From Ostreococcus lucimarinus (taxonomy: Eukaryota), in NCBI GenBank assembly GCA_000092065.1, contig CP000583.1: a stretch of DNA of 64,000 nucleotides, one strand, 5' to 3'. Positions 1 to 64,000 of the stretch are shown here, piece after piece; within the stretch, counting starts at the first letter, position 1; every line of letters begins with the position of its first letter. The notes under the pieces were generated by a model. That model saw only the letters and a list, made by a program, of their open reading frames with translations, had not been told where the DNA came from and ran no database searches. The position numbers and the translations under genes were made by a program.

Positions 1-80
1 AGTAAATGAACGGCAACGAAATCGCGCACCTCGCCAACGTAAACTGCGCCGCGCTAAAGTAATTCATCGACTGCGCGCTC

Positions 81-1280
81 ATGCACATCGCCCCCACGAA
101 GCACGCCTGCGCGCACGTCAGCAACAACGCGCTCTGCGACGCGCGTTTCACGTCGTCCCTCACCTTTCTCCGCATCTCATCCAACTCCTCGGGAAACGTC
201 TCGCTCAGCGTCTCCAGAAACGCCGCGAGCTCCGTCTTATTCCTCCATCTCTTCCGCCCCGCGCTCGCCGCCGTCGCGCGCGCGTCCGCGACGCCGTCGT
301 TCGCGTCCTCCGTCTCGCCCGCGCCGTCCCGTCCGCTTCGCGCGCGCGCGCGTCCCCACCCGCGGCCGTCGTCGCGATCGACGCGCGTCGTCAACATCGT
401 TCGCATCGTCATCGTTCGCGCCTTCTCGTCGCCGCGCGCGCGCGTCGCGCGTCGCCCGCACCGCGTCGACGTCGTCGCGCGCGCGCTCGACGCCGCGCGC
501 GCCGTCGCCGTCGTCGCCATCGCCGACGGTGCGTCGTCGACTGTCGTCAATCCGCGCCGCGTCGCGATGCCCGCGACCGACCGCGCATCGTTCGAGCGCG
601 ACGTCGTCGCGCGCGCCGAGCGCTTCGCGCGCGACGCCCTGGCCTCGAACGACGGCTCGCACGATCTCTGGCACGTCGAGCGCGTGCGCGCGAGCGCGGT
701 GGCGCTCGCGAGGCTCGAGGGCGCGAACGCGTTCGTCTGCGAGCTCGCCGCGCTGCTGCACGACGTCGACGATTGGAAGTACGCGCGCGGCGACGGCGCG
801 AAGGGCCGGGCGAGGACGTTTCTGGAAGACTCGTGCGCGGACGTCGACGCGGCGACGCGCGAGACGGTGCTGGACGTGTGCGCGCGGATCGGGTTCAAGA
901 GCGAACTCGAAAAAGCTGAAAAATCGCGCGCCGACGACGACGAGGAGAGCGTCGAGTTTCGATGCGTGCAAGACGCCGATCGATTGGACGCGATCGGCGC
1001 GATCGGCATCGGGCGGACGTTTTGTTTCGGCGGCGCGCGCGGGAATCCGATGCACGTGCCCGGCGTGCCGCCGATGGTGGACGTGACGGCGGCGCGGTAC
1101 GAGGCGGCGCATCGCGACGAGACGCGGCCGAACACGACGATTAATCATTTCCACGAAAAGTTGTTCAGGCTGAGGGGTCTGATGAAGACGGCGTCGGGGC
1201 GCGCGCGCGCCGAGCGCAGGCACGCGACGATGGTCGAGTTCGTCGAGCGGTTTCACCGCGAGTGGGACGGCGACGAGTAG
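81..1280 (+). CDS. HD-domain metal-dependent phosphohydrolase (YedJ/YpgQ-like HD superfamily)
   Basis: ORF 81..1280 carries the HD motifs ...SHDLWHVERV..., ...LLHDVDDWKY... and ...QDADRLDAIGAIGIGRTF..., which match bacterial YedJ/YpgQ-type HD hydrolases. The first roughly 160 aa (81-566) are A/R/S-rich; an internal ATG at 567 (MPATDRASFERD...) aligns with the N-terminus of standalone HD proteins and is an alternative start. GC3 is very high in the 81 frame. Confidence 0.55.
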   Translation: MHIAPTKHACAHVSNNALCDARFTSSLTFLRISSNSSGNVSLSVSRNAASSVLFLHLFRPALAAVARASATPSFASSVSPAPSRPLRARARPHPRPSSRSTRVVNIVRIVIVRAFSSPRARVARRPHRVDVVARALDAARAVAVVAIADGASSTVVNPRRVAMPATDRASFERDVVARAERFARDALASNDGSHDLWHVERVRASAVALARLEGANAFVCELAALLHDVDDWKYARGDGAKGRARTFLEDSCADVDAATRETVLDVCARIGFKSELEKAEKSRADDDEESVEFRCVQDADRLDAIGAIGIGRTFCFGGARGNPMHVPGVPPMVDVTAARYEAAHRDETRPNTTINHFHEKLFRLRGLMKTASGRARAERRHATMVEFVERFHREWDGDE

Positions 1281-1298
1281 CGGCGGCGCAAAGTTTAG

Positions 1299-1340
1299 TA
1301 TTCATTCATTCATTCATTCATTCGTTCCTTCACTCACTCG
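1299..1340. repeat. (CATT/TTCA)n microsatellite followed by CACT repeats in the intergenic region
   Basis: Direct reading: ttcattcattcattcattcattcgttccttcactcactcg between the HD-gene stop and the next start. Confidence 0.8.
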
Positions 1341-1363
1341 CGCGCGCGCGCCGACGCCGGGCG

Positions 1364-3007
1364 ATGGCCGCCGCGTCTTCGTCGCTCGCCGCGCGCGCGT
1401 CGCGCGTCGGCGCCGCGGCGTCCGCGCGCGGCGTCGCGCGGCGTCGAGCGACGAAGACGCGTCGCGTCGACGCGGCGACGTCGCGTCGGCGCGGCGGCGG
1501 CGCGCGCCCGCGGGCGCTCGCGAGCGACGCGGACGCGGACGAGATCCTGGGCGTGTACGTCACGGCGTCGGCGGAGGACATACGCGCGGCGCCGGTGAGG
1601 GCGAGCGATGGGACGTTCCTGCGCGCGGGGGCGAGCACGAAGCTCGAGGCGGCGACGGCGAGCGGCGTCGCGGCGGCGGTGAAGCGATTGGTCGAGCAGA
1701 TGGAGTGGACGGGGGCGATCGGGATATCGCTGCCGGGATTAGTGACGCGCGTGGAGGGCGAGAGAGGCGATGGGGCGAGAGGGACGATGGCGAGGACGGA
1801 CATCGAACGCGCGGTGAAGCAGGCGACGGGGTGCGAGACGTCGATTTCGAGCGGCGCCGAGGCGTGCGGGGCGGCGGAACTGGCGTACGGTGCGGGCGTG
1901 GAACTTTCGGGCGGAGAGGCGAAGGGATTAGTGATGTTTTGCATGATCGGTGGGCGGTTCAGCACCAGTCTGTACGATGGAGGGAAGGTTGTGAAGAACT
2001 TTGCGGGCGAAAAGTTGAGCGACGGCGACGGCGACGTCTCGGGAATATCGACTTTACCCGACATCGGTGGCGCAAACGATACCGACGAGGCGTGGACGGC
2101 GTTTGGTGAACGCGTGCGCGAGTACTTGAGCGAGCTCGAGCGAAAGTATAAGCCGGACGTCATCATTCTCGGTGGTAAAGCTGGTCAAAATGCCGACAAA
2201 ATTATGGACAAGTTGACCGCGCTTAACACGAAAGTCGTGCCGGGGACTCTGGGCTTCGTCGCCGGTGTCAAGGGTGCGGCGTTACTAGCGAAACAGCAAA
2301 TTGGCTTGCGCGAAACGCTCGCGCAAGTGCGCGAAGCCGTAGGCGTCCAGACTGGCGTGAGCCCTCAATTCGTCTCGGATGAACAGTTGAAGAGCGTCTT
2401 CGACACATTCGACACGTCGAAGAACGGCGTTTTGGAACTCAATGAACTCGTCGACGCGACGCTCGCGCTCAACGTAAAAGTGAACGACGTGCAGTCGTTG
2501 ATGGATTCCTTGGATTTGGACGCGAACGGTGTCGTCACTTTCGATGAATGGTGCAGGTGGTGGAAGAGCGAAGTGTCGACTGAAGCCGTCACGACTATTG
2601 TCTCGCAAGACGAGTGGCGCCGCGTGCTGAAAATGGAAAGCAAAAGACTCATTTGCCTCGAAGTCGGTTTTACGTTTTGCCGACCGTGCAAAGCGTTCGC
2701 GCGCAAGTATCATCAAATCTCCGAGCAATTCCCGAGCGTCAAGTTCGTCTACATGAATGGGAACGAAAACGGGAGTACTACGATTCTCGCGCGCGACGAT
2801 CTCGGTGTGAAGTCGACGCCTTCCTTTTTCTTGTTTCGAGCGGGCGAAAAGTTGCATTTCCACTCCGGTGCGAAAGAAGAGCGCTTGCGCAACGCGATTA
2901 ATCGCCACATGCGCGACGGAGAATGGCCAGCGTTGGCCGGACCTCGACCGCCTGTGATTTCAGAAGACGAGGAGTTGCGCGCAGCGGCGGCGGCGGAAGC
3001 GACTTGA
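1364..3007 (+). CDS. Multidomain protein: ROK/ASKHA-family sugar-kinase-like domain (polyphosphate-glucokinase-like), two EF-hands and a C-terminal thioredoxin-fold CxxC domain
   Basis: ORF 1262..3007 begins at GTG; the first ATG is 1364 (MAAASSSLAARAS..., presequence-like). ROK/PPGK-like blocks are GAIGISLPGLV, AEACGAAELAYGAG, FCMIGGRFSTSLYDGG, DVIILGGKAGQNADK and KVVPGTLGFVAGVKGAA. The EF-hand loops are DTFDTSKNGVLELNELVD and DSLDLDANGVVTFDEW. The thioredoxin-like block CLEVGFTFCRPCKAFARKY...FFLFRAGEK aligns with Trx h around WCGPC. Confidence 0.6.
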   Translation: MAAASSSLAARASRVGAAASARGVARRRATKTRRVDAATSRRRGGGARPRALASDADADEILGVYVTASAEDIRAAPVRASDGTFLRAGASTKLEAATASGVAAAVKRLVEQMEWTGAIGISLPGLVTRVEGERGDGARGTMARTDIERAVKQATGCETSISSGAEACGAAELAYGAGVELSGGEAKGLVMFCMIGGRFSTSLYDGGKVVKNFAGEKLSDGDGDVSGISTLPDIGGANDTDEAWTAFGERVREYLSELERKYKPDVIILGGKAGQNADKIMDKLTALNTKVVPGTLGFVAGVKGAALLAKQQIGLRETLAQVREAVGVQTGVSPQFVSDEQLKSVFDTFDTSKNGVLELNELVDATLALNVKVNDVQSLMDSLDLDANGVVTFDEWCRWWKSEVSTEAVTTIVSQDEWRRVLKMESKRLICLEVGFTFCRPCKAFARKYHQISEQFPSVKFVYMNGNENGSTTILARDDLGVKSTPSFFLFRAGEKLHFHSGAKEERLRNAINRHMRDGEWPALAGPRPPVISEDEELRAAAAAEAT

Positions 3008-3076
3008 TTCGCATTCATTTTTTGTTTGTACGCATTTCAGCTATTTGTAGAACGCGGCAGCGTTGTAATCTAACGG

Positions 3077-4643
3077 CTAAGTTGACGTTCCCGCGTCCTT
3101 TTTATAATAAGTCGGCGCGTCGGCTTCGACGGCGGGCTTGCGCGTCGTGCGCTCTTGTAACGCTCGCACCGCGTCTTTGCCCGCTGCCGCCGCCGCTGTC
3201 GCCGCGGCCGTCGCTGCCGCCGTGGCTGCAGATGCGCGTTCTGCCGCCGCCGCCGTCGAAGCTGACGCGCTTTCCCAAATACCGCCCATGCTGAAATTCT
3301 TCAGCGTATCGCTCACTTGATGGCTCACGCTCTTCGCCTCGATCACGATTCGTCGCGGGCTTTGCGCTTCTTCCAAAGGTCCATCTTGCGCGCCACCTTT
3401 AGGCGGTGGCGGGCGCAAGTTCACCCCGTGCATGTCTTCGTCCGCGATCCCGAGCGCCTCTTTTCTCGCCAGTGCGATGCGTTCTGCTTCGCCGACGTCC
3501 ATGGACTTTTCCGACTTGATTTCGTGCGGCTGGTTGAGAATTGCCCCCTTCGTCTGGTCCGCACGCGCGCGAACACCGTAAAGCGTGTACATTTTTCCGC
3601 TCGACGCGTCACGTTCGTCGCCATCAGCGTCCGCGTTGAAGAAATCGTCCAAATCGCTCGTCATCTTTGAGGACATGGTCGACGCGACGTCGAGCGACGA
3701 AGCGATGTCCTTCAGGGACTCATCCTTCGAGAGAACCGAGACGTCCTTACTCTTCTTCTTCGCCAAACTCGCGAGTTTCTTCTTAAGTTCTTGCTCGGCT
3801 GCGATTTCCTCCGTCGTCCTCGAACTCACTTGGTTCGTCATCGCGTCGTTCACCAACATGTCGTGCAACTGAAGCACGTGTGCGACTTCCTCCTGGAACG
3901 CCGCCTCTGCCTCCGCATCCTTCGCCTCTGCATCGTCTCGTCGTTTATACAACGCATCCAACTCGGCTCCGATCTCCGCTTCGAGTAACATCTCCTCCAC
4001 CTCGGACAGCAGCTCCACCGTTCGGTTGAGCGACTCGCTCTGTTCCCAAACCTTCGCCGTCATCCCCGAAACTTCCGCGAGTTCGCGCTCGAGCGCCACC
4101 CACGACTCCTCTTGCTTCCGTATCGTCGATTCCAGCGTCGCGCTGTGCCGCAGCGCGATCCTCGCGCGCGCGTCCACGTGCGCGTGTCGCACGTCGTACG
4201 CCTCCATCGTTTCCTCCACCGCGCGCGCGTACGCCGCCAAACCTCCATCCACTCGCGTATCCTCCTGTCGCGTTCGACCGCAATCATCCTCTTCGTCAGT
4301 CCATCGAATCGGCGTCTCCGCGCGCGTCTCCGGTCGTCCCTCGTCCGCGCGAACACCAAACGCGCGTCGCCGCTCGTCGTCGTCGTCTCTCGTCCCATCG
4401 CTCGCGTCGTTCGCGCACCGTCTCCGCGCGCCTCGCGCGCAGCATCGTCTCCAACACGCCCTCGCGCACGCTCGTCGAGCGTTCGAGCGCGTCCCGCGCG
4501 TCCCGCGCGCCCCGTCCGATCGTCTCCGTCATCGCCTCGACCGCGGACGTCCCGGCGCTGTGCACGCGCGCGACCGTCTCGCTCTTCGCGATCGCGCTCG
4601 ACGCGCGTCCGTACGCGTCGCGCAAGAACTCGTGCGTCGTCAT
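3077..4643 (-). CDS. Hypothetical coiled-coil protein, two exons (exon 1 from 4643 down to about 4419, exon 2 from 4264 down to 3077)
   Basis: ORF 3077..4252 has no ATG at its 5' end: its start codon is GTG, in the context ...EDTRVDGGLAAY. Immediately upstream on the minus strand there is the sequence gactgacgaagaggatgattgcggtcgaacgcgacag followed by an in-frame exon. The upstream ORF 4296..4739 supplies ATG 4643 (MTTHEFLRDAYG...) and two phase-0 GTGCGC donor candidates, at 4418 and 4469. The product is coiled-coil with no recognisable family. Confidence 0.4.
4265..4418 (-). other. Spliceosomal intron (minus strand); the acceptor AG at 4266/4265 is firm, the donor is GTGCGC at 4418 (alternatively 4469)
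   Basis: Read on the minus strand: GTGCGCGAACG...GGACTGACGAAGAGGATGATTGCGGTCGAACGCGACAG|GAG. It has the same GACTGACGA branch motif and spacing as the SmD3 and NOP58 introns. Both candidate donors are phase 0 and match the downstream exon frame. Confidence 0.45.
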
Positions 4644-4861
4644 CGCGCGTCCGCGACGCGTTCGTCGGCGCGCGGCGCTCTGCCGCCGCACTTCGCGACG
4701 CGACGACGATGCTGACGCGACGCGCGACGATTCATCCACCGCGCGTCGCGATCCGGTCGCGACGCGCGACGCGCGCGCGCGATGGACGGCGGCGCCGCGA
4801 CGCGCGCGTCCGCGCGAGCGCGCGGATCACGCTCGTGCGCTGCGACGTCAAGGCGGAGGCG

Positions 4862-5527
4862 ATGGATGATTTTCTGCGATTGACGGAGGAAAACGCGCGC
4901 GCGAGCGTTCGCGAGGCGGGGAACGTGCGCTTCGACGTGCTCCGGGACGAGAAGGATAGAAATTTAGTGACGCTGGTCGAGATATACGCCGACGACGCGT
5001 CGGCGGCGAAGCACAAGGAGACGAAGCATTACGAGACGTGGCGAGACGAAGTCGCGGATATGATGGCGGCGCCGCGGAGCGCGGAGACGTATCTGGCGAT
5101 CGAACCGAACGACGACGCGTGGACGTACGCGAACGCCGTGACGTGGAACGAAGACGATGATCAGAGCGAGATGGTGAACGCGAGTTGCGTGCACGTGCAC
5201 TGCGAATGCGCGGCGGGCGACGAGGCGGCGTTTGCCTCGGCGTGCGCGAAGAACGCGAGCGAATCCGCGTTAGAGGATGGGAATTTGCGCTTTGACGTGT
5301 TCCAGAGCGCCGAGAGCGCGCGAAAGTTTTTATTGGTTGAGGTGTACGACGGCGCGGCGAGCGCGGTGGCGCATAAATCGACGCCGCATTACGAGGCGTG
5401 GCGAGAGGAAGTCGCGAACATGATGGCCCGGCCTCGCCAGGCGCGCGCGTACGACGTCGTGTTTCCGCCCACGAAAATCAGTTGGCGCGGCGACGCGTGC
5501 GGCGACGCGTGCGACACGACGTGGTGA
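4862..5527 (+). CDS. Tandem ABM-domain protein (Dabb / stress-responsive antibiotic-biosynthesis-monooxygenase fold x2)
   Basis: Two ABM repeats: ...NVRFDVLRDEKDRNLVTLVEIYADDASAAKHKETKHYETWRDEVADMMA... and ...NLRFDVFQSAESARKFLLVEVYDGAASAVAHKSTPHYEAWREEVANMMA... ATG 4862 (MDDFLRL) starts the conserved core. An in-frame upstream ATG at 4710 (MLTRRATIHPPRVAIRSRR..., presequence-like) is an alternative start. The rest of ORF 4112..5527 is antisense to the neighbouring gene. Confidence 0.6.
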   Translation: MDDFLRLTEENARASVREAGNVRFDVLRDEKDRNLVTLVEIYADDASAAKHKETKHYETWRDEVADMMAAPRSAETYLAIEPNDDAWTYANAVTWNEDDDQSEMVNASCVHVHCECAAGDEAAFASACAKNASESALEDGNLRFDVFQSAESARKFLLVEVYDGAASAVAHKSTPHYEAWREEVANMMARPRQARAYDVVFPPTKISWRGDACGDACDTTW

Positions 5528-5605
5528 CCCGAATTCCCGCCGCTAGACTGTAATCCATATCCAAATCCCGAATCCCGCGCGACGCGCCGCACTCCGCGAC
5601 TCGCG

Positions 5606-6100
5606 ATGCCGACCGCCGCCGACGCCGACGCCGAACCGCGCTTCGACGACGTCACGGGCGAAGCCCTCAACGTCGCCGCGCTCGAACTCCAGCGTCGCGC
5701 GACGCAGAACGACTACGTCGCCGCGCACGCACCGAGCGAAGATTCACCGTTACGTCGCGTCCCCGCCGTCGACGTCGCGCCTGGACGGCACAAGTACGTC
5801 CTCACGCAGCTCGCGATCGGCGACGAAGCCGCGCTCGTCGTTCGCGCGTACGCCGGATGCGCGTACCACGCGAATAATTTTGAGCTGTTGACGCGCGAGT
5901 TGGCGCGACTCGGCGTCGACGCGACCGGCCGCGTCGTCGGCGGCGGTCGATGCGAACGCGACGACGCGGCGAAGACGATCAAGGTGTACGGGTACAGTAA
6001 AACGTTCGGGCGCACGCCGGGGTGTAACGAACGCGCGTGCGCGATGATTCAAGAGGCGTTTACTGGATACCAGGCGACGTGGAGCGACGACGGGTACTGA
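5606..6100 (+). CDS. PHPT1: 14-kDa phosphohistidine phosphatase (Janus/Ocnus family, PHPT1-like)
   Basis: ...GRHKYVLTQL...GGGRCERDDAAKTIKVYGYSKTFGRTPG...YQATWSDDGY aligns with PHPT1 (KYVLIRV...[28 protein letters not shown]...YEVTWANDGY). ATG at 5606. Confidence 0.75.
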   Translation: MPTAADADAEPRFDDVTGEALNVAALELQRRATQNDYVAAHAPSEDSPLRRVPAVDVAPGRHKYVLTQLAIGDEAALVVRAYAGCAYHANNFELLTRELARLGVDATGRVVGGGRCERDDAAKTIKVYGYSKTFGRTPGCNERACAMIQEAFTGYQATWSDDGY

Positions 6101-6260
6101 GTTCGCGCGACGCGGAAGAGCGCCGACGTTTGATTTCGAGTTGTTCCGACGACGCGATCGTTCGACTGTTAGTTACGCTTTTATAGCCCCATCGATAGCG
6201 ATTTCGCTCGACGTCGCGTCGTCGTCGACGCCGCGCGCGTGCGATTCGATTCGACGCGCG

Positions 6261-8229
6261 ATGGTGCCCGCATTGGCATCGCGCGCCGAAGCGCGGCACA
6301 CACCGACGCGCGCGATGCCCGCTCGCGCGCGCCGCTCGATCGAAACCTCTCGCGCGCGCGAACTCCTCCTCGCGATCGACGAATCGTTCGCGAGCCCCGA
6401 GGCCTTCGCGACCGCGCGCTTCGATCCTCGCGAAGATGCTGAATGGTAAAGGGCGTTCGCCGCGCGCGCGCGCGGCGCGAGCATTGACGACGTCGTCGCA
6501 CGCGCGCAGGCTCCTCGTGAAGCGCGCGTTCAACAGACGCGCGTTGGAGACGCACCCAGACAAAGGAGGCGACGCGGACGCGTTCCAAGCGATGTACGAG
6601 GCGTTTCAAGAGCTCAAACAAGCGTTTCTCGATGGCTTCTCGGAATTCGCGAAGTGCATCGAATCGGCGCCGGCGAAGGCGAAGGCGAAGGCGAAGGCGA
6701 AACGAACGATGGTAGACGCGCCAGAACTCATGGGTAAGCGACGGACGATTCCACCGTACGAGTTCTTTCAAACCGCCGCTGAACGAGACATTCCGTTCTG
6801 GAAAATTGAGTTGGCGGCGTCGGGCAGAGCTCGCTGCACCGGCTCGCGCAAGTCCCTCGGCAGCGTCGGTCGCTGTCGAAACACCAATGAAGGATCGAAG
6901 GTGGATCAGCCGAGAAGCGTGGGTCCCGGTCCCGGTCCCGGTCCCGGGTCATCGAGAGCGCTCGTCGCCGACGTGTTCGGAATCATCAAGAAGAACGCTG
7001 TGCGCGTGGGCTTAATGGATCCAGAATCTGGCGCGTACTGCCGATTCGTTCATTTGCGATGTTGGCGTGTGCCTCAGGCGGTGTGGTACAATCTTCCGCA
7101 GTACCCCGACGATACGACTGAGTATAGCGTCGATGAGTTCAAAAGACGCTTGGTCGATATGGACGGCGTCGTCTTCGTCGGGTTGAACAAACTTTGCGAT
7201 GAAGACATCACGCTCGTCGCCGAACACGCGATGAATCAGGAGGCGTGGGCGGCGTTCAATCAGAAGAAATATGTCGCCGCTCGAGCTGCTGGCCTTCCGT
7301 CATCGCGGGTTCAACTTCTTTCGAAAGACGAAATCAAAGTACTGCAGAAACTAATGTCGAAGGCGACGTCTTTAGTGCAAGAACCAGAGCAAGACGAACC
7401 GCTCGCCGCGGTGACGAAGCAGGAATCAAAACCGGAACCAAAACGAACGGACCACGATGAGTACGACGTCGTGACTGATGACGACGAACACGAAGATGGC
7501 TTGCAAGTGGCGCCGAATGTCGGCACCGCGATCGCCGTGCAGAAACCAAAAGAGGAGAAGCCACCACCGAAGATTTTGATTCCCGTCCCTGGCGAAAACG
7601 GCGCAATCGCCAACTCACTTCTTCGCGACAATTCCAAACCCATGACGTTCGTGCTGACGGGAATTTTTCCGGATCTCGGAGGCGATCGAATCGGTCTGAT
7701 GCAAGGCAAAGACATGGCGGAAAAGCTGATTCAGCGGTTTGGAGGCGTCGTGCGGAGCGCGGTTTCAGGCGCAACTGATGTTTTGCTCGTCGGCGAAGAG
7801 CCAGGCGTTTCGAAACTATCAGCTGCGCGCACGAAAGCGAACTGCAAAGTTCTCAATCTCGAACACATCCTCGACATGATTCACGGGCGCTCCATTGAAG
7901 GGAAACGGTTGCAAATTGAAAGATTCAGCACAGGTTTTCATGGAAATTCGTTAGCGTACGATATGACGCGAGCCGAATTGGAAGAGCTACGGACGGGAGC
8001 CAAAGCGCTTCCTTCGACGATGAAAACAGAGGAGCCACAACTTCTACCATCGTCCAAGTCGACAACGCGTAAGCGCAAAGCTCTTCCTTTGTCCACGAAA
8101 GACGAAGCGCAAAAGAATTTGACGTTACCCGCACCTGATAAGCCGCCGCGAAATAAGAAGCCAAAACGCTCGCCGAAAGCGCCCGTGCGAAGCTCGCGTC
8201 GTCTCGCCGCACTGACGAACGCCGCGTGA
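6261..8229 (+). CDS. J-domain (DnaJ-like), PARP-type zinc-finger-like and BRCT-domain protein, two exons (6261..6445 and 6510..8229)
   Basis: Splicing a 64-nt intron restores a J-domain: helix I/II ...FATARFDPREDAEW|LLVKRAFNRRALETHPDKGGDADAFQAMYEAFQELK, with an HPD motif. The PARP-type finger-like block is FWKIELAASGRARC...YCRFVHLRCW. The BRCT block FVLTGIFPDLGGDRIGLMQGKDMAEKLIQRFGGVVRSAVSGATDVLLVGEEPGVSKLSAARTKANCKVLNLEHI is RFC1/LIG3/PARP-type. ATG at 6261 (6315 is an alternative); there is a PGPGPG linker and a K-rich C-terminal tail. Confidence 0.55.
6446..6509 (+). other. Spliceosomal intron (64 nt, GTAAAG...CAG, branch-like cattgac)
   Basis: ORF 6141..6449 stops at the TAA embedded in GTAAAG, and the next ORF is in another frame. 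Joining tg|...|g recreates Trp and a canonical J-domain helix II (DAEWLLVKRAFNRRALETHPDK). Confidence 0.55.
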
Positions 8230-8275
8230 GAAGTTCATCACATGATATGATTGCCTCGTTCGCTACGAATCAATG

Positions 8276-8286
8276 TGTAATTTACA
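8276..8286. promoter_or_regulatory. Putative convergent polyadenylation signals: TGTAA on + (8276-8280) and TTACA, i.e. TGTAA on the minus strand (8282-8286)
   Basis: tgtaatttaca lies in the 75-bp gap between the convergent stops at 8229 (+) and 8304 (-). TGTAA occurs 20-60 nt after the stop codon of many genes in this window (for example 3063, 5549, 14692, 44420, 50205, 62440). UGUAA is the known green-algal polyadenylation signal. Confidence 0.4.
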
Positions 8287-8303
8287 AATGTCTCTCTATT
8301 TAG

Positions 8304-10145
8304 CTACCACGCATCAAAGTTGCCGAAACCGCCCGTCTTCGCCTTCTTCGGCGGCGGCGCGCTCGCAGCCGGCGCACTCGTGGATGCCGAGGCGACGTAT
8401 TTTCCCACGCCATCGGATGCTTTAGCCGCTGGTAATGCCGAGGCGTCCTTCGCTAGCGCTGCCGCGGGATCACTCCACCACGACCCGCGCTGACCTTGAC
8501 CGGTGCCATTCTTGACGTCTGCCGCCTTGGCTTTGGCTTCCGCTTCTGCGCGTTCCTTCTTGTCGTCTTCTTCGCGCAGTTCGTCGTATGGATTGGTGAA
8601 AATCGTGCATGAAGTGATTTTAATCGTCTTCAAAGGACGATCGGCGGCGTCGCATTCAACCTCTTCGATACGCGCGAGAGTTTCCATCCCGCCCACGACG
8701 CGTCCGAACACCGTGTGCTTGTTGTCCAAATGCGGCGCAGCATTGTACGTGATGAAAAATTGCGAACCATTCGTGTTCTTGCCGCTGTTTGCCATGCTCA
8801 ACACGCCGCGTTCGTCGTGTCTATGAGGGTTGCCCTTGATTTCATCCGCAAACTTCTCGCCCCATATGCAGTGTCCGCCTCTTCCAGTGCCCGTGGGATC
8901 GCCACCCTGAAGCATGAATCTTTTAATGCTTCGGTGAAACTTGACTCCGTCGTAAAATCCCTTTTCTGCGAGCGTGATGAAATTTTCGCACGTTCTCGGC
9001 GTCTTGTCGCAATGCAGCTCGATGTTCAAATCACCAAAGTTTGTGTGTAATCGAACGTATCCCTTCTTCGTCGGATTGTACCACACGATTTCCTCGGCGC
9101 GATGGTTCTTTGTGTGCGCCTCCATCGTCGTCGACGTGAACCCCATCGCACTGTGCCCAGTCGTGCGCATGTCGTTCGTTTTCGTCTTAAGAGTTACGAG
9201 ATACGGCGCCATTTCCGCCCGCCTTTTCGCCTTTTCCTTCTCCGTGCGTGTATCCAGGTCCACTCGTCCCGTCTCGTTTGTGTCCCAGGTGGAAGAACCG
9301 GGCTTGAACGTAATGTTATCCACCGGCGCCACGTACGCGGGTCCTCGCAGCAAGTGACTGTTGTCGACTGTGTCTGGCTTGGTTTCGATCCCGTGCTTCT
9401 TATTCTCCTCCGCATCTTTAGCCTTGGCGAGATTTAAAACCTCCTGCGCCTGCGCCGCCGCCGAACTCCCGCCTCGCGCGCCGATTTTTGCCGCCTCCTC
9501 GCTCCCGAGCGACGCCAACACACGACGCATGTCTTCGCTCACCTGCGTCTTGTTGATGCTTCCATCGTCTCCTTGTCCTTCTTTCCCCAATCCCTTCACG
9601 TCTAACCCGCGTTTCACGTGATCAAAGTTATCCAACGTTCGCGCCTTCAAATCCAACGGGTCCTGCAGCGTCACCACGTCGCTTCTCTTAAACGCCTCAT
9701 CCGTCAACAAATCCTTCCAGTTCTTCGTCTTAAAGCACAACTCTTCGATCGCATCGGTGCAATACACGTTTCCAGTCGTCTTCACCGCGCATATCCGCGT
9801 CGCGTCCGTAAACGTCTTATTCAGCACCGGGCACTCGTACTCGCCGTCTTTATTCTTGTACCAATTCAACCGCACCAAATCCTTCACCGCCAGCGCCTCA
9901 CCGCTCACGGGGTGCTTCTTATGTTTCATCACGTACGGCACCGCGTTCGAGATGTCCATCACCGTCCCATCCGGCGCGCACACCGCGTTTTTAAACGGCA
10001 GAAACGAGATTGCGCAGCAGTGAAACGGCAATCGTCGAAACGGCGCGTCCGCGCCGCGATCCCTCCCACCGCCGCCGCCCTCGGCCGCCCACTCGCTCGC
10101 GGTGACGTACCCTCGGTCCTTCTTCGCCGTCTTGTTCCGTCCCAT
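8304..10145 (-). CDS. PPIL2: Peptidyl-prolyl cis-trans isomerase-like 2 (U-box plus cyclophilin domain; PPIL2/Cyp60/CYP65 type)
   Basis: The N-terminal U-box-like segment is ...LPFHCCAISFLPFKNAVCAPDGTVMDISNAVPYVMK... The cyclophilin domain is ...FHRSIKRFMLQGGDPTGTGRGGHCIWGEKFADEI...GVLSMANSGKNTNGSQFFITY...HTVFGRVVGGMETL. Single 613-aa ORF with an ATG start. Confidence 0.85.
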   Translation of the reverse strand: MGRNKTAKKDRGYVTASEWAAEGGGGGRDRGADAPFRRLPFHCCAISFLPFKNAVCAPDGTVMDISNAVPYVMKHKKHPVSGEALAVKDLVRLNWYKNKDGEYECPVLNKTFTDATRICAVKTTGNVYCTDAIEELCFKTKNWKDLLTDEAFKRSDVVTLQDPLDLKARTLDNFDHVKRGLDVKGLGKEGQGDDGSINKTQVSEDMRRVLASLGSEEAAKIGARGGSSAAAQAQEVLNLAKAKDAEENKKHGIETKPDTVDNSHLLRGPAYVAPVDNITFKPGSSTWDTNETGRVDLDTRTEKEKAKRRAEMAPYLVTLKTKTNDMRTTGHSAMGFTSTTMEAHTKNHRAEEIVWYNPTKKGYVRLHTNFGDLNIELHCDKTPRTCENFITLAEKGFYDGVKFHRSIKRFMLQGGDPTGTGRGGHCIWGEKFADEIKGNPHRHDERGVLSMANSGKNTNGSQFFITYNAAPHLDNKHTVFGRVVGGMETLARIEEVECDAADRPLKTIKITSCTIFTNPYDELREEDDKKERAEAEAKAKAADVKNGTGQGQRGSWWSDPAAALAKDASALPAAKASDGVGKYVASASTSAPAASAPPPKKAKTGGFGNFDAW

Positions 10146-10240
10146 CGTCGGCGCGTCGCGTTTTCACGCCGCTCGTCGCTCGCCGCCGCCGCACTCATCG
10201 ACGACGACGACGTCGCGAGAATCGCGCGACGCGAGCCGCG

Positions 10241-10848
10241 ATGGTGGGGCTCGGCAAGGGCGTCGGCGTGCCGGTGAAGCTGCTGCACGAGAGCGAGGGA
10301 CACGTCGTGACGGTGCGTTCGCTCGACGTCGATGCGCGACGACGACGTTCGATGCGCGATTGCGCGATGTTTTCGAGGAATGCGCGCGCGCGCGACGCGC
10401 GACGGCGACGCGCGCGACGCCGCGACGCGCGGGCGGCGTCGATCGACGCGCGCGCGGGCGAGACGCGCGAACGACGCGCGAGAAGCGCGCGCGGGCGAGG
10501 ATCGCGAGGGGGAGGAATCAACCCTAACGCCTCGAACGCGCGCGAAGGACGGTTTCGCGAAGACGAGGAAAGCGACTGACGACGACGCGCGGTTCGCGAA
10601 CGATGACGCAGGTGGAGCTTAAGACTGGGGAAACGTACCGAGGGCAGCTCGTGGAGAGCGAGGATAATTGGAATTGTCAAATGACGGATGTCACGCACGT
10701 CGGTCGCGACGGGAAGGAGAGTAAGATGGAACACGTGTACATTCGTGGGTCGAAAGTGCGAATGATGGTGATTCCGGACATGCTGAAGCACGCGCCGATG
10801 TTCAAGAGAATCGATCCGAAGTTTGATCCGAAGGGCGGGAAGAAGTAG
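10241..10848 (+). CDS. SNRPD3: Small nuclear ribonucleoprotein Sm D3, two exons (10241..10312 and 10612..10848)
   Basis: Exon 1 is [24 protein letters not shown] and exon 2 is [66 protein letters not shown]. The spliced product aligns along its whole length with SmD3 ([40 protein letters not shown]...[25 protein letters not shown]). Confidence 0.85.
10313..10611 (+). other. Spliceosomal intron (299 nt), GTGCGT...GACTGACGACGACGCGCGGTTCGCGAACGATGACGCAG
   Basis: Donor ACG|GTGCGT is in phase 0 and acceptor CAG|GTG is in phase 0, and joining them restores the conserved SmD3 sequence. The GC-rich interior reads as an R/A-rich pseudo-ORF. Confidence 0.85.
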
Positions 10849-10915
10849 GCGATGCGGCGGCGTTTGTTTTTAATAAAGAATTCCGTGTACAAGACGAGAC
10901 GCGCGGCGAGCCGCG

Positions 10916-11854
10916 CTATTTGCCAAATCTTTGCGCAGTCTTCGCGTACTTGTCTATGACTCGCGCGAGATCGCGACGACTAAATCTATCTAATGATTCC
11001 TCGTGGAACAACTCCGCGGCGTGCAGTTGCCACGGTGGGTAGCCCTGAAGATGAAACGTCGCGCCGAAGACGACGGCGACGTCGGCGGGCGGAAGGAAAG
11101 TCCCTCGCTCGCGCATCCAACGCTCCAAACGCACGACGTCGGGTTTATATTTGAACTTTGCCCACTCCACGCCGTCACCATCCCGCGCGCTCGCGATGGC
11201 ACCCTCGAGCGAATCGTCGCCTTCATCTAATTCCGCGTGTCTCGCCGCGTCCAGCAGCGCCGCGCACGCGTCCCTCGGTCCCAACGCGTCGACATCGATC
11301 GACGCCTCCCCGCGCCCCGCGCTCGCCCCACGCGCGCACTCTCGAATCTTACCACCGTCATCGGCGTCCACGACGCGCAAGACGTACCCCACGCCCTCGC
11401 GATCTCGCCTCGAGGTCTCCAGCGCCTCGCGCAGCGCCTCGATTCCGCGCGTCGTCGTCGCGCGTCCGCCGCCATCGTACACGCTCACGCGTTCCACCCC
11501 ACACCGCGCGCACCACCGCGCGACGTTCACCGCGCGTTCGACGAACCTCTCCAGATCGCCGTCTCCCTCTCCACACGTCGCGATCACGCTCAGCGTCCTC
11601 GGCGGTCGTCTCGGCGCGTCGCCGCCCAACCCTTCGTATCCGCCCACCCTTCGTCGCAGCTCCGCGTTCATCGCGCGCATCGCGTGCCGCAGCCCTCGCC
11701 GCGGTTCGAATCGTTCGCATCCCAGCGCGCGAAACGTCGCGTCGACGACGCGTCGCGCCCACGCGCGCGCGACGAAGAACCAGTGCGTGCACGCGAGCAA
11801 CCACTCGTGCGCCGCGCGCGTCGCCGCGCGCGCCTCGCTCGCGCGCGCGCGCAT
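10916..11854 (-). CDS. NUS1: NUS1/Nogo-B receptor-like subunit of dehydrodolichyl-diphosphate synthase (cis-prenyltransferase family, non-catalytic)
   Basis: The C-terminus ...VSVYDGGG...KPDVVRLE...TFLPPADVAVVFGATFHLQGYPPWQLHAAELFH...KYAKTAQRFGK ends in the characteristic RxG-K motif of NUS1/NgBR, with an N-terminal TM segment (HEWLLACTHWFFVARAW). Start chosen at ATG 11854 (M104 of the ORF). The ORF-track start 12163 is GTG, and a 12004 start would overlap the BCCT exon 1 ATG (12003) on the other strand. Confidence 0.65.
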   Translation of the reverse strand: MRARASEARAATRAAHEWLLACTHWFFVARAWARRVVDATFRALGCERFEPRRGLRHAMRAMNAELRRRVGGYEGLGGDAPRRPPRTLSVIATCGEGDGDLERFVERAVNVARWCARCGVERVSVYDGGGRATTTRGIEALREALETSRRDREGVGYVLRVVDADDGGKIRECARGASAGRGEASIDVDALGPRDACAALLDAARHAELDEGDDSLEGAIASARDGDGVEWAKFKYKPDVVRLERWMRERGTFLPPADVAVVFGATFHLQGYPPWQLHAAELFHEESLDRFSRRDLARVIDKYAKTAQRFGK

Positions 11855-12002
11855 GCGTCGTCGCGTCGCGCGTCGTCGCGCGTCGCGCGTCGTCGCGCTC
11901 GCGGCGCGCGCCGCGCGAGGCGCGTTCTGACGCCGTCGATGCGTCGACGCGTCAAAAAAGTGCCATCGAACGAATCGTCGCGCCAGACCGACGCGCGCCG
12001 GC

Positions 12003-14671
12003 ATGTTCGGCGACGCGGTCGCGGTGAGCGGCGCGATCGATCCGACCGCGACGATCGGCGCGCGCGCGGCGCGGGCGAACGCGCGAGACGGGACGGAAGG
12101 GACAAAACTTGAGCTCCCGCGATTGGATGATTTTCGCGACGAAGAGAGCGCGCGGCGGTTCACGCGCGCGAACCGATGGTTGAGCGTGGACTTGCTGGCG
12201 TTTCCGGTGCGTGGGCGCTCGGCGGTGCGACGTCGCGCGCGAACGAAGGCGAAAGAGGTGGACGAAGGAAGGAAGACGACGGATGGATGGATGCAATCGG
12301 CAATCGAGGTTGTTACAGAGCGCGAAGAAGGGGGGGACGAGCGCGAGAACGACGACTGACGAAACGGTGCGCGACGCGATAGGTGGTGCGAATAAATTGG
12401 GTGGTGGCGCTCATGGCGACGACGACGCTGTGGGGATTCACGATCGGCGTGTTGTCTCGTGAAGAGGCGGCGGAGGAATTTTTCGGCAAGGCGACGCTTT
12501 GGATTTCCAACAACTTTACGTGGTTTTACACCTTGACGCAGAACGCGTGGATTTTCGTGGTGATTTTCGTGCTGTTTCGGAAAAGGTACGCAAACATCAA
12601 GCTCGGACAGCCGGATGATAGGCCTGATTATTCCGATCTCGTGTGGTTCACGTTGATTTTCACCACGGGGCTCGGGACGGGGATATTTTACTTTGGAGTG
12701 AGCGAGCCGATGTACTACTATCGTGATGATTCCAAACTTTTAGGAACAGCAACCAACTATATAGCGAAGATCCCGTTCATGAACGATGATCAAAGGGCGA
12801 ACATGGCGATGTTTGTCACTTTTTTGCATTGGGGTTTGCACGGTTGGGCGACGTACATCTTGGTCGCGCTGACGCTCGGCGTCGTGCATTACCGACTGGG
12901 CAGGCCGCTGACGCTTCGCAGTGCGTTTTATCCCATCGTAGGCGATTACGTCAACGGGCTGTTCGGCGACTTGATTGACTCGATGTCCATCGCTTGTACG
13001 ACGTTTGGGTTGTGCACGTCGCTCGGTTTGGGGGCGAGCAGTATCAATACCATCTTGCACCGCATGAGCGCTTCGATTCCTGACGACGACGACAACACGA
13101 AGTCGGCCATCATTTGGGGCATCACCGCGCTCACTACGGGTGCACTCGTAAGCGGGCTCCACCGCGGGGTTATCACTTTCGCCATTGTCGCCTTCTCAAT
13201 TCTACTTGCGCTGATTATGATTTTGTTCATGCTTGACAACACGTGGTACCTTGCAAATTCGTTTACGCAGCAAATCGGAACATACTTGCAGTACGTGATT
13301 CTCGGCGGATTCGACAATGACGCCATAGCGCAGCTGAACATAGAGTTTACGCAGAACGACACGCACTTGTGGGGTGCGCAAGGGATAAAACAATTAGTGG
13401 AAACGGCCTTGAACAAGACGCTTGCCGATCCGACGACGTATTACTCGAGCTCGCCGACTTCGTTCATGGATACGTGGACGGTATTTTACTGGGCTTGGTG
13501 GATCACTTGGGCGCCGTTCGTAGGAATGTTTTACGCTAAAATTTCACGTGGTCGCACCATAAGATCGCTTATTCTGGTCGGTATGTTTGCGCCGATGTTT
13601 TTGGGTTTCTTTGCTATTTCCGTCCTCGGATCGCTTGGTATTCGAATGCAACGCATCGCGGAATTGGCGCTCGGCGCTGCACCAGATTGGCAGAAAGGAG
13701 TTGTGAACTGCGGTGCCCTCGGGTATTTAGAAAACACACCCGTGAGTGCGGACGCAAAAAAGTTGGCCTCGGAGCTCGGAGTCTACGCCTTGGCGTGTCG
13801 AAAATCGACGGATAGAATTTTGGACATTCTTGAGCCTTACAAAAACTTGACGACGCTTTTACAAACCTTAGTTCTTTTGGGTGTGATTTTGTTCTTCGTC
13901 ACCTCTGCGGATGCGGGCGCGTTCGTGGACGACAAAATCGCCGCGAACGGCATGGAAAATCCTCCTGTTCTTCAAAAGGTGTGGTGGAGCATCACGCAAG
14001 GCGCCACCGCGCAGGCGTTGCTAAGCTCCACTAAAAACGGTTTGTCCACGCTTCAATCGGTGAGCATTTGTGCCGCTCTGCCGTACACGTTCGCGCTGAA
14101 TTACATGTGTGTAGCACTCTTTCGCGCTATGGACGAAACGAATGAGGATCCAACATACATGAAAATGCGGAAAGGTTTCAGCACATCCATCGTCGACGTG
14201 TTTGAGAATTTCCACAAGGCTGACGGAACGATGGCGACGAAACAAGCGTCGACAAAGGATCGCTTGCTGTTACTATTGCGCACAATTTTAAATCCGAGAA
14301 GGTCCTTAACGACGGCGGGCTTGGAACTCTTCAAGCCTCTCAGGCTGAGCGTGTTAAGTTTCGGTTACGGGCTGGTGCATCTTTTGTGGATCTTGCTCCT
14401 CGCGTTGTCGCCGTTGGACAAAGGCACGCACACGTTGGCGTGGTTGATGTACTTGATTTTCACATCAATCACGGCGGCCGTGCGTTATAATCTTAGGAAA
14501 AAGTGGTACATCATCGGTAACTTGATGGATGACTTTTTCGTGTGCTTTTTCTTTTATCCATTCGCGTTGGCGCAAATGCAGCTAGAGGTCGAGAGTCACA
14601 CGGGACGCGCCGTCGAGCACGGAAGAGCCAACTTTGTTCCGGCAAACACGATGAAAGCCGCCGACGACTAG
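12003..14671 (+). CDS. BCCT-family (betaine/carnitine/choline) transporter, two exons (12003..12206 and 12383..14671)
   Basis: The BCCT hallmarks are ...WFTLIFTTGLGTGIFYFGVSEPMYYY... across multiple TM segments. The ORF track starts the main ORF at GTG 12383, exactly after a candidate AG acceptor. An upstream ORF with a true ATG (12003) ends at a phase-0 GTGCGT donor (12207). Splicing yields the continuous TM1 sequence ...WLSVDLLAFP|VVRINWVVALMATTTLWGF. If that intron is wrong, the first ATG of the main ORF is 12413. Confidence 0.7.
12207..12382 (+). other. Spliceosomal intron (176 nt), GTGCGTGGG...GACGACTGACGAAACGGTGCGCGACGCGATAG
   Basis: Phase 0 on both sides. The GTGCGT donor and the GACTGACGA motif 29 nt before the AG match the other introns in the window. 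Confidence 0.55.
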
Positions 14672-14745
14672 TCATCGTGCAGCGCCACTTTGTAAAATTA
14701 TGCTGCAAACAAATAATATGTGTAACTACATCGTTCCGGTACAAT

Positions 14746-16671
14746 TTAAGCAGCGACGGAGACCCGACGCGACGACCTGCTTGGCGTTCGAGACGGGGTC
14801 TTTTTCGGCGTACGAGACGGGGTCTTTTTCGGCGTTCGAGACGGGCTCTTTTTCGGCGTTCGCGATGTCGCCGACTTGTTAGATATCTTTCGCGCGGGAG
14901 TTCGCGCACGCGCCGCAACTTTCGCCTTGACGTCCGCCGAACTTCCCCAGTTGGCGGCGTAAATGTCGTTGAACTGTTCCTGGCACATGTGCACGAAATA
15001 CATCGCGCAGTGCACTGGAATGGCGTACGGCAGCGCGGCGCGGAAACCCGCCATTTTGTGGAAACCCAGAAGTCCGACCATACTGCCAATGATCATCGGA
15101 TGCGGCACCACGTTGTAAGGGAACCCGTGCACGAAGTTGGGTTTGACTTTTCCGAGTTCGACGCCAAAGTACGTCTGGTCGATGCCCAGCGCCACCGTGG
15201 CGGCGGTGCTCAGACCGTATCCACACACGATCATCGCGATGGAGACGATGTCAAACTCGAAATGCTTCAGGTACGTCAGCCCGAGATGGGTCAAAGCCAG
15301 CGATTTCCAAAACATCACGTTGCGCTTGAACATCCCAAAGTTGATTCCCTCGCGCACGTGATAGGTGGCGATGTACATGCAATAGTGCGTGTACGACGTG
15401 ACGGCGAAGAAAAAATACGGGTGAATGTACTTGCCCGCGGCGTAAATCGCAGCAACGCTTGCGATGTTATTGATGCCAGCGTATTTGGATACGAGAAATG
15501 CACCATTAGTGACGGCGAGGACCATGAACGCCATAAATCTCCAGAAACCAGTCGGCTTGATGGTGTTCAAAAACAGCTTGCGCGCGACGGTGTTGTACAT
15601 CACGGACAAGTGTAACAGCGCCTCGCCGAACGGTCCAAAGCACTTGGGATAGACGCAGTAATGTAACTTCATGGTAATGCGTCGATCGGGATTCGCCACC
15701 GGTCGATCAGCGATGACGTGGATCTCGCGATGGAAATCAAAGCCGACGACGTCGCCGTCGGATAAGCACCCGCCGCTTCCTTCTTGGGTGAAAATAGTTT
15801 CAACCTTGACGTTTTCATTCACCGCGAGCATGCAGCGGTACAAGAAGCAGAACGGATACACCGCCCACGGGCCATCGATGTGTTCCATGTAAAATACCGT
15901 GTCGGAATTATTGTTGTGATGGGACGAGGCGACGTAAATCTCATTCATCCCGTACACGGGTTTGACGACCCACGCGTCCGGGCGGAAGCGCTCGGCAAAC
16001 ATCTTCTCCACCGGCGCCGAGTGCGCGATGTGCGTGAACGCGTCTTTCTCCTTCGGAGCCAATCGCGTGTGCCACCAGTGCGCGGTGCAACTGCGATCCG
16101 GGTCCTCCTCGGTGACGAAGCGTTCGATGGTTTTCATCGCCGCCCGATCCTCCGCACTCGTCAGCTTTCCCCGCACCACGTAATTATGCGCCACGATCCA
16201 CGACAAGAAGCTCTCGTCCATGTGCATCACCGCGTCCAGGCACAGCGGCAGCAAATAAAACGTGTGTTCGACGAGCAGCGCCGGCCAATTCGTAAACTTC
16301 ATGTACGACGCCTGATACGTCTTCTCCCCCGTCGCCGCGTGCGCCGCCTCCTGCCCCGCGTACGCCGCCGCGAACACCCCCATCATCCCCCACATCGTCA
16401 TCCCGCTCGCGCACATCGCCCCCGCCGCGCGCGCGATCATCGCCCACGCCACCGTCGTCGCCACTTTCACTCCCTCGCCCGCGTTCGTCGCCATCGTCGC
16501 CGCCGCGTACGCCCAAAACGCGCCTCGCGCGCTCGCCGCGCCCCATCGCGTCTCCAGCATCGCCATCGCGCTCGCCATCGCCACCGGCGTCGTCACCAGG
16601 TGCAGCGCGACGTTGAACGAGTTCGAGTGGTACCTTCGGAACTCCGTCGCCGTCGCCGCGAACGTCTTCAT
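14746..16671 (-). CDS. Membrane protein with a C-terminal phospholipid/isoprenylcysteine methyltransferase-like (PEMT/ICMT family) domain, a basic (T/S)PKK-repeat tail and a novel N-terminal domain
   Basis: ...FVHGFPYNVVPHPMIIGSMVGLLGF... matches the PEMT/ICMT motif (G-x-Y-x3-RHPMY-x-G) and is flanked by several TM helices. The tail is TPKKSPSRTPKKTPSRTPKKTPSRTPSR, encoded by 30-bp DNA repeats at 14760-14880. ATG at 16671. Confidence 0.45.
   Translation of the reverse strand: MKTFAATATEFRRYHSNSFNVALHLVTTPVAMASAMAMLETRWGAASARGAFWAYAAATMATNAGEGVKVATTVAWAMIARAAGAMCASGMTMWGMMGVFAAAYAGQEAAHAATGEKTYQASYMKFTNWPALLVEHTFYLLPLCLDAVMHMDESFLSWIVAHNYVVRGKLTSAEDRAAMKTIERFVTEEDPDRSCTAHWWHTRLAPKEKDAFTHIAHSAPVEKMFAERFRPDAWVVKPVYGMNEIYVASSHHNNNSDTVFYMEHIDGPWAVYPFCFLYRCMLAVNENVKVETIFTQEGSGGCLSDGDVVGFDFHREIHVIADRPVANPDRRITMKLHYCVYPKCFGPFGEALLHLSVMYNTVARKLFLNTIKPTGFWRFMAFMVLAVTNGAFLVSKYAGINNIASVAAIYAAGKYIHPYFFFAVTSYTHYCMYIATYHVREGINFGMFKRNVMFWKSLALTHLGLTYLKHFEFDIVSIAMIVCGYGLSTAATVALGIDQTYFGVELGKVKPNFVHGFPYNVVPHPMIIGSMVGLLGFHKMAGFRAALPYAIPVHCAMYFVHMCQEQFNDIYAANWGSSADVKAKVAARARTPARKISNKSATSRTPKKSPSRTPKKTPSRTPKKTPSRTPSRSSRRVSVAA
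14760..14880. repeat. Three or more tandem 30-bp repeats (cgagacggggtctttttcggcgtt) encoding a basic TPKK/SR tail on the minus strand
   Basis: Direct reading of acgagacggggtctttttcggcgtacgagacggggtctttttcggcgttcgagacgggctctttttcggcg. Confidence 0.8.
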
Positions 16672-17024
16672 GGCGTCTTCGCGTTCGCGTTCGCGTTCGC
16701 GAGCGATCGTTTTCGCGCGATGAATATTCCAGTCGCGTCGACGCGCGCGCGGATCCAGCGCGCGCGCGAGCGCTCGCGGCGCGGCGTCGCGCGGTCGGCG
16801 TTCGCTCGCCGTTCGCTCGGCGTTCGCTCGCGCGTCGCGGAGTGGCGAAAAACGCGACGCGATTCGGATCGAAAAATCGCATCGTGACGTGGTCGAGCGC
16901 GGGGCGACGACGCGTCGGAGCCGAGGCGCGCGGATGATTGATTACAAGCGAACGCGCGCGCGCGAACGCGACGGCGCGCGCGTCGAAGCGTCGCACGCGC
17001 GCGCGTCGAACGATGGACGCGCGT

Positions 17025-19064
17025 CTACATCTTTTTATCAGCCTTGCTGGCTTTTAAAAAGTCGTCGTACGCGCGCTGGAGCGCGGCGCGATCGTCGAGG
17101 GTGGCGACGTCGGCGTCGGCGGGATCGGCGGTGGAGACGTCGGCCTCGGCGACGCGCTCGGCGCGCTTGGCGACTTCTTCACTGACGACGTCGATGTCGA
17201 TGGCGGCGGCCCAGCGGTCTTTTTGTTTGAGCTTGTCGGACTCGAGACGAGCGCGGCGCTCGGCGCGACGGCGAGCGCGCTTGCGGCGCGACGCGCGGAC
17301 GCCGACGGACAACACCGAGGCGAGGGCGAGTGAGGTGACGAAACCCGCGGTGGCGTACCCACCGGCGTCGAACGCGCCGGGGAGTCTGGGCATCTGCCAA
17401 GACACGGATTGCGACGCCGACGTCGCGCCGCGCTTGGCGGATTTCGCCGGTTTCTTCGCCGCCGGTTTCGCCTTGACCACCGCCTTGGTCTTCGTCTTCT
17501 CCACAACCTTTTTGCTCGGTTTCGCGACGACGACTGGCTTTTTCGGCGCCGGTTTTGCGACTTCCTTCTTCGGCGCGACGACCGCCTTCTTCACCGGCTT
17601 CGGCGCCGCCTTTGCCTTTGGTCTCGAAGTCGTTTCGCCGCGCCAAAAAAATCTCCGAACGCCGCGCGCGCCGTCGATGACGCCACCGAGCGCGTTGTCG
17701 AGCGAATCCGCCGTGCGATACTTTAAGTCATCAATGAATTCCGCGCGCTGCTGCGCCTTCAATTCCTTCACGCGCGCCACTTCTTGTGCCTTCAACTCCT
17801 TTTCCCGAGCGACTATTTGCGCCTCTCTCGCTCGCTCGAGAGCCTTGGCCTCTTTCGCGGCGTCATCTTTAATCTTTTTCGCCGCCTCCGCGAGCTTCCG
17901 CTGGTTCTCTTGCGCGATTTTCTCGGTTTCCGCCGCGCGAGCTTCCAAGGCTTTGCGTTTCGCCGCCAGCGCGCGTTCACGCGCCTCTTCTAACTCTCGC
18001 GCAGCCTCTTCCCGCTGCCTGGCCTGTTCTCTCGCCCGCTTCTCGGCGATTTCTCGCGCCTGCTCTTGTGCGCGCGCCCGCGCGCGAGCTTGTTCTTGAG
18101 CTCGCTTTTCCTCGCGCACGACTTCCTCTTCCGCTCTCTTGAGCGCGCGCGCCTGCTCCTTGACGCGTTCGCGCTCTCGCGCCGCGACTTCCTCTTCGAC
18201 GCGTCGCTCGCGTTCGAGCGCCGCGCGCAACTGCGCCTCCGCCTCCGCCGCGCGCGCTTGCTCTCTCTTTAATCGCGTCAACTCCGCGATCCGATCGCGT
18301 CGCTCGATGCGTCGAGCTTCGATGACGCTATAAAGCTTATCTGCCGCTTCGTTCCGCACCGGTTGCCACCCGACGGGTCGGCGTTCCGCCACGTATCTGC
18401 GAAACGTCGGCGCGGCGTTCGCGACGGCTGTCTTGGACGACTGCTCACTCGCCGCCTTCTTCGCCGCGATCTCAGCGGCTTGCTTCGCTTCCGCGCGCTC
18501 GCGCTCGGCTTTCTCGCGCTCCGCTTGCAATCGCTCTTTATCCGCCTTCACGCGAATTTCCGCCGCCAGCTTCGCGTCGATGCGCTCGTCGTGCACCTCG
18601 GCGACTTCCACGCGCATCATCGGATTAAACCCCGCACCGCTCGCCGTCGACGCCTCGCCGCTCGCCGTCTTCGCTCGTCGAGGCGCGACCGTCGCGGAGT
18701 CCGCGCTCTCTTCCCCCCCAGCCCTCGTCCCCGCGCTCGCCGTCGCGTCGCGCGTCGCCGTCGACTTATCCCTCCGCGCGCGTCGCCCCCCCTCGCCTCG
18801 TCTCTCTCGTTTCCCATCCTTCACGCGCTTCGCGTACGCGCACCACGCCAAAAACACCCCGAGCGTCACGATTTCCCGCTGCGTCGCGCCGTTCCCGCGT
18901 TTACTCGCGCTCGCCGTCGTCGCCCCGCGTCTCGTCGTCTTCGCCGTCGTCGTCGTCGCCGCGATCTTCCCTCCCTCCACTCGCACCGCGCCTCGTCCGC
19001 GTCTCGCGCGCGTCCCGCCCTCCGCGCGCGCCGTCGCGACGTTCGCGGCCGTCACCGCGCGCAT
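17025..19064 (-). CDS. Hypothetical charged coiled-coil protein (E/R/A-rich heptads, K/P/A/V-rich histone-H1-like segment, one TM segment)
   Basis: There is roughly 350 aa of ERAEAKQAAEIAAKKA...REQARQREEAARELEEARERALAAKRKALE coiled coil, then KAKAAPKPVKKAVVAPKKEVAKPAPKKPVVVAKPSKK, then the TM segment YATAGFVTSLALASVLSVGV. ATG at 19064. The true start is uncertain because the N-terminal 150 aa are low complexity. Confidence 0.4.
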   Translation of the reverse strand: MRAVTAANVATARAEGGTRARRGRGAVRVEGGKIAATTTTAKTTRRGATTASASKRGNGATQREIVTLGVFLAWCAYAKRVKDGKRERRGEGGRRARRDKSTATRDATASAGTRAGGEESADSATVAPRRAKTASGEASTASGAGFNPMMRVEVAEVHDERIDAKLAAEIRVKADKERLQAEREKAERERAEAKQAAEIAAKKAASEQSSKTAVANAAPTFRRYVAERRPVGWQPVRNEAADKLYSVIEARRIERRDRIAELTRLKREQARAAEAEAQLRAALERERRVEEEVAARERERVKEQARALKRAEEEVVREEKRAQEQARARARAQEQAREIAEKRAREQARQREEAARELEEARERALAAKRKALEARAAETEKIAQENQRKLAEAAKKIKDDAAKEAKALERAREAQIVAREKELKAQEVARVKELKAQQRAEFIDDLKYRTADSLDNALGGVIDGARGVRRFFWRGETTSRPKAKAAPKPVKKAVVAPKKEVAKPAPKKPVVVAKPSKKVVEKTKTKAVVKAKPAAKKPAKSAKRGATSASQSVSWQMPRLPGAFDAGGYATAGFVTSLALASVLSVGVRASRRKRARRRAERRARLESDKLKQKDRWAAAIDIDVVSEEVAKRAERVAEADVSTADPADADVATLDDRAALQRAYDDFLKASKADKKM

Positions 19065-19374
19065 CGCGGCCCCTCCGCCGCCCCCCGCGCCCGTCGACCG
19101 CGATCTACGCCGAAATCAGGCGTCGCCGATGAATCGATTCGAGATCGTCGCGCGTCGCGATTGCGTCGCGCTTTCGCGTCCCGCGACGCCCGCGTCGTCG
19201 TCGCGATTGCGTCGCGAATGCTTCTCGCGCGCGCGCGCGCTCGCGCGTCGTCGGACGCCGTCGACGCGTCGCGCGCGTCGCGAATGCGTCGCGGATTGAC
19301 GCCGAGCGAATTAACGTTCGCGCGCGCGACGCGTCGCGATTGAATCGCCACCGCGCCGCGCGCGACGCGCCTCG

Positions 19375-20229
19375 ATGCGCGCCGACGCGCATCAAGGCGC
19401 GCGAAAATTCGCACCGTCGACGCGTCGCGCGTCTCGGCGCGGACGCGCGTCGACGCGTCCGCGAGCGTCGCGCGATGCGCCGCCGTTCGTCGACGCGCGC
19501 GCGGTGAGCTACGCGCCCGCGGGCGCCGGCGCGCCGGTGCTGCGCGACGTCGCGCTCGCGCTCCCGCGACGAGGGCTGACGCTGATCGTCGGACGGTCGG
19601 GCACGGGGAAGAGCACGCTGCTGACGCTGATCGCGGGGCTGAGCGAACCGACGACGGGGCGGGTGACGCTGGGCGGCGACGGCGCGGAGGACGCGCGGGC
19701 GACGACGGCGGCGGACCGACTGGCGAAGGTGGGGATCGTGTTTCAGTTTCCGGAGCGACACTTCTTGGGGAAGACGGTGCTGCAGGAGCTGACGTTCGGG
19801 TGGCCGACGTCGGCGAACGCGTTCGCGAGACGAAGGGCGCTGGCGTACAGGATGCACGACGCGCTGCACGCGGTGGGGATGGAGGGCGTGCCGCTGGACA
19901 CGGAGGTGCGGACGCTGAGCGGGGGGTATAAGCGACGGTTGGCGCTCGCGATACAACTCGTGCGCGATCCCGCGGTGCTGTGCCTGGATGAACCGCTGGC
20001 GGGGTTGGATTGGAGCACGCGCGCGGAGGTGACGGCGCTGCTCGACGACTTGAAGCGCGACAGAGCGGTGGTGGTGGTGTCGCACGACGTGGAGGAGATT
20101 CAACCGATCACCGATCGTGCGTTTAGAATGGAGCAGATGGGTAAGCTCACGGACGTCAGCGCCGAGCTCGCGGGGGCGAGAGCGAACGCGTTCGGGCGCG
20201 CCGAGGAATCGTTTCCGGCGTTTGATTGA
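19375..20229 (+). CDS. ABC-transporter ATP-binding protein (soluble NBD, ECF/CbiO-like, plant ABCI-type)
   Basis: Walker A is GRSGTGKSTL, the ABC signature is LSGGYKRRLALA, Walker B is LCLDEPLAGLD and the H-loop is VVSHD. ATG at 19375, with a presequence-like N-terminus. Confidence 0.75.
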   Translation: MRADAHQGARKFAPSTRRASRRGRASTRPRASRDAPPFVDARAVSYAPAGAGAPVLRDVALALPRRGLTLIVGRSGTGKSTLLTLIAGLSEPTTGRVTLGGDGAEDARATTAADRLAKVGIVFQFPERHFLGKTVLQELTFGWPTSANAFARRRALAYRMHDALHAVGMEGVPLDTEVRTLSGGYKRRLALAIQLVRDPAVLCLDEPLAGLDWSTRAEVTALLDDLKRDRAVVVVSHDVEEIQPITDRAFRMEQMGKLTDVSAELAGARANAFGRAEESFPAFD

Positions 20230-20290
20230 ATCGTAGCGACGAATAGACGAGATTGTAGAAATTGTGATGCGGTACCGCGCGAAACTGTTA

Positions 20291-20330
20291 GAACGAACGA
20301 ACGAACGAACGAACGAACGAACGAACGAAC
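20291..20330. repeat. (GAAC)n microsatellite, about 9 units, followed by (CGTCG)n
   Basis: gaacgaacgaacgaacgaacgaacgaacgaacgaacgctcgcgtcccgtcgcgtcgcgtcgcgtcg in the intergenic region. Confidence 0.85.
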
Positions 20331-20482
20331 GCTCGCGTCCCGTCGCGTCGCGTCGCGTCGCGTCGTCGCGCGTCGTTTCGGTCGTTGTCGGGGTTTTGTC
20401 TTTTACAACGCGCCGTCGCGGCGTCCGCCCCGCGCGCGCTCTTCTCCGTTCGGCGCGACGACGTCGGCGTCGTCCGTCTCGC

Positions 20483-21250
20483 CTAGATTTGAATAATACC
20501 CTCCGGTGTCGCGACCGCGACGAGCGTCCACGACCCCGCGTCCGCCATCGCGCTCGCCCACGTATCACCCTCGCCTCGCGCGCGCTCGAGCAGCGCCGCC
20601 GTGGCCACTTGCAAGCGCACGTCTCTTCCGCAATACTCGCTCGCCGCCTCCTCCATCCCTTTGTTATGCCCGACCGCCATGATCGTCCTCGCGTCCGTGA
20701 CGATCTCACACTCCACCACGTCCCCCTCCTCGCCATCCGCGCCGTCTCCCGCCGTCGTCTGCTTCACCACGCACTCGCTCAGGTGTTGTCGCATCACGCC
20801 GTCCAGCGACGCGTAGTGATACAGCGACCCGAGATACATCACTCGTCCCTTCGTCCCGAACGCCTCGTTCACCTCGTCCCGCATTATCTCCAGCGTCTCT
20901 TTCGATCGTCGCGAGTTCGAGCACAGCGTGAGATCGGGCGTCCATCCCGCGTCGTCGACGCGCGTCGCCACGCTCTTCGCCAGCGCGCGACCCTCTCGCG
21001 TGAGCGGTCGATCCGCGTCCTTCGTCTCGCCGTCCGCCCCCGAGGACGCGCTGTGTCGAAGCATGATGAGTCTGTACGTCGGCGCGTCGCTCGCGCGCGC
21101 GCTTTCGAGCGCGCGCGGCGCGACGCGCGTCGATCGTTCCGCGACGCGTCGCGGTCGGTCGGTCGCGCGTCGCGCCGTCGCGCCGCGCCGCGTCGTCGCG
21201 CGCGTCGCGGACGCGACGCGTGGCGTCGCGCGCGTCGTCGCGCGCGTCAT
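20483..21250 (-). CDS. Histidine-phosphatase superfamily protein, SixA-like phosphohistidine phosphatase (branch 1, PGAM fold) with an R/T/A-rich presequence
   Basis: ...YRLIMLRHSASSGADGETKDADRPLTREG... matches the RHG motif and ...IMAVGHNKGMEE... matches the second catalytic His; together they fit SixA (MQVFIMRHGDAA...LVVGHNPGL). The upper 640 nt of ORF 20483..21895 are antisense to NAD kinase and were rejected. Start is at ATG 21250 (MTRATTRAT...); 21064 (MLRHSAS) is the minimal alternative. Confidence 0.5.
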   Translation of the reverse strand: MTRATTRATPRVASATRATTRRGATARRATDRPRRVAERSTRVAPRALESARASDAPTYRLIMLRHSASSGADGETKDADRPLTREGRALAKSVATRVDDAGWTPDLTLCSNSRRSKETLEIMRDEVNEAFGTKGRVMYLGSLYHYASLDGVMRQHLSECVVKQTTAGDGADGEEGDVVECEIVTDARTIMAVGHNKGMEEAASEYCGRDVRLQVATAALLERARGEGDTWASAMADAGSWTLVAVATPEGIIQI

Positions 21251-21362
21251 GCGCGCGTCGTGCGCGCCGTGCGTCGAGCGCGCGCGCGTGTGCGGCGTCG
21301 AGCCGTCGCGGTCGTTGCGCGCCATCGGACGCGCGACGCCACACGTCGGCGCGTCGCGCGCG

Positions 21363-22442
21363 ATGGCCCGCGTCGCGCGCGCGGCGACGACGGCGTCGTC
21401 GTCGCTGTACAGGAACGCGCTGCTCGTCGTCAAGACGACGCCGATGACGGAGTACACGTCGCTCATCGGGTCGGGAGAATTGTACGACACGCCGCGGTAC
21501 GAACGCGTGAAAACGCGACACGAAACGCACAAGAGCGGCGTCAAGGCGGTGAAACGCATGCTGGAACAGCGCGGCGTGGCGTTCGAGTGCGTGGAGAGGC
21601 ACGCGCTGACGGAGGAGTCGGTGAGAGGGCACGATTTGATCGTCGCGCTGGGCGGAGACGGGACGACGCTGATATCGGCGCACCACGTGAGGGACGCGAA
21701 AGTGCCGATACTGGGGATAAACACCGATCCGGCGACGAAGGATGAATTGACGAAGATGTATCTGACGAACGCGTGCGTGGACGAGCGACGGTCGACGGGA
21801 CATCTGTGCGCGGCGAATAGGTTCGACGCGGAGACGGTGCTGGACGGCGCGCTGCGGGGAACGCTGAAACCGACGAGATTGGCGAGGATACGCACGGTGC
21901 TGAACGGTAAGGTCTTAGAACCGGCGTTGAACGATGTGCTGATCGCCCATCCGAGCCCGGCGGCGGTGAGTCGGTACAGCGTGCGATTACCGCCGACGGC
22001 GCGCGGGGGCGACGGCTACGACGAGTCCGCGAAGAGATTTTTTCACGTGCGCAGCTCGGGCGTGCGCACGTGCACGGCGAGCGGGTCCACCGCGGCGATG
22101 TACAGCGCCGGTGGGGAGATCATGCCGCACGACTCGATGTCCATGCAATACATGGATCGCGAGCCGATTTATTACGACCACGCGCCGCCGCCGAGCGTCG
22201 GGCACGGATATTACGAGCGAGGCGACGCGCTGTCGTTCCGATGGAACTCGCGCGTGGGGACGATTTACATCGACGGCGCGCACGTCAAACACGACGTCGT
22301 TCTGGGAGATGATGTCGAGATGTCCACGGACGCGCCCGAGTTGTCGCTCTTCGTCTCGAAATGGTTCGTCGAGGCCCGACGCGTGCGCACGGGCCTCGAC
22401 CGCGTCTTCAAAACGCGCGAGAACTGGGGTCGACGCAAGTAG
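21363..22442 (+). CDS. NADK: NAD(+) kinase
   Basis: ...ALLVVKTTP...HDLIVALGGDGTTLISAH... is the GGDG motif, and ...ASGSTAAMYSAGGEIM... is the NAD-kinase TGSTAYS-like motif. The ORF-track start 20928 lies in an R/A-rich low-complexity region antisense to the SixA-like gene. Chosen ATG is 21363 (MARVARAATT...); 21249 is an alternative. Confidence 0.7.
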   Translation: MARVARAATTASSSLYRNALLVVKTTPMTEYTSLIGSGELYDTPRYERVKTRHETHKSGVKAVKRMLEQRGVAFECVERHALTEESVRGHDLIVALGGDGTTLISAHHVRDAKVPILGINTDPATKDELTKMYLTNACVDERRSTGHLCAANRFDAETVLDGALRGTLKPTRLARIRTVLNGKVLEPALNDVLIAHPSPAAVSRYSVRLPPTARGGDGYDESAKRFFHVRSSGVRTCTASGSTAAMYSAGGEIMPHDSMSMQYMDREPIYYDHAPPPSVGHGYYERGDALSFRWNSRVGTIYIDGAHVKHDVVLGDDVEMSTDAPELSLFVSKWFVEARRVRTGLDRVFKTRENWGRRK

Positions 22443-22534
22443 ATGATCGTCATGATAGAATAGAGTGCTAGAATTTGTTGTATTCCATCGTTGTTGCCGA
22501 TACGTGTGCGCGTCCTTCGCGCCGCGCCTAACTT

Positions 22535-23236
22535 CTAACCGTCGACGCGCTCTAGCGCGTGGCCAACAACCTCGCGCGCCGTGCTCTCGAGCGTCGACGT
22601 CTCCGACGATACCGTCATCGTCGACGCTAATAAATCCCCGTTCGCGTCGACGAATCCGCACGACGCCATCTGCTCCTCCAACTCGTCGTATTCTAAATCG
22701 CACGTCCCGAACGCCGTCGTCGAGCACCGCTCCGCTCGCGCTCGCGATCCGTTCCCGTACGTCTTCACGAACGCCCGCACGTTCACGCAATCTTCCAGCG
22801 TGAACGCACCCACGGTCGCGCACGTCGCGATGTCGCAACTCAGGCAATCTCGCGCCGTGGTCGAATCCGTCGTCGGCCCGAAGACGAACACGCAGCGCTT
22901 GCAGTCGAGCACGTTCACCTCTTTCACGGCGCAGCAGATCACGAAGACGCAATCCTCGCAGCCCTGGGCGAAGAACTTCGTCACGTACGCCGACCGTTCC
23001 ATCGCGATCGTCTCCGATTTCCTGCACTTGTACGACACGTCGCGCGACGCGCCGAGCGGTTTCGCGCGGAATGACGGTTTGCGTCGCTCGATCGGCGAGT
23101 ACGACAGGATGGACGTCGGTGACGGCGGACGCTCGGTCTTGGGCGACGCGGAGGATAGAATTTTACGCGCGATCGCCTTGGGCGACGGCGTCGCGGCCCA
23201 GAGCGCGGCGGTGGGTTTGGTGAAGTAGCATCCCAT
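22535..23236 (-). CDS. Hypothetical cysteine-rich protein with an N-terminal MGC acylation motif
   Basis: MGCYFTKPTAAL... has Gly2 and Thr6, fitting the N-myristoylation consensus, and Cys3 is palmitoylatable. The paired Cys motifs GCEDC...DCKRC...CLSC...C suggest a zinc ribbon. No family recognised. Confidence 0.4.
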   Translation of the reverse strand: MGCYFTKPTAALWAATPSPKAIARKILSSASPKTERPPSPTSILSYSPIERRKPSFRAKPLGASRDVSYKCRKSETIAMERSAYVTKFFAQGCEDCVFVICCAVKEVNVLDCKRCVFVFGPTTDSTTARDCLSCDIATCATVGAFTLEDCVNVRAFVKTYGNGSRARAERCSTTAFGTCDLEYDELEEQMASCGFVDANGDLLASTMTVSSETSTLESTAREVVGHALERVDG

Positions 23237-23401
23237 CGCGACGTTCGGCGCAAAGTGCGGTGTTCCTTCCCCTCTGCGCGAGAGCGAGACGACGTCGAGT
23301 CGCGGTGAAGTTCTGAATCGGATGGATTAAAATATGTCTCTACGCGGGACGCACGCCGTCCCAGTGAATAAAAAAATCTTTTTTACGTATGGTACTGCGC
23401 T

Positions 23402-24466
23402 CTACGCGGCGACGAGGTCGCGCTCGCCTTCGTCGGCGGGCGCGTCGGCTTGCAGCGCGCCTTCGATGGCGGCGGCGGCGGCCTTGGCGGCCAAGTTGCG
23501 CGCGTATTCGCCAGCCGGGTAGAACTCGCGGTGTTCCTTACCGAACGGCACGCGAGTCTTCTTCATCCAAACCTCCGGCTCGACGTAGGTGCCCAACACG
23601 TGGTCGACGAGCGGGCAGCACACGTTGTAGTTGCACTGGCCGGACAACACGTGGTGACCGCTGTGGTTCAGGTACAAGTAATCGTAATACTTGGATTCGC
23701 GGTATCGCGCGAGCCACAACGACGGGATCCCATCTTGAAGCGGAACCTCGTTCAAGCCGTGCATGGCCGGATGCAACGAGTTCCAAATCAACGCGTGCGC
23801 GAGCGTGGACCCGCCGATGAGCGCCGCCATCGGCCCCGCGGAGAACCCCATGAGCGCCAGCACCGGCACGCACGTGATCACCATTTGCATCGTCATCAAA
23901 CCCGTGACATCCCACTCGAACGCCGTTCCGCGGTAGGTGTTCCCTTCCAAAACCGCCGCCGGTTCGCTCTTCATCCACTTGTCGTCCACGCGAAGCGACA
24001 TGTCGTCCAGCGTCTCCGCGTGGTGTTCGATGTGTCCGCCGCCGCCAACCTTCGGCGCTTCCTTCTGTCTCGTGAAGAAGCACCACACCCTTTTCAAGGT
24101 TTCGTTCTTGTTGAACTCGGCGTGTTGGTAGTAACGATGGGTGATGTATTCGTTGATGGACACCATCGCGTACATGGTCGGGACGCTCAGCGTCCACCGC
24201 GCGACGTCCACCGCGAGGCTCGCGCGCGGCGTCACCGCGCGCGCGTCTCGCGTCGACGCGCGCATCGCGCGTCTCTTTTGAATCGCTGTTTTCGCGTGTT
24301 CGCGCGCGCGCTTTCGTCAGTCTCGCGCGCGTTCGGGCTCGTTTCGAGTCGTCGCGTCGACGTCGACGGCGGCGGCGTTTCGAGTCGGCGCGTCGCGTCG
24401 CGTCGCGCACGCACGTTTCGCGCTCGAGATCGCGCGCATGGCGGACAGCGCGTTGGTTTGCATCAT
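23402..24466 (-). CDS. Fatty-acid hydroxylase superfamily protein (sterol desaturase / C4-hydroxylase / carotene hydroxylase type, tri-His-box di-iron enzyme), two exons (24466..24415 and 24285..23402)
   Basis: The His boxes are HRYYQH, HIEHH and NHSGHH in a polytopic membrane protein. The main ORF starts at ATG 24265, but 20 nt upstream there is an acceptor preceded by GACTGACGA. An upstream exon (MMQTNALSAMRAISSAK) ends at a phase-1 GTGCGT donor, and joining them gives ...ISSAKPIQKRRAMRASTRDARAV..., a transit-peptide-like N-terminus in a consistent frame. Confidence 0.6.
24286..24414 (-). other. Spliceosomal intron (129 nt, minus strand), GTGCGTGCGCGACG...GACTGACGAAAGCGCGCGCGCGAACACGCGAAAACAG
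   Basis: The donor is in phase 1 (c|GTGCGT) and the acceptor in phase 1 (CAG|cg), producing a Pro codon. GACTGAC lies 30 nt upstream of the AG. Confidence 0.5.
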
Positions 24467-24542
24467 CTCGCGCGTCGAGGGATGGTCGCGTGCGGTGGAG
24501 TGACGCGCGCGCGCGACGCGAGCGTTTGGTGGATTACTTATC

Positions 24543-25391
24543 CTACTCGCGCATCTCGGCGCTTTTCGCGCAACCACAGTCGTCCGAGTCGCCGAAGTCG
24601 CGCCTCGACGTCGCGTCGCGCTCGGTGACGGTGATTCGCGACAGCAGCGCGTCTAAGGGAGATAAAGTCGGGGAATACGCGCGCGAGGGAACGCGCGTCG
24701 GCGACGACGGCGACGACGGCGACGGCGGCGACGGCGGCGACGCGCGTTCTAAATCGTCATCCGCTACGTCGTCCGCCGCTCGTTCGCGCGCGTCCGCCTC
24801 GCGCGCGCGCCTCGCGTCGGCGGCGCGCAGACGCTCGATTTCCTCGATCAACGATTCGACTTTTTGTTCGAACGCCGCGAGCGACGCGACGTGATACTCG
24901 AACGACACGACTTCGGGCGAACCGTCGCCGCGCGTCGCCGCCGGCGCCGACCGCCGCGCCGCGCCGCGCGTCGCGCGCGTCGTCCCCAACAGCCGTCGCA
25001 GCTTGTGTAACTCCACGTCCTGCGTCTTCGCCCTGCCGAGCAACCGCTCGCACTTGCGCGCGAGGTCCGCGCGAGACCGTCTCGCCTCGTCGCGCTCGCG
25101 CGTCAGCCTCGCGCACCGTCCTCGCAGCGCGTCCATCGCCTTCGCGTCCGACGCGCGCGACGACGACGCGTTCTCATCGTTCGCCGCGAGCGCGTCGCGC
25201 GCGTCCCGCGGTCTCGTCTTCGCCGTCGTCTTCGCCGTCGTCTTCGACGCCGACGTCGTCGAATTCAAAGCCATCGCGCGTCTCGCCTCGAGCTGTCCCA
25301 GGAGCTGTCGCGCCACCGCGCGCGCGTGTCGCTCCTCGGCGTCCATCGCCTCGGCGCGCGCGAGCGCCGCGCCCGTCGGCGACGCCGCCAT
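24543..25391 (-). CDS. Hypothetical coiled-coil protein
   Basis: 282-aa ORF with an ATG start; heptad-like ...DEARRSRADLARKCERLLGRAKTQDVELHKLRRLLG...; no family recognised. GC3-rich frame. Confidence 0.35.
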   Translation of the reverse strand: MAASPTGAALARAEAMDAEERHARAVARQLLGQLEARRAMALNSTTSASKTTAKTTAKTRPRDARDALAANDENASSSRASDAKAMDALRGRCARLTRERDEARRSRADLARKCERLLGRAKTQDVELHKLRRLLGTTRATRGAARRSAPAATRGDGSPEVVSFEYHVASLAAFEQKVESLIEEIERLRAADARRAREADARERAADDVADDDLERASPPSPPSPSSPSSPTRVPSRAYSPTLSPLDALLSRITVTERDATSRRDFGDSDDCGCAKSAEMRE

Positions 25392-25617
25392 GTCGACGCG
25401 TGCGGCGTTCGCGCGCGGCGACGGACGACGGACGACGGACGACGGGTCGCGCGCGCGTCGATCGCGCGATCGAAAAAACCGTAACCTTGCGCGCGTGCCG
25501 TAGAATCGATGGCCTCCTCGAAATTTAGCGGTTTTAACGCCATATAATCGTGCGGTTGTGACCGAGTGTTTCTCCGTCTCCGCGGCGAAGGAAGCGAATG
25601 GACGCAGACAACCCAGA

Positions 25618-25716
25618 GCGTTCGTGACCGAGTGGTTTTAAGGTGCTCGCCTGCTATTGATGAGAGCAGTGAGTGAGTGTGCTCTGCACGCCCAGGTTCG
25701 AATCCTGGCGAACGCG
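25618..25716 (+). tRNA. tRNA-Ser(GCT), intron-containing, copy 1
   Basis: Acceptor GCGTTCG pairs with CGAACGC, the D-arm is ACC/GGT, the anticodon stem is CTCGC/GTGAG, the loop is CTGCTA and the long variable arm is GTGC-TCT-GCAC. The T-arm is CCAGG TTCGAATC CCTGG and the discriminator is G. Overall it aligns to eukaryotic tRNA-Ser-GCT. It has a roughly 15-nt intron after position 37 and is followed by T6. Confidence 0.8.
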
Positions 25717-25722
25717 TTTTTT
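25717..25722 (+). terminator. RNA polymerase III terminator (T6)
   Basis: tttttt directly after the discriminator base of tRNA copy 1. Confidence 0.7.
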
Positions 25723-25766
25723 ATTTTACAGTTTTACGGCGCCATCGCGACGCCATCGTGCCGCTA

Positions 25767-25866
25767 TCGTTCGTGACCGAGTGGTTTTAAGGTGCTCGCC
25801 TGCTATTGATCGAGAGCAGTGAGTGAGTGTGCTCTGCACGCCCAGGTTCGAATCCTGGCGAACGCG
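25767..25866 (+). tRNA. tRNA-Ser(GCT), intron-containing, copy 2
   Basis: Identical to copy 1 except for T at position 1, giving a T1-C72 mismatch, and one extra C in the intron (ttgatCgagag). T6 at 25867-25872. Confidence 0.65.
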
Positions 25867-25916
25867 TTTTTTATTTTACAGTTTTACGGCGCCATCGCGA
25901 CGCCATCGTGCCGCTA

Positions 25917-26016
25917 TCGTTCGTGACCGAGTGGTTTTAAGGTGCTCGCCTGCTATTGATCGAGAGCAGTGAGTGAGTGTGCTCTGCACGCCCAGGTTCG
26001 AATCCTGGCGAACGCG
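25917..26016 (+). tRNA. tRNA-Ser(GCT), intron-containing, copy 3
   Basis: Identical to copy 2. T6 at 26017-26022. Confidence 0.65.
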
Positions 26017-26100
26017 TTTTTTATTTTACAGTTTTACGGCGCCATCGCGACGCCATCGTGCCGCTATCGCGATGGTACAGACGCCGCCTCGGCCTTCTTC

Positions 26101-26637
26101 TCAGTCGAGAACGATGGGCGCGTCGTCGTCCGCCTCCGCGTCCAACACCACCACCGCATCGTCCCCCCCAGGCGCCGCCAACAACCGACTCTCATCACGC
26201 GCCGTCCCTCCCAATCGCCGTCCGCCGCCGCGCAGACCGACCTCGGCGAGTCGCGCGCGTCTCGCCGCCGCGTCTCGCGCGTTCGTCCGCGGCGACCGCG
26301 CGCGTCTCGCGCCGCCGTCCCCGCCCACGCACCGTCCGCACACCACGAAATCGCTCGCCATCATCACCGCCGCCTCGCGCTCGAGCGTTCGCAGCAGCGC
26401 GTAGAACGTCGCGTCGTGCGGTCCGATCTCCACGTGCGTCAGCTCGTGCAGCATCACCGCGAACACTTGCTCCTCGTCGATCCATCGATACGCCGCCTCG
26501 CCGCGCCCTCGTCGCTGTCGCACCAGCACCCGCACGCGCCTGCCTCGGTCGAGATTGTCCCCCCAGAGCGCGATCTCGCCCGGCGGCGCCGGCGGGAGCT
26601 CGGTGAGCTCGCCGACGCGCCATCCGCGACGCTTCAT
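26101..26637 (-). CDS. WLM-domain zinc metalloprotease (Wss1-like, HExxH), candidate DNA-protein crosslink repair protease
   Basis: ...RVRVLVRQRRGRGEAAYRWIDEEQVFAVMLHELTHVEIGPHDATFYALLRTLERE aligns with the Wss1 WLM core (LRLR...TMLHELTHNLFGPHDKKFYNKLDEL). ATG at 26637. The C-terminal 90 aa are low complexity, so the stop and any extra exon are uncertain. Confidence 0.6.
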   Translation of the reverse strand: MKRRGWRVGELTELPPAPPGEIALWGDNLDRGRRVRVLVRQRRGRGEAAYRWIDEEQVFAVMLHELTHVEIGPHDATFYALLRTLEREAAVMMASDFVVCGRCVGGDGGARRARSPRTNARDAAARRARLAEVGLRGGGRRLGGTARDESRLLAAPGGDDAVVVLDAEADDDAPIVLD

Positions 26638-26800
26638 GAGACCGTGCGCGCGCCTCGCGACGCGATGGAGCGTCGCGAGCGCTCGCGCGCGCTCGACGGC
26701 ATCGCCCGCGGCGTGCGCGACGACGCCGTCGAACGCGTCGACCGGGTACGGGCGGTCCAGCGCGCGCGTCGTCGTCCGCGCGACGGCAGCGCGCGACGCG

Positions 26801-27595
26801 ATGTCGAGCGCGCGCGTCGTCGTCGCGGCGCGACGCGGCGTCGCGTCGCGCCGCGGCGCGCGGACGACGACGCGCGGGGCGACGCCGAACGACGCGCGGT
26901 CGGACGAGCTCGTGCGCGCGTCGGCGCGCGCGGCGGCGGACGCGAAGGCGGCGGTGACGCGGCGAAACGTCAGGGCGACGGTCGAGGCGCGGAAGCGCGC
27001 GGACGAGGACCGCGAGGCGGCGGCGCGCGAAGAAGCGGCGGCGGAGAAGCGGGCGCGCGCGGAGGCGCGCGCGGCGGCGATCGGGGGACGACGGCCGTTT
27101 CATCGAAAGGCGGGACCGATCGCGGCGGCGGGCGCGGCGTGCTTGGCGGCGACGGCGGGGTGCTTCGAGGCGACGGTGCACGCGGGGGATTGGATAAACG
27201 CGCTGGCGGTGCCGGGAGACGCGCTGGTGGGGGCGAGCGGGGCGCCGGCGAAGAGCGGGCTGTTGACGCTGACGATCGGGGTGGGATTGACGGTGACGTC
27301 GACGCTCGCGTTTTCGACGGCGATTTTGTTCGCGTTGGCGTTTCAGGAGGGGAAGGGCGTGATAAAGAACGAACCGATCGTTTATTACCGATGCGACGGC
27401 GCCGATCCGACGTGTTGCGTGAACGGGCCGCACAACAAGGGGTATCACGAGCGGTTCGTGTACATGAATCACGGGCGCGGGTTCGAGACGCGACGGGCGG
27501 GGTGCATGCAAAGACATCTTCGCGTGTCGCGCGGGTGCTCGGCGCTCAAACCGTTGATCGTGTACCCGAAAGACGAGGACTGGGGATTCTGGTAA
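26801..27595 (+). CDS. Hypothetical membrane protein with a Cys-rich C-terminal domain
   Basis: TM segments ...GPIAAAGAACLAATAGCF... and LLTLTIGVGLTVTSTLAFSTAILFALAF, then ...YYRCDGADPTCCVNGPHNKGYHERFVYMNHGRGFETRRAGCMQ... In-frame ATG at 26801. The competing ORF 25969..27801 is G/R-rich junk in another frame. Confidence 0.35.
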   Translation: MSSARVVVAARRGVASRRGARTTTRGATPNDARSDELVRASARAAADAKAAVTRRNVRATVEARKRADEDREAAAREEAAAEKRARAEARAAAIGGRRPFHRKAGPIAAAGAACLAATAGCFEATVHAGDWINALAVPGDALVGASGAPAKSGLLTLTIGVGLTVTSTLAFSTAILFALAFQEGKGVIKNEPIVYYRCDGADPTCCVNGPHNKGYHERFVYMNHGRGFETRRAGCMQRHLRVSRGCSALKPLIVYPKDEDWGFW

Positions 27596-27660
27596 ATCTA
27601 CCGTCGCCACTAGATTTTAGCGTAATTTGTACAAACAACAGCGTCGGCGGGCGACTTTCT

Positions 27661-28887
27661 CTAAGACGACGCGCGCACGAAGAACGTTTGCGCGTCGAGC
27701 GCCGCGAGCGCGGGCGCGTCGCCGCCGTCTTCCCGCAACACGACTTCCCCGGCGCGCGTGGTGAGCTCGAACGTGGGCATCGACAACACCGCGTCGTCTA
27801 AACTGCGCGCGTAATCGAACACGTCGCGAATCGTAGACGCGTTCGCGTCGAACTTGCGCGTCTTCACCGCGCCGTTCGGCAAACTAAATCGAAGCGCCAC
27901 TACGCCCGGCGTTCCGCGCGCGGCGCTCGGCTCGGGCGCTATGGACGCGCGCAACGTCGCTTTACGAGTCTCGAACGCCTCTTGTTCGGCTAATTTAGCT
28001 CGCTCGCGCTCGGCGAGCGCCTCTTTCGCCTTTAAGAATTCCTCCTTGCGCCGGCGCTCGCGAGCGGCGATCTCATCCATCACGCGCTCGTACTCCTCGC
28101 TCGGTTCGAGCTCGACCTCTACGTCGGTCTCGAGTAAAGACACCGCGCCGAAACCGTCGTCCGGTTCCACCGCCGTCACCTTGAGCTCGTACGTCTTGCT
28201 CGGATCCGTCGTCGACGCGACGACGACTTCGTCGCCCACCGTCGCCGCGCTTCGCCCCATCATCACGCGCTCCAGCACCTCGCGCACGTCCTGATCCACG
28301 AAATCCCGCGCGAAATCATTCATACGAGGTTTCAGCGTCATCTTCGTCCCAAGCGGTAGCGCCGCGTACGTCACTCGCACCAGTCTCGCGTCGGCGTCCG
28401 CGCCGTCCTCGCGCGCCGCGTCCCCCGTCAACCCGAGCGTCCGCATCACCGGCTCCGGCAGCCCGATCGTCCCCGAATCCACGCTCCCGTAATCCAACAC
28501 CCCAACGTGCGTCTTCCTCTCTCCTCTCGACACGCAAAAGTGCGCGCGTCCGCTTCGATTCGCCCCCACGCTCGCCGCCGCGCTCGCCGGCAGTTGCGCC
28601 TTGTCCTCGCCCCGCGCGCGAATCCCCCGCCTCCTCGCCGCATCGCTCGATTGCGCGAACAAGCGCGCGTCGTACGACACGCCTTCGTTTTGCACCATCA
28701 TCGCCTCCTCGGCGCGCCGCTGTTCGCGCTCTCGCGCTCTCGCGCGCATTTTTTCATCGTCGAGCTGTTTTCGTAACGCTTCTTTCCGCGCGTTTTCCGC
28801 GCGCTCGACCGCGATCTTGTCCCGCAGCCTTCCCTGTTCGCGCGCGTTCTCCCGTTCGAGCTTCTTCGCCGCGTCGCGGAGGAACAT
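27661..28887 (-). CDS. UFD1-like N-domain plus UBX-domain protein (putative CDC48/p97 cofactor)
   Basis: The UFD1 N-domain is ...RAHFCVSRGERKTHVGVLDYGSVDSGTIGLPEPVMRTLGL...VRVTYAALPLGTKMTLKP...DVREVLERVMMGRSAATVGDEVVVASTTDPSKTYELKVTAVEPDDGFGAVSLLETDVEVE (compare RCFSVS...THCGVLEF..EGICYLPHWMMQNL...[26 protein letters not shown]). The C-terminal UBX is VVALRFSLPNGAVKTRKFDANASTIRDVFDYARS. Start is at ATG 28887 (MFLRDAAKK); the upper part of the ORF overlaps the Tim21-like gene. Confidence 0.6.
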   Translation of the reverse strand: MFLRDAAKKLERENAREQGRLRDKIAVERAENARKEALRKQLDDEKMRARAREREQRRAEEAMMVQNEGVSYDARLFAQSSDAARRRGIRARGEDKAQLPASAAASVGANRSGRAHFCVSRGERKTHVGVLDYGSVDSGTIGLPEPVMRTLGLTGDAAREDGADADARLVRVTYAALPLGTKMTLKPRMNDFARDFVDQDVREVLERVMMGRSAATVGDEVVVASTTDPSKTYELKVTAVEPDDGFGAVSLLETDVEVELEPSEEYERVMDEIAARERRRKEEFLKAKEALAERERAKLAEQEAFETRKATLRASIAPEPSAARGTPGVVALRFSLPNGAVKTRKFDANASTIRDVFDYARSLDDAVLSMPTFELTTRAGEVVLREDGGDAPALAALDAQTFFVRASS

Positions 28888-29026
28888 GGCGCGCGTCGCG
28901 CGTCGCCGCCTCGTCGTTCGCGCGCGTCGCTTTTTGACGCGATTCCGGAATCCGCACTCCGCGCCGCGCGTGCGTCCGCGCGCCCGTCGCGCGTCGCCTC
29001 GAAGCGCGTCGACGACGTCGATCGCG

Positions 29027-29809
29027 ATGTCCGCGAAGCGCGCGCTCGGCGCGTTGGCGACTCTGGCGACGCACGAGGCGCGCGCGGGGTCGATGAAGTT
29101 GATGACGATGTCGGGACATCGATGCGGCGCGACCGCGGCGACGACGGCGCGCGCGACGGTCGCCGGACCGACGCGCGCGCGTCTCGCGCGCGATGCGATG
29201 TCGCGCGATCGCGCGTACGCGACGCGACGAGGGACGAAGTCGAGCTCGAGCGCGGATGAGGCGGCGAGCGGGACGCGCGGCGACCTGGCGTCGACGCCGG
29301 AGAGCGGACGGTACGACGAAATCACCGATAAGTGGATCCCGGAGAAGCCGGTGAGCGTGGTCGAGGGCGCGTCGTACGGCGCGGTGGGGCTGATCGGGCT
29401 CGGGATCGCGGCGGGAGCGGTGTGGTACGGGGCGTCGGAGTTGTTGGTGACGCCGCGAGAGCAAAAGGTGTTCAACGCGGCTATGGATAAATTACACGAT
29501 GACGTGCGCGTCACCGTCGCGCTTGGATCGCCGATGACGGGATATGGGAGCGAAAGCCGCAGTCGGAGCGCGAGACACAGGATCGCGCACAGAGTGGTGA
29601 TCGATGAGAGAGGACGCGAGCGGTTGCGCGTGCAGTTTCACGCGCGCGGCGCGAGAGGAAGCGCCGTGGTGCACGCTGAGGCGGGCTTAGACGAGTCGAC
29701 GGGGAAGTGGGAGTTTCAATACATCATCGTGGACGTGCAAGGCGCGAACCCGACGCGGATTCACGTCGTTTCGCCGCAAGCGCAGCCACGGCGTCTGGTC
29801 GCGTTGTAG
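29027..29809 (+). CDS. Single-pass mitochondrial-type membrane protein, possibly TIM21-like
   Basis: R-rich presequence, one TM segment (GASYGAVGLIGLGIAAGAVWYGASELL) and a soluble domain ending ...KWEFQYIIVDVQGANPTRIHVV. The assignment is tentative. Upstream in-frame ATG at 28886 (MARVARRRLVVRAR...) would overlap the UFD1/UBX ATG by CATG. Confidence 0.35.
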   Translation: MSAKRALGALATLATHEARAGSMKLMTMSGHRCGATAATTARATVAGPTRARLARDAMSRDRAYATRRGTKSSSSADEAASGTRGDLASTPESGRYDEITDKWIPEKPVSVVEGASYGAVGLIGLGIAAGAVWYGASELLVTPREQKVFNAAMDKLHDDVRVTVALGSPMTGYGSESRSRSARHRIAHRVVIDERGRERLRVQFHARGARGSAVVHAEAGLDESTGKWEFQYIIVDVQGANPTRIHVVSPQAQPRRLVAL

Positions 29810-29866
29810 AAAGAATCGCTTCGATAAATTTACAATCATGAATATCATCAACACACGCGCGCGCGC

Positions 29867-31156
29867 CTACGTCGTCGAGCGCTCGCTCGACTGCCGTATC
29901 TTTTCTTCTCGTTCTAATTTTTCGCGCTTCCCCAGCCACACGGTGTACGGTATGGTGGCGCAAAGCATCGCGCACGCCAACAAATTTGCCCCCGTCGCGT
30001 CGTTCGAGTCCACCGCCCAGGCGAGCATAGGGTACTGCAACAAGCTCCACACCGCGGATATCAAAAGTCCAAGACCGCAGAGCGTACCGTAGTGCTCGAA
30101 TCCGAAGCGTCGACCGATGTTGCTAAAGTACATCGCGAACACAAACAGTCGGCCCAACGAATAGAGCGTCATGCCGAGAACGTGCACTCCCATACCCGCG
30201 CTCTTCGGCAGCGTCAGCAGCGCGAACGAGATCGCAGTGGAGATCGTCGCGAACGCCTGACACGCCCCACAACCGATCACATCCGCCACGCGACCGCCGT
30301 AGGCGGCGAATATCGCCACCGAACCGTACGCGGCGGAGAAGATGCTCGAGTATTCGCCCGCGGCGTCGCCCTTGAGTTCGAGTTGGTACCCTATGGCGGA
30401 TATGTAAAACTGTAGCGGACACACGACGACGGTGAACCACCCGACGAGTCCGATGTACTCTACCGATCGCATTTGCTCGCTTCGACTGAACCCATTCGCT
30501 AAACCTTCCGACCGCGCGTGTAAATCTCGCCGCGACTCCGCGCCGTCGCCGCCGTCGCCGCCGTCGCCGCCGCCGCCGTCGAAATCCACGTTCGCCGTCT
30601 CGTGAAAGTCCTGTCCCTTGGGCAACATCACTAAACACGCCGCGAACAACACCGCCGCGCACGCCGCGAACGCGTAAAACCCAACTTCTCGATCGTCGCC
30701 CGCCGTCAACGCCAAAAATACCACGCCGCTCACCTGAAACGCTCCGCTCAGCGACGACATCACCGTGCTCGCGCTTTCCGGAAACAACGCCGCCACCGGC
30801 TGCACGCACAACTGCACTCCGCTCCCTAACCCCAATCCAAACATCCCCAGCGTCAGCGCCGCGTCGTTCGTCGCCTCGCTCGCGCCGAGCGCCAGCGCGC
30901 CGCCGACGACGAACGCCAGGCACGCGCAGCACGTGAACCGCGTCCCCACGCGGTCCCGCGACACGCCCGCGACGAACCGACCGCCCTGAACGCTCCACGA
31001 CCCCGCGGTGAAGTGTCGCGCGAGGCGTTTCTCGCTCAGCTCGCCGCGCTCGCGCAGTAAAAGCGCGCGCAGCGGCGGCCATCCGTACACGGTACCCGCG
31101 ACGAGCGAGGACGCGACGAACGCGAGCGCGAACAGCGCGATTCGCGGGTACTTCAT
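29867..31156 (-). CDS. Major facilitator superfamily transporter
   Basis: Twelve TM-like segments from MKYPRIALFALAFVASSLVAG... to ...LLACAMLCATIPYTVWLGKREK. ATG at 31156 (M240 of ORF 29867..31873). The upstream 717 nt are an L/R-rich pseudo-ORF antisense to the GNL3 gene. Confidence 0.6.
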   Translation of the reverse strand: MKYPRIALFALAFVASSLVAGTVYGWPPLRALLLRERGELSEKRLARHFTAGSWSVQGGRFVAGVSRDRVGTRFTCCACLAFVVGGALALGASEATNDAALTLGMFGLGLGSGVQLCVQPVAALFPESASTVMSSLSGAFQVSGVVFLALTAGDDREVGFYAFAACAAVLFAACLVMLPKGQDFHETANVDFDGGGGDGGDGGDGAESRRDLHARSEGLANGFSRSEQMRSVEYIGLVGWFTVVVCPLQFYISAIGYQLELKGDAAGEYSSIFSAAYGSVAIFAAYGGRVADVIGCGACQAFATISTAISFALLTLPKSAGMGVHVLGMTLYSLGRLFVFAMYFSNIGRRFGFEHYGTLCGLGLLISAVWSLLQYPMLAWAVDSNDATGANLLACAMLCATIPYTVWLGKREKLEREEKIRQSSERSTT

Positions 31157-31444
31157 CGTCGCCCTCGGTTCGCGCGCGCGCGCGCGCGTCGGGCGCGCGC
31201 GCGCGGGTGTGCGGCGATTCGTATTCGCGCCGCCGCCGCCGCCACGCGACGCGACACAATCGCGCGCGGTTCTCGACGTCACGCGCGCGCGCGCGCACGA
31301 CGACGCGACCGAGGCTCGAAAGCGCGCGCGCGCGAACGCTCGTCCGTCGCGCGTCGTCGACGCGACGTCGCCGACGCGCGACGCGCGCGAAGACGCCGAC
31401 GCGGCGACGCTCTCGACGCCGACGCCCGACGACGACGCGCCACC

Positions 31445-33238
31445 ATGCCGAAGAAGAGCACGAAGTCGAAGTCGAAGCGCACGACGCTGAAACAAAAGTA
31501 CAAGGTGATTCGCAAGGTGAAGGAGCATCACAAGAAGAAGCGGAAGGAGGAGAACCGGTTGAAGCGATTGGGCATCAAGAAGAAGGGGCCGAAGGATCCG
31601 GGGGTGCCGAACGCGTGGCCGCACAAGGATGAGTTGATGAGGGAGATTGATCACGAACACGAGAAAATTGAGACGAAGAAGGAGGAACTGATGGAGGCGA
31701 AACGGGCGCGACGGACGGAGAATAAGAGAATCGCGAAGGAGATGATGGAGTCGGGGGCGCCGGCGCCGACGCTGGAGGAACTGCGAGCGATCGCGGATCG
31801 AAAAGAAACGAATTATGAAGAGAAGAAGAAGGCGAAGTTGGCGGAAGAGCTCGAGAGGGAGGATGAAGATCAAGATTCGAGTCGACGGGCGTATTATAAG
31901 GAGTTTGTTAAGGTTGTGGAGCTTTCGGATGTCATCATACAGGTTTTGGACGCGCGGGATCCGTTGTCGTGTCGATCGCCAGAGGTCGAGCGGTTCGTGC
32001 GGAGGATGAACCCGGATAAGCGCATGATTTTACTGCTGAATAAGATTGATTTAGTGCCGAAGGAGAATGTGTTGGCGTGGTTGACGTATTTCCGCGAGGA
32101 ACTACCGACGGTGGCGTTCAAGTGCGCGACGTCTGGCGGGAGCGGAAAGTTGGGCGCGAGAAACGCAAACTTTAAATCGTCCGGAAACGCGCTCGGTGGT
32201 GCGGACTCTTTGGGCGCGGAGAGTGTGTTGGAGATGTTGAAGAACTACGCGCGCAACAAGAACATCAAGACGGCGATCACGGTCGGGATCGTCGGGTTCC
32301 CGAACGTCGGTAAATCGAGTCTCATCAACTCGTTGAAGCGAAGTCGAACCGCGGCGGCGGTGGGTAACACGCCGGGGATGACCAAGGTTTTGAAGGAGAT
32401 CAAACTCGACAAGCACGTCAAGTTGATCGACTCTCCCGGTGTTGTCTTTGCGAGCGCGCTCGGTGAGTCCGCGGGCGCCGCCGCGTTGCGCAACTGCATC
32501 AAGGTTGAACGCATTGACGACCCAATCGCTCCGGTGCACGAAATCACTCGTCGATGTCCGGCGCAACAACTCATGCTCATGTACAAAACTGGAAGGTTCG
32601 GCGATGTCGACGACTTTTTACGTCAGGTCGCGCGGTTACAAGGTAAGTTGAAGAAGGGCGGGATCCCGGACCTGAAGGCGGCGGCGCGCGTCGTGCTCAC
32701 GGACTGGAACAACGGACGCATTCCGTACTTCACCTCGCCGCCGAAGCGCGAGGAGAATAAGGAACACGCCGGCGCGGAAATCGTCGGCAATTGGAGCGCA
32801 GAGTTCGACGCCGACAAAGTTTTCGCCGCCGAACAGTCCACCGTTATCGCGGGTTTGCCTGAAAACGAGGACGAGGACGATTTTATGCCCGTGCAGTCGC
32901 TCGGCAACGGCCTCATCGAGGCGCACGACTTGAGCGAAGACGAAGCCGACATGGACGAGGACGAAGCCGACGACATGGAGAATGACGCTCCGGTGCAAGT
33001 CATCCGCGCGCGAGATGATTCCGAGGCTGGTCGCACTCAGCGCGCGCTCGAACACGCGCGCGCTAAAACAGCCGCGAAGGCGTCTTCGGCCCGACAAAAA
33101 GTCCTCTACGGGAACGAGGGACAATACAATCCAAGCGACGCGCGCGCGGCGAAGAAACGCGCGCGGCGCCAAGCCAAAGCCGTCGCCGACGCCGCAGAGG
33201 ACGACAGCGGCTCAGACTTTGACTGGGAGGGGGAGTAG
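31445..33238 (+). CDS. GNL3: Nucleolar GTPase, nucleostemin/GNL3/Nug1 family (circularly permuted YlqF/MMR1-HSR1 GTPase)
   Basis: Basic N-terminus MPKKSTKSKSKRTTLKQKYKVIRKV... The motif order is G4 (LLLNKIDLVP), then G1 (GIVGFPNVGKSSLINSL), then G3 (DSPGVV). The C-terminal tail is acidic. Confidence 0.85.
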   Translation: MPKKSTKSKSKRTTLKQKYKVIRKVKEHHKKKRKEENRLKRLGIKKKGPKDPGVPNAWPHKDELMREIDHEHEKIETKKEELMEAKRARRTENKRIAKEMMESGAPAPTLEELRAIADRKETNYEEKKKAKLAEELEREDEDQDSSRRAYYKEFVKVVELSDVIIQVLDARDPLSCRSPEVERFVRRMNPDKRMILLLNKIDLVPKENVLAWLTYFREELPTVAFKCATSGGSGKLGARNANFKSSGNALGGADSLGAESVLEMLKNYARNKNIKTAITVGIVGFPNVGKSSLINSLKRSRTAAAVGNTPGMTKVLKEIKLDKHVKLIDSPGVVFASALGESAGAAALRNCIKVERIDDPIAPVHEITRRCPAQQLMLMYKTGRFGDVDDFLRQVARLQGKLKKGGIPDLKAAARVVLTDWNNGRIPYFTSPPKREENKEHAGAEIVGNWSAEFDADKVFAAEQSTVIAGLPENEDEDDFMPVQSLGNGLIEAHDLSEDEADMDEDEADDMENDAPVQVIRARDDSEAGRTQRALEHARAKTAAKASSARQKVLYGNEGQYNPSDARAAKKRARRQAKAVADAAEDDSGSDFDWEGE

Positions 33239-33273
33239 ACGTTGTCATGATCATTTTTAGCGGCTAATTGATC

Positions 33274-34899
33274 CTACAATACACTCGATGACGGCGCGAA
33301 TTCGCCGGCGCTCGCTCGCAAACTAGACGCCCGCGCCATGGCGAGCTCGGGCGTGCGAATCGGCGACAGACCCTTCGCCTTAATCTTCGACGGCTTGAGC
33401 GACGATTCGTACTGCACGTCGTTCGTCTGCGGCGTGACTGACTCGACGTCTTCTTCGCTCTCGTTCCCTGGCAACAACGGCTCGTAGTGCGCCGCCTCTT
33501 CGTCGTCGTCAGAATCACTCTCACTCTCGTTCTCGCCGTTGTCATCGCGAGGCGACATCTCTTGTCGAGGCAACCACACGTGCACGCGTCCAGCGAGCCA
33601 CGCCACGCGCCACGCGTTCAGCGCCAACTTCGCCGTCCAAATGCCCTTCAGACTTACCAGCGGGCGATTCGCGAGATACAGCGTCGGCAAGAAAACCAAA
33701 CCAACCCCGGTGGCCATGACTTCGCGAACGAACGAGAAACTGTGCGTGGCGTAGATGAATCCATCATACACGAAAACCGCCGCGTTGATCGGCTGCGCGA
33801 GCACGAGCACTCGCCACACCCCCGAGCCGAGCAGCGCCTCTTTCGTTTTCGCGTCGCGCGTGAACACGCTCGGAATCGCCGATTCGCCCGCCACGAGCGC
33901 GGCGCTGAAGACGAATCCGGTGACGACGCCCCACGCGACGAGCGTGTGCGACAATCGCACGAGCTCATCCTTTCGACCGGCGCCGAACAAACGCGACCCG
34001 ATCACCGTCGCGCACGTCGCGAATCCGTCGACGACGTACGAGCACACCATCCACAGCGACACGACGATGTGGTGCGCCGCCAATCCGCTCGGCTCCAAGT
34101 TCCTCGCGGCGACGACCACCGCGACGAAGAACGAGCTCTGCAACAAAATCGACCGCGCCACCATGCTCGCGCCGTTCGCCAAAAATCCAAACGTCTCCGC
34201 CGCGCCCAACCGTCTCGCCGACGTCGCTCGCGGCGCGAGCGGCTCGTCCCAACCTCGCGGCGTCGTCGTCGACACCAACCACCACCCCAATCCCGCCTGC
34301 GCGACGCTCACCGCGAACGTTCCGACGCCGATCCACCGCATCTTCGCCGCGTCTCCCCTCCCCAGCCCCAGCGCCGCGAGCGTCGCCGCCGCGTCCGCCG
34401 CCGCCTTTCCCGCCGACCACCGCGTCGCCGTCTCCACCCTGCCGATCCCGCACACCGTCCCCATCGCGCTCTCGAACGCCATCGCGAACGGCGTCGCGCC
34501 CAGGACCCACGGGAACATCTCGTTCGCCAGCGCCGCGACTTCCGGCGTCAACCGAAACGCGCCTCGCGCGCTCGGCGTCAGCGTCGCCGCGCACGCGATC
34601 GCGCTCGCCGTCCCGCTCACCAGCGCCAGCGCCATCGCCAGCGCCGCGCACATCCGCGCGCGCTCGCGATCGTTCGCGCCCGCGCGCGCGCCGACCTCGG
34701 CCGCGACGCCGTCGGCGAGAAAGTTGAGCGCGCCCGCGCTCAGCCGCGCCACCGCGCGCGCGACGCCGAACGCCGCCTGCGCGTCGCTCGACGCGCGCGC
34801 GCCCACGAGCGCGAGCTGGAGCGCCTGCGACAGCGGCGCGGCGACGCATCGCGCCGCGCCGGCGAGCGAGACGCGCGCGAGGACGCCGCGGCGCGGCAT
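33274..34899 (-). CDS. MATE-family efflux transporter
   Basis: Twelve TM segments and the MATE-like motif ...LGSGVWRVLVLAQPINAAVFVYDGFIYATHSF... ATG at 34899 (M309 of the ORF); the upstream part is R-rich antisense junk. The C-terminal tail is acidic and S-rich. Confidence 0.65.
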   Translation of the reverse strand: MPRRGVLARVSLAGAARCVAAPLSQALQLALVGARASSDAQAAFGVARAVARLSAGALNFLADGVAAEVGARAGANDRERARMCAALAMALALVSGTASAIACAATLTPSARGAFRLTPEVAALANEMFPWVLGATPFAMAFESAMGTVCGIGRVETATRWSAGKAAADAAATLAALGLGRGDAAKMRWIGVGTFAVSVAQAGLGWWLVSTTTPRGWDEPLAPRATSARRLGAAETFGFLANGASMVARSILLQSSFFVAVVVAARNLEPSGLAAHHIVVSLWMVCSYVVDGFATCATVIGSRLFGAGRKDELVRLSHTLVAWGVVTGFVFSAALVAGESAIPSVFTRDAKTKEALLGSGVWRVLVLAQPINAAVFVYDGFIYATHSFSFVREVMATGVGLVFLPTLYLANRPLVSLKGIWTAKLALNAWRVAWLAGRVHVWLPRQEMSPRDDNGENESESDSDDDEEAAHYEPLLPGNESEEDVESVTPQTNDVQYESSLKPSKIKAKGLSPIRTPELAMARASSLRASAGEFAPSSSVL

Positions 34900-35520
34900 C
34901 GCGCGTCGGCGTCTGACCGTCACACCGCGACGCGGATGACGGCGCGCGCGCGACGCGACGCGCGCGACGACGACGGCGACGCGCGCGACGACGCGCGCCG
35001 GACGCGTTCGAGCGACGACGCGCGCCGGATGCGCGTCGCGAGGCGAAGACTGGACGAAGGCGCGCCCGCGGCTCGAACGACGGCGGCGCGCGTCGACGCC
35101 GCGCGGCGCGCGATCGGACGCGCGATCGCGCGCGCGCTCGATCAATTGGGCGCGTTCGAGCGCGGCGCGACGAAGCTCGTCGGGTTCGGCGCGGGATGGC
35201 TCGCGGTGCGCGCGCCGGCGGCGGCGTGCGGGTGCGCGGCGGGCGCGTACGGCGGCGGTTTGGCGGCGTGCGGCGCGTGCGCGCTGGGCGCGGCTTGGGT
35301 CGCGGCGCGAGGACCGATCAGGGCGGTGAAAGATTTGGTGATCGGGATGGCGCTGAGCGTGTTGCCGGCGGCGCTGACGGCGACGAGCGCGCTGAGCGCG
35401 TGGAGACGGGGGGCGACGACGCTGGACGGCGAGCGGACGAACGCGATGAGCGCGGACGCGGCGAGCGCGGACGCGATATCGGTCGTGGGACTGGCGCGCG
35501 CGCACTTTAGGTTTGATTTG

Positions 35521-36189
35521 ATGGGAGAGCATCACGCCGCGCTGCCCGCGGAGGATGAGAAATACATGTACAAGGCTGGGGCGGAGGCGACGGGGACGGT
35601 TTGCGCGGTGCCGGTGACGTACGACGGATGGACGCGCGCGAACGCGGTGCCGCTGTGGTACGTGTGCGATAACGATTGGGCGGGGCACAGGGATTGCACC
35701 CAGGCGTACGAAGGCGATTACGACGCGCGCCGCGGGTGGTACGGGCTGCGTCCTTTGCGCAAGTGCTTGCGAGCGCCGCTCGACGCGCTCGACGCCGGCG
35801 CGACGGAGCTGCATTTTTTGCATTTGGATTTTCAGCAGTCATTCGAGCGCAAACACGCGCTGAGCGAGGGGGCGCTGATGCGTGCGAGCGTGCAGCACCA
35901 AGTCTCCATCGATCTCTCCGCGCCGCGCGTGTACTGGAACCCGATTCAAGAGCCGTGTTGCGCCGCGCTCGCCAAGGAGGACGACGCGCTCCTGACGGCG
36001 GTGACCGTCCTGAGCGTCTTACCGCTCGCGTACCTCGTCTATCGCGACATCTTGGAGGCGTGGAAAAAGAGGATCAACGTGGAGAGCACGAAGCGGGCGT
36101 TTTACACGCGCGCTGAGCTTTTGGGCGCGTCCCGGTTGAGCGGGGCGTCCCGCCGAGCGCCGCACTCGTCGACTCGTCGGCGGTCATGA
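35521..36189 (+). CDS. Hypothetical Cys/Trp-rich protein with a C-terminal TM anchor
   Basis: MGEHHAALPAEDEKYMYKAGAEATGTVCAVPVTYDGWTRANAVPLWYVCDNDWAGHRDCTQAYEGDY...CCAALAKEDDALLTAVTVLSVLPLAYLVYRDIL. In-frame ATG at 35521. Its stop TGA (36187-36189) overlaps the next gene's ATG (36186-36188). Confidence 0.35.
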   Translation: MGEHHAALPAEDEKYMYKAGAEATGTVCAVPVTYDGWTRANAVPLWYVCDNDWAGHRDCTQAYEGDYDARRGWYGLRPLRKCLRAPLDALDAGATELHFLHLDFQQSFERKHALSEGALMRASVQHQVSIDLSAPRVYWNPIQEPCCAALAKEDDALLTAVTVLSVLPLAYLVYRDILEAWKKRINVESTKRAFYTRAELLGASRLSGASRRAPHSSTRRRS

Positions 36190-36956
36190 TCACCCACGCC
36201 TCGCTGCTCACCGCTTGGTTCGCCGTCGCGGTGGCGACGTTCCCGTTCCTTTTCACCGCGACGGCGCCCTACGGGAAGTTCGTTCGCGCGGGATGGGGAC
36301 CGTTCATCGACGGCAACGTCGGCTGGGCGACGCAAGAGGTCGTCTCGCCCATCGCCTTTTGGCTCGGGCACACGCGCGGTGACGCCATCTTCGACGATTT
36401 GACCCATCGCACGCCCGCTAGTGGGTATGCTCGAGCGTTACCGTGGGTGTTCACCGCGCATTACGTCTATCGCGCGTTGATATATCCCGCGACGCGTCGC
36501 ATGAGTCGCACCACGGCAGCCACCGTGTGCGCCGCCGTCGGTTTCAACGTCATCAACGGCGTGTTAATAGGCGCCGAGCTCGCGCACGGGTCGGCGAAGC
36601 CGAACGACGCGCAAATCATCGCCGGCGCGGCCATCATGGCGTGCGGAGCGGCGTTAAACATCTGGTACGACACCCTCCTCGCGCGACTGCGCGCTCAGCG
36701 CGCGTCCGGCGCGTACGTCGTCCCGACCGGCGGCCTATTCAATCTCGTCGCCTGTCCGCACTATCTCGGCGAGTCGATCGAGTGGATCGGTTTCGCGATT
36801 CTCACCGCCCCCGCGAGATCCACCGCGGTGTTCGCGTTTTGGACCTTCGCCAACCTCTTTCCTCGCGCCGTCGCCACGAGGGCGTACTATCGCCGCCGCT
36901 TCGGCGCGCGCGCGTTCCCCGACCGCATCCGCGCCATGATCCCTTTCATCGCCTAG
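36186..36956 (+). CDS. 3-oxo-5-alpha-steroid 4-dehydrogenase family protein (steroid 5-alpha-reductase / DET2 / polyprenol-reductase-like)
   Basis: The C-terminal signature is ...YVVPTGGLFNLVACPHYLGESIEWIGFAIL... in a polytopic membrane protein of 256 aa. ATG at 36186. Confidence 0.8.
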   Translation: MITHASLLTAWFAVAVATFPFLFTATAPYGKFVRAGWGPFIDGNVGWATQEVVSPIAFWLGHTRGDAIFDDLTHRTPASGYARALPWVFTAHYVYRALIYPATRRMSRTTAATVCAAVGFNVINGVLIGAELAHGSAKPNDAQIIAGAAIMACGAALNIWYDTLLARLRAQRASGAYVVPTGGLFNLVACPHYLGESIEWIGFAILTAPARSTAVFAFWTFANLFPRAVATRAYYRRRFGARAFPDRIRAMIPFIA

Positions 36957-37171
36957 CCCCGCGTCCCCGTTCCCTTTTCGCGCGCGCGCAGTTCTCGGTT
37001 CTCGGTTCTCAATCTTTTCGCGCGCTGTATGTAAGTCTTTCGTTGCGCGCCGCCGTCGCTCGCCTCGCCGCGCGGCGTCGAAAACCCTCGCCAAAAACCC
37101 GAAAAGACGCCGACACCCGACATTCGCCGCCGGCCCGCGCGCGCGCCGACCGCTCTCGCCCGCGGGCCGTC

Positions 37172-38485
37172 ATGCGCGTCCTGTCGCGCGTCGTCGCGCC
37201 CGCGCCGCTCGCGCGCGCGCGCGACGCCCGCGCGGCGTGCGACGCGCGACGACGCGCGGCGGCGGCGACGCGATCGACCGCGCGCGCGAACGACGGCGAC
37301 GACGCGCGACGACGCGCGGGCGACGCGAACGAACGGCGCGTGACGATGGAACGAAGCGCGATGAAGCGCGCGACGCGACGCGCGACGCACGTCGCGCGAG
37401 CGTCGAGCGCGGAGACGACGGATAAGCCGCTGGACCACGTGCTGGACAAGCTGCGCGCGCGAGGCAAGGACGCGGTGCAGGTGCTGATGCTGTTGAGCCT
37501 GTTCGCGTGCTGGTACGGGTTCAACATCGTGTTCAACATACATAACAAACAGATTTTGAAGAGCTTTCCGTACCCGGTGACGGTGACGCTGATCGAACTC
37601 GGCGTGGGGAGCGCGTTGATTTGCGCGATGTGGGCGAGCGGGGCGAAAAAGCCGCCGACGCTGACGAAGGAGATGCTGAAACCGATCGTGCCGTTGGCGG
37701 TGATTCACGCGGTTGGGAATTTGTTGACGAATGTTTCGCTTGGGAAGGTGGCGGTGTCGTTCACGCACACGATTAAGGCGATGGAACCGTTCTTTTCGGT
37801 GTTGCTCTCGGCGTTGTTCTTGGGGGATATTCCCTCGCTCGCCGTCGTCGGCGCGCTCGTGCCGGTTGTCGGCGGCGTCGCGCTCGCGTCCATGACGGAA
37901 GTCAGCTTTTGCTGGGCGGGCTTTTTGGCCGCCATGGGGTCGAACATCACGTTCCAGTCGCGAAATGTGCTGAGTAAGAAGATGATGGGGTTGTCGTCGA
38001 TCAAAGGAGCCATCGACAACATCAACTTGTTCAGCGTCATCACGATGTTGAGCTGCGTGGTGTGTCTTCCCATCGCCATCGGCCTTGAGGGTGTTCACTT
38101 CACCCCTTCCACTATAAGCGCGGTCGGCGTGAGCGTCCAAGAGTTGGCCAAGAGCTTGATGATTGCCGGTTTCTGCTTCCAAATGTACCAGCAAATCTCG
38201 TACATGATTCTTTCTCGCGTCAGCCCGGTGACGCACTCTGTCGGTAACTGCATGAAGCGTGTCACCGTCATCGTCGTCACGCTGCTGTACTTCAAGAACC
38301 CAGTTTCTCCGCTCAATATGGCGGGCACCGCTTTGGCCTTGAGCGGCGTGTTCTTGTATTCGAGAGCCAAGCGCGCTGAGGGAGACAAGAAAAAGGCGGC
38401 GGCGGCGACGCCGGCGTTCACTCGAAGCGACTCGGCGTACAATGATACGTTCCGCGCGACGACTGGCTTGAGCAACATCGAATAA
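37172..38485 (+). CDS. Plastidic triose-phosphate/phosphate translocator family (TPT/PPT/GPT type) with transit peptide
   Basis: The family hallmark is ...KVAVSFTHTIKAMEPFFSVLLSALFLG... together with ...NIVFNIHNKQILKSFPYP... The N-terminal 90 aa are R/A-rich and transit-peptide-like. ATG at 37172 (M244 of ORF 36443..38485). Confidence 0.85.
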   Translation: MRVLSRVVAPAPLARARDARAACDARRRAAAATRSTARANDGDDARRRAGDANERRVTMERSAMKRATRRATHVARASSAETTDKPLDHVLDKLRARGKDAVQVLMLLSLFACWYGFNIVFNIHNKQILKSFPYPVTVTLIELGVGSALICAMWASGAKKPPTLTKEMLKPIVPLAVIHAVGNLLTNVSLGKVAVSFTHTIKAMEPFFSVLLSALFLGDIPSLAVVGALVPVVGGVALASMTEVSFCWAGFLAAMGSNITFQSRNVLSKKMMGLSSIKGAIDNINLFSVITMLSCVVCLPIAIGLEGVHFTPSTISAVGVSVQELAKSLMIAGFCFQMYQQISYMILSRVSPVTHSVGNCMKRVTVIVVTLLYFKNPVSPLNMAGTALALSGVFLYSRAKRAEGDKKKAAAATPAFTRSDSAYNDTFRATTGLSNIE

Positions 38486-38669
38486 GAATGAGAGTCGAGC
38501 GGTGACGTGGTTGTAGCATTTTCACACTTAGCAGCAATAATTCTACCTTGTCAGTACGAGACACGATGCCTCTTCGATTCGCGTCACGTTTGTGTTTGCG
38601 TATGTGTTACAGTGGAATTTCACCGTTCTAGGTGTGAGCGCTAATCGCGTCACGCTAAATTAATCGTTT

Positions 38670-41600
38670 TCATACAGTTGGCGTCGTCGGGGTCGTCGGG
38701 GTCGCCGTCATGGGAGTCGAGTTTTTTGAGTTGGCTTTCGCCTTCAATCTTGCGACGTATTGATCGAGCAGCGCATTGATCTTTTGCTTGCGCGAGTCTG
38801 TAAGAAACGCGCTCGTGCCTTGTTCCGTGTTCTGGTCAAACTTCCTCGGGATCACAGTCATCACTTTAACCATGCTTTTTCGAACAATCGTTCTGAGTTG
38901 CGACTTGGTGAGGTCTTGAACGCTGAGCGTCGTCTTGATGAAGTGCAACACGCGTTGCGCGAGAAGCGTATCCGCCGCCACCTTTGGGAGCTTCGCTTTT
39001 GATGGCATTGTATTCTTTGAACACTCAGCTGGAGACACCGCAGAAGCGAGATCGGGACCGCTTTCAGGGGCGCTTTGCTTCTGCAACAAAGCTGCACGCA
39101 CATTTGAGTCAACCACCGGATCAGGGTTAGATTCAACCATCTCGGGCTTCGGCGGCGGCGGCGATGACGGTAAAAGAGTCGACGTTGGCAACTGAGCGCC
39201 TTCGCACTTCTTCTTGCACGCACGCTCGTGCGCGGCGAAGCCAGCGCCCTTCATCGACTTGTAAACCTGGCAGAACGAGCACGTTAGCATCTTCGCATCC
39301 ATGTCGCGCTTCTTCTTGCACGCACGCTCGTGCGCGGCGAAGCCAGCTCCCGGAGCGCCTGTGAAAGTTCTGCAGTACGAGCACGTGATCGGCTCCTTCG
39401 CGGGCGTTGAGCTCGGCGGCGGTTGCGTACGCGGAGCCGGCGGCGATGACGGTAAAGAAGTCGACGTTGGCAACTGAGCGCTTTCGCGCTTCTTCTTGCA
39501 CGCACGCTCGTGCGCGGCGAAGCCAGCTCCTGGCGCGCCTGTGAAAGTTCTGCAGTACGAGCACGTGATCGGCTCCTTCGCGGGCGTTGAGCTCGGCGGC
39601 GGTTGCGTACGCGGAGCCGGCGGCGATGACGGTAAAGAAGTCGACGTTGGCAACTGAGCGCTTTCGCGCTTCTTCTTGCACGCACGCTCGTGCGCGGCGA
39701 AGCCAGCTCCTGGCGCGCCTGTGAAAGTTCTGCAGTACGAGCACGTGATCGGCTCCTTCGCGGGCGTTGAGCTCGGCGGCGGTTGCGTACGCGGAGCCGG
39801 CGGCGATGACGGTAAAGAAGTCGACGTTGGCAACTGAGCGCTTTCGCGCTTCTTCTTGCACGCACGCTCGTGCGCGGCGAAGCCAGCTCCCGGAGCGCCT
39901 GTGAAAGTTCCGCAGTACGAGCACGTGATCGGCTCCTTCGCGGGCGTTGAGCTCGGCGGCGGTTGCGTACGCGGAGCCGGCGGCGATGACGGTAAAGAAG
40001 TCGACGTTGGCAACTGAGCGCTTTCGCGCTTCTTCTTGCACGCACGCTCGTGCGCGGCGAAGCCAGCGCCCTTCATCGACTTGTAAACCTGGCAGAACGA
40101 GCACGTTAGCATCTTCGCATCCATGTCGCGCTTCTTCTTGCACGCACGCTCGTGCGCGGCGAAGCCAGCTCCCGGCGCGCCTGTGAAAGTTCCGCAGTAC
40201 GAGCACGTGATCGGCTCCTTCGCGGGCGTTGAGCTCGGCGGCGGTTGCGTACGCGGAGCCGGCGGCGATGACGGTAAAGAAGTCGACGTTGGCAACTGAG
40301 CGCTTTCGCGCTTCTTCTTGCACGCACGCTCGTGCGCGGCGAAGCCAGCTCCCGGCGCGCCTGTGAAAGTTCTGCAGTACGAGCACGTGATCGGCTCCTT
40401 CGCGGGCGTTGAGCTCGGCGGCGGTTGCGTACGCGGAGCCGGCGGCGATGACGGTAAAGAAGTCGACGTTGGCAACTGAGCGCTTTCGCGCTTCTTCTTG
40501 CACGCACGCTCGTGCGCGGCGAAGCCAGCTCCCGGCGCGCCTGTGAAAGTTCTGCAGTACGAGCACGTGATCGGCTCCTTCGCGGGCGTTGAGCTCGGCG
40601 GCGGTTGCGTACGCGGAGCCGGCGGCGATGACGGTAAAGAAGTCGACGTTGGCAACTGAGCGCTTTCGCGCTTCTTCTTGCACGCACGCTCGTGCGCGGC
40701 GAAGCCAGCTCCCGGCGCGCCTGTGAAAGTTCTGCAGTACGAGCACGTGATCGGCTCCTTCGCGGGCGTTGAGCTCGGCGGCGGTTGCGTACGCGGAGCC
40801 GGCGGCGATGACGGTAAAGAAGTCGACGTTGGCAACTGAGCGCTTTCGCGCTTCTTCTTGCACGCACGCTCGTGCGCGGCGAAGCCAGCTCCCGGAGCGC
40901 CTGTGAAAGTTCTGCAGTACGAGCACGTGATCGTCTTCACATCCATCTCGTGCTTCTTCTGGCACGCGCGTTTGTGCGCAGCATACCCTGCGCCGCCGAA
41001 GCCCTCGTACTCATACACGTTGCAAAACACGCACCGCTTCAGGACCTTCTCAGTTACTTGCACCGGCTGGACCACTACGGGCGAGAACGTTCCTTGCTCG
41101 TGTTTTCGCTTGCACACACGCTCGTGCGCGGCGAACCCAGCGCCTTTTGCACTCGCGTAGACTTGACAGTGCGGACAAGTAAGTGTGTTCTTCTCCTTCT
41201 CGAGGCGCTTCTTGCACGCGCGCTCATGCGCGTAAAACCCGACACTTTTCACGGCTTCGTACGTGTGGCAATACGAACAAGTGAGCGTTTGCTTGCCTAA
41301 AGTCGCCTCAGCAGACAAGCAGGCTGGATCGTTCGGTATCGTAGTGGGTGCAATTTTCTCCAGAACTTTCCCCGGAAGCGCAGCGTGTGTCGACGTCGCC
41401 GGCGCTGGCACCGGCGCCGGCATGTCGACTGCGTCGCCGGGCGAGTTTGACTCGGAATTCCAATGCGCGATTGAAGTTTCATCGTCCGTAGAAGCATGTT
41501 TTACTTCGACTTCTGGCTGCGTCACTTCTTCATTGTCTTCTTCATTCGTCATCGCCACGTCTTCCGTCGGTGCGACGGCCTCCGTCTCCTCGTTGGTCGC

Positions 41601-42806
41601 GCGCTGCGTCTGCGTCACTTCTTCTTCCGCGGCGCCAAAAGTCTCTTCTTCCTTCTCGATCGTCTTCTTTTTCGGCACGCTGCTCGGGAACAAGAATTCG
41701 GCGCGAACTTCTGTGACTTGGGGCGAGTCTTCTTCTACGTCTGTCTCTGCGATTTCGTCATCCTCTTCGACTTCACCCACGTCTTGTGGCACCTCGATGT
41801 TGTCGTAGTCGTCTTCGGCGATGAAATCATCGACGACATCCTTCACCGCGGGCGCGATGGCGACTAAATCATCGTCCAGCAAACTCGGCGTGGGGTCGTA
41901 TTTGGGCTTGGGTTTCCTCTTTTGCCGCGGCTTCTTCACCTTCATCACCTGGTCGAATCCCGCCAAGTCACCCATGGGTTTGCGCTTCGAGCTCGGAAAC
42001 ATCATCGTAAGATCGAGCGCGGGTTCTTCGACGTGATCGCCCGCGCCCGGTGCGGCTTCCTCGACTTGATTCGCGCGCGCTCCTTCGTTCGCCTCCGCCG
42101 CGGTCGCCGTCGTCGTCGCGCCGCCCGCCGCCGTCGCCGTTCGCCGCTCGTCCTCGTCCTCGTCTTCGTCCGCCTCCTCCTCCTCTCGCACGAACCCCTC
42201 CACCAAGGCGTTGAAATCCATCGCATCGTCATCGTCCCCATCGACTAAATCATTCGCATTCTTCGTCGTCGTCTCGCCGTTCTTCTCGAAATCCACCACG
42301 ACGGTTTCCGTCTCCCTCGTCGCCGTCTCGCCGTCTCTCCCCTCCGTAGGCGCGCTCGCGAACAGCCGCTCCGCGATCTCCCTCGCGCGCACCACCGCGT
42401 CCATGGCGTCCTCGATCGTCATCCCTTCCGCGCCATCGTCGCTCCCTCGTCCCGTGAACGACGCCACCACCGCCTCGGCGTCGCCGTCTCGCGCGCCCCC
42501 GCGCGTCATCTCCTCCTTCACCCCTCGTTCGATCGCCGCGTCCGCGCGTCGTCGCGCCGCCTCGTGCGCCCGTATCGCCTCGTCCCGCGCCCGCTCGTAC
42601 GTCGCCCGCGCGTCGTCGCGCGCCGCGTCGTCGCCGCGCGCGTCCGCAGCCGTCGGACCCAAGAGAAATTCGAATCCGGCGGCGCGCGCGTGTCGCGCGA
42701 TCGCGATCGGCTCGAACGACGGCCCCTGGAGCCTGATGTACTTGCACACCAGCGCGATGTGCTTGGCGTGGTCCGCGCGCGCGGCGCTCGGCGAGCGCTC
42801 CGCCAT
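38670..42806 (-). CDS. Large nuclear-type protein with about 17 tandem C2HC zinc fingers (CxxC-x12-H-x3-C), an acidic N-terminal region and a C-terminal DEK_C-like domain
   Basis: Thirteen or more near-identical 60-aa units ESAQLPTSTSLPSSPPAPRTQPPPSSTPAKEPITCSYCRTFTGAPGAGFAAHERACKKKR plus divergent fingers (TCSYCHTYEAVKSVGFYAHERAC, LTCPHCQVYASAKGAGFAAHERVC). The C-terminus ...LLAQRVLHFIKTTLSVQDLTKSQLRTIVRKSMVKVMTVIP... is DEK_C-like. ATG at 42806 (M142); the upstream R/S-rich part overlaps DegP and was rejected. Confidence 0.6.
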   Translation of the reverse strand: MAERSPSAARADHAKHIALVCKYIRLQGPSFEPIAIARHARAAGFEFLLGPTAADARGDDAARDDARATYERARDEAIRAHEAARRRADAAIERGVKEEMTRGGARDGDAEAVVASFTGRGSDDGAEGMTIEDAMDAVVRAREIAERLFASAPTEGRDGETATRETETVVVDFEKNGETTTKNANDLVDGDDDDAMDFNALVEGFVREEEEADEDEDEDERRTATAAGGATTTATAAEANEGARANQVEEAAPGAGDHVEEPALDLTMMFPSSKRKPMGDLAGFDQVMKVKKPRQKRKPKPKYDPTPSLLDDDLVAIAPAVKDVVDDFIAEDDYDNIEVPQDVGEVEEDDEIAETDVEEDSPQVTEVRAEFLFPSSVPKKKTIEKEEETFGAAEEEVTQTQRATNEETEAVAPTEDVAMTNEEDNEEVTQPEVEVKHASTDDETSIAHWNSESNSPGDAVDMPAPVPAPATSTHAALPGKVLEKIAPTTIPNDPACLSAEATLGKQTLTCSYCHTYEAVKSVGFYAHERACKKRLEKEKNTLTCPHCQVYASAKGAGFAAHERVCKRKHEQGTFSPVVVQPVQVTEKVLKRCVFCNVYEYEGFGGAGYAAHKRACQKKHEMDVKTITCSYCRTFTGAPGAGFAAHERACKKKRESAQLPTSTSLPSSPPAPRTQPPPSSTPAKEPITCSYCRTFTGAPGAGFAAHERACKKKRESAQLPTSTSLPSSPPAPRTQPPPSSTPAKEPITCSYCRTFTGAPGAGFAAHERACKKKRESAQLPTSTSLPSSPPAPRTQPPPSSTPAKEPITCSYCRTFTGAPGAGFAAHERACKKKRESAQLPTSTSLPSSPPAPRTQPPPSSTPAKEPITCSYCGTFTGAPGAGFAAHERACKKKRDMDAKMLTCSFCQVYKSMKGAGFAAHERACKKKRESAQLPTSTSLPSSPPAPRTQPPPSSTPAKEPITCSYCGTFTGAPGAGFAAHERACKKKRESAQLPTSTSLPSSPPAPRTQPPPSSTPAKEPITCSYCRTFTGAPGAGFAAHERACKKKRESAQLPTSTSLPSSPPAPRTQPPPSSTPAKEPITCSYCRTFTGAPGAGFAAHERACKKKRESAQLPTSTSLPSSPPAPRTQPPPSSTPAKEPITCSYCRTFTGAPGAGFAAHERACKKKRDMDAKMLTCSFCQVYKSMKGAGFAAHERACKKKCEGAQLPTSTLLPSSPPPPKPEMVESNPDPVVDSNVRAALLQKQSAPESGPDLASAVSPAECSKNTMPSKAKLPKVAADTLLAQRVLHFIKTTLSVQDLTKSQLRTIVRKSMVKVMTVIPRKFDQNTEQGTSAFLTDSRKQKINALLDQYVARLKAKANSKNSTPMTATPTTPTTPTV
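39200..40960. repeat. Tandem array of near-identical 180-bp coding repeats, about 9 units plus two 100-102-bp variant units, forming an 822-bp higher-order repeat x2
   Basis: The unit cttcttcttgcacgcacgctcgtgcgcggcgaagccagctcc...gttggcaactgagcgctttcgcg recurs with period 180 at about 39491, 39671, 39851, 40031, 40313, 40493, 40673 and 40853. Variant units at 39311 and 40133 are spaced 822 bp apart. The ORF track shows two identical 253-aa minus-strand ORFs, 39284..40045 and 40106..40867. Confidence 0.9.
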
Positions 42807-42847
42807 GACGACGCGATGTGACGCGGCGGCAGTGCGCGACGGTCCGG

Positions 42848-44398
42848 ATGGCGCGCGCGATGCGCGTCGCGACGACGCGCGCGCGAGAGACGCGCGCGAG
42901 GTGCGAGCGCGCGCCGAGCCGGCGCGCGCGCGCGCGCGCGGCGACGCGCGCGAGAAATCGCGCGACGCGCGACGACGGGGCGGATGACGTGTTCGGTGCC
43001 GAGGAGAGATTCGATGACGACGACGCGCGCGGGACGATCGGACGCGCCGTCGCGCGCGTCGCGGCGTGCGCGGTGACGCTGAACGCGCTCGGCGCGGACG
43101 CGGCGCTGATGGAGGGGACGGAGGTCGGTTGGACGAGGACGAGGACGACGGCGACGACGACGACGACGAACGACGCGCGCGACGACGACGCGTCGGCGCC
43201 GGAGGGGCGGTATAGGACGTACATCGCACCGGATGTCCCGCTCGGGGACGCCGCGGTGCGGTTGCCGATGCCAGCGCGCGAAGCCAAGAGAGACGGCGCG
43301 TACAAGACGGTGCAGGCGACGCAGCGGTTTACGGATGGCGAGCGCGAGACGGTGCGATTGTTTAATAACGCCAAGGCGAGCGTCGTGTACATCACCAATG
43401 TCGCCGTGCGCAGAGATGCGTTCACGTTGAATCTCACGGAACAGCCGCAAGGGGCGGGGAGCGGCATCGTCTGGGACGACAAGGGGCACATCGTCACCAA
43501 CTACCACGTCATCGACAAGGCGAATCAGTTGAAGGTGTCGTTTTTGCCGAATAAAGGCGGGGTGCAGAATCAGAAGACGTACGACGCCGCAATCGTTGGG
43601 TTCGACGACGATAAGGACATCGCCGTGCTGCAGGTGAACGACCCAGAGGCGCTGCGGGAGATGAAACCGCTCGTCATCGGAACGAGCGGAGACTCCATGG
43701 TGGGCCAGCGTGTCTTCGCGATCGGGAACCCGTTTGGGCTCGATCACACGCTCACAACCGGCATCATCAGCGGCCTCGGACGAGAGATTCAAAGCGGTAA
43801 CACCGGGCGCCCAATCGACGGCATCATTCAAACGGACGCGGCGATCAATCCCGGCAACTCGGGGGGCCCTTTGTTGAATTCGTCGGGACAGCTCATCGGC
43901 ATCAACACCGCGATTTATTCCGCGTCCGGGACGTCCAGCGGCGTGGGATTCGCCCTCCCGAGCGACATGGTGAGCGGTATCGTCGATCAAATCATTCGTT
44001 ACGGTCGCGTGACGCGTCCGATTCTCGGCGTCTCCTTCGCCCCCGACGGCGCGCTCGACCAGCTCGGCCTCGGCGGCGTGTTGGTGCTCGACGCTCGCGC
44101 GGGCGGTCCCGCCGCGCGCGCCGGCGTCCGCAGCACCACGCGCGACGAATCCGGCCGTCTCATCCTCGGCGACATCATCATCGAGCTCGCGGGCGAGCAA
44201 ATTCAAGACTCCAGCGATTTATACCGCACCCTCGACAAGCTCTCCGTCGGCGAAACCGTCGACGTGACGCTCTTGCGAGGCGTCGACAAAGTCTCCGCCC
44301 GCGTCACCCTCGACGACGTCAAGGACATGAAACCTCCGACCGCGTCCACGATCGTCATCCCGATGCGCACCAAGAAGTCTCCAAACTCGCCGTACTAG
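42848..44398 (+). CDS. DEGP: Deg/HtrA-family serine protease with PDZ domain (DegP-like, organelle-targeted)
   Basis: His region VTNYHVIDKANQLKVSF, Asp region DIAVLQV and catalytic Ser GNSGGPLLNSSGQLIGINTAIYS. The PDZ domain is ...GVLVLDARAGGPAARAGVRSTTRDESGRLILGDIIIELAGEQIQDSSDLYRTL... First ATG in frame is 42848 (the ORF-track start 42818 is GTG). The N-terminal 130 aa look like a transit peptide. Confidence 0.85.
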   Translation: MARAMRVATTRARETRARCERAPSRRARARAATRARNRATRDDGADDVFGAEERFDDDDARGTIGRAVARVAACAVTLNALGADAALMEGTEVGWTRTRTTATTTTTNDARDDDASAPEGRYRTYIAPDVPLGDAAVRLPMPAREAKRDGAYKTVQATQRFTDGERETVRLFNNAKASVVYITNVAVRRDAFTLNLTEQPQGAGSGIVWDDKGHIVTNYHVIDKANQLKVSFLPNKGGVQNQKTYDAAIVGFDDDKDIAVLQVNDPEALREMKPLVIGTSGDSMVGQRVFAIGNPFGLDHTLTTGIISGLGREIQSGNTGRPIDGIIQTDAAINPGNSGGPLLNSSGQLIGINTAIYSASGTSSGVGFALPSDMVSGIVDQIIRYGRVTRPILGVSFAPDGALDQLGLGGVLVLDARAGGPAARAGVRSTTRDESGRLILGDIIIELAGEQIQDSSDLYRTLDKLSVGETVDVTLLRGVDKVSARVTLDDVKDMKPPTASTIVIPMRTKKSPNSPY

Positions 44399-44458
44399 CG
44401 CGTCCTCGCCTCGCTGTAACTGTACCATTCTTTCCTTCGTCATTCGTCGGCGCGCGCG

Positions 44459-46474
44459 ATGCCCGACCGATGGCCTCCCGCGCTGGAGATCCCGCGCGCG
44501 CTCAATGACGACCCCGCGTTCCACGCCGCGGCGCCGGACGCGTACGTGTGCGCGCTCACGCGCGAGGTGATGAAGAATCCCGCCGTCGTCGGACGCACGG
44601 GACGGAGCTACGAGCGCGCGGCGATCGACGCGTGGATCGCGCGCCACGGGCGCGATCCCGTCGCGACGAGCGTCAAAGTGACGCGCGAGGACGCCGCGCC
44701 GAATCGCGCGGTGCGGGCGTCGATCGAGCGGTACGTCGCGCGCGAGACGGCGAGGCGCGCGCGAGGGGCGGCGACGGCGAACGAAGGCGCGAACGAAGAC
44801 GCGAACGAAGACGCGAACGAAGACGCGAACGAGACGGACGACGAGGAAGACGATGAGGAAGACGAGACGAGCGATGGGGAAGGAGAGGCGAAGGAATCGG
44901 GCGGGACGGCGGTGAACTGGCGCGCGAGAGTGGAGACGGCGACGCGCGAGACGGCGACGCGCGAGACGGCGGAGACGAGAAAGGTGCGCAGATATTTGTT
45001 TCCGCGGCGACGCGTCGACGTCGTGAGGGCTGAGTTTCTCGTGACGTCAGTGACGTATCCACAGCGCGCCGATGAGCCCGACGGGAAGTTTTTCAGGTTT
45101 AAAATGGAAGACTTGACGAAAATCGTCGGCGATTGGGCGGGCGAGGATTTGGAGGCGTACAAAAAGGGTGAGGTTAAAGACGGTCAAGGCGCGTCGTTCG
45201 TCGTGAGACGCACGGATAAGGATGGGAACGTTAAAGGTACGAAAACAGTGTGCGTCTGGGGTGGGCCGAAAGGACAAGGTGTTGGACGCTGGAACCCGGC
45301 GGTTCGCGCAAAGGCGGGCGACTGGGCTGTCGGCGATAAAGTCACTTTGATGAATTACAGCGAAGCGCTCGCGATGCCACCGCGGACGTTTCCACTATCT
45401 ATCAAAGAGTACAAAATACACTCACCCACGGGCTGGAACCTCCCCGCGAACGCTATCCGTTTCGGCCAAGCTGGTTTGATCGGGCACTGGTGGAAGACGC
45501 TCGACGTAGAGTTCGTGTTGGATGACTCAAACGTAGGTACGCGAGTGTACGGCGTTCACACCGATGCGCCGTATGAAACTCTCAAATTTGAAGTCCAAGC
45601 TCTTCGCTCTGACGGACGGTGGCACAAAGTTCGCTTAAGCTCGAAGAAAGTACCTTGGGGACGCACGTTTAAGCGTCCGGTTGATGACGCTACGTCCATT
45701 CGCGTGACGTGGCCAGATACTGATTTGCACAAGTTACCTCTCAGTGCTCACCGTAGTGGCGAAGGTTTACACGCCAACATCGTCGGTTCTACGACTGATA
45801 TCGACATATTATCCGTGGTTCACCCCACGGCAGGGGCTGACGGTAAATATTTCCGCTTCGACCCCGCAGCCATGGCGGCGGCGCGCGGCGGTGCGCGTGA
45901 CTGGGAAGGGACGTATACTTGCTATGTGCTTCGCACTGGCGTCCGAGATAAAGTGACGTTCAAACATGGACCGCTCGGCAAATCTGCCTCGAAGACTTTA
46001 TATCGACACGTCGAGTCCGACGATGAAGATACGAAGCCAAAAAAGTCCTTTTTAGCTACCGTCGCGGGCAAAGGGCGCAAGTTTATTCGCTTCGGCAAGT
46101 CACGCAGCGAAATAGAGGCGGGAGAGAACGACGACGTCTCCGAAGATGATGACGCGGAGACTGGCGAAGAAGTTGTCGCCGACGACGCTGACACGAATGA
46201 AGACGTTGAGAAAGAAGAGCATGAACTCGTGCAAGCACTCGGTATTGGATGCTATTCCACCGGCGCTCGCCCGGGAGACTGGCGCGTCGGCGACGTCATC
46301 TTGCTCAAGCGCTACGTCCTTCAGCCCGGCGTCGTGGAGCCCTCGCGACCAGCCGCATCAACACGCAAAGATGGATACGAAGAGGCGTCAAAAACAGACG
46401 AGTGGTTCCGGGTCTACCACCCGGACCCGATCGAACCCAATCAAGTCGACGAAGTCGTCATTCCCGACACCTAG
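44459..46474 (+). CDS. U-box E3 ubiquitin-ligase-like protein with a large uncharacterised C-terminal region
   Basis: The U-box is PDAYVCALTREVMKNPAVVGRTGRSYERAAIDAWIARHGRDPVATSVKVTREDAAPNRAVRASIERYV. It is followed by an acidic NEGANEDANEDANEDANETDDEEDDEEDE linker and roughly 480 aa with no recognisable domain. Confidence 0.6.
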   Translation: MPDRWPPALEIPRALNDDPAFHAAAPDAYVCALTREVMKNPAVVGRTGRSYERAAIDAWIARHGRDPVATSVKVTREDAAPNRAVRASIERYVARETARRARGAATANEGANEDANEDANEDANETDDEEDDEEDETSDGEGEAKESGGTAVNWRARVETATRETATRETAETRKVRRYLFPRRRVDVVRAEFLVTSVTYPQRADEPDGKFFRFKMEDLTKIVGDWAGEDLEAYKKGEVKDGQGASFVVRRTDKDGNVKGTKTVCVWGGPKGQGVGRWNPAVRAKAGDWAVGDKVTLMNYSEALAMPPRTFPLSIKEYKIHSPTGWNLPANAIRFGQAGLIGHWWKTLDVEFVLDDSNVGTRVYGVHTDAPYETLKFEVQALRSDGRWHKVRLSSKKVPWGRTFKRPVDDATSIRVTWPDTDLHKLPLSAHRSGEGLHANIVGSTTDIDILSVVHPTAGADGKYFRFDPAAMAAARGGARDWEGTYTCYVLRTGVRDKVTFKHGPLGKSASKTLYRHVESDDEDTKPKKSFLATVAGKGRKFIRFGKSRSEIEAGENDDVSEDDDAETGEEVVADDADTNEDVEKEEHELVQALGIGCYSTGARPGDWRVGDVILLKRYVLQPGVVEPSRPAASTRKDGYEEASKTDEWFRVYHPDPIEPNQVDEVVIPDT

Positions 46475-46516
46475 ACAAAAATGCGAGCAGTTAACAATAG
46501 AATCAAAATTTTCCTA

Positions 46517-47920
46517 CTAAGCCTTGCCTTCAAAACGCGGCAAGGCGCCACTTAAGAATACCTTCCCCGTGATGCCGAGCGTTCCCGCCATGAAGAACGC
46601 GACGTCTCGAAACAAGCTCACCGGACCCGCTCCCGTTTCCAACGCGCCGATGAATCGGCTACTTTGCATGATCGCCGCCGTGGGCGGTTTCCTAATGCCC
46701 TCATACGCACGGAGTGCCTGTTTCACCGTGTCATATTCAGCGCCAACTTTCGATAGTTCGCTTGCGATACAAAGTGCGTCTTGCATGGCTTGATTCGCGC
46801 CTTGCCCGAGGAAAGGAGGCATAGCGTGGCATGCGTCGCCGACGAGGCTAATCGTTCCGGCGTCATCGCTCCACGAATCCAATACGTCGTGGTAATGCAC
46901 ACCGACGTCAAAGAATCGATCGCATGCCTCGGCTACGTCAATAGCACTTTGGGGCATACCCTTTTCACGCATCAAAGCCACGGCTTCTTCCTTTGCTGCG
47001 GCTTTTGCGCGCCACGCCGTGTTTTCGTCGCGCTTGGTTTTGTCTTGGACGCACAGCGCGATGTTGTGCTGCTTGTTCTGCGCCCCTTCGCCGCCGCCTG
47101 TGAACACGAGCATGTACGCGCCGTCTGCGAACCATTGATGGGCGATGTTCATTTCACTCGCCGCTCGTGCGGTCGAGCCCGCAGGTGTGCATCCGAAAAC
47201 GATGCGAATACCGCTGTACTTTGGCGGCGATTCGCCGCCATCCACCGCCTCGCGCGCACGACTATCGATGCCATCCGCGCCGATGACTAAATCAAACACC
47301 TCTCGATCGCCATTCTCAAACTCGATCTCTGCATTGCTTCCGCGCGATCGCACTGCTTTCACCCCGCGATCAAACATCAAACACTCGCTCGGCAGCGCGT
47401 CCGCCATCGCGCGTTGCAAATCTGCCCGCTGCACCGTCCCCGCCAACACCCTCCCACTTTCGCTCACCAACGCCTCGCATCCGTCGTCGTCGCCGCGTAT
47501 CATATCGTGTACTCTCACCTCAAACAATCCGAATCCTCCATTCGCTCGTCGCGCTTTGACACCGAGCAAATCATTCGCCAACGCGTCGTAGGTCGCCTCG
47601 AGCCCGAGCTCGCAGAGCACTCTCGCGCCGCCATTCAAATTGAACCCTCCGCCGACGTTCGGCTTGATCGCCTCCGTTCTTTCGAACACGCGCACTCCAT
47701 CGATGCCTTTCGCGCGAAGCGCCAGCGCGGTGGCTAACCCGCTCGGCCCACCGCCGATGACGGCGACTTTCTTGTCGCTCCAAAAGCTCGAGCCGTCGGG
47801 TCGAGGCGGAAGAGCGAAGCGTTTTACGAGCGCACGGCGCGCGTTCGAAGTCGCGCGCGACGGCGAGAACGAGAACGCGCGTTTGCACGACGTCGACGCG
47901 CACGCGCGCTCGGCGAACAT
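46517..47920 (-). CDS. FAD-dependent monooxygenase (UbiH/salicylate-hydroxylase/zeaxanthin-epoxidase class) with N-terminal presequence
   Basis: The dinucleotide fold is VAVIGGGPSGLATALALRAKG, the DG-like block is DLVIGADGIDS, and the FAD motif is LVGDACHAMPPFLGQGANQAMQDA. ATG at 47920. Confidence 0.8.
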   Translation of the reverse strand: MFAERACASTSCKRAFSFSPSRATSNARRALVKRFALPPRPDGSSFWSDKKVAVIGGGPSGLATALALRAKGIDGVRVFERTEAIKPNVGGGFNLNGGARVLCELGLEATYDALANDLLGVKARRANGGFGLFEVRVHDMIRGDDDGCEALVSESGRVLAGTVQRADLQRAMADALPSECLMFDRGVKAVRSRGSNAEIEFENGDREVFDLVIGADGIDSRAREAVDGGESPPKYSGIRIVFGCTPAGSTARAASEMNIAHQWFADGAYMLVFTGGGEGAQNKQHNIALCVQDKTKRDENTAWRAKAAAKEEAVALMREKGMPQSAIDVAEACDRFFDVGVHYHDVLDSWSDDAGTISLVGDACHAMPPFLGQGANQAMQDALCIASELSKVGAEYDTVKQALRAYEGIRKPPTAAIMQSSRFIGALETGAGPVSLFRDVAFFMAGTLGITGKVFLSGALPRFEGKA

Positions 47921-48031
47921 CGCGCGGACGTGTGACGAGTTTTAACGAGAGATGTGACTTTCGTTGCAACGGGACGCCTTCGCGGCGAGGCTCGGCAATA
48001 ATTTTATAATGTACTGTGGCGCCACATCGGC

Positions 48032-49057
48032 TCAATCGTGGTGCGCTTTGGCGCCATTTGGTTCGTCTTCATCGTCGCTCCTCACGTCCTCCGCGTTTCC
48101 GGTCGCTAGCACCTTGTGCACGACGTTGACGATGAGTTTAAACCAATACACCTGCAAGCCGAGAATGACGTAGAGCAACGCGACGCACAGCCAGTACGGG
48201 ATCGATGGGCTAAAATACCGCCTCGCCTCGAAGTGCACGGAGTACACCACGTACGGATACATCACCAGTCGCATGACGAAAAATATGACGAGAAAAATAC
48301 CGAACAACACGTCGGCGGCGAGTTGATATTTCTTATCCCCGCGCGCGTCCCCGACGTACTTCGCGCACTTCGCCGCGTGCAACGGTACGTCCGCCGGGTC
48401 CAGCACGAGCATGATCACCGCCCCCACGCGCGTCCAACCGACGATGTACGACACCCAAATCACTCCGATCGTCGCAAAATGATGCAATTGCATCTCCCAA
48501 AAATCTTTCCGCTTATGTTCGAGAAACACGTTGGCCGCCCCCGCGACGTATCGCGCCCCGTACGCCAGATAGTACGCCCGCAGCGCGCTCTCCGTCGCCC
48601 GCGTCTTCACCGGTGCCCCGATCCACCACTCGCTCGACGGCCAGAACCATCGCTGTCCAGGCACTATCGCGCACCCGATGATCGTGAACGTCCCGTACGT
48701 CGCCATCTCGAGCGCGCTCTGCGCGAACTTTTCCATCTTTCGTCGTCGCGCCTTGCGCGCGCCGCCGACGCCGCGCGCGCCGTAACCCATCAGTCGTCCC
48801 GCTAGCGGTTCGACGACGGCGCGCCGTAACAACCAGTTGAACGCGAACATGATTATCGCGTAGATGAGCGTCACGCGCGCGTCCAGCGCGGCGTCGGGCG
48901 CGCGCACGCGCGACGCGACGGCGCGTGGCGTCGCGTGTTCACCGGCGCGCAATTTAAATCCGAATTGCGCCGCCAGCGCGCCGACGTCGTCGCTCACGAC
49001 GCGCGCGGCGTGGCGCCACGTCGAGGATGACGTCGCCGACGCGCGCGAGGCGAACAT
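48032..49057 (-). CDS. LAG1: TLC-domain protein, ceramide-synthase (LAG1/LAC1/CerS)-like
   Basis: Lag1 motif ...FWEMQLHHFATIGVIWVSYIVGW... plus 5-6 TM segments and an acidic C-terminal tail. ATG at 49057 (M157 of ORF 48032..49525); the remainder is antisense to aldolase. Confidence 0.7.
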   Translation of the reverse strand: MFASRASATSSSTWRHAARVVSDDVGALAAQFGFKLRAGEHATPRAVASRVRAPDAALDARVTLIYAIIMFAFNWLLRRAVVEPLAGRLMGYGARGVGGARKARRRKMEKFAQSALEMATYGTFTIIGCAIVPGQRWFWPSSEWWIGAPVKTRATESALRAYYLAYGARYVAGAANVFLEHKRKDFWEMQLHHFATIGVIWVSYIVGWTRVGAVIMLVLDPADVPLHAAKCAKYVGDARGDKKYQLAADVLFGIFLVIFFVMRLVMYPYVVYSVHFEARRYFSPSIPYWLCVALLYVILGLQVYWFKLIVNVVHKVLATGNAEDVRSDDEDEPNGAKAHHD

Positions 49058-49177
49058 CGCGGCGACCGCGCGAGCGCGCGAGCGGTGCGAGGCGCTGAGT
49101 GCGGGACGACGGGATAACGCCTCACTTTCGCGCGCGCGTTCGAGCGCACGGTCGTCTCGCGCGCGCGTCTCGCGCCG

Positions 49178-50191
49178 ATGTCGTTCGCGGATGAGCTGCG
49201 CGCCACGGCGCTCGCGCTGAGCGCGCCGGGCAAGGGAATCCTGGCCGCGGACGAGAGCACGGGGACGATCGGAAAGCGGCTCGCGTCGATCGGTGTCGAA
49301 AACGCGATTGAAAATCGAGTCGCGCTGCGCGAATTGCTCTTCAGCGCGCCGGGGTTCGAGAAGTACGTCAGTGGAGTGATACTGTTCGATGAAACGCTGC
49401 GATCGACGGGGAAGAGCGGGACGTCGTTCGCGGAGATGCTGCGATCGAGAGGCGTGACGCCGGGCATCAAAGTCGACGCGGGGACGCGAGCGCTCGACGC
49501 GTCGCCGAACGAAACCTTCACGCAAGGCTTAGATGGGTTGGCGGAACGCTGCGAAGAATATTACGCCATGGGCGCGCGATTTGCGAAGTGGCGCGCGGTG
49601 CTGACGATTGATGAGGCGAAAGGATTGCCGAGCGCGTTGGCGTTGGCGGAGAACGCGAACGCGTTGGCGAGGTACGCGAGCGCGTGTCAATCGCGAGGTT
49701 TGGTGCCGATCGTTGAACCCGAAATTTTGATGGACGGCGCGCACGGTATCGAAGTCTGCGGGGCGGTGACGCGCAGGGTGCTGGACGCGGTGTTTTCGGC
49801 GCTGCGTTTGCACGGCGTGCAGTTGGACGGGATGATTTTGAAGCCAAACATGGTGACGCCGGGGGCGAGCGCGAAGACGAGCGCGAACGTCGACGCCGAA
49901 GTCGCGCGAGCGACCGTCGCGGCGCTGTGTGACACCGTTCCGCCGTCAGTGCCGGGTATTTTGTTCTTATCGGGCGGACAGAGCGAAGAAGAGGCGACCG
50001 AGCGTTTGCGATTGATGAACACGACGCAAAAAGCCGATCGAGCGCCGTGGACGCTCTCCTTCTCCTACGGCCGCGCGCTTCAAGCCAGCTGCTTGAAGGC
50101 GTGGGGTGGTAAGTCCGAAAACGTGAGCGCCGCCCAAGCGGCGTTCTTAGACCGATGCAAATCAAACTCCGAAGCGTCGATCCGTCGCTAG
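49178..50191 (+). CDS. FBA: Fructose-bisphosphate aldolase, class I
   Basis: [54 protein letters not shown] and [10 protein letters not shown] are all class-I FBA signatures. 337 aa with an ATG start. Confidence 0.9.
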
Positions 50192-50344
50192 AAAACTACG
50201 ATGTAATGGAACTCGTGATCCATCCCGACGCTCGAGCGCCGATCTCGCCGTCGAACTTGGCACCTCACTCCGCGCCCCCCTTCGTCGCGCGTCGCCGCGC
50301 GACGCCCTCGCGGCGCGCGTGCGCGAAGAAGACGATCAACAGAC

Positions 50345-52063
50345 ATGCTCTCTTCGCTCCCGTGCGAACTCTGGGCGCACATCGCGTCGTTTCTACCGCT
50401 GCGCGATCGGGAGACTTTGCTTGAAACGTGTGCCGAGACTCGCGAAGGAGTGATTTTCCTTTGCGAATGCGCGCGCACGCGGCTTCTCGCGCGCCGTGGG
50501 TACTTTTTCGAGAACGAATATGGTTTGCCGTGCGTCGACGAGGAGGAGGTGGGGTTTCACGCGCGCGCGTTGCTTCGGCACACGAGCGCGTTGTCGACGA
50601 CGAAGCGCGACGCCGCCGCAAAGTTTTGCGCCGCGATGACGGCGGCGTTTTCCGATGCGCTCGATGATCCGGATTTCGAGATGACAGAAAATGAACGCGT
50701 CGATCGAGTGTCGCGCATGATGAAGGTGGCGAGCGCGGAGTTGAGCCACAGATGCCGTGGGAAAGCGGTGGGATTATTCTTGCGATACGAAATCGATGAT
50801 TTGGAGACGGCGATCGGCGTCGGCGAACTCGGGCTGGTGGAACATGAACTTTTCGATATGAATGAGGACAAGGAAGAACGTATCAAGTACGAGCGGGCGT
50901 CGTTGCGATCGTATCTGCGAGTGTTCATCGTGACGCACGTCGTGCTCGGCTCGGAAACGCTGTCGCATCTGTACACAGAGAGCTCGCATCGGTACGATTT
51001 AGAGGCAGCGTTCGCTTGGAAGGCGTTCACGATTGGATTCATGGGCTTGCTCACTACGCGAGAATCAACGAGCGCGGAATTGCTGCGTACGCTCACGATG
51101 CCAAACGTGCGTTGGTTTCTTCTGAACTTGTACAAAAACGGTACCGCACACGCGACGACGACAAACGCGAGCGAAACGCACTCGATCCTGGATTCGATCG
51201 CGGATTTGTACTCGAAGAGCATCGATATCGAAATTGCGACTTTTCGCCAGTACGAAGTGGACTCACTCACGGGTATGACGGCATTGCAGCGAGCTGAGCA
51301 AATGTTTACTGTGGTTCACGAGCGCGTGCATCCGAACGAAGTGTTTAACGACAACATTGCCGCGCTTGCCAAAATCCTTTCGCTCATCGTCCGTGAGACG
51401 AATCAAGACAAGGCTTCATTTGCGCGAGTTGTGTTCGACTTGACGCGAGGATGGGACGCTTCATTCAAGCTTATGCTGCTCGGATCTTTATGGGAGGCGT
51501 GTCCGCAGACGGATTATCTACTGCGAGCTCTTCTAAGACGCGACTTCGTTCCTGCGCCATTCGATCAAGACGACGGCGGCCTCGGTATCATGGACGTGCA
51601 AGCGACGCGAGTTGGTCGAAAGCTTCTCGCGGTTTTCGAGCAGCGTCATCACGTACGCTTGAAGCCGGACACGTGCGTTAGCCTGTTCGAACTCGCGCGA
51701 AAGAACTGGACAGAGGAAGACGACGAGCGCATGGTTCGGAGTCTGTTGAAAGATTGCAACGTTGGCGTGTCGTTATCTCTCACTGCGTGCTCGTACGAAT
51801 GCTGCCGAAACGGTATCAACGATAACGTGCTCGCTCTGGTCGTGTTCCTCGCCGAGCGCGGTGTCGCGCGCTCCAAACGCGTTTCATCCTTCGACGAGCC
51901 CGCGCCGAAACGGCGCCGCGTCGTCAAGCTCGGCGAAGAAGACGCCTCAAACGAGGAGTCGCTCTTATATTTAGATTTCGAGTACGAGGTCGGCGTGTTC
52001 TCTCAACGCGAATCTCCCGAGTCTCAGGATCTTACGCCCGAATGGCTCGCTCGAGAAGAGTGA
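50345..52063 (+). CDS. F-box domain protein (hypothetical)
   Basis: The N-terminal F-box is LPCELWAHIASFLPLRDRETLLETCAETRE; the remaining 540 aa are non-repetitive with no recognised domain. ATG at 50345. Confidence 0.5.
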   Translation: MLSSLPCELWAHIASFLPLRDRETLLETCAETREGVIFLCECARTRLLARRGYFFENEYGLPCVDEEEVGFHARALLRHTSALSTTKRDAAAKFCAAMTAAFSDALDDPDFEMTENERVDRVSRMMKVASAELSHRCRGKAVGLFLRYEIDDLETAIGVGELGLVEHELFDMNEDKEERIKYERASLRSYLRVFIVTHVVLGSETLSHLYTESSHRYDLEAAFAWKAFTIGFMGLLTTRESTSAELLRTLTMPNVRWFLLNLYKNGTAHATTTNASETHSILDSIADLYSKSIDIEIATFRQYEVDSLTGMTALQRAEQMFTVVHERVHPNEVFNDNIAALAKILSLIVRETNQDKASFARVVFDLTRGWDASFKLMLLGSLWEACPQTDYLLRALLRRDFVPAPFDQDDGGLGIMDVQATRVGRKLLAVFEQRHHVRLKPDTCVSLFELARKNWTEEDDERMVRSLLKDCNVGVSLSLTACSYECCRNGINDNVLALVVFLAERGVARSKRVSSFDEPAPKRRRVVKLGEEDASNEESLLYLDFEYEVGVFSQRESPESQDLTPEWLAREE

Positions 52064-52130
52064 ATCGCGTCGCTTTGCGCGAATTTCATTTGCGTTCGTC
52101 GTCGCGTTGTTTTGATATTTCATCGAATGA

Positions 52131-52538
52131 TTACGCATCCTTCTTCGTCTCCTTCACCGCCTTGGTGCATCCGAGCTGCTCCAACGTCTCCACAATCTTA
52201 GCCACGTTCGCACCGCGAATTTGCTCGCCGTGCGGCTCGCCTTCGGACGTGTAAAACGCAAAAGTCGGCATCGCCGTCACGTTGTGCGCCCCGCTCACCG
52301 CCCCATTCTTATCGACGTCCACCTTGATAAACATCGCGTCGTACTCTTCCGACATGTCCGCGAACACCGGCGCGATTCGCCGACACGGCCCACACCACGT
52401 CGCCGTAAAATCAACAACCACCGCTCGCTTCGCCGCCTTCGCCTCCGCCAACGCCTCCGCGAACGCCTCCGCCGTCTCGCACTCCACCACCCGCTTCTTC
52501 TCCACCGCCCCTCCTCGCGCGTCTCCGTACCCGAGCAT
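52131..52538 (-). CDS. Thioredoxin (h-type, WCGPC active site)
   Basis: ...VVECETAEAFAEALAEAKAAKRAVVVDFTATWCGPCRRIAPVFADMSEEYDAMFIKVDVD...AMPTFAFY... aligns end-to-end with plant Trx h. Start is at M18 of ORF 52131..52589 (the ORF's own start is GTG); M4 (52580) is an alternative. Confidence 0.8.
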   Translation of the reverse strand: MLGYGDARGGAVEKKRVVECETAEAFAEALAEAKAAKRAVVVDFTATWCGPCRRIAPVFADMSEEYDAMFIKVDVDKNGAVSGAHNVTAMPTFAFYTSEGEPHGEQIRGANVAKIVETLEQLGCTKAVKETKKDA

Positions 52539-53023
52539 CGACCGAATCACCGATCCGATGAACCGAAACGTCACGTACATCACCAGCACGCGCGCGTGTT
52601 TCGGCAGCTGCGCGTCGCGTCGCTCGCGCCCTCGTCAGTCGTCGCTCGCGCGCCGCGCCCGTTCGAGATCCAGACGCGTCGTTCGGTCGCACCTTTTCAA
52701 AATACGCCTCCGCCGCCGCGCGCGCGCTTTGCACCATCCCGCCGAGATCCATCGTCGCCGTCGTCGCCGTCGTCGTCGCGCGTCGTCGTCGCGCGTCTTC
52801 GCCGGCGATCGCGGGCGCGCGCGGGCGTCGCGGCGCGTTCGAGTTCCGTGTGTAGTGTCTCATTGATTCTCTTCGCGGCGCCCACGATGCGGGTCTCGAT
52901 CTCGTATTGCGCGCGCGGGAGATCTATCAGACGACGCGCGCCGTGTGTTTGGTCCGTGTGTACACCGCGCGTCCACGAGACCACGCCGCCGCCGCCGCCG
53001 ATCGTCGCACACGCGCGCGCGCG

Positions 53024-54776
53024 ATGCTGCTGCTGTTCGAGACCCCGGCGGGGTACTCGCTGTTCAAGGTCAAGGCCGAGAAGAAGCTCCAGGACGCGGA
53101 GGTGCGTGCGACGCGCGGTGACGACGACGCGACGCGACGCGACGCGACGCGAGCGCGCGCGAAAAGGCGCGCGCGATCGACGCGAAAGGCGGTGGGACGC
53201 GCGACGCGCGCGCGGGCGGCGGTCGACGACGCGGGACGCGCGACGCGCGAGGGGCGCGACGGTCGTGGACGCGGGACGACGCGAGGGAGGACGCGCGGGC
53301 GGGCGCGCGCGGACAAAAGGGCGGGAGTCGATTCGCGAGGGAATTGGCGAATTGGGGATTGGCTGGCGAGGAAGACGCGACGCGAGGACGAGGGACTGAC
53401 GATGCGCGCGCGCGCGAACGTGAACGCAGAAGTTGCAAGATGCTTTCAGCACGGTGGAGGGGGCGAAGAAGATGGTGTCGATGAAGGCGTTTAGTAAGTT
53501 TGAGAATACGACGGAGGCGCTCGCGGCGGCGGCGACGCTGGTGGATTCCAAAGTCGGGAAGAACTTGAAAAAGTTTTTGTCGAAACACGCCGAGGGGGAG
53601 ACTTTGGCGGTGGCGGACTCTAAACTCGGCGCGGCGATCAAAGAGAAGCTGGGTATTAACTGCGTCGCCGATAGTGGGGTTATGGAACTCATGCGCGGCG
53701 TGCGTTACCAGCTCAACGAGTTGATCGGAGGGTTGACGGATGCCGATCTCGCGCCGATGGCTTTGGGTTTGTCTCACTCCTTGTCGCGATATAAGCTCAA
53801 GTTTTCTCCGGATAAGGTTGATACCATGGTTATTCAAGCCATCGGCTTGCTCGACGAACTCGACAAGGAATTGAACACGTATTCCATGCGCGTGCGCGAG
53901 TGGTACGGGTGGCACTTCCCCGAGCTCACGAAGATCATCGCGGATAACATGCAGTACGCCAAGGCTGCGAAACTCATGGGTGATCGCGCGAAGGCGGCGG
54001 GGATCGACTTCTCTGGTATTCTCGATGAAGACGTCGAACAAGAGGTAAAAGACGCCGCCATCATTTCCATGGGGACGGAAATTTCCGAAGAAGATTTGAG
54101 CAACATTGGACAGTTGGCCGACCAAGTCATCTCCTTGAGCGAGTACCGTGCGCAACTGTACGATTATCTGAAGGCTCGAATGAACGCCATCGCGCCCAAC
54201 CTGACGGTGCTCGTCGGCGAACTCGTCGGCGCTCGTCTCATCTCCCACGCGGGTTCGTTGATGAACCTCGCCAAGCACCCGGCGTCTACGGTGCAAATTT
54301 TGGGAGCGGAAAAGGCTCTTTTCCGCGCGCTCAAGACCAAGCATGAAACTCCAAAGTATGGTTTGATCTATCATGCCTCACTCATCGGCCAAGCGGCGCC
54401 CAAGTTCAAGGGGAAAATTTCTCGCGTCTTGGCGGCGAAGTGCGCGTTGTCGATTCGCGTCGACGCTCTTGGGGAATCCTCCGAGGCGACGATTGGCGTT
54501 GAAGCGCGCGAAAAGGTCGAGGCACGATTACGACAGCTTGAAGGCAAGACGCTTGGCGAAGCTTCTGGCGTCAAGAAGATGTCTGGAGACATAAAGAAGC
54601 ACGACAAGGACCGCAACGCGGACGCGCCGGCGCTTCTCACCGCGCCGCGTTCGTACAATCCGGATAAGGATGCGACGAAGAAGGAGAAAAAGGAGAAGAA
54701 AGATAAGAAAGAGAAGCGTAAGAGCGAAGGCGACTCTCCAAAGTCTTCGAAGAAGAGCAAGAAGAACAAAGATTAA
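53024..54776 (+). CDS. NOP58: Box C/D snoRNP protein NOP58, two exons (53024..53101 and 53430..54776)
   Basis: Exon 1 MLLLFETPAGYSLFKVKAEKKLQDAE matches the NOP58 N-terminus (MLVLFETSAGYAIFKVLDEKKLQEV). Exon 2 is KLQDAFSTVEGAKKMVSMKAFSKFENTTEALAAAATL...GAEKALFRALKTKHETPKYGLIYHASLIGQAAPKFKGKISRVLAAKCALSIRVDALGE..., covering the NOP5 N-terminal, NOSIC and Nop domains, and it ends in a KKE/D tail. Confidence 0.85.
53102..53429 (+). other. Spliceosomal intron (328 nt), GTGCGTGCGACG...GGGACTGACGATGCGCGCGCGCGCGAACGTGAACGCAG
   Basis: Phase 0 on both sides. The donor hexamer and the 3' segment (GACTGACGA...GCGAACG.TGA.CGCAG) are almost the same as in the SmD3 intron. Confidence 0.8.
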
Positions 54777-54928
54777 CATCTTCCACGACTCTCATTCCTC
54801 TTAGCTCTCGTGTACTCTAGTAGCCTCTTTTTCAGTCCGATGGACTTCGAACGAATTCAAGTTTTACCACTAGCGACTTAATAAACAAGACAAAATCATC
54901 AACAACGACTCATCTGGGTTACACGTCG

Positions 54929-56269
54929 CTACGTATCTTCCGAAATCGAAAGCCACTGCGTGAAGATCGCTTTTTTGCCGGAGACTACGGGTTGCGCCTC
55001 GTGCAGCGATCGCATCGCCTCTTGTCCGTTTTCTCCCACGTTCCAAAACAAGATGGCTCGCCCGCGTTTCGGGAACACTCGAATCCCAAGCGTCGTCGAA
55101 TCGCACCCACAAAGCGGCACACACTTCGGAAAGAACGTCGCCCCGCCTTCTTCAGGCTCTTGAAGATAGCACATGAACGTCATCGATCTTTTGAGACTGC
55201 CCGCTCTGTTGTCGTAATGCGCCGTATATCGCTCAGTTGGACCGTACTGAACTATTTGCATCGGTTCGTGTTGATACATGACCTTGACATTTTTTCGTCG
55301 CTCGACGATCAACGGCAGACGAATCGCGGCTTGAATCCTGCGCTCGATTTCGAGAACCAAATCGTCGTGCGCCCGAGCCCCGGTGAGAAAAGTAGACGTC
55401 GAAGTCCGACCTTCCGAAAGTTTCCCGTCCGTCACGCGCGATCGCTGCATACTTGGACGCGCGATCTCAATCAATTGATCCCCCTCTTCTTCGCTCAAGA
55501 AATCTTCGAGCACGAACAAGAGACAGTCGTTTGACAGAACGCGAACGCTCGACGCGACTTGGGGCGGCGGCTTCGATCGGTGTCGCGAGACTCGCAACTC
55601 GCTCATCCAAACCTCGACGACGAATTCGTCGTCGAGGTTTCCGAGCGCGTGCAAGTCGTCGGCAAGATTGAACACGTGCTTGATTCCCCACATATCACCC
55701 TCGCGGTCGAACCTGCGATCGAAGAAAGTCTCAAAGTGCCGCTCGTCGTTCGCCGCGCCGATGAAGGTCACGCTCAACGCCGCCTCCACCGCGTGCGCGC
55801 GCGCCGCATCGCGCGACCTCTGCACGTACACCGACACCGAATCAGCGACGCCATCGTCACCCGCGCGCATCACGAATCGCCATCCAATCTTCGTTCGCTT
55901 CCCGTCGCACACGAAGGCTTGAAACTCGGGAGATCGCCGTTCCGCCTCCGCCGCCGTCGGACGCGCCACTCGCCATCGCACCCGATCCCCTCCCTCGCGT
56001 CCATCTTCATCGTATTCCACCACCGCTCGCAGCTTCCCGTCCCCTCGCGCGCTCTCCCGCGCCGCGTCCGATCGCGCCGCGTCCGATCGCGCCGGCGCGC
56101 AATCGACCGCGCCGCGCGTCACGACGAGACACCGCTCGCCCCTCGACGGCACGTCCACCCCTCCCCGCTCCCGTCGTCGCCCCGACCGCGTCCGCCCGAG
56201 TCCGCCCGTCGACGCGCTCGCCGCGATGTCCCTCGCGCGCGCGTCCCGCGTCGACATTCCCGCCCCCAT
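54929..56269 (-). CDS. Prolyl 4-hydroxylase-type 2OG-Fe(II) oxygenase domain protein with an N-terminal MATH/TRAF-like domain and an N-myristoylation motif
   Basis: The P4Hc domain is ...HYDNRAG...RSMTFMCYLQEPEEGGATFFP...GRAILFWN...EAQPVVSGKKAIFTQW. The MATH-like block is ...FQAFVCDGKRTKIGWRFVMRAG...DMWGIKHVFNLADDLHALGNLDDEFVVEVWMSE. MGAGMST has Gly2 and Ser6. ATG at 56269. Confidence 0.6.
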   Translation of the reverse strand: MGAGMSTRDARARDIAASASTGGLGRTRSGRRRERGGVDVPSRGERCLVVTRGAVDCAPARSDAARSDAARESARGDGKLRAVVEYDEDGREGGDRVRWRVARPTAAEAERRSPEFQAFVCDGKRTKIGWRFVMRAGDDGVADSVSVYVQRSRDAARAHAVEAALSVTFIGAANDERHFETFFDRRFDREGDMWGIKHVFNLADDLHALGNLDDEFVVEVWMSELRVSRHRSKPPPQVASSVRVLSNDCLLFVLEDFLSEEEGDQLIEIARPSMQRSRVTDGKLSEGRTSTSTFLTGARAHDDLVLEIERRIQAAIRLPLIVERRKNVKVMYQHEPMQIVQYGPTERYTAHYDNRAGSLKRSMTFMCYLQEPEEGGATFFPKCVPLCGCDSTTLGIRVFPKRGRAILFWNVGENGQEAMRSLHEAQPVVSGKKAIFTQWLSISEDT

Positions 56270-56575
56270 CCCGCGCGACGCGCGTCCTCGCGCGAGACCG
56301 AGACCGACTTATTTCGTCCGATCGCGCGCCGATCGCGCGAATCGTCGTCGCCCGCGCCCGCGCCCGCGCGCGCCGTCGCGTCGTCGTCGCGCTCGGATCG
56401 CGCGCCGCGTTTTTTTCGCGCGCGCGCGTCGGTCTTCGCGCCGCGAATCCGCGCGCGCGCGTCGCGATCTCGCGCCGCGCGCGCCTCGGATGCGTCAACG
56501 TCGAGCGTCGAACTCGTCGGTTTGTATTCCGCGTCGACGATCGAGGGCGACCGCGGCACAGTCGCGCGCGAAGGA

Positions 56576-59500
56576 ATGGCGACCGAAACGGACGAGCGCG
56601 CGTCGATCGAGCGCGCGCTGACGTCGCTCGCGCTGACGGACGACGCGGCGCTGGAGCGCGTGCTCGAAAAGCTGCTGCCGAGCGCGATCGACGCGCTCGC
56701 GACGACGCATCCGAACAATGTCGCGAAAATCATGGATCTGCTGAGACACATCAATAAGCGCGTGAACGCGACGACGACGATCGGGTTGCCGCTGGAGAGG
56801 ATGGTGGACGCGTATTTGACGACGACGAACGCGATGGTGCGGAATTTTGCGCTGGTGTACGCGGAGAAGGCGTTTGAGAGGGCGGACGCGGAGACGCGGG
56901 AGATTCAAATCGCGCGAGCGTGTCGAGGGGCGTCGAGACGGTCGAGTGAACAGGCGGATATGGTGTTTCGAATGGCGATGCAGGCGCTGGGGGAGCTTTC
57001 GACGAGAGATCCGAGGCGCGATGTGGAATTTTTGAGCGATGATGACGATCGGAAGTTGTTTTTGAGACGCGCGAGAGATTTTTTCGCGTACTCGCCGAAC
57101 GCCGTGGGAACGAGCGCGAGGACGACACCAAATCGTTTGGAGGCGCATTTATCGGCGTTGGCGGGGGCGTCGATCGGGGTTGAAGGAGCACCGGAGGGAG
57201 CGTTGCGAGCGGCGGCGGAAGCACAGCGAGAAGACGCCGAGAGGAGCGTCGAGGCGCCGACGTTGAGCGCGCCGCCGAGCCTGTCGCCGAGCGCGGTGGA
57301 ACGGATTTTAGGGAAAGGGAAAGCGCCACCTACGCCGGTGGCGTTAGGTAAGCGAAAGTTAAAGCTACTTGAATACATAGCGAGCGCGGAGGTGCTCGAT
57401 CCCGTGCCAGATATCGATATGGACGACGCGGGCGTCGACGATGGCGTCGAGAAGGAGCGCGAGACAAAGAGTAGATTCTTAGTGAGTGGGGCGGAAATGC
57501 TCACGCATTGTCTCATCGCGTCGTGTGATGGTGATCATGAAGTATCCAAACGTGGCGAAGAATTACTCAAGCGACGATGTACGTGGGAGACGAACAAGCC
57601 GATTGTCAACTTGGACGACGGGGCAACGACGAGCGAATTATTCCAACTCTTCCTCGGTTCATCGCTGGACGTGCCGGTGGAGTCTCGCATCTTGCCCGCC
57701 TCGCCGGCGGTGAAATTAAAAATCATGAATTTGCTCACGCGATCCATGGCGGCGGCTGACGCGTTCCCGAAAAATCTCGAGACGGTGAAAATGTGCCTGT
57801 ACGGCGACGGTACGACGACACGATTGAAGGCGTGCGGCATGCAGTTTACCGTATGGATGCTGACTCACGCGACGAGTAAGGAATTACTCGCGTTTGCCCC
57901 TTCGTTAATGAATGGTATGCTCGAAATTTTAGATTCGCGCACCGACGGCTCGAACGAGGGAGATCAGACTGTGACTTTTGCGCAAGAAACTTTGCGCGGA
58001 TTTTGCTATCAAGCACTTTCGCAGCTCGCCGAGCGCGACAAAGTGAGCGTGAATCGAGACGTGTTGCTTGCCGAGCGAGTTTTCGACGCGTTAGAAAGCG
58101 AACCAGATGGCGTGAAATCCTACGTGCAAGAGGCGGCGCGAACGCTAGTTTCGGCGTATCGCGATTCGCCGTCGACGTACGTACAAACGCGAATGGAAGA
58201 ATTGATTTTGAGTGCCATCGAGGACAATGATAACAAGGTCAAGCGTCTCGTCGGTGCGCAATGGGCGACTGAAATGTTTCCGTTCTCACACGTCCCGTCG
58301 CGGTATGCCAGCATTTTAGCCTCGGGGGACGCCAAGCACGAGATGCAAACGCTGGGCCGACGAGGTTTGCAACCGAGCGCGACTCGCAAGACAAAGGACG
58401 ACGCGGTTTTACACATCGAGCGCTGGGACGGGTGCGATCGAGAAGTCACCGCGCGCTCGTGGGTGGATGAGAACGCGATGTTTGTGGATTTAACAAGCGA
58501 CCATTATCGATACATGGAATATCTGGCGTTCTGTCGAGGCGAGACGCCTCGCGTGCTAGAAAAGCACCCACCAGCGTCTTCGTTACTTCGGTATCTCGTC
58601 ATCAAACTTCCTGGCTTGAACGTCGACCCCGCACTACACGCGGCTTTGCTTTTGCCTGAGAACGCCATGATAAGTGCACTGGATTTCGTGAACGCGTGTT
58701 TAAAGAGCGATTATTCCAAGTCGAGAAAGTTGGAGGCGAACGACGTGAAGCTCTACCTCAACTTTTTGAACCGGTGCCTCGTCAAATCGTCGGGACCAGC
58801 CCTCGCGAGCGAAGCCTTACGTAGTTTCATAGACTTGCTCGAGCGTGAACCAGCGTTACTCAGCGAAAAGGCTACCGCGGATGCGATTCTAGTGCGTCTG
58901 AGACACTTCGTGTCTCACACAGATGCAGAGACTCGTCGGCGCGCCGCCAAACTTTGCGGCGTTCTTGTTGGTAATCTTGAGGCCGATGCGAGGGTACCTT
59001 TTATGGATGAATTTCTGTCGCTGTGTAAAGGAGACGAACGTGGCGCTCGTCTGGAGCACCAAGAGGGCGCATTAAGCGCGACTGGCTACATCGTAGGTTC
59101 AGGAAAGATTCCGGATGTCGACGCGCTGCGCGCAATTCAAACCTTTGTCGACTTGGCAAAGAAAGTAGGCAAAGGACAAAGTGCCGAAGCTAACTTGGCG
59201 AGTGTCGCGGCGGAAGCGATCGGTCACGCAGGACTACGTAAGCCCTTGCACGCTGATATCATCGAGGACGCGCTCGACGCAGTGTGTGGCGTTCTGCAAA
59301 ACACAGATCCACACGTCGCCAAGCTAGGCGCTCGAGCCGCTGGACACATCATGCTCACGGATGCAAGTGAAAGTACCGCATCTGCGCTTTTACCGCGGCT
59401 TCTTGCGATGTGCGAGGTGAAACACGATGACACACAGTTCGCCATAGGTGAGGCGGTTGCGTGTGCGTGGGGGGGCGTCGATGTCGACGCCGATCGCGTG

Positions 59501-62416
59501 CTCACGACGTCTTTTGTTTCGCTTAACGCCGCTATGAAGTCGCTCGCCTCTGAAGGCAATGACGGTGCCTCTATCGTCGGTATGGATGTTGATGAAATTA
59601 AAGCGCGAGTTGCGGCGTACGATCAAGCGAGCGATCCGCGTGCGCACGTCCATCGCGCCGTGCTCGACGCAATTTTCAACCAGTACATTTACAGCGCTCG
59701 TGTCGAAAAGAGATGCGCTGCGTGCGTCTGGTTGCTTTCTCTCGTCACGCACACGAACAACCATCCACGGTTGTTATCGATGCTTCAAGACGTTCAGGAA
59801 GCGTTTGGATCCTTGTTGGGTGATCAGAACGATCTCACACAAGAACTCGCGAGTCGAGGGATGAGCATCTTGTACGACATGGGCGATGAGGTTCAACAGA
59901 AGGAACTTCTCGCTGCGCTGATGGGCACGCTCAACGGCGTCGCGCCAAAGAAGCGTCACATCAAGCTCGACGACAAGGCTGAAGTTTTCGAAGAAGGTAC
60001 CATCGCACTCGATGATAAAGCGTTGAGAAGTGGTGATAGCGATAAGAGTTCTCTCACGACGTACCAGGAGCTTTGCAGCGTCGTAACGGATATAGGGCAG
60101 CCCGACTTGATTTACAAATTCATGGATCTCGCAAACCATCAGCGCGCGATGAATTCATCTCGAGGTGCCGCGTTCGGATTTGCCTCCATCGCGAAGCGCG
60201 CGGGTGATGCTGTGACGCCACACTTGGAGAAGCTCGTGCCAAAACTTTATCGGATGATGCACGATCCGAATCCACAGATGCAAGAGGCAGTCAGAGGCAT
60301 CTGGGTGTCTTTGGTGGATTCGCCAAAGGCAACCGTGGACAAGCACTTTGAAGCCATCATGGATGAGTTATTGCGTGAGTCTGGCAGTCGACTTTGGCGG
60401 ACGCGTCAATCGAGTGCAAGTGCGTTGAGTGAAATATTGTCCGGGCGAACTTTCAAAGAGATCGAACCTTACTTGGAGAAAATTTGGGACGTGTGCCTAC
60501 GCGTCATCGACGACATCAAAGAAACAGTGCGCATATCGGGCGAAGGTTTGTGCCGATCGGTGCGTTCATTGACACTGCGCCTATGCGACGCCCACCACAG
60601 CGGACCAAGTGAAGTCAAGGGAACAATTGGTATCGTTTTGCCAATCATGCTTGAGCGCGGACTACTTTCCACGGTGAAGGAGGTGCAAGCGCTTAGCATG
60701 GATGTCATCATGAAATTGGTCAAGTTTGCCGACGGCGACGCCATCAGACCACACATCGCTGAAATCGTGAAAACGCTGTTAGAATCGCTTTCGGGCATGG
60801 AAGACTCGAGATTGAATTACATCGAACAGCACGCCGCGTCGTTTGGACAGGGAGCAAGTGATAAGTTGGAGGCGATGCGTTTGCGCGCGGCGAAATCAAG
60901 TCCGATGGGCGAGACGCTCGACCTTCTCATGGCGCACATTGACGAAGACGTGATGAAAGAGCTCGTTTCCACTATGAACTCTGTGTTGCGAACGGGCGTG
61001 GGCCTCAATACTCGAGCGGGCGCGGGTCGTTTTCTTCAGCGTTTGTGTATGCGACGCGGTCGACTCGTGCGACCGCACGCCGCGACTCTGTTCAAGATGC
61101 TTTTGGCGTCGGCAGTGAATGACGCATCGGCAGCGGTGCGAACGAGTTTCATCTCCGCCATCGCCGCCATCGCGCGGTACGCCGAAGAGCCCGGAGTCAA
61201 TGCTTTAGCGCAAGAGATCGCACGCTTATTCAAGAGCGACACCGAAACTGAACGTGCTGTTGCGGCGCAGCTTGCACTCGAGCTGTCGCGCAACGCGCCC
61301 GATGCGTTGAGTCCGCAAAAAACTCTTGTTCTTCCCCTCGCTTTCGTCGGCTCCTATGATTCCATCGACGCCGGTAAGAAAAAGTGGAGTGAAGTGTGGG
61401 AAGAAAATTCGGGCGGCGTCTCGGCAAGCCTTCGCGTTTACTTTGACGAAATTCTCGCGATAACATTTGAGTACTTGGCGGCGAAGCAGTGGCAACGCAA
61501 GAAGCAAGGCGCGGAAGTTTTCGCCGCAATATCGCGCGCGTCCGCAGATGTCATCGCGACCAGAGCTGATGATGTGATTACACGACTTTTGGCCGAGCTT
61601 CCTGGACGTATATGGGAAGGGAAGACATCCGTTCTTGATGCGGTGGCGGCATTGACGAGCGCTTGCCCACGACAAATTGACGCGACGGCTGTGGTGGATG
61701 CTTTGCTCACCGAGAGTCAAAGAGCTAAGACTGATTACCGCAAGTCCGCTCTAGATGCTGTTGATGCAGTACTCGTCGCGATTGCGTCAACGGAGAGCGA
61801 TATTGACACGGAAATTATCGCGAAAGTTGTTCCGGTGGTGGAGTGCGCGTTAAAAGCAGCGCCTGCGCCCGTCGATGACATCGACTCTGGCGTCGGTGCC
61901 GCAGGATCTTTGGAACGCCAAAACGAAGCTAAGTACGAGGCCGAGAAGCGTCAGAAATCCCAGTCGATGACAGCGACTGCCGCAACGACCGTTCTCGCGA
62001 CTGTGCTGAATCGCTTCAAATCTCTCGATGCAATTCGTCCGCATGCTTCGCTATGCGCCGAGCTTTGCGTCGCAAGTCTCGATGCGGAGTTAAGCAAAGA
62101 TCGTCGACGCCAAGGTCTGAAGGCAGTCGTCGGCTTGATGCGTATCGTTCGAGATTCGAAAGAATCCGTGGCCTCGTTCGCTGTCGAGCCTCTTCTTGAA
62201 GTCGTCGTCGCTGCCGCCGGCGACTCATCCTCCACGGCGCTTCGGCTCGACGCTATCGAAGCCTTACTCGCGCTCGCGAGCCATACGCCGGTAAAGTCAG
62301 CGGTAGAAGATGCGCTAAAGCAATGCGTAACGAATGACAAATCTCCAGACGTTGTTCGATCCGCCATGCGCGCGAGAGCCGAACTCACGGGAGGTACAGT
62401 CCCGATGACAGCATAG
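56576..62416 (+). CDS. ECM29: Proteasome-associated scaffold ECM29 homologue (HEAT-repeat protein), single exon of 1946 aa
   Basis: Long collinear similarity to ECM29, for example ...RCAACVWLLSLVTH...NDLTQELASRGMSILYDMGDEVQQKELL...SSLTTYQELCSVVTDIGQPDLIYKFMDLANHQRAMNSSRGAAFGFASIAKRAGD...LVPKLYRMMHDPNPQMQEAVRGIW...RLWRTRQSSASALSEIL...IWDVCLRVIDDIKETVR... The N-terminus MATETDERASIERALTSLALTDDAALERVLEKLLP aligns with the ECM29 N-terminus. ATG at 56576 (M340 of ORF 55559..62416). Confidence 0.85.
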   Translation: MATETDERASIERALTSLALTDDAALERVLEKLLPSAIDALATTHPNNVAKIMDLLRHINKRVNATTTIGLPLERMVDAYLTTTNAMVRNFALVYAEKAFERADAETREIQIARACRGASRRSSEQADMVFRMAMQALGELSTRDPRRDVEFLSDDDDRKLFLRRARDFFAYSPNAVGTSARTTPNRLEAHLSALAGASIGVEGAPEGALRAAAEAQREDAERSVEAPTLSAPPSLSPSAVERILGKGKAPPTPVALGKRKLKLLEYIASAEVLDPVPDIDMDDAGVDDGVEKERETKSRFLVSGAEMLTHCLIASCDGDHEVSKRGEELLKRRCTWETNKPIVNLDDGATTSELFQLFLGSSLDVPVESRILPASPAVKLKIMNLLTRSMAAADAFPKNLETVKMCLYGDGTTTRLKACGMQFTVWMLTHATSKELLAFAPSLMNGMLEILDSRTDGSNEGDQTVTFAQETLRGFCYQALSQLAERDKVSVNRDVLLAERVFDALESEPDGVKSYVQEAARTLVSAYRDSPSTYVQTRMEELILSAIEDNDNKVKRLVGAQWATEMFPFSHVPSRYASILASGDAKHEMQTLGRRGLQPSATRKTKDDAVLHIERWDGCDREVTARSWVDENAMFVDLTSDHYRYMEYLAFCRGETPRVLEKHPPASSLLRYLVIKLPGLNVDPALHAALLLPENAMISALDFVNACLKSDYSKSRKLEANDVKLYLNFLNRCLVKSSGPALASEALRSFIDLLEREPALLSEKATADAILVRLRHFVSHTDAETRRRAAKLCGVLVGNLEADARVPFMDEFLSLCKGDERGARLEHQEGALSATGYIVGSGKIPDVDALRAIQTFVDLAKKVGKGQSAEANLASVAAEAIGHAGLRKPLHADIIEDALDAVCGVLQNTDPHVAKLGARAAGHIMLTDASESTASALLPRLLAMCEVKHDDTQFAIGEAVACAWGGVDVDADRVLTTSFVSLNAAMKSLASEGNDGASIVGMDVDEIKARVAAYDQASDPRAHVHRAVLDAIFNQYIYSARVEKRCAACVWLLSLVTHTNNHPRLLSMLQDVQEAFGSLLGDQNDLTQELASRGMSILYDMGDEVQQKELLAALMGTLNGVAPKKRHIKLDDKAEVFEEGTIALDDKALRSGDSDKSSLTTYQELCSVVTDIGQPDLIYKFMDLANHQRAMNSSRGAAFGFASIAKRAGDAVTPHLEKLVPKLYRMMHDPNPQMQEAVRGIWVSLVDSPKATVDKHFEAIMDELLRESGSRLWRTRQSSASALSEILSGRTFKEIEPYLEKIWDVCLRVIDDIKETVRISGEGLCRSVRSLTLRLCDAHHSGPSEVKGTIGIVLPIMLERGLLSTVKEVQALSMDVIMKLVKFADGDAIRPHIAEIVKTLLESLSGMEDSRLNYIEQHAASFGQGASDKLEAMRLRAAKSSPMGETLDLLMAHIDEDVMKELVSTMNSVLRTGVGLNTRAGAGRFLQRLCMRRGRLVRPHAATLFKMLLASAVNDASAAVRTSFISAIAAIARYAEEPGVNALAQEIARLFKSDTETERAVAAQLALELSRNAPDALSPQKTLVLPLAFVGSYDSIDAGKKKWSEVWEENSGGVSASLRVYFDEILAITFEYLAAKQWQRKKQGAEVFAAISRASADVIATRADDVITRLLAELPGRIWEGKTSVLDAVAALTSACPRQIDATAVVDALLTESQRAKTDYRKSALDAVDAVLVAIASTESDIDTEIIAKVVPVVECALKAAPAPVDDIDSGVGAAGSLERQNEAKYEAEKRQKSQSMTATAATTVLATVLNRFKSLDAIRPHASLCAELCVASLDAELSKDRRRQGLKAVVGLMRIVRDSKESVASFAVEPLLEVVVAAAGDSSSTALRLDAIEALLALASHTPVKSAVEDALKQCVTNDKSPDVVRSAMRARAELTGGTVPMTA

Positions 62417-62459
62417 CGCAAAAAGGAGCTTGCTCCGTGTAAATTACTACAACGATGAA

Positions 62460-63020
62460 TTAAATGTTCGGCAATACGAACGTCACGAGACTGACGAATC
62501 CGATGAGCAAGATGAGCGCGTTCCAAACTCCCGCCTGCACCCCCATCATGGTGAAGTTGGCCACCATGCCCGAGACCTCGCGCTTTTCGTCATCCGTCAA
62601 GTTGGCGTTGTCCACGATGCTCGACGTCACCACGTCTTTCCGCCCCTCCCAAAACTGTTCCTCTTCTGCCTTCGCTTGCACGTACGTCGCCAAATCATCG
62701 AGCGTATTCTCCAGTTTTCGCACGGCGTCTTCGTCGTCTTCGCTCGGTGCTCGACCCTCAAGCGCGTCTTGGTACAGCTGCAGCGCCTTGAGATCGTTCC
62801 GGTTCCCCGCCACCACGCGACGAATGGTCGGCATCTTCGTGTTCATCGCCTTCAAGTCGTCCGTGAGCGTTTTCGCGCGTTCGATGAGGGCGTCGGTCGT
62901 GACTTGGGCGCGAATGACGGATCGCGAGCGGGACGGATAAGCCGCGCGGCGCGAGGCGGCGACGGTCGTGCGCCCGGAGACTTGCGCTGGCGTCATCGTT
63001 CGCGCGAACGACGCGTGCAT
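62460..63020 (-). CDS. Hypothetical tail-anchored protein with an organelle-type presequence
   Basis: MHASFARTMTPAQVSGRTTVAASRRAAYPSRSRSVIRAQV..., then a helical segment and the C-terminal TM ...GVWNALILLIGFVSLVTFVLPNI. ATG at 63020. No family recognised. Confidence 0.4.
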   Translation of the reverse strand: MHASFARTMTPAQVSGRTTVAASRRAAYPSRSRSVIRAQVTTDALIERAKTLTDDLKAMNTKMPTIRRVVAGNRNDLKALQLYQDALEGRAPSEDDEDAVRKLENTLDDLATYVQAKAEEEQFWEGRKDVVTSSIVDNANLTDDEKREVSGMVANFTMMGVQAGVWNALILLIGFVSLVTFVLPNI

Positions 63021-63104
63021 CGTTATTCGACTACGAGCGTCGATGGCGCGATCGTGAGCGCGCGCTGGGAAGTGCCGCGCGTGGGGCTCCGCTCTGGCTC
63101 ATCA

Positions 63105-63779
63105 TCAGGCGACGTCGTCCGCCTGAAGCGTCGCTTCAGAATCCTCTAAAAACCGCCCCGACGCCCATCCAGAGTAATGACACCTCCACGTCCCGTCGTC
63201 ATAAGCGTCTACGACGCACTCGGCGAAGTTTCCGACGCCGCGTCGCATCTGGCACAGACGCTTTTCCTCGCGGTTGGCGCCGCCGGCGAACAGCCGACCG
63301 AGCACGCCGCCGTGCGTCACGGCGATGATCTTCTTTCCGGCGTAGTTTCCCGTGCTTACTGTTTGGAAAAACGCGCTCAATCGCGCGTCCACTCCCGCGC
63401 TCGACTCACCGCCGCCGGGCACGGCGGCGTTGCGGTCGCGCGACTTCCACACCTTGAATGCCGAAGGCACCGACGTCGCGAGCGAAGCCCTCTCGAGTCC
63501 TTGCAAGTCTCCCAAGTGACGCTCTCTCAGGTTCGCGTCTTCGATGAGCGCCAAGTCCAGGGCGTCTGCGATCGCCCGCCCGGTGACGCTGGCGCGGCGG
63601 AGGTCGCTGCTAAACACCGCGACGGCGTCGTCGTGCGCAGCGGCAGCTCTCGGCGCCGCGAGCGCAACTTGTTCGAGTCCGGTTTCGTCAAGCGGTGGGT
63701 CCAGTTGGCCTTGTATTGAGTGTCGAGCGTTGAACTCCGACTGCGCGTGCCTGAAAAAGACGACTCTGGTCGACGGCAT
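63105..63779 (-). CDS. Histidine-phosphatase superfamily protein (phosphoglycerate-mutase-like, branch 1)
   Basis: ...VVFFRHAQSEFNARHSIQGQLDPPLDETGLEQ... is the RHG motif, and ...KKIIAVTHGGVLGRLF... is the second catalytic His. ATG at 63779. Confidence 0.75.
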   Translation of the reverse strand: MPSTRVVFFRHAQSEFNARHSIQGQLDPPLDETGLEQVALAAPRAAAAHDDAVAVFSSDLRRASVTGRAIADALDLALIEDANLRERHLGDLQGLERASLATSVPSAFKVWKSRDRNAAVPGGGESSAGVDARLSAFFQTVSTGNYAGKKIIAVTHGGVLGRLFAGGANREEKRLCQMRRGVGNFAECVVDAYDDGTWRCHYSGWASGRFLEDSEATLQADDVA

Positions 63780-63900
63780 GCCCGGTTGTGAGGTGGTGAG
63801 CTTGATTGATTCGATAACTGTCAGTTTTCATTTTCAACTCGTTTTGTGATTGTCGTGCGAGCTAAGAGCAGATTCAAGAGCATGGGATTCTACGAACGCG

Positions 63901-64000
63901 TTAGAACTGCACGTACAGGTCGCGATCGGCGTTCATTTCCTGAACCAACTCGACCGCCTCCGTGAGGGCGACTTCGCCGAATTTGGTCAAGTAGTTGTTG
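63901..64000 (-). CDS. 3' end (C-terminus) of a gene continuing beyond the window
   Basis: The minus-strand frame ...NYLTKFGEVALTEAVELVQEMNADRDLYVQF* has its stop at 63903-63901, is GC3-rich and is not repetitive. Only the last 32 codons are in the window. Confidence 0.4.
   Translation of the reverse strand, partial: NNYLTKFGEVALTEAVELVQEMNADRDLYVQF

What the first reader, a model, noticed from the sequence alone, without database searches (positions are those of the whole stretch)
1364..3007. Unusual fusion of a ROK/polyphosphate-glucokinase-like domain, two EF-hands and a thioredoxin-fold CxxC domain
The N-terminal half is collinear with ROK-family and polyphosphate glucokinases (GAIGISLPGLV, AELAYGAG, FCMIGGRF, DVIILGGKAGQNADK, KVVPGTLGFVAG), but the first glycine-rich phosphate-binding motif looks degenerate (GVYVTASAED). 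It is followed by two canonical EF-hand loops and a thioredoxin-like domain with an FCRPC active site. This suggests a calcium- and redox-regulated sugar or polyphosphate kinase, or a pseudokinase sensor. I do not recognise this combination from characterised proteins. The N-terminus looks like an organelle-targeting peptide.
Basis: partly seen in the sequence, partly recalled or inferred. Interest (0 to 1): 0.5.

Follow-up and report, generated by a model that had tools for sequence, protein, structure and literature searches.

The report
Calredoxin-like thioredoxin with dead glucokinase domain
This Ostreococcus gene encodes one protein that joins a catalytically dead copy of a bacterial-type polyphosphate glucokinase to a calcium-sensing thioredoxin of the "calredoxin" type; this conserved algal architecture has no description in the literature I could search.

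Summary
Nt 1364-3007 (+) is one 547-aa ORF of Ostreococcus lucimarinus. It contains a 56-aa presequence-like N-terminus, a ROK/PPGK-fold domain, two canonical EF-hands and a thioredoxin domain with FCRPC.

The kinase reading fails. In 32 fusion proteins against 17 real PPGKs, the catalytic Asp is kept in 0/32, the DxGxT Asp in 2/32 and the ExGH His in 0/32. The window domain contains no histidine at all. It is nevertheless about as conserved as the EF and Trx domains, so it is a maintained pseudoenzyme.

The C-terminal half is not unknown. Its best PDB sequence match is Chlamydomonas calredoxin (5E37). Its two EF-hands align one-to-one with calredoxin EF3 and EF4, and it carries the CRPC and GNxN signatures.

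The three-domain architecture recurs in prasinophytes, Prasinoderma, Mesostigma, Tetraselmis and dinoflagellates, including single MMETSP transcripts. It forms a clade beside canonical four-EF calredoxins, and both types coexist in Tetraselmis.

Most likely function: a plastid Ca2+-gated thioredoxin whose dead PPGK domain acts as a scaffold.

The reference annotation (XP_001416545.1, 266 aa) is truncated. I rate this a new variant of a known kind, of moderate interest.

The parts
1364..3007 (+). Complete single-exon gene, 547 codons plus stop. It encodes presequence, pseudo-PPGK, two EF-hands and a thioredoxin domain.
   Evidence: ORF list and translation. An identical 547-aa product is called on a Logan contig. 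The O. tauri orthologue is 535 aa.
1364..1531 (+). aa 1-56: presequence-like N-terminus, probably a plastid transit peptide.
   Evidence: Composition is 18 Ala, 13 Arg and 7 Ser of 56 residues, with net charge +9 in the first 35. pLDDT is below 50. The sequence is not conserved, but orthologues have similar extensions. No targeting predictor was available.
1535..2293 (+). aa 58-310: catalytically dead PPGK-derived ROK-fold domain (pseudokinase).
2294..2377 (+). aa 311-338: linker. The long helix 299-330 continues from the last ROK helix toward the EF-hands.
   Evidence: AF2 secondary structure H299-330 with pLDDT 82-95. VRxAIGxxxGVSPQ is conserved in the green-algal members.
2411..2446 (+). 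EF-hand loop A, DTSKNGVLELNE (aa 350-361). It aligns to calredoxin EF3 (D121-E132).
   Evidence: Pfam EF-hand_6/7. Residue-by-residue phmmer alignment to 5E37. Family loop table.
2513..2548 (+). EF-hand loop B, DLDANGVVTFDE (aa 384-395). It aligns to calredoxin EF4 (D157-E168), the hand that gates Trx activity in CRX.
   Evidence: Pfam EF-hand_1 at aa 376-402. Alignment to 5E37. The role of CRX EF4 is taken from PMC4911631 and the title of Charoenwattanasatien 2020.
2576..2911 (+). aa 405-516: thioredoxin domain of calredoxin type.
2678..2689 (+). Active site C439-R-P-C442, within TFCRPCK.
   Evidence: C439, P441, C442 and K443 are invariant in alignment A1. In the wider 32-protein set the Pro is replaced in the second, presumably dinoflagellate clade. 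The E433 (E. coli Trx D26 position) and cis-Pro P486 equivalences are my own alignment to E. coli Trx from memory.
2759..2770 (+). G466-N-E-N469 motif. It matches calredoxin G266-N267-A-N269, which links the EF4 Ca2+ ligand to the active site.
   Evidence: Invariant G466, N467 and N469 in A1. Alignment to 5E37. The roles of N267 and N269 are described in PMC4911631.

Best explanation
The gene encodes an organelle-targeted (most likely plastid) thioredoxin that is a close structural relative of calredoxin. Two canonical EF-hands, equivalent to calredoxin EF3 and EF4, sit directly in front of a CRPC thioredoxin domain. They most likely make its disulfide-reductase activity Ca2+-dependent through the same GNxN/active-site contact network as in calredoxin. 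A 2-Cys peroxiredoxin is a plausible client.

Where calredoxin has its first EF-hand pair, this protein carries a complete PPGK-derived ROK-fold domain. That domain has lost the residues for metal and phosphate binding, catalysis and sugar binding. It therefore cannot be a kinase, yet it is kept under purifying selection. It most likely serves as a structural module for dimerisation or client docking.

Shown here: the domain identities, the loss of the catalytic motifs, the retention of the Trx and EF residues, and conservation of the fused architecture across algal lineages.

Inferred: Ca2+ gating, the client, plastid location and the scaffold role.
For: Dead kinase:
- In a MAFFT alignment of 32 fusion proteins and 17 PPGKs, the DxGxT Asp is kept in 2/32 against 17/17, the catalytic Asp in 0/32 against 17/17, the phosphate-2 Thr in 1/32 against 17/17, the ExGH His in 0/32 against 17/17, and the third Gly of GGG in 0/32 against 17/17.
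- The window's ROK domain contains no His at all.
- These are the signature motifs of ROK kinases (PMC5458393). D6N/A and D105N mutants of NagK are inactive (PMC10031466).
- The PPGK equivalog HMM gives 29-118 bits for fusion proteins and 292-314 for real PPGKs, with a cut-off of 250.

The domain is still maintained:
- Identity to O. tauri is 69% (pseudo-ROK), 75% (EF) and 80% (Trx). To Cymbomonas it is 36%, 40% and 37%.

Calredoxin type:
- Best PDB sequence hit is 5E37.
- BLASTP to a CRX homologue gives E 4e-28 across EF3, EF4 and Trx.
- C439, C442, N467 and N469 are invariant in A1 and correspond to CRX C238, C241, N267 and N269 of the published communication path.
- Both EF loops are canonical.

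One protein:
- About 27 full-length 50%-identity clusters were found, in Ostreococcus, Micromonas, Cymbomonas, Prasinoderma, Tetraselmis, Mesostigma and Symbiodinium.
- Single MMETSP transcripts carry the whole architecture.
- AF2 gives pTM 0.70 with a continuous helix joining the halves.
Against: - No biochemical data exist for any member.
- The predicted EF/Trx packing superposes on CRX only partly: 144 residues at 3.4 A in the C-terminal model and 173 at 5.1 A in the full model.
- CRX residues K263 and Q154, whose mutation changed CRX activity or Ca2+ response, are not kept (Y463 and D381).
- T437 and K443 are common to ordinary thioredoxins, so they do not argue specifically for calredoxin.
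- The scaffold or dimer role of the dead domain is untested.
- Plastid against mitochondrial targeting could not be predicted with the available tools.
Confidence: 0.6

Rival explanations
1. The protein is an active sugar or polyphosphate kinase whose activity is controlled by Ca2+ and by the fused thioredoxin.
For: It is collinear end to end with PPGK and has an intact ROK fold. An acidic residue (E166) is conserved two positions after the lost catalytic Asp.
Against: All ROK catalytic and substrate motifs are missing in the window protein, and almost universally in 32 relatives. The equivalent single mutations abolish activity in NagK. There is no histidine in the domain. The PPGK equivalog score is far below its cut-off, while the control PPGKs pass.
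Confidence: 0.04
2. The dead PPGK domain is a ligand sensor rather than a passive scaffold. It would still bind polyphosphate, a nucleotide or a sugar phosphate in its cleft and pass that signal to the EF/Trx module, making a three-input integrator.
For: The two-lobed cleft fold is preserved. The domain is conserved at the level of the functional domains. Other ROK members work as non-catalytic ligand-binding regulators, for example the Mlc, Lmo0178 and MecR2 structures among the fold hits. R74 and R250 are conserved basic residues.
Against: The glycine-rich phosphate loops and the sugar-binding N, D, E and H residues are all replaced. Conserved positions are mostly core Gly and hydrophobic residues shared with PPGK, not a new polar pocket. 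No binding test was possible.
Confidence: 0.2
3. The three-domain ORF is an annotation or assembly artefact. Two separate genes (a ROK-like gene and an EF-Trx gene) would be read through, or there would be an intron as in the reference model XP_001416545.1.
For: The public O. lucimarinus model is 266 aa. It starts at M113 and splices out about nt 2477-2559, ending in VEERSVD*.
Against: There is no stop codon in 1643 nt. The supposed intron encodes the conserved EF-hand B. The same fused order is seen in about 27 divergent clusters from several phyla, in the 535-aa O. tauri model and in MMETSP transcripts. No RNA data for this locus were available.
Confidence: 0.03
4. The thioredoxin domain is redox-active but not Ca2+-gated. 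The EF-hands would serve only as a Ca2+-dependent docking or localisation module, or would be structural.
For: The model's EF/Trx arrangement matches CRX only approximately. CRX K263 and Q154 are not conserved. Some relatives have degenerate EF loops, especially loop B in the second clade.
Against: The GNxN motif, which in CRX contacts the EF4 Ca2+ ligand and the active-site backbone, is invariant in A1 and sits next to canonical loops in Ostreococcus. The isolated CRX Trx domain is inactive.
Confidence: 0.13

Closest known systems
Calredoxin (CRX, Cre03.g202950, PDB 5E37) of Chlamydomonas reinhardtii, a Ca2+-dependent chloroplast thioredoxin
   Same: - EF-hands sit immediately N-terminal of a Trx domain.
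- It has a CRPC active site followed by Lys.
- It has the GNxN motif in place of the usual acidic stretch after strand 3.
- The window's two EF-hands align one-to-one with CRX EF3 and EF4.
- It is the best PDB sequence match.
- It has an N-terminal presequence.
- The taxonomic range (green algae plus some dinoflagellates) matches what is reported for CRX.
   Different: - It has two EF-hands, not four.
- The place of EF1 and EF2 is taken by a 250-aa dead PPGK domain.
- Phe replaces Trp before the first Cys.
- The roughly 35-residue EF4-Trx linker of CRX is missing.
- CRX K263 and Q154 are not conserved.
- It forms a separate clade in an EF+Trx tree and coexists with canonical CRX in Tetraselmis.
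- No biochemistry is available.
Polyphosphate glucokinase / polyP-ATP glucomannokinase (NCBIfam NF045942; PDB 1WOQ)
   Different: All catalytic and substrate-binding motifs are lost. The score is far below the equivalog cut-off, which real PPGKs pass. It is fused to EF-hands and Trx, and it is eukaryotic.
Non-catalytic ROK-fold proteins (the MecR2 structure 4IJA; repressors Mlc and Lmo0178)
   Same: A ROK fold reused without a kinase reaction. These appear among the fold hits.
   Different: Those proteins are bacterial regulators, and the repressors carry DNA-binding domains. The repressors are known to retain sugar sensing (my own knowledge; the Lmo0178 entry title says 'bound to inducer'). 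The protein here is fused to a redox module instead and has lost the ExGH sugar motif.
DCC1-like-ROK-EF-Trx proteins of Micromonas pusilla (MICPUCDRAFT_60148), Cymbomonas and Tetraselmis chui
   Same: The same dead-PPGK, two-EF, CRPC/CKPC-Trx core, at 32-38% identity.
   Different: They carry an additional N-terminal DCC1-like thiol-disulfide oxidoreductase domain (PF04134), which the Ostreococcus protein lacks.

Membership tests
ROK sugar kinases | N-terminal DxGxT nucleotide/metal motif (Asp essential) | tested here: not met
   The window has G-V-Y65-V-T-A-S. The Asp is kept in 2/32 fusion proteins and 17/17 PPGKs. Motif definition from PMC5458393; D6N/A is inactive in NagK.
ROK sugar kinases | Strictly conserved catalytic Asp in the N-D loop | tested here: not met
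   S163-G164 replaces N-D. The Asp is kept in 0/32 against 17/17. D105N is inactive in NagK.
ROK sugar kinases | ExGH sugar-binding motif | tested here: not met
   The His is kept in 0/32 against 17/17. There is no His anywhere in aa 58-310.
ROK sugar kinases | CxCGxxGCx(E/D) zinc motif | tested here: not met
   Absent from the window protein. It is also absent from the bona fide PPGKs in the alignment, so this alone is not diagnostic.
ROK sugar kinases | Two-lobed ROK/ASKHA fold | tested here: met
Polyphosphate glucokinase (NCBIfam NF045942 equivalog) | Score at or above the curated cut-off of 250 bits | tested here: not met
   75.5 bits for the window protein and 29-118 bits for seven relatives. 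Control PPGKs score 292, 314 and 296.
Calredoxin (CRX) | Thioredoxin fold with a redox-active CxxC (WCRPC in CRX) | tested here: met
Calredoxin (CRX) | GNxN motif (CRX N267/N269) linking the EF4 Ca2+ site to the active site | tested here: met
   G466-N467-E-N469 is invariant in A1 and aligned to CRX G266-N269. The role is described in PMC4911631.
Calredoxin (CRX) | Four EF-hands forming a calmodulin-like domain | tested here: not met
   Only two EF-hands are present. They correspond to CRX EF3 and EF4. A dead PPGK domain occupies the N-terminal position.
Calredoxin (CRX) | EF-lobe packed on the Trx domain as in 5E37 | tested here: inconclusive
Calredoxin (CRX) | Ca2+-dependent thioredoxin activity and reduction of 2-Cys PRX | not testable with these tools
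   This needs recombinant protein assays such as those in PMC4911631.
Calredoxin (CRX) | Chloroplast localisation | not testable with these tools
   Only indirect evidence: an Ala/Arg/Ser-rich, disordered 56-aa N-terminus. No targeting predictor was available.
Calredoxin (CRX) | Groups within the canonical CRX clade in a phylogeny | tested here: not met
   An NJ tree of the EF+Trx region separates 46 ROK-bearing from 44 ROK-less proteins with one exception (P0148). A split with at least 95% overlap is recovered in 135/200 bootstraps and at least 90% in 188/200. This is a crude distance method.

The most novel reading that the evidence does not exclude
The dead PPGK domain may be a working ligand sensor, for polyphosphate or a phosphorylated sugar or nucleotide. 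The protein would then integrate three signals in the plastid (energy or phosphate status, Ca2+ and redox) into one thioredoxin output.

This three-domain form is found in Prasinoderma, Mesostigma and prasinophytes. It may therefore be the ancestral calredoxin of green plants, from which the four-EF-hand Chlamydomonas form later derived.
Probability: 0.12. Interest if true: 0.75.

Novelty: new variant of a known kind. Interest (0 to 1): 0.5.

Why it matters
Calredoxin is the only protein in the papers read here shown to couple Ca2+ sensing directly to thioredoxin activity. Those papers call it unique and treat it as a feature of Chlamydomonas and green algae.

This analysis shows a distinct sister subfamily in which half of the Ca2+ sensor is replaced by a conserved pseudoenzyme. 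It occurs in ecologically dominant picoalgae (Ostreococcus, Micromonas), in deep-branching green lineages and in dinoflagellates.

- It gives the calredoxin field a natural "two-EF-hand" test of the EF4-gating model.
- It adds a clear example of a sugar-kinase fold recycled as a non-catalytic module in a redox protein.
- It corrects a truncated gene model in a reference genome.
- O. tauri is genetically tractable (my own knowledge), so the predictions can be tested directly.

Tried and rejected
- **Active kinase:** rejected on the motif table and the HMM cut-off control.
- **Gene fusion as an artefact:** rejected on conservation of the architecture and on transcript-derived relatives.
- **Genomic context:** the neighbours are unrelated eukaryotic genes (HD-domain protein, ABM, Janus/Ocnus, cyclophilin, BCCT), so context gives no functional clue.
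- **Word-indexed search with the C-terminal half:** returned few, mostly fragmentary hits and no second Ostreococcus EF-Trx protein. It cannot prove absence.
- **Search with a canonical CRX homologue:** found core chlorophytes and Tetraselmis but no named Mamiellophyceae. This is suggestive only.
- **AFDB50 fold search:** unavailable.
- **Charoenwattanasatien 2020 and Hohner 2013:** could not be read.
- **Literature searches:** combining calredoxin or EF-hand/thioredoxin with polyphosphate glucokinase, ROK, pseudokinase or Ostreococcus, and searches for the protein accessions, found nothing.
- **Bootstrap runs:** the first run timed out. A second was flawed by NaN distances and by partial ROK fragments counted as ROK-less. 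It was redone.
- **Conserved cysteines in the dead domain as an internal Trx target:** C158, C168 and C192 are not conserved outside Mamiellales.

Full report
**What is in the sequence.** The + strand carries an uninterrupted ORF from 1262 to 3007. Its first ATG is at 1364, giving a 547-aa product.

The window is GC-rich (53-73%), gene-dense and intron-poor. The 90%-identity cluster of the protein contains XP_001416545.1 of Ostreococcus lucimarinus CCE9901. That model matches the window residue for residue, including T245, so the window is from that genome. The O. tauri orthologue is XP_003077953.2, "Thioredoxin-like fold", 535 aa.

**Domain content.**
- Pfam finds an EF-hand pair (aa 340-400, 3.6e-10), Thioredoxin (aa 411-513, 2.9e-9) and a marginal ROK hit (24.3 bits against a cut-off of 22.9).
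- NCBIfam's polyphosphate-glucose phosphotransferase model matches aa 72-309 over essentially its whole length (5e-21), but at 75.5 bits against a cut-off of 250.
- An AF2 model has pLDDT 79.7 and pTM 0.70. Residues 1-56 are disordered.

**The kinase domain is dead.** I aligned 32 full-length relatives with 17 stand-alone PPGKs recovered by the exhaustive HMMER search. I then tabulated the ROK signature positions.

| Position | Fusion proteins | PPGKs |
|---|---|---|
| DxGxT Asp | 2/32 (Y65 in the window) | 17/17 |
| Following Gly-Gly | lost (0-2/32 and 7/32) | 17/17 |
| Catalytic Asp of the N-D loop | 0/32 (S163-G164) | 17/17 |
| Phosphate-2 Thr | 1/32 | 17/17 |
| ExGH His | 0/32 | 17/17 |
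| Third Gly of the GGG adenosine motif | 0/32 | 17/17 |

The window's ROK domain contains no histidine at all. These motifs are the published defining features of ROK kinases (PMC5458393). Mutating the metal-binding Asp or the catalytic Asp abolishes NagK activity (PMC10031466).

As a control, three real PPGKs score 292-314 bits on the PPGK equivalog model, while seven fusion proteins score 29-118 bits. PPGK is still the best-matching ROK model for each of them, so the domain descends from a PPGK. The nearest stand-alone relatives are bacterial (Thermodesulfobacteriota, Opitutia and metagenomic sequences).

The dead domain is not decaying. Its identity to O. tauri is 69%, against 75% for the EF-hands and 80% for Trx. 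To Cymbomonas the figures are 36%, 40% and 37%. What is conserved is mostly the Gly and hydrophobic core shared with PPGK. The catalytic positions have fixed replacements: Y65, G164 and E166, plus P232 for a PPGK Arg.

**The C-terminal half is calredoxin-like.** The best PDB sequence hit of the whole protein is 5E37, the Chlamydomonas "EF-hand domain-containing thioredoxin" calredoxin (2.5e-14). BLASTP of aa 323-547 against a CRX homologue (P0137) gives E 4e-28 across EF3, EF4 and Trx.

In the residue-level alignment:
- loop DTSKNGVLELNE (aa 350-361) pairs with CRX EF3 (D121-E132, including S123 and N125);
- loop DLDANGVVTFDE (aa 384-395) pairs with CRX EF4 (D157-E168);
- C439 and C442 pair with C238 and C241;
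- G466-N467-E-N469 pairs with G266-N267-A-N269.

The CRX paper describes N269 as contacting the EF4 Ca2+ ligand D157 and forming a network through N267 to the C238 amide. It also reports that the isolated Trx domain is inactive (PMC4911631).

C439, P441, C442, K443, G466, N467, N469 and the cis-Pro P486 are invariant in the 12-sequence family alignment. T437 and K443 also match CRX T236 and K242, but they are common in ordinary thioredoxins, so they are not specific evidence (my own knowledge). CRX K263 and Q154 are not conserved (Y463, D381).

The predicted EF/Trx packing overlaps with 5E37 beyond the Trx domain: 144 residues at 3.4 A and 173 at 5.1 A. It is not a tight match, so I mark that point inconclusive.

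**It is one protein, and an old family.** The exhaustive search found 37 representatives at E below 1e-30, with about 27 full-length ROK-EF-Trx clusters. Named members come from:
- Ostreococcus lucimarinus and O. tauri;
- Micromonas pusilla, Cymbomonas and Prasinoderma coloniale;
- Tetraselmis chui and Mesostigma viride (two copies);
- Symbiodinium natans.

Two are MMETSP transcriptome assemblies. The Tetraselmis transcript encodes DCC1-like, ROK, EF and Trx domains in one frame.

A search with a canonical CRX homologue finds four-EF proteins in core chlorophytes and in Tetraselmis, including one from the same MMETSP0491 transcriptome. The two forms therefore coexist there and are paralogous subfamilies.

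An NJ tree of the EF+Trx region separates 46 ROK-bearing proteins from 44 ROK-less ones with one exception. A split with at least 95% overlap appears in 135/200 bootstraps and at least 90% in 188/200. This is a crude method.

**Likely mechanism.**
- Shown: a complete Trx catalytic set, two canonical Ca2+ loops equivalent to the CRX C-lobe, the CRX-specific GNxN link, a dead but conserved PPGK domain, and a presequence-like N-terminus (18 Ala, 13 Arg and 7 Ser of 56 residues, net charge +9 over 35 residues).
- Inferred: the protein is imported into the plastid. Ca2+ binding to loop B enables disulfide reduction as in CRX. The pseudo-PPGK domain provides dimerisation or client docking. ROK kinases are described as butterfly-shaped homodimers, and 2-Cys PRX is oligomeric.

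Some relatives add a second redox domain (DCC1-like) in front of the dead kinase. That fits a scaffold within a redox relay. A ligand-sensor role for the dead cleft cannot be excluded.

**Prior knowledge and novelty.** Calredoxin is characterised (PMC4911631, PMC10602609). I found no paper linking calredoxin or EF-hand thioredoxins with a PPGK/ROK domain, and none citing the Ostreococcus accessions. Two key papers could not be read. Databases label the proteins "predicted protein", "Thioredoxin-like fold", "thioredoxin 1" or "trx1". I rate it a new variant of a known kind.

**Annotation note.** The deposited O. lucimarinus model (266 aa) starts at internal M113. It removes about nt 2477-2559, which encode the conserved EF-hand B, and terminates after VEERSVD. 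It therefore lacks the Trx domain entirely. The full ORF is the better model.

Noticed in passing
window 1700-2580 (aa 113-371 of the gene; supposed intron about 2477-2559): The reference annotation XP_001416545.1 (266 aa, 'predicted protein', called an EF-hand domain-containing protein in UniRef) is truncated at both ends. It starts at internal M113 and splices out the conserved second EF-hand. It ends in VEERSVD*, so the thioredoxin domain is missing from the public O. lucimarinus protein.
   Followed up: partly
window 25618-26016 (+): Three tandem, near-identical tRNA-like genes (Rfam tRNA, 35-44 bits) lie about 150 bp apart, each followed by a T-run. Each is about 99-100 nt for a 71-position model, so they carry an intron or a long extra arm. 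ARAGORN calls only the first copy, with an odd Asn(att) assignment.
   Followed up: partly
P0015 (Micromonas pusilla MICPUCDRAFT_60148), P0009 (Cymbomonas), P0202 (Tetraselmis chui MMETSP0491): A sister branch of the family carries an extra N-terminal DCC1-like thiol-disulfide oxidoreductase domain (PF04134, YDGGCxxC). This gives two redox domains flanking the dead kinase.
   Followed up: partly
P0076-P0135 (clade containing Symbiodinium natans CAE7549215.1): In the second, presumably dinoflagellate clade, the active site is CR(S/T/A)C without the Pro. GNxN becomes GN(G/A)(T/S), EF-hand loop B is often degenerate or deleted, and the DxGxT Asp is usually Glu. Pfam no longer detects the ROK domain there.
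   Followed up: no
P0202 and P0267 (both Tetraselmis chui MMETSP0491): The same transcriptome encodes both a canonical four-EF-hand calredoxin and the DCC-ROK-EF-Trx form, so the two are paralogues rather than lineage-specific replacements. No canonical CRX from Mamiellophyceae turned up, but the search sensitivity was limited.
   Followed up: partly
window 12383-14671 (+): A BCCT betaine/carnitine/choline transporter (3.7e-137) has a C-terminal extension that gives a sub-threshold PLAC8 match (26.7 bits against a cut-off of 34.4).
   Followed up: no
window 38670-43229 (-): A 1519-aa ORF whose only Pfam match is DUF7501 (8e-26 for the whole protein; no single stretch passes on its own). It is otherwise uncharacterised.
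   Followed up: no

Follow-up and report, generated by a model that had tools for sequence, protein, structure and literature searches.

In the Mamiellales, 'canonical' introns occur everywhere except in low-GC outlier regions. Introns of the outlier chromosome (chromosome 2, or BOC) are ~40-65 nt long and AT-rich, with a weak GTRNGT donor and without a discernible branch motif. The closest described counterpart of the introns reported here comes from the same genome, where Irimia and Roy (2008, PLoS Genet, 'The peculiar case of Ostreococcus') characterized Ostreococcus lucimarinus introns outside chromosome 2: these lie in the GC-rich bulk genome, are few in any one gene, and combine a GTGCGTG donor consensus (4.8 bits) with a GACTGACG branch site. 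Among the EST-confirmed introns of this set, 87.2% contain ACTGAC and 66.5% contain GACTGACG (PMC2483917). Canonical introns of Micromonas and other Mamiellophyceae are similar singletons without mutual similarity: those of Micromonas combine AG|GTGCGT with an NCTGAC branch site, Mamiellales as a whole favour GYGCGY donors, and U1 candidates in the Mamiellales genomes searched have a standard pairing region at the 5' end (Verhelst et al. 2013; PMC3879977; bioRxiv 10.1101/2022.06.08.495308). The introner elements of Micromonas (D-IE1-4 in M. pusilla; ABC-IE/IE-C in M. commoda) are also spliceosomal: their donor is GY, their branch site GacUGAC and their acceptor CAG. They exist as hundreds to thousands of copies with high full-length identity, lineage-specific positions and a 5'ss-complementary segment. 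Finally, hemiascomycete yeasts and other intron-poor eukaryotes (GTATGT donor, TACTAAC branch site) have few, 5'-biased introns, in which the extended donor and branch motifs hardly vary and the spacing between branch point and 3' splice site is constrained.

We analyzed a continuous stretch of 64,000 nucleotides, hereafter the window, which derives from O. lucimarinus CCE9901: its spliced NOP58 and hydroxylase proteins exactly match the reference proteins XP_001416562.1 and XP_001416841.1, both placed on a 982,987-bp record. The window has a GC content of 62% and yielded six introns over several dozen genes, the GC-rich setting and low intron density of the bulk genome. These introns are:

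10313..10611, plus strand: SmD3 intron, 299 nt, phase 0; donor GTGCGTTCG (GTGCGT), acceptor ACGCAG, and branch site GCGACTGACGACG with its A 32 nt from the 3' end.
53102..53429, plus strand: NOP58 intron, 328 nt, phase 0; donor GTGCGTGCG (GTGCGT), acceptor ACGCAG, and branch site GGGACTGACGATG with its A 30 nt from the 3' end.
12207..12382, plus strand: BCCT transporter intron, 176 nt, phase 0; donor GTGCGTGGG (GTGCGT), acceptor CGATAG, and branch site GACGACTGACGAAA with its A 23 nt from the 3' end.
24286..24414, minus strand: intron of a fatty-acid hydroxylase/desaturase-like gene, 129 nt, phase 1; donor GTGCGTGCG (GTGCGT), acceptor AAACAG, and branch site GAGACTGACGAAA with its A 31 nt from the 3' end.
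4265..4418, minus strand: intron of a coiled-coil gene, 154 nt, phase 0, with a lineage-restricted distribution; donor GTGCGCGAA (GTGCGC), acceptor CGACAG, and branch site TGGACTGACGAAG with its A 31 nt from the 3' end.
52608..52692, minus strand: thioredoxin gene intron, 85 nt, phase 0; donor GTGCGACCG (GTGCGA), acceptor GCGCAG, and branch site GACGACTGACGAGG with its A 27 nt from the 3' end.

A first-pass annotation of the window had listed five of these introns, and on re-examination both their coordinates and their GTGCGT or GTGCGC starts hold; it had missed the thioredoxin intron, which is built in the same way. We assign all six with high confidence to the ordinary GT-AG (U2-type) spliceosomal introns of the canonical Mamiellales class. 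Since Irimia and Roy (2008) described the same donor and branch consensus for introns outside chromosome 2, this consensus is already published for the same genome. The window introns show no substantive difference from that description; their 9-mer is extended, and donor position +6 is T, C or A. We also considered the outlier-chromosome intron type and rejected it, as the window introns are 85-328 nt long with 25-37% A+T and have strong donor and branch motifs.

All six introns start with GTGCG[T/C/A], end with YAG, and share an exact copy of the 9-mer GACTGACGA; the branch A is located 23-32 nt before the 3' end. This 9-mer is one base longer (…GA) than GACTGACG in each of the six. The first-pass annotation had placed it 29-38 nt upstream of the AG, which fits our measurement of 28-37 nt from the motif start in the five introns that it listed. 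The window contains seven copies of GACTGACGA against 0.98 expected, a count reached in none of 100 shuffles, and six of the seven lie on the sense strand within the introns. GTGCGY alone is not enriched in the window (203 versus 214 expected), nor is the loose composite GTGCG...ACTGAC...YAG significantly so (6 versus 3.4 +/- 1.9). The statistical weight for the window introns is thus carried by the 9-mer together with the exon junctions. Upstream of the donor, the exons end in ACG, GAG, CCG, AAC, ACG and AAG, without the consistent -2/-1 'AG' of Micromonas; the reported branch point-to-acceptor distance also differs, at 43-52 nt in Micromonas compared to 23-40 nt from the branch A in Ostreococcus. 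As a separate observation, the T-poor, G-rich strand bias leaves small scope for terminal inverted repeats.

We infer splicing of the six introns from homology, reference annotation and published EST statistics. Removal of the SmD3 intron yields a protein that aligns without gaps to solved Sm D3 chains over its VVT|VEL junction; the exact 102-residue product is present in JGI/Logan data, and a transcriptome-derived SmD3 falls in the same 90% cluster. Spliced NOP58 (474 residues) is identical to XP_001416562.1 and aligns without gaps over the junction to the human NOP58 chain 7mq8_SB, and the spliced hydroxylase (311 residues) is identical to XP_001416841.1. These intervals could in principle be coding sequence or UTR that is never removed and contains the motifs by coincidence, as their interiors are GC-rich with few stops, and metagenome annotations made by prokaryote-style gene callers translate straight through them. 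We consider this reading barely credible. Besides the gapless alignments and exact reference matches of the spliced products, an unspliced reading of the hydroxylase intron runs into an in-frame stop codon, and the two open frames of the coiled-coil gene join only after removal of the intron, because 154 nt is not a multiple of three. Moreover, the intron class is EST-confirmed genome-wide in published data.

Five of the six introns (SmD3, BCCT, NOP58, thioredoxin and hydroxylase) are found at orthologous positions in two to five Ostreococcus lineages, whose PPIL2 proteins are only 73-82% identical. The position of the SmD3 intron is common to five Ostreococcus lineages, and that of the BCCT intron, after a conserved ...AFP codon, to O. 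tauri and lineages B and X. O. tauri also has an intron at the NOP58 position, as does a contig of 45% GC that is probably from Bathycoccus and has GTTGGT as the donor. The hydroxylase intron has a counterpart after about codon 17-19 in lineages L019 and L021. At the codon position of the thioredoxin intron (..FER|LPKH..), the O. tauri ortholog has a 108-nt stretch that starts with GTGCGC, contains GGACTGACGACG and ends with TAG, and its annotated gene span minus its coding length is likewise 108 nt. Across 21 introns from five Ostreococcus lineages, 19 have a GTGCG donor (the exceptions are GTGAG and GTGGG) and all contain ACTGAC or ACTAAC. Among population contigs, the NOP58 intron has an invariant GTGCG core, branch site and last 110 nt, and donor position +6 varies between T, C and A. 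In orthologous introns the signals are kept and the interiors cannot be aligned, even between lineages A and B.

The first-pass annotation had offered two explanations for the shared architecture: a strict splicing consensus, or a recently propagated family of introner elements. In the latter reading, the window introns would be copies of a recent introner-like element, and their signals would be inherited from a common mobile ancestor of the kind represented by M. pusilla D-IE and M. commoda ABC-IE/IE-C. The identical 9-mer in all six introns is compatible with such a descent, as is the GACTGACG branch motif that M. commoda IE-C/ABC-IE shares with them (PMC3879977), and the 3' ends of the SmD3 and NOP58 introns look alike by eye. 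We compared the six introns in all 15 pairs, scoring alignments of interiors and of tails against dinucleotide shuffles. With composition controlled in this way, neither interiors nor tails were more alike than shuffled sequence (mean z of 0.26 and 0.27, respectively); the lowest interior p value was 0.037, and no pair stands out when 15 comparisons are allowed for. The SmD3 and NOP58 introns had been called nearly identical over their last 40 nt, which is overstated: with the shared 9-mer and YAG taken out, their tails give z=1.36 and p=0.15 against dinucleotide shuffles. When 15 introns are aligned by their branch A, information content stays close to background beyond positions -5 to +3, outside the 9-mer. 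A low-complexity-masked BLAST search returned essentially self-matches only, apart from a few weak matches to GC-rich sequence elsewhere in the window. Moreover, the 3' module of the lineage B SmD3 intron is as similar to that of the window NOP58 intron as are the SmD3 and NOP58 introns within one genome. Non-orthologous likeness that is as high across species as within a genome points to convergent signals plus CG runs.

Other hallmarks of introners were sought with similar outcomes. The exon flanks of the window introns show no consistent target-site duplication, a feature that the first-pass annotation had associated with mobile families along with identity beyond the splice signals. Unlike Micromonas introners, with their 5'ss-complementary segment, the window introns show no excess pairing: the pairing probability of donor nucleotides 1-6 is not above that of shuffles, and folding-energy z-scores are positive. 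Their lengths spread from 85 to 328 nt, five of the six occupy orthologous positions, and the NOP58 position is shared with the probable Bathycoccus contig despite its different donor. No introner family in Ostreococcus is reported in the introner papers that we consulted. We therefore reject a recent introner family as the source of the window introns, which we regard as highly improbable, because the introns lack similarity beyond their signals and five of the six lie at orthologous positions with diverged interiors. The strict-consensus explanation is the one supported, in agreement with the published description.

The coiled-coil intron differs from the other five in its distribution. Only lineages A, B and X have it, with its position unchanged in B and X, and it is absent from O. 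tauri and lineage D, where the reading frame is continuous. In a PPIL2 tree, lineages A, B and X group together with a bootstrap value of 77%, and the placement of groups C and D relative to this clade has only 18% support; the intron was either gained or lost. Conversely, O. tauri contains an intron (L001 7330-7397, donor GTGGGC) that has no counterpart in the window species. Together, this O. tauri-only intron and the clade restriction of the coiled-coil intron indicate that introns turn over in Ostreococcus. Such turnover would be expected if some window introns, at least the coiled-coil intron, came from an old episode of gain, with interiors since decayed so that the splicing signals alone are recognizable; the unalignable interiors of orthologous introns in lineages A and B imply decay fast enough to erase a family resemblance. 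Nonetheless, one loss, or two, fits the distribution as well as one gain, given the weakly supported branching of C and D, and the coiled-coil intron resembles no other intron. Any gained intron also needs canonical signals, which makes the signals uninformative about a mobile source. We judge this old-gain origin unlikely. Slightly less likely again is the specific proposal that the coiled-coil intron was gained in the ancestor of the three lineages and, perhaps with other canonical introns, descends from a now-decayed introner family akin to M. commoda ABC-IE, which contains GACTGACG. If true, this would mean that the strict consensus across the genus stems partly from mobile-element descent and not from selection alone.

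Based on the signals, their spacing, the restored proteins, the conserved positions and the loss of interior similarity that we observe, we favor a model of ordinary canonical introns in which three short signals, maintained by strong purifying selection, would define each intron: |GTGCG(T/C/A) at the 5' splice site, GACTGACG(A) as the extended branch site, and YAG as the acceptor, placed 23-40 nt downstream of the branch A. Between these signals would lie freely evolving, G-rich, T-poor, CpG-rich low-complexity filler that lacks a pyrimidine tract. Both the literature and general knowledge suggest that in an intron-poor genome the spliceosome may depend almost entirely on such core motifs. 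The window class has in common with hemiascomycete introns their scarcity, 5' bias, strict extended motifs and constrained branch-point spacing. It differs in having GTGCG in place of GTATG and ACTGAC in place of ACTAAC, an extreme GC content, and purines and CpG instead of pyrimidines enriched ahead of the 3' splice site. Recognition of the branch site is presumably by U2 pairing plus SF1/BBP, and the donor would be recognized by a U1 snRNA with a standard-sequence 5' end. Because the U1 5' end is standard, a compensating U1 change does not account for the +3G/+4C preference. The +4C preference goes beyond what standard U1 and U6 pairing would predict, and canonical U2 pairing does not account for the flanking G and GA of the branch motif.

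The discovery value of these introns is small: the donor and branch consensus was published in 2008, together with its confinement to the bulk genome and its connection to intron poverty, and the lack of a compensating U1 change was reported in 2022. In practice, the motif pair is a reliable annotation aid in O. lucimarinus, where it gave the sixth intron; in picoeukaryote contigs from metagenomes, prokaryote-style gene calls routinely turn such introns into false peptides.

The first-pass annotation listed five intervals as introns sharing a GTGCGY donor and a branch/3' module, and proposed either strict splice signals or introner-like elements. Read directly from the sequence, all five are as described, with each beginning GTGCGT or GTGCGC, ending in YAG, and containing an exact copy of the extended branch-site 9-mer GACTGACGA. 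We identified a sixth intron of the same build, absent from that list, in a thioredoxin gene; in O. tauri, its position is taken by an intron-like stretch of 108 nt.

Introns of the window, with the distance from the branch A to the 3' end given last
4265-4418, minus strand: coiled-coil intron, 154 nt, donor GTGCGC, 31 nt
10313-10611, plus strand: SmD3 intron, 299 nt, donor GTGCGT, 32 nt
12207-12382, plus strand: BCCT intron, 176 nt, donor GTGCGT, 23 nt
24286-24414, minus strand: hydroxylase intron, 129 nt, donor GTGCGT, 31 nt
52608-52692, minus strand: thioredoxin intron, 85 nt, donor GTGCGA, GACGACTGACGAGG, acceptor GCGCAG, 27 nt
53102-53429, plus strand: NOP58 intron, 328 nt, donor GTGCGT, 30 nt

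Seven copies of the 9-mer GACTGACGA are present in the window (0.98 expected), a count reached by none of the shuffled sequences. Five copies lie in the introns listed initially and one in the thioredoxin intron; the seventh, at 62489 on the plus strand and antisense to ORF 62460-63020, is the single copy that chance would give. GTGCGY alone is not enriched in the window (203 versus 214 expected), and neither is a loose composite of the signals to any significant degree (6 versus 3.4 +/- 1.9). The evidence for introns comes from the 9-mer, its fixed distance to the AG, and the reading frames. An intron inventory built on GT[GA][ACT]G, NCTRAC, AG and an open-frame test was abandoned: at 62% GC long spurious ORFs abound and GTGCG is found 321 times, so that false candidates ran into the hundreds. 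Segmentation of non-coding gaps by codon-usage coding potential was likewise too noisy for use. A further intron hinted at by an O. tauri gene model, between ORFs 62460-63020 and 63105-63779 (minus strand), was rejected, as a stop codon in the sequence there precedes a distinct gene with its own ATG start; an ACTGAC at 63825 (minus strand) falls within an intergenic spacer. Across the whole window, branch-site-like words are scarcer outside introns than expected (CTGAC, 61 versus 103 +/- 11; ACTAAC, 1 versus 8.5 +/- 2.7), a deficit possibly due to avoidance of cryptic branch sites, or simply to codon usage and avoidance of stop codons.

We infer from the encoded proteins that these intervals are spliced. 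Removal of 10313-10611 from SmD3 leaves a 102-aa protein whose alignment to solved Sm D3 chains runs over the junction without gaps (E=6.5e-43), and removal of 53102-53429 from NOP58 leaves a 474-aa protein with a gapless alignment to human NOP58. Since the coiled-coil interval is 154 nt long, its two flanking open frames join only on its removal, and the hydroxylase interval brings a stop codon on read-through, its computed splice being in frame. By exact-sequence look-up, the spliced NOP58 and hydroxylase proteins match XP_001416562.1 and XP_001416841.1, respectively, of Ostreococcus lucimarinus CCE9901 at every residue; the window represents this strain or one essentially identical to it. 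JGI/Logan data also contain the spliced SmD3 sequence exactly, in a cluster that includes a transcriptome-derived member. Public metagenome annotations translate such introns as protein: a 565-aa "NOP58" cluster (P0015; L023-L025; 166 contigs of 45% GC, probably Bathycoccus) reads through a 294-nt intron in frame, and gene calls for the window species (L002-L015) present exon 1 plus intron as separate ORFs of 79-183 aa.

If these introns were a recently propagated introner family, they would be expected to resemble one another beyond their splice signals. Such an origin has a parallel in the IE-C introner family of Micromonas commoda strain RCC299, which bears the same GACTGACG as O. lucimarinus introns (PMC3879977), and the 3' ends of the SmD3 and NOP58 introns had been described as nearly identical. 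That description does not hold against dinucleotide shuffles (tails, z=1.36, p=0.15). We stripped each intron of its 8 leading nt, its branch motif and its YAG and scored local alignments of all 15 window intron pairs against dinucleotide shuffles; similarity stayed at shuffle level in both the interiors (mean z 0.26) and the branch-to-acceptor stretch (0.27). In a search with low-complexity masking, each intron matched little but itself, bar a few weak matches to GC-rich window sequence; unmasked, each matched dozens of CG-rich stretches throughout the window, including coding regions. In an alignment of 15 introns anchored at the branch A, only positions -5 to +3 rose above background in information content. 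The exon flanks of the window introns carry no consistent repeat of the kind left by target-site duplication, the donor pairs with downstream complementary sequence no more than in shuffles, and predicted folding is not unusually stable.

We compared syntenic loci from the O. tauri group (lineage C; L001, L016), lineage B (L017, L019), lineage X (L029), lineage D (L026) and a further lineage, L021, with the window species as lineage A. Among the fetched Ostreococcus lineages, identity to the window in PPIL2, the gene divergent from SmD3, is 73-82%. Look-ups of window ORF 19105-20736 and of the O. lucimarinus PPIL2 model P0122 gave no hits.

Lineages with an intron at the same position
SmD3 intron: all five lineages A, B, X, C and D
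BCCT intron: A, B, X and C
NOP58 intron: A, C and a 45%-GC contig, probably Bathycoccus, with donor GTTGGT
Thioredoxin intron: A and C
Hydroxylase intron: A, B and L021

An O. tauri ortholog of the hydroxylase intron was not recovered; the best protein match, P0266 (54% identity), lies on a different contig and is probably a paralog. The interiors of orthologous introns are unalignable, with donor, branch site and acceptor retained: 19 of 21 introns start with GTGCG, and all 21 contain ACTGAC or ACTAAC. Same-species population contigs (L002-L007) do not vary in the GTGCG, branch site or final 110 nt of the NOP58 intron, and carry indels in its interior. The donor at 53102-53107 reads GTGCGT, GTGCGC or GTGCGA in these contigs, with +6 freely polymorphic. 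Overall, the similarity, age, hallmark and population tests all fit old introns and none a recent burst, and the proposal that the window introns are introner elements is not supported.

Gene content at syntenic positions also differs between lineages. Lineages B and D lack the 597-aa ORF that lies between PPIL2 and the Ocnus-domain gene (6436-8229, plus strand), and in O. tauri it differs; gene calls on the lineage D contig include no BCCT gene (12003-14671, plus strand, in the window).

Among the lineages compared, the coiled-coil intron occupies the same codon position in A, B and X only, and its site is an uninterrupted frame in O. tauri (L016, ~14950) and lineage D (L026, ~9990). A neighbor-joining tree of PPIL2 groups A, B and X with 77% support, the order of the O. 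tauri group and D having only 18%; the pattern may reflect a gain in the A/B/X ancestor or one or two losses. This lineage-restricted intron shows no sequence link to any other intron. Conversely, an F-box-like gene of O. tauri contains a 68-nt intron (L001, 7330-7397; GTGGGC...GCGGACTGACGGG...CAG) that the window species does not have (window, ~50420). These differences in presence show that introns turn over in Ostreococcus.

Two intron interiors contain candidate regulatory elements. The SmD3 intron carries a telo-box resembling the telomere repeat (AACCCTA / TAGGGTT; 10520-10527), the only A/T-containing 7-mer common to the SmD3 introns of the five Ostreococcus lineages (window, L017, L016, L026 and L029), whose interiors otherwise do not align; the window has a single AACCCTAA (0.21 expected). 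Its flanks are shared as well (AATCAACCCTA in the window, inverted in O. tauri), and its orientation is opposite in the window species. As SmD3 and PPIL2 are divergent genes ~95 bp apart, the telo-box may have a regulatory role from within the intron. ATTGG (inverted CCAAT) repeats at 53330-53350 in the NOP58 intron (GGAATTGGCGAATTGGGGATTGGC), with a similar AATTGGAATCGG in O. tauri (L001, ~10310-10330), could be another regulatory island in a first intron.

In the most likely model of splicing for these introns, essentially all splicing information lies in the donor, in the branch motif and in a YAG 23-40 nt further downstream, and the sequence between them is filler. The sense strand of the six window introns is biased in composition (T 5-10% and G 34-48%, versus 19% and 31% window-wide); they lack a pyrimidine tract before the acceptor, the last 20-30 nt being CpG/purine-rich. 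GUGCGU would pair with the standard U1 5' end at +1, +2, +5 and +6, with a wobble at +3 and a mismatch at +4, and ACUGAC would form a duplex with the U2 GUAGUA box that contains one G-U pair and a bulged A. To our knowledge, canonical U2 pairing does not explain the conserved flanking G and GA of GACUGACGA, which may reflect SF1/BBP protein contacts or a variant U2. An Rfam scan of the window returned tRNAs only and no snRNA genes.

The window also contains tandem repeats. Three tandem 150-bp units, 99% identical (25618-26069, plus strand), each contain a tRNA-like gene of ~99 nt (Rfam tRNA, 44/35/35 bits), a length suggestive of either an intron in the tRNA gene or a long variable arm; the ARAGORN anticodon call is not credible. 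Near-perfect 180-bp tandem repeats (39304-40979, minus strand; 98-99% identical, ~9 copies, with 102-bp variants) lie within ORF 38670-43229 (1519 aa).

The donor and branch signals of the window introns are already known. In their analysis of the O. lucimarinus genome, Irimia and Roy (2008) found ACTGAC in 87.2% and GACTGACG in 66.5% of 319 EST-confirmed introns outside chromosome 2, with an "atypical" GTGCGTG donor consensus (4.8 bits); chromosome 2 introns are without these signals (PMC2483917). Such strictness is a convergent trait of intron-poor genomes. Canonical Micromonas introns use the same AG|GTGCGT and NCTGAC signals (Verhelst et al, 2013; PMC3879977), and GYGCGY donors extend across Mamiellales, where the U1 pairing region is standard in the candidates found (2022 preprint, 10.1101/2022.06.08.495308). 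Our finding is thus a correct rediscovery, and the strict-signal reading of the first-pass annotation is borne out by this published description, by the lack of similarity beyond the signals, and by the positions shared across lineages. Taken together, our four tests are consistent with old introns that selection on three short signals keeps spliceable.

Follow-up and report, generated by a model that had tools for sequence, protein, structure and literature searches.

A probable two-exon gene of Ostreococcus lucimarinus encodes a predicted J-domain protein with a PARP-type zinc finger and an RFC1/LigA-type BRCT domain

The window analyzed here is a 64,000-nt stretch of the Ostreococcus lucimarinus genome (assembly GCA_000092065.1, contig CP000583.1). 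One locus in it is best explained as a two-exon gene whose 616-aa product belongs to a large family of algae and protists, combines a J-domain, a PARP-type finger and an RFC1/LigA-type BRCT domain, and may recruit Hsp70 to DNA strand interruptions; we regard this explanation as probable. The three modules are an N-terminal J-domain, one PARP-type finger with a lineage-specific insertion of ~50 residues, and the BRCT domain, followed by a conserved motif and a basic tail. It is thus a J-domain protein of class C, unusual in that its targeting unit is of the DNA-break-sensor kind. The family is large, conserved, and apparently undescribed.

Gene structure and the 64-nt intron

The gene and its parts are as follows, with positions counted from the first letter of the window.

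6315..8229, plus strand, gene with two exons, Ostreococcus lucimarinus CCE9901
6261..6314, plus strand, possible 5' extension or 5' UTR; its in-frame ATG 6261 is unconserved
6315..6445, plus strand, exon 1 (131 nt), starting at the conserved ATG; the two lineages agree in its length and frame, with indels in the flanks
6446..6509, plus strand, predicted spliceosomal intron, 64 nt, phase 2; donor GTAAAG, branch-like TTGAC, acceptor CAG
6510..8229, plus strand, exon 2, through the stop TGA 8227-8229; the bulk of XP_001416548.1, whose start is ATG 6436

When the window is read as open reading frames (ORFs), the locus is covered by two of them. The upstream frame has an ORF from 6141 that ends at TAA 6447-6449, and the second ORF, which uses a different frame, starts at ATG 6436 and ends at TGA 8227-8229. 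Removal of 6446..6509 leaves one continuous reading frame. The exon-1 frame is open to TG 6444-6445, and the removed sequence, GTAAAGGGCG...CATTGACGACGTCGTCGCACGCGCGCAG, begins with GT at 6446-6447 and ends with AG at 6508-6509. The A of the branch-like TTGAC (6487) precedes the 3' end of the intron by 22 nt. Exon 1 encodes MPARARRSIETSRARELLLAIDESFASPEAFATARFDPREDAE and the first two bases of Trp44, and spans helix I, the I-II linker, and the beginning of helix II of the J-domain. The junction codon, TG plus G6510, specifies Trp and is followed by LLVKRAFNRRALETHPDK; the residues after this split codon (TG-G) are LLVKRAFNRRALETHPDKGGDADAFQAMYEAFQELK.

Among all GT..AG pairs of up to 400 nt, only three leave the frame open between ATG 6315 and the stop at 8229, and 6446..6509 alone keeps the whole exon-1 peptide. 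The introns 6386..6509 and 6386..6536 were rejected, as they would remove the part that connects helix I to helix II, junction Trp included, which is kept in relatives. The original prediction had proposed the intron at 6446..6509; its coordinates and arithmetic are exact, and the frame is restored. It had also held that retention of the intron would put a stop codon in the J-domain frame, and TAA 6447-6449 indeed ends the exon-1 frame. Location in a low-GC outlier region of the chromosome was considered as well and rejected locally, the GC content around the gene being 0.63.

Seven metagenome contigs contain the start of exon 2. All of them are genomic and intron-bearing, each with one of two intron forms (64 or 63 nt), and together with L001 they represent two lineages. 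The sister lineage shows ~94% protein identity, and its 63-nt intron (GTAACG...TTGAC...CAG) differs by one indel of -2 and one of +1. Frame-breaking indels are tolerated exactly inside 6446..6509. Over the first 131 nt of exon 2, the lineages differ by four substitutions and no indels, and the peptide of helix II, HPD, and helix III is identical up to the residues after DGFS. Exon 1, counted from ATG 6315, is 131 nt and in frame in both lineages, and the 134 nt upstream of it contain several indels whose lengths are not divisible by three. When spliced, the sister-lineage gene is a 632-aa ORF with no stops.

These comparisons also bear on the start codon. ATG 6261, the start in the original prediction, is TCG in the sister lineage (L001, L004, and L008), and the stretch from there to ATG 6315 has indels of 5, 6, and 3 nt. 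Because of this TCG and of the indels before ATG 6315 that are not multiples of three, the conserved and likely start codon is ATG 6315, not 6261. The spliced product from ATG 6315 has 616 aa.

The alternative is that the reference annotation is correct, with no intron, a start at ATG 6436 (MLNGKGRS...), and a 597-aa product whose J-like segment lacks helix I. This model is the deposited XP_001416548.1 and a single uninterrupted ORF. The Pfam DnaJ score is 1.1 bits higher for the unspliced form (20.7 bits vs 19.6 bits for the spliced form), and the spliced junction had no match (0) in metagenome contigs. Nevertheless, we consider this model very improbable. In the sister lineage, with its 63-nt intron, the ATG-initiated frame is the wrong one, and the HPD frame is interrupted within the intron by a TGA that precedes HPD by 22 codons; from this TGA to HPD there is no ATG. 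Therefore, the conserved helix II and HPD would be translatable from an ATG only after splicing. The intron-derived peptide MLNGKGRSPRARAARALTTSSHARR has no match in the O. tauri orthologue. The helix-I segment is present in all relatives: an N-terminal segment precedes helix II in 50 of 50 aligned relatives, with W or F aligned with the junction Trp, and the O. tauri model OUS42964.1 contains an equivalent N-terminus. Thus, the 64-nt intron at 6446..6509 is most likely real.

The exon-1 peptide by itself has weak homology. It showed no significant BLASTP match to the O. tauri orthologue (E 2.1), and the case for the intron is therefore not rested on exon-1 homology. With a family HMM built without the window protein, the spliced N-terminus scored 57.6 bits, exon 2 alone 51.4 bits, and the unspliced ORF 50.7 bits. 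Shuffled versions of exon 1 scored 54.3 +/- 1.9 bits. Exon 1 adds ~6 bits, a modest gain (z ~1.7 to 2.9 against shuffles).

The O. tauri orthologue has one intron, placed elsewhere. It is 54 nt long (GTGAGT...TTGAC...CAG; L002, 3431..3484) and lies inside helix III, and the gene spliced in this way matches OUS42964.1 at 559 of 585 positions. The orthologues P0003 to P0006 are single ORFs. The different position in O. tauri and these single ORFs indicate that the window intron is specific to its lineage.

It is most likely that the reference annotation of O. lucimarinus misses this 64-nt intron. The unspliced 597-aa ORF is an exact match to XP_001416548.1, ABO94841.1, and UniProt A4RTS5, named 'predicted protein' or 'BRCT domain-containing protein' in the databases. 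The spliced 634-aa and 616-aa proteins had no exact match in a collection of 15 billion sequences. Further automated calls begin at MYEAF (545 aa), beyond the HPD motif. The adjoining ORF at 5606..6097 is an exact match to XP_001416547.1 of O. lucimarinus CCE9901. With the intron recognized, the reference model XP_001416548.1/A4RTS5 is corrected: it is without the first exon and begins in intron-derived peptide. The automated calls that start after HPD lose the functional core of the J-domain.

Domain detection by profiles and structure

Pfam models applied to the spliced protein alone gave no zf-PARP match, even at E<=10, and sub-threshold scores for DnaJ and BRCT. All three domains were recovered, in the order J-domain, PARP-type finger, and BRCT given in the original prediction, by family profiles together with AlphaFold2 modeling and searches by fold. 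The original prediction had named failure of the HMMs to call zf-PARP or BRCT as grounds for refutation, and read to the letter this outcome did occur. Since the profiles and the structural evidence find all three domains, the Pfam failure on the single protein is ascribed to limited sensitivity and is not taken to speak against their presence.

J-domain

6348..6630, plus strand, J-domain, across the intron; helix I 6348..6380, helix II 6438..6552, HPD 6553..6561, helix III 6574..6630

HPD-bearing J-domains stimulate ATP hydrolysis by Hsp70. The HPD tripeptide, which sits in the loop joining helix II to helix III, is invariant in 51 of 51 aligned family members. Pfam DnaJ (PF00226) scored 19.6-19.7 bits on the window protein, under the gathering cut-off of 27.8, and matched 39 of 51 diverse family members at E<=0.001 (best 1.7e-11). 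The family profile matched 42 sequences in the PDB, all of them J or J-like domains (best 4.5e-8). Sequence profiles align helix II, HPD, and helix III only. The AlphaFold2 model has residues 11-21 as helical, in a block with pLDDT ~85; the J-domain model gave no significant Foldseek match. Helix I is divergent, with a likeness to the helix I of viral T antigens, and with its small contribution to the profile score it does not bear out the earlier description of a 'textbook' helix I.

PARP-type zinc finger

6790..7257, plus strand, PARP-type zinc finger with a long insertion, from the region profile, AlphaFold2, and Foldseek
6835-6837, 6874-6876, 7051-7053, and 7060-7062, plus strand, zinc ligands Cys, Cys, His, and Cys
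6922..6948, plus strand, (GP)n run in the zinc-finger insertion

PARP-type fingers recognize DNA nicks and ends. The predicted ligands are C153, C166, H225, and C228 (Met at 6315 is 1), in columns that are invariant or nearly so. Their spacing is C-x12-C-x58-H-x2-C, with an insertion of ~50 residues, including the (GP)n run, between the ligands. The usual zf-PARP spacing is C-x2-C-x28-30-H-x2-C. The miss by Pfam zf-PARP (PF00645) on the window protein is attributed to this insertion and spacing. The same model is called in 5 of 11 and in 33 of 51 relatives (best 1.6e-9).

The region profile matched 15 PDB sequences, all zf-PARP, including PARP1 at 3.1e-10 and LIG3 at 4.4e-3. The AlphaFold2 model of the region (pLDDT 80) was searched against the PDB with Foldseek. 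The top 13 matches were PARP1 entries or chains with Zn1 or Zn2, at a probability of 0.92-0.99 and a target-normalized TM of up to 0.62; matches below these are noise. R150 (nearly invariant) and R209 (invariant) align to PARP1 Arg18 and Arg34. In the alignment, the base-stacking loop of PARP1 Zn1, Pro42-Met43-Phe44, falls in an insertion on the PARP1 side that has no counterpart in the family profile. Because of this missing stretch and the unusual C-x12-C spacing, break recognition could differ from that of PARP1.

BRCT domain and C-terminal part

7573..7890, plus strand, RFC1/LigA-type BRCT with N-terminal extension; BRCT proper 7642..7890
7573..7620, plus strand, conserved N-terminal extension of the BRCT, ILIPVPGENGAIANSL
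7915..7959, plus strand, conserved C-terminal motif IERFSTGFHGNSLAY, consensus I.SFS.GY.GNGLA in the 51-sequence alignment
8068..8226, plus strand, Lys/Arg-rich C-terminal tail (RKRKALPLS ... KKPKRSPKAPVRSSRRL), read from the sequence

Pfam BRCT (PF00533) scored 19.9-20.0 bits on the window protein, just under the cut-off of 21.3, and matched 50 of 51 relatives at E<=0.001 (best 2.7e-10). The single sequence matched only RFC1 (2ebu and 2k6g; 9.2e-5) and LigA (1l7b; 3.2e-3) in the PDB, and the family profile matched RFC1 at 2.7e-13. The BRCT of LIG3 was not among the PDB relatives in either search. Of the 'RFC1/LIG3-type' assignment made originally, the RFC1 part therefore stands, now with LigA, and the LIG3 part does not.

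The RFC1 BRCT region binds 5'-phosphorylated DNA ends. At the pocket positions of the family alignment, T427 is nearly invariant and G428, K444, and K479 are invariant. The TG, GK, and SK positions aligned to RFC1 are invariant or nearly so; the TG, K(R), and SK positions correspond to the 5'-phosphate-binding residues of human RFC1. In the C-terminal motif, I513, S517, and G519 are nearly invariant among 51 sequences. The basic tail resembles a nuclear localization signal, which suggests a nuclear location.

Distribution of the family

Word-indexed protein searches returned few relatives only. The size of the family was revealed by a full HMMER scan over 1.84 billion cluster representatives, which gave 452 representatives at E<=1e-30; the family thus has at least 452. 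At least 150 are found at E<=1e-75, the majority of which cover most of the profile. Members include XP_002500752.1 of Micromonas commoda (UniProt C1E312, 'J domain-containing protein'), OUS42964.1 of O. tauri, a transcript-derived protein of Pyramimonas obovata with an extra PHD finger, and a protein of the diatom Stephanocyclus meneghinianus with two BRCTs. A SAP domain is present in 3 of 51 family members.

The search for the same architecture in relatives, proposed originally, was successful: such orthologues are found on single ORFs, on a transcript, or in accepted gene models. Judged from these sequences, the architecture is old, widespread in algae and protists, and not specific to Ostreococcus. 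With 452 representatives that include Micromonas, Pyramimonas, and a diatom, the idea of a lineage-specific adaptor is abandoned. In full-text literature searches combining the domain names, no paper was found on the combination of J-domain, PARP finger, and BRCT.

Possible function

The family fuses an Hsp70-activating J-domain to two modules otherwise known from break sensors (PARP1, LIG3, RFC1, and LigA). By analogy with these proteins, we infer recruitment of Hsp70 to DNA nicks or gaps as the best and a reasonable reading of the domain content. In this reading, strand interruptions in DNA would be bound by two modules: the zinc finger would hold on to the backbone where it is nicked or broken, and the BRCT, like that of RFC1, would bind the 5'-phosphate end. 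At the interruption, the J-domain would stimulate Hsp70 to hydrolyze ATP, and Hsp70 may clamp, then remodel or remove, proteins on the damaged DNA.

It is unlikely, though worth weighing, that the three-domain protein is real and its J-domain does not deliver Hsp70 to lesions. It may be a structural factor at replication or repair intermediates, it may have a fixed J partner as in polyomavirus T antigens, or its finger may bind a target other than a break. The shortened stacking loop and the odd ligand spacing could leave room for another DNA or chromatin target. On the other hand, the invariance of HPD in all 51 members points to a working Hsp70 interface, and the phosphate-contact arginines of the finger are conserved, as are the phosphate-pocket residues of the RFC1-type BRCT. 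These features speak against this alternative.

A stronger version, proposed here only tentatively, is that the whole family is a dedicated sensor of DNA nicks or gaps, in which the PARP-type finger and the RFC1-type BRCT read breaks directly and the output is Hsp70, not ADP-ribosylation. If so, algae and other marine protists would have a branch of the DNA-damage response that works through chaperones. If the mechanism holds, it would offer a simple and testable route for Hsp70 delivery to DNA strand interruptions. Ostreococcus and Micromonas are tractable in the laboratory and suited for testing it.

Comparison with known systems

Class C (type III) J-proteins, such as DNAJC2/ZRF1, polyomavirus T antigens, and E. 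coli CbpA, consist of a J-domain and a targeting module. The window protein has the same plan, but none of these three carries a PARP-type finger or an RFC1-type BRCT.

Among solved structures, the BRCT is closest to the BRCT region of RFC1 and the BRCT of bacterial LigA, with which it shares the motif of the N-terminal extension as well as the TG, K(R), and SK positions. Unlike RFC1 and LigA, the window protein has neither an AAA+ clamp-loader nor a ligase module, and its DNA binding is putative. In DNA ligase III, the likeness is in the finger: the region profile aligns over the whole zinc-finger domain of LIG3, including the C-terminal helices (E 4.4e-3), whereas the LIG3 BRCT is absent from the matches of the window BRCT.

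The N-terminal break sensor of PARP1 has the same finger fold and the same Cys/Cys/His/Cys ligand positions, and the residues aligned with Arg18 and Arg34 are kept. Downstream of the finger, both proteins have a BRCT, and the two BRCTs belong to one broad class. The window protein, however, has one finger instead of two, and is without Zn3, WGR, and the catalytic domain. Its finger differs from those of PARP1 in the C-x12-C spacing, the insertion of ~50 residues, and the shorter base-stacking loop. In the window protein, the J-domain takes the place of the enzymatic output of PARP1.

Intron Position and Gene Models

The intron position of the J-domain/zf-PARP/BRCT gene has changed between close relatives. 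The orthologue from Ostreococcus tauri contains one intron of 54 nt (GTGAGT...TTGAC...CAG; 3431..3484 of the O. tauri contig L002), which lies inside helix III, at a site different from that in the window gene. The orthologues P0003 to P0006 have no introns. Thus, the position has shifted among close relatives. The RefSeq/UniProt model (XP_001416548.1/A4RTS5) is the unspliced ORF at 6436..8229, in which the intron sequence supplies part of the N-terminal 25 residues. Other automated calls (545 aa, starting with MYEAF at 6592) lack the HPD motif, the J-domain tripeptide.

Genomic Neighborhood

The gene is flanked by two others:

5606..6100, + strand, phosphohistidine phosphatase/Ocnus-family protein (XP_001416547.1)
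8304..10145, - strand, PPIL2-type cyclophilin

The gene order (phosphatase/Ocnus-family gene, J-domain gene, PPIL2-type cyclophilin gene) is identical in L001, a contig from the sister lineage. Elsewhere in the window, the 4-kb block at 12001..16000 shows a GC content of 0.537, against 0.57-0.68 across the remainder.

Conserved Motifs and Repeats

Two short conserved motifs and two in-frame repeats of low complexity were observed:

6673..6702, (GCGAAG)n repeat encoding AKAKAK
6751..6771, IPPYEFF (family consensus PSWEFY), immediately upstream of the zinc finger
6922..6948, GGTCCC-type repeat encoding GPGPGPGPG
7915..7959, IERFSTGFHGNSLAY, 3' of BRCT (family consensus I.SFS.GY.GNGLA)

The post-BRCT motif is near-invariant in 51 diverse family members, and its comparison with known domains yielded no match. 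IPPYEFF is helical in the AlphaFold2 model. Both repeats differ from strain to strain. The sister-lineage version of (GCGAAG)n is longer and GK-rich, and the metagenome variant P0034 has one more GP unit in the GPGPGPGPG repeat.

Module Variants in the Family

Variants of the family are represented by P0277, P0274, and P0278, all from outside the window. An extra PHD finger is present in the Pyramimonas member and a second BRCT in diatom-type members; a SAP domain is added in three of the 51 members. The canonical CxxC of the PARP finger is retained in one diatom member, in contrast to the Mamiellales members, which have long insertions.

What the first reader, a model, noticed from the sequence alone, without database searches (positions are those of the whole stretch)
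38670..42806. Roughly 1380-aa nuclear protein built from about 17 C2HC zinc fingers; 13 are encoded by near-identical 180-bp DNA repeats plus an 822-bp higher-order repeat
The DNA units are more than 97% identical over about 1.7 kb (39200-40960). They encode (PTSTSLPSSPPAPRTQPPPSSTPAKEP)-ITCSYCRTFTGAPGAGFAAHERACKKKR modules, with older, divergent fingers on both sides and a DEK_C-like domain at the C-terminus. Identity at synonymous sites means recent amplification or ongoing gene conversion. Such arrays are prone to collapse or expansion in assemblies, so the true copy number is uncertain. The CxxC-x12-H-x3-C spacing is not the classic C2H2, and the nucleic-acid target of the protein is unknown.
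Basis: seen in the sequence. Interest (0 to 1): 0.55.

Follow-up and report, generated by a model that had tools for sequence, protein, structure and literature searches.

The report
Recently expanded zinc-finger array in alga
An uncharacterised gene of the marine picoalga Ostreococcus lucimarinus carries a recently expanded run of 14 unusual zinc fingers, inserted into a conserved protein that otherwise looks like a splicing/RNA-polymerase adaptor; the repeat is real and evolutionarily interesting, but not a new kind of biology.

Summary
The repeat is real, but several details in the finding are wrong. The window is the Ostreococcus lucimarinus CCE9901 reference. RefSeq XP_001416846.1 ('predicted protein') is an exact substring of the 1378-aa ORF at 38670-42806 (minus strand).

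There are 14 fingers, not 17. Three divergent fingers lie on the N-terminal side only. Eleven homogenised fingers follow, of two types (R and Q), ordered RRRRRQRRRRQ. R units are 180 bp with 0-4 mismatches. The 822-bp higher-order repeat (4x180+102) is 98.9% identical. Spacing is CX2CX13HX3C, not x12.

Syntenic orthologues in other Mamiellales-like genomes have the SURP and SRI-like domains but no fingers. The array is therefore a lineage-specific gain.

Array structure differs between assemblies, and each clade's copies share clade-specific substitutions. That indicates concerted evolution and probable copy-number polymorphism.

The finger is a predicted beta-beta-alpha C2HC variant with no curated family of its own. 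Similar single fingers end giant-virus proteins that carry an Mrr-like nuclease domain.

Function is inferred: a co-transcriptional adaptor with multivalent, low-specificity nucleic-acid binding.

The parts
38670..42806 (-). Complete coding sequence, 1378 aa plus stop, no introns needed. Ostreococcus lucimarinus CCE9901 'predicted protein' (RefSeq XP_001416846.1 begins 99 codons further in).
   Evidence: The ORF and its translation. P0019 is an exact substring of the window protein from residue 100. Every full-length metagenome gene call for this protein starts at MAERSP.
42654..42770 (-). N-terminal SURP module (aa 13-51, HAKHIALVCKYIRLQGPSFEPIAI...GFEFLLGP). The RefSeq gene model omits it.
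   Evidence: A profile of five orthologous N-termini hit only SURP domains in PDB sequences: SF3A1, SF4/SUGP1 and SFRS8, E 0.028-1. Pfam Surp matched 4 of 5 members, best E 1.9e-6, and matched full-length P0034 at E 1.4e-3. The window's own copy gives no Pfam hit by itself.
41859..42017 (-). Conserved basic motif (aa 264-316, LDLTMMFPSSKRKPMGDLAGFDQVMKVKKPRQKRKPKPKYDPTPSLLDDDLVA) inside a long acidic region (aa 1-500, pI 4.3). It resembles a nuclear localisation signal.
   Evidence: The motif is conserved in the finger-less orthologues P0034, P0037, P0038 and P0039. Composition. The localisation role is inferred.
41355..41381 (-). Single remaining 'ALPGK' motif (aa 476-484). Orthologues have 1-5 copies of phi-LPG(K/R)PV here, and some have AT-hook-like RGRP motifs.
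   Evidence: Motif scan of the orthologues. Pfam AT_hook matched one orthologue at E 0.005.
41214..41279 (-). Divergent finger a (CSYCHTYEAVKSVGFYAHERAC).
   Evidence: Regex scan with coordinates. It differs from R and Q by about 30 of 90 nt. It is conserved in the sister clade.
41112..41177 (-). Divergent finger b (CPHCQVYASAKGAGFAAHERVC).
40962..41033 (-). Divergent finger c (CVFCNVYEYEGFGGAGYAAHKRAC; x15 between the second Cys and the His).
39156..40937 (-). Homogenised finger array of 11 fingers in the order R R R R R Q R R R R Q. Long units are 180 bp (a finger plus a 38-aa Pro/Ser/Thr-rich linker containing TPAK). Short units are 102 bp (a finger plus a 12-aa linker). The array has pI 9.8.
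   Evidence: TRF, the unit mismatch matrix, the finger list and the composition.
39159..40884 (-). Higher-order repeat with an 822-bp period (4x180+102), about 2.1 copies, 98.9% identical.
   Evidence: Offset-822 comparison: 10 mismatches in 903 nt. TRF also reports periods of 462 and 282 over the same array.
38733..38984 (-). C-terminal helical domain (aa 1275-1358) with a Set2 SRI-like three-helix fold.

Best explanation
The gene encodes a Mamiellales-specific adaptor protein. It has an N-terminal SURP module, which in known splicing factors docks helical peptides of partner proteins. It has a long acidic disordered region with a basic motif that resembles a nuclear localisation signal. It ends in a three-helix domain with the fold of the Set2 SRI domain, which in known cases binds the phosphorylated tail (CTD) of RNA polymerase II.

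In the O. lucimarinus lineage and its sister clade, a block of C2HC zinc fingers (CX2CX13HX3C followed by KKK[R/H]) was gained between these conserved parts. The fingers are predicted to fold as beta-beta-alpha.

Two unit types were then amplified and kept nearly identical: R with a long Pro/Ser/Thr linker, and Q reached through a short linker. The likely mechanism is unequal exchange and gene conversion in 180-bp and 822-bp (or, in the sister clade, 282-bp) register. This gives concerted evolution and probably different copy numbers between strains.

The most likely role of the array is multivalent, low-specificity binding of nucleic acid, RNA or DNA. That would tether a co-transcriptional RNA-processing adaptor to its substrate, taking over or extending the role of the LPGRPV and AT-hook-like motifs that finger-less orthologues carry at the same place.

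Shown: the anatomy, the lineage-specific gain, the concerted evolution, and the differences in array structure between assemblies. Supported by profile or fold matches only: the SURP and SRI-like assignments. Inferred: nuclear location, CTD and splicing-factor binding, and nucleic-acid binding by the fingers.
For: - Identity and repeat anatomy.
- Organism and gene: P0019 (XP_001416846.1, O. lucimarinus CCE9901) is an exact substring of the window protein.
- Restricted family: an exhaustive phmmer search of 1.84 billion representatives gave only 14 hits.
- Lineage-specific gain: orthologues P0034, P0037, P0038 and P0039 share the N-terminus, the central motifs and the C-terminal domain but have no fingers. 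P0037, P0038 and P0039 sit in the same gene order: FAD_binding_3, DegP, this gene, TPT, Steroid_dh.
- SURP.
- SRI-like fold.
- Finger fold: the AF2 model has pLDDT 85, and each finger shows two short strands and a helix.
- Link to classical fingers: related C2HC fingers occur together with Pfam zf-C2H2 matches in P0043 and P0045 and share an array with C2H2 fingers in L021.
- Nucleic-acid context: the array has pI 9.8. Single fingers with the same spacing and an H-x-R-x-C-K-K-K tail end giant-virus proteins that carry a sub-threshold but consistent Mrr_cat nuclease match. Finger-less orthologues have AT-hook-like motifs at the equivalent position.
- Concerted evolution.
- Array differences: the reference has RRRRRQRRRRQ; L001, with 99.4-99.8% identical flanks, has eight R then Q; the sister-clade locus L002 has a 281-282-bp R+Q period.
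Against: - No experiment or expression data bears on function.
- The window's own N-terminus gives no Pfam Surp hit by itself, and the PDB profile hits have E 0.028-1.
- Residues at the classical DNA-reading helix positions are Pro/Lys, Ala, Gly and Ala. Base-specific recognition in the classical mode is therefore unlikely, and protein binding is just as possible.
- The giant-virus similarity scores 17-23 bits per finger, which is not significant against a large database.
- Copy-number differences could partly reflect assembly error in the Sanger reference or in the other assemblies.
Confidence: 0.45

Rival explanations
1. The protein is a sequence-specific DNA-binding transcription factor of the poly-zinc-finger kind. 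Its rapidly evolving tandem array reads a long or repeated DNA motif, as in PRDM9 or KRAB-ZNF proteins.
For: The fingers are tandem and each is encoded by one minisatellite-like DNA unit. The predicted fold is beta-beta-alpha. The array is basic. Array structure differs between strains and clades.
Against: The fingers are nearly identical to each other, and the few differences (R/G after the second Cys, K/E in the tail) do not lie at helix contact positions. Helix positions -1, 2, 3 and 6 are P/K, A, G and A. Linkers are 12 or 38 residues rather than the 7-residue TGEKP type, so adjacent fingers cannot read contiguous triplets. The conserved flanking domains are SURP and SRI-like, which are RNA-processing and polymerase-associated modules.
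Confidence: 0.15
2. The fingers are protein-binding modules, for example ubiquitin-binding fingers of the UBZ/NEMO type or partner-binding fingers of the FOG/IDD type. The array is then a multivalent protein scaffold.
For: C2HC beta-beta-alpha fingers in NEMO, RAD18, FOG and plant IDD proteins bind proteins (background knowledge; IDD C2HC finger patterns are listed in PMC11610476). RAD18 UBZ and TAX1BP1 UBZ1+2 appear among the fold-search hits, though not significantly. The helix face is Gly/Ala-rich. A lineage-specific U-box gene lies two genes away.
Against: The fold matches are far below significance. The spacing differs: x13 here against x11-12 in UBZ4 and NEMO. The strongly basic KKKR tail and the nuclease context of the viral relatives fit nucleic acid better. 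The proximity of the U-box gene is only circumstantial.
Confidence: 0.2
3. The higher-order structure and the copy number in the window are assembly artefacts of the Sanger reference. The true gene has fewer, or a different number of, repeats.
For: Two independent chromosome-scale JGI contigs from nearly identical genomes have eight R units then Q and no internal Q. Other metagenome gene calls give 4-7 fingers, which shows how easily this array collapses.
Against: The two 822-bp copies are not identical. Ten differences, including CCA/CCG and GCT/GCG markers, distinguish the blocks, which would not be expected from an artefactual duplication. P0016 and P0018 themselves differ at four repeat residues, so real variation exists in the population. 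The sister clade has its own R+Q higher-order structure. Whatever the exact count, the array itself exists.
Confidence: 0.2

Closest known systems
PRDM9 / KRAB-ZNF type zinc-finger arrays encoded by minisatellite-like repeats
   Same: There is one finger per tandem DNA unit. Units are homogenised by unequal exchange and gene conversion. Array length and order differ between close relatives.
   Different: Those are C2H2 fingers in 84-bp units with TGEKP linkers, and their variation is concentrated at DNA-contact residues. Here the fingers are C2HC with x13 spacing. Units are 180 and 102 bp with 38- or 12-residue linkers. Copies are almost invariant, and the contact positions are Gly/Ala.
SURP-domain proteins that also bind the RNA polymerase II tail (CHERP, U2SURP/SR140)
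   Same: They combine a SURP module with a domain associated with the polymerase II CTD in one long, largely disordered protein.
   Different: Those proteins use a CID/RPR domain and have RRM or G-patch domains. This family has an SRI-like three-helix domain instead. It has no RRM or G-patch and is detectable only in Mamiellales-like genomes.
Set2/SETD2 SRI domain (PF08236; PDB 2c5z, 2a7o)
   Different: There is no SET domain. Sequence identity is 11-16%. CTD binding is untested.
C2HC variants of the classical beta-beta-alpha finger (FOG, NEMO/UBZ, plant IDD ZF3/ZF4, ZC2HC1/PF13913) and CHHC fingers (GTSF1, U11-48K)
   Same: The ligand set or order is similar (Cys-Cys-His-Cys in the C2HC group), as is the predicted fold. 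GTSF1 and U11-48K CHHC fingers are the top Foldseek hits, though not significant.
   Different: The spacing is x13 with a conserved G-x-G-[FLI]-x-x-H-[EQ]-[RK]-x-C-K-K motif. No Pfam model of these families matches the window protein.
DUF7501 (PF24333), small haloarchaeal proteins such as HVO_1252
   Same: It is the only Pfam family above its cut-off for the whole protein: 92 bits over 9 stretches.
   Different: Each finger covers only profile positions 5-31 of 58 and scores 18.8 bits, below the cut-off of 27. The hit therefore reflects summed zinc-ligand similarity. The family is archaeal, uncharacterised and single-domain (PMC12091111).
Giant-virus (GVMAG) proteins with an Mrr-like nuclease domain and a C-terminal finger
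   Same: They have the same CX2CX13HX3C spacing and an H-[EQ]-R-x-C-K-K-K tail. They score 17-23 bits against an HMM built only from Ostreococcus fingers, higher than any other non-Ostreococcus finger.
   Different: They have a single finger at the end of an unrelated protein in AT-rich viral genomes (20-33% GC). The similarity is not statistically secure.

Membership tests
Classical C2H2 zinc finger (PF00096) | Ligand pattern C-x2-4-C-x12-H-x3-5-H | tested here: not met
   All 14 fingers are C-x2-C-x13-H-x3-C, or x15 in finger c, and the last ligand is Cys.
Classical C2H2 zinc finger (PF00096) | Beta-beta-alpha fold | tested here: met
   In the AF2 model of an R+Q pair (pLDDT 85), each finger has two short strands followed by a helix. 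This is a prediction only.
Classical C2H2 zinc finger (PF00096) | Pfam model match above the gathering score | tested here: not met
   PF00096 gives no hit. zf-C2H2_10 scores 20.9, below its cut-off of 26.2. Distant relatives P0043 and P0045 do match PF00096.
Classical C2H2 zinc finger (PF00096) | Short conserved TGEKP-type linker in tandem arrays | tested here: not met
   Linkers are 12 aa (KKKRDMDAKMLT) or 38 aa and Pro/Ser/Thr-rich.
DUF7501 (PF24333) | Whole-protein score above the gathering cut-off | tested here: met
   92.4 bits against a cut-off of 27, summed over 9 stretches.
DUF7501 (PF24333) | A single domain covers the profile and passes the cut-off | tested here: not met
   One finger scores 18.8 bits and covers profile positions 8-32 of 58.
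SURP module (PF01805) | Sequence match to the Surp profile or to SURP structures | tested here: met
   Pfam Surp matches 4 of 5 orthologous N-termini, best E 1.9e-6. All 7 PDB hits of the N-terminal profile are SURP domains. The window's own copy alone gives no hit, so its membership rests on orthology.
SURP module (PF01805) | Binds a partner helix of a splicing factor | not testable with these tools
   This needs binding experiments.
SRI domain (PF08236) | Three-helix bundle fold like Set2 SRI | tested here: met
SRI domain (PF08236) | Sequence match to the Pfam SRI profile | tested here: inconclusive
   One of 6 orthologues matches at E 0.014. The window copy gives no hit.
SRI domain (PF08236) | Binds Ser2/Ser5-phosphorylated polymerase II CTD | not testable with these tools
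   This needs peptide-binding assays.
DEK_C (PF08766) | Sequence or fold match to the DEK C-terminal domain | tested here: not met
PRDM9-like minisatellite finger arrays | Tandem DNA units each encoding one finger, homogenised within a genome | tested here: met
PRDM9-like minisatellite finger arrays | Variation between units concentrated at DNA-contact helix positions | tested here: not met
   The only amino-acid variation among R units is R/G after the second Cys and E/K in the tail. The helix is invariant.
UBZ4 / NEMO-type C2HC ubiquitin-binding fingers | C-x2-C-x11-12-H-x3-C spacing and structural similarity | tested here: inconclusive
zf-C2HC_2 (PF13913, ZC2HC1 type) | Pfam model match | tested here: not met
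   The window protein gives no hit. P0043 scores 18.5, below the cut-off of 27.

The most novel reading that the evidence does not exclude
The finger module was captured from a giant virus or a mobile element. The closest single fingers end Mrr-like nuclease proteins of giant viruses. It was then inserted into a polymerase/splicing adaptor and is now turning over rapidly by unequal exchange. On this reading, array length and composition are a fast-evolving trait of Ostreococcus populations, possibly linked to host-virus conflict or to lineage-specific control of co-transcriptional RNA processing.
Probability: 0.1. Interest if true: 0.7.

Novelty: new variant of a known kind. Interest (0 to 1): 0.4.

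Why it matters
- **Domain gain:** the locus is a clean, dated example of a gain. A conserved syntenic gene acquires a zinc-finger block in one picoalgal lineage and then expands it by concerted evolution. Different array structures are seen in genomes whose flanks are more than 99% identical.
- **Strain marker:** the array could help type Ostreococcus populations in metagenomes. It is also a warning, because short-read assemblies collapse it to 4-7 fingers.
- **Annotation:** the RefSeq gene model omits the SURP module. The protein can be re-described as SURP + C2HC array + SRI-like rather than 'predicted protein'.
- **Uncurated finger class:** the CX2CX13HX3C-KKK finger is shared with protist and giant-virus proteins and has no curated family of its own.

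None of this overturns current understanding.

Tried and rejected
- **Whole-protein word-index search.** It returned only relatives with at least 78% identity, probably because low-complexity words swamped the candidate list.
- **C-terminal domain search.** It returned only near-identical fragments.
- **Word-index search with the finger-pair alignment A3.** 999 candidates were collected and none scored. This was a dead end.
- **PDB sequence searches with single sequences and with the C-terminal profile.** They returned nothing meaningful: NC2/Dr1 and GapR at E>0.2 for the fingers, one non-significant hit (E 1.2) for the N-terminus, and nothing for the C-terminus.
- **DUF7501 as the finger's family.** Rejected as a real assignment. 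It passes only by summing nine partial matches, and a single finger is below the cut-off.
- **GapR_DNA-bd, Zn_ribbon_10, Pyridox_oxase_2 and the other sub-threshold Pfam hits.** Treated as noise.
- **DEK_C.** No support.
- **Literature searches.** For DUF7501, the spacing formula, and Ostreococcus zinc-finger repeats, I found nothing about this protein.
- **Alternative-frame ORFs across the array** (39133-40965, 39284-40045 and 40106-40867, minus strand). These are by-products of a stop-free repeat, not genes.
- **Other fingers of this type in the window.** None was found in any of the six frames.

Full report
**What is in the sequence**

- The minus strand carries one uninterrupted ORF. Its first ATG is at 42806 and its stop is at 38670-38672, giving 1378 aa.
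- Tandem Repeats Finder reports 180-bp arrays at 39304-40071 (98% matches) and 40126-40933 (99%), plus composite periods of 282 and 462 bp.
- A regex scan finds 13 fingers of the form C-x2-C-x13-H-x3-C. A fourteenth (finger c) has x15.
- In order, the fingers are a, b, c (divergent), then R R R R R Q R R R R Q.
- R is CSYC[R/G]TFTGAPGAGFAAHERAC. Q is CSFCQVYKSMKGAGFAAHERAC.
- Finger-to-finger spacing is 180 bp where a 38-residue Pro/Ser/Thr-rich linker follows. It is 102 bp where the 12-residue linker KKKRDMDAKMLT follows.
- The seven complete R units differ by 0-4 of 180 nt.
- The block of four long units plus one short unit is 822 bp. It repeats with 10 mismatches in 903 nt, 98.9% identity.
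- R and Q share an identical 3' half, but differ overall by about 23 of 90 nt.

The count of 17 fingers, '13 near-identical units', the x12 spacing and 'divergent fingers on both sides' do not.

**Which organism and gene**

- An exact look-up shows that RefSeq XP_001416846.1 (UniProt A4RTU6) is 'predicted protein' of Ostreococcus lucimarinus CCE9901. It has the same finger architecture and is an exact substring of the window protein from residue 100. The window is therefore the CCE9901 reference.
- The neighbours are ordinary genes. A triose-phosphate-translocator-family gene lies downstream and a DegP-like protease lies divergently upstream. Further out are U-box, FAD-monooxygenase, MatE, GNL3-like GTPase and ECM29 genes.

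**The conserved frame of the protein**

- An exhaustive phmmer search used a repeat-collapsed version against 1.84 billion representative proteins. It found only 14 hits, so the family is narrow.
- Four longer hits (P0034, P0037, P0038, P0039; 38-51% identity) share several parts with the window protein:
  - the N-terminus;
  - the acidic region;
  - the motif LDLTMMFPSSKRKPxGDLGGF..VMKVKK..KPKY.PTP.L.DDLVA;
  - ETDVEDSPQVTE;
  - the C-terminal domain.
- A profile of the N-termini hits only SURP domains among PDB sequences: SF3A1, SF4/SUGP1 and SFRS8. Pfam Surp matches four of the five N-termini, best E 1.9e-6.
- The RefSeq model starts after this module and so omits it.
- Pfam SRI matches one orthologue at E 0.014.
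- DEK_C is not detected by sequence or by fold.

**The fingers are a lineage-specific gain**

- The four orthologues contain no finger at all and have only 3-5 cysteines each.
- At the equivalent place they carry 1-5 copies of a short motif, phi-LPG(K/R)PV. Several also have AT-hook-like RGRP motifs (Pfam AT_hook E 0.005 in one).
- The O. lucimarinus protein keeps one ALPGK motif just before finger a.
- P0037, P0038 and P0039 are positional orthologues. Each sits between the divergent DegP gene and the convergent TPT gene, with FAD_binding_3 and Steroid_dh beyond.
- The finger block was therefore gained in the lineage leading to O. lucimarinus and to a sister clade with about 90% nucleotide identity (L002, P0013, P0029). 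That clade also has fingers a and b, a c-like finger, and R and Q types.

**How the array evolves**

- In the sister clade every R copy reads CSHCGTFKGAPG... and every Q copy reads CSHCRVYKSMKG.... In O. lucimarinus every copy has the lucimarinus residues.
- Mean mismatches per 90 nt are 1.7 among R copies within the reference and 0.6 within the sister clade. Between the clades the figure is 6.7.
- This is the signature of concerted evolution, by unequal exchange or gene conversion.
- Array order also differs:
  - The reference has RRRRRQRRRRQ.
  - L001 is a 957-kb JGI contig whose flanks are 99.4-99.8% identical to the window. It has eight R then Q, 12 fingers in all.
  - A second JGI assembly (P0018) has the same count as L001 but differs at four repeat residues.
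  - The sister clade has a 281-282-bp R+Q period.
- Other metagenome gene calls give 864, 924 or 984 aa proteins with 1-3 R units, most likely collapsed.
- The two 822-bp copies in the reference are distinguished by ten sites. This argues against a simple artefactual duplication, but only spanning long reads can settle the count.

**What kind of finger**

- Pfam's only above-threshold family is DUF7501, an uncharacterised haloarchaeal small-protein family. The score is a sum over nine partial matches, and one finger alone scores 18.8 bits against a cut-off of 27. I do not treat this as membership.
- An AF2 model of an R+Q pair (pLDDT 85) gives each finger two short strands and a helix. The first helix runs on through the short linker into the next finger.
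- Distant sequence relatives place the finger among C2HC variants of the classical finger. These are metagenome proteins of unidentified origin:
  - P0043 and P0045 have fingers with the same or x12 spacing, and both proteins also match Pfam zf-C2H2.
  - L021 has C2H2 and C2HC fingers in one array.
  - L019 is an AT-rich locus (40% GC), probably from a protist, encoding a protein with at least nine dispersed fingers.
- The closest single fingers outside Ostreococcus end 400-500 aa proteins on giant-virus metagenome contigs and similar AT-rich contigs:
  - They score 17-23 bits against an Ostreococcus-only HMM.
  - They share the x13 spacing and an H-[EQ]-R-x-C-K-K-K tail.
  - The proteins have a consistent sub-threshold Mrr_cat nuclease match and a D...(E/D)xK motif.
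  - This is a lead, not a statistically secure relationship.

**Likely function**

- The conserved frame pairs a SURP module with an SRI-like domain. This resembles CHERP and U2SURP, which combine SURP with a polymerase-tail-binding domain (background knowledge), and suggests a nuclear co-transcriptional RNA-processing adaptor.
- The array is basic (pI 9.8), while the N-terminal half is acidic (pI 4.3).
- Each finger is followed by KKK[R/H]. Each long linker contains a TPAK site, which fits the S/T-P-x-K kinase consensus (sequence).
- If the helix is numbered as in classical fingers, the base-reading positions are P/K, A, G and A, and they do not vary between copies. The linkers are also far from the TGEKP type.
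- I therefore favour multivalent, low-specificity nucleic-acid binding, to RNA or DNA. This would replace or extend the AT-hook-like motifs of the finger-less orthologues.
- Protein binding (UBZ/FOG-like) is the main rival. Sequence-specific DNA reading is less likely. All of this is inference.

**Verdict**

The finding is real and ordinary in kind: a tandem zinc-finger array evolving in concert. Several things are new at the level of detail. The finger is an uncurated C2HC variant. The host architecture has not been described. The domain gain is clean and syntenic. There is probable copy-number polymorphism, and there is a gene-model correction.

Noticed in passing
window 42510-42806 (minus strand): RefSeq XP_001416846.1 starts at an internal Met (MTRGG, residue 100) and so omits the conserved SURP module. 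All full-length metagenome gene calls, and the conservation in orthologues, support the ATG at 42806. That ATG lies only about 50 bp from the start of the divergent DegP-like gene, which implies a very short shared promoter region.
   Followed up: partly
window 44459-46474 (+); L001 2323-4338; L002 3029-4219: A 671-aa U-box protein gene lies between the DegP-like and FAD-monooxygenase genes in O. lucimarinus and its sister clade. It is absent from that position in the three finger-less orthologous loci (L007, L008, L010). The same neighbourhood has therefore gained a second lineage-specific element.
   Followed up: partly
L003 227-1561, L004 1555-3009, L005 1930-3132, L006 14-1345; also L020, L022, L023, L024: A family of 400-500 aa proteins on AT-rich giant-virus (GVMAG) and similar metagenome contigs. 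Each has an Mrr-like PD-(D/E)xK nuclease motif and a single C-terminal CX2CX13HX3C-KKK finger. No curated family covers the finger.
   Followed up: partly
P0034, P0037, P0038, P0039, P0041 (orthologues); window 41355-41381: Finger-less orthologues carry 1-5 copies of a short conserved motif, phi-LPG(K/R)PV, of unknown function. Some also carry AT-hook-like RGRP motifs. One ALPGK copy survives in the window protein.
   Followed up: partly
window 37185-37388 and 42851-42971: Imperfect CG-rich low-complexity repeats (CG dinucleotide and CGCGCGACGA-like units). They lie in the 5' regions of the TPT-family gene and of the DegP-like gene, and encode Arg/Ala-rich N-terminal extensions that are probably transit peptides.
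   Followed up: no
window 39133-40965, 39284-40045 and 40106-40867 (minus strand, other frames): Long stop-free ORFs of 253-610 aa in alternative frames across the repeat. They are by-products of the repeat, but one metagenome 'protein' (P0036) is a frameshifted chimera of these frames, which shows how the array confuses gene callers.
   Followed up: partly
L019 1-2922: An AT-rich (40% GC) metagenome contig, probably from a protist, encodes a protein of more than 970 aa. It has at least nine dispersed fingers of the related type C.[FY]C...G.GIAIHEKSCK.NP, separated by low-complexity acidic and basic stretches.
   Followed up: no
window 55559-62416 (+): A 2285-aa ORF encodes an ECM29-like proteasome adaptor (ECM29_N E 5e-114). 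It is an ordinary housekeeping gene, noted only for context.
   Followed up: no
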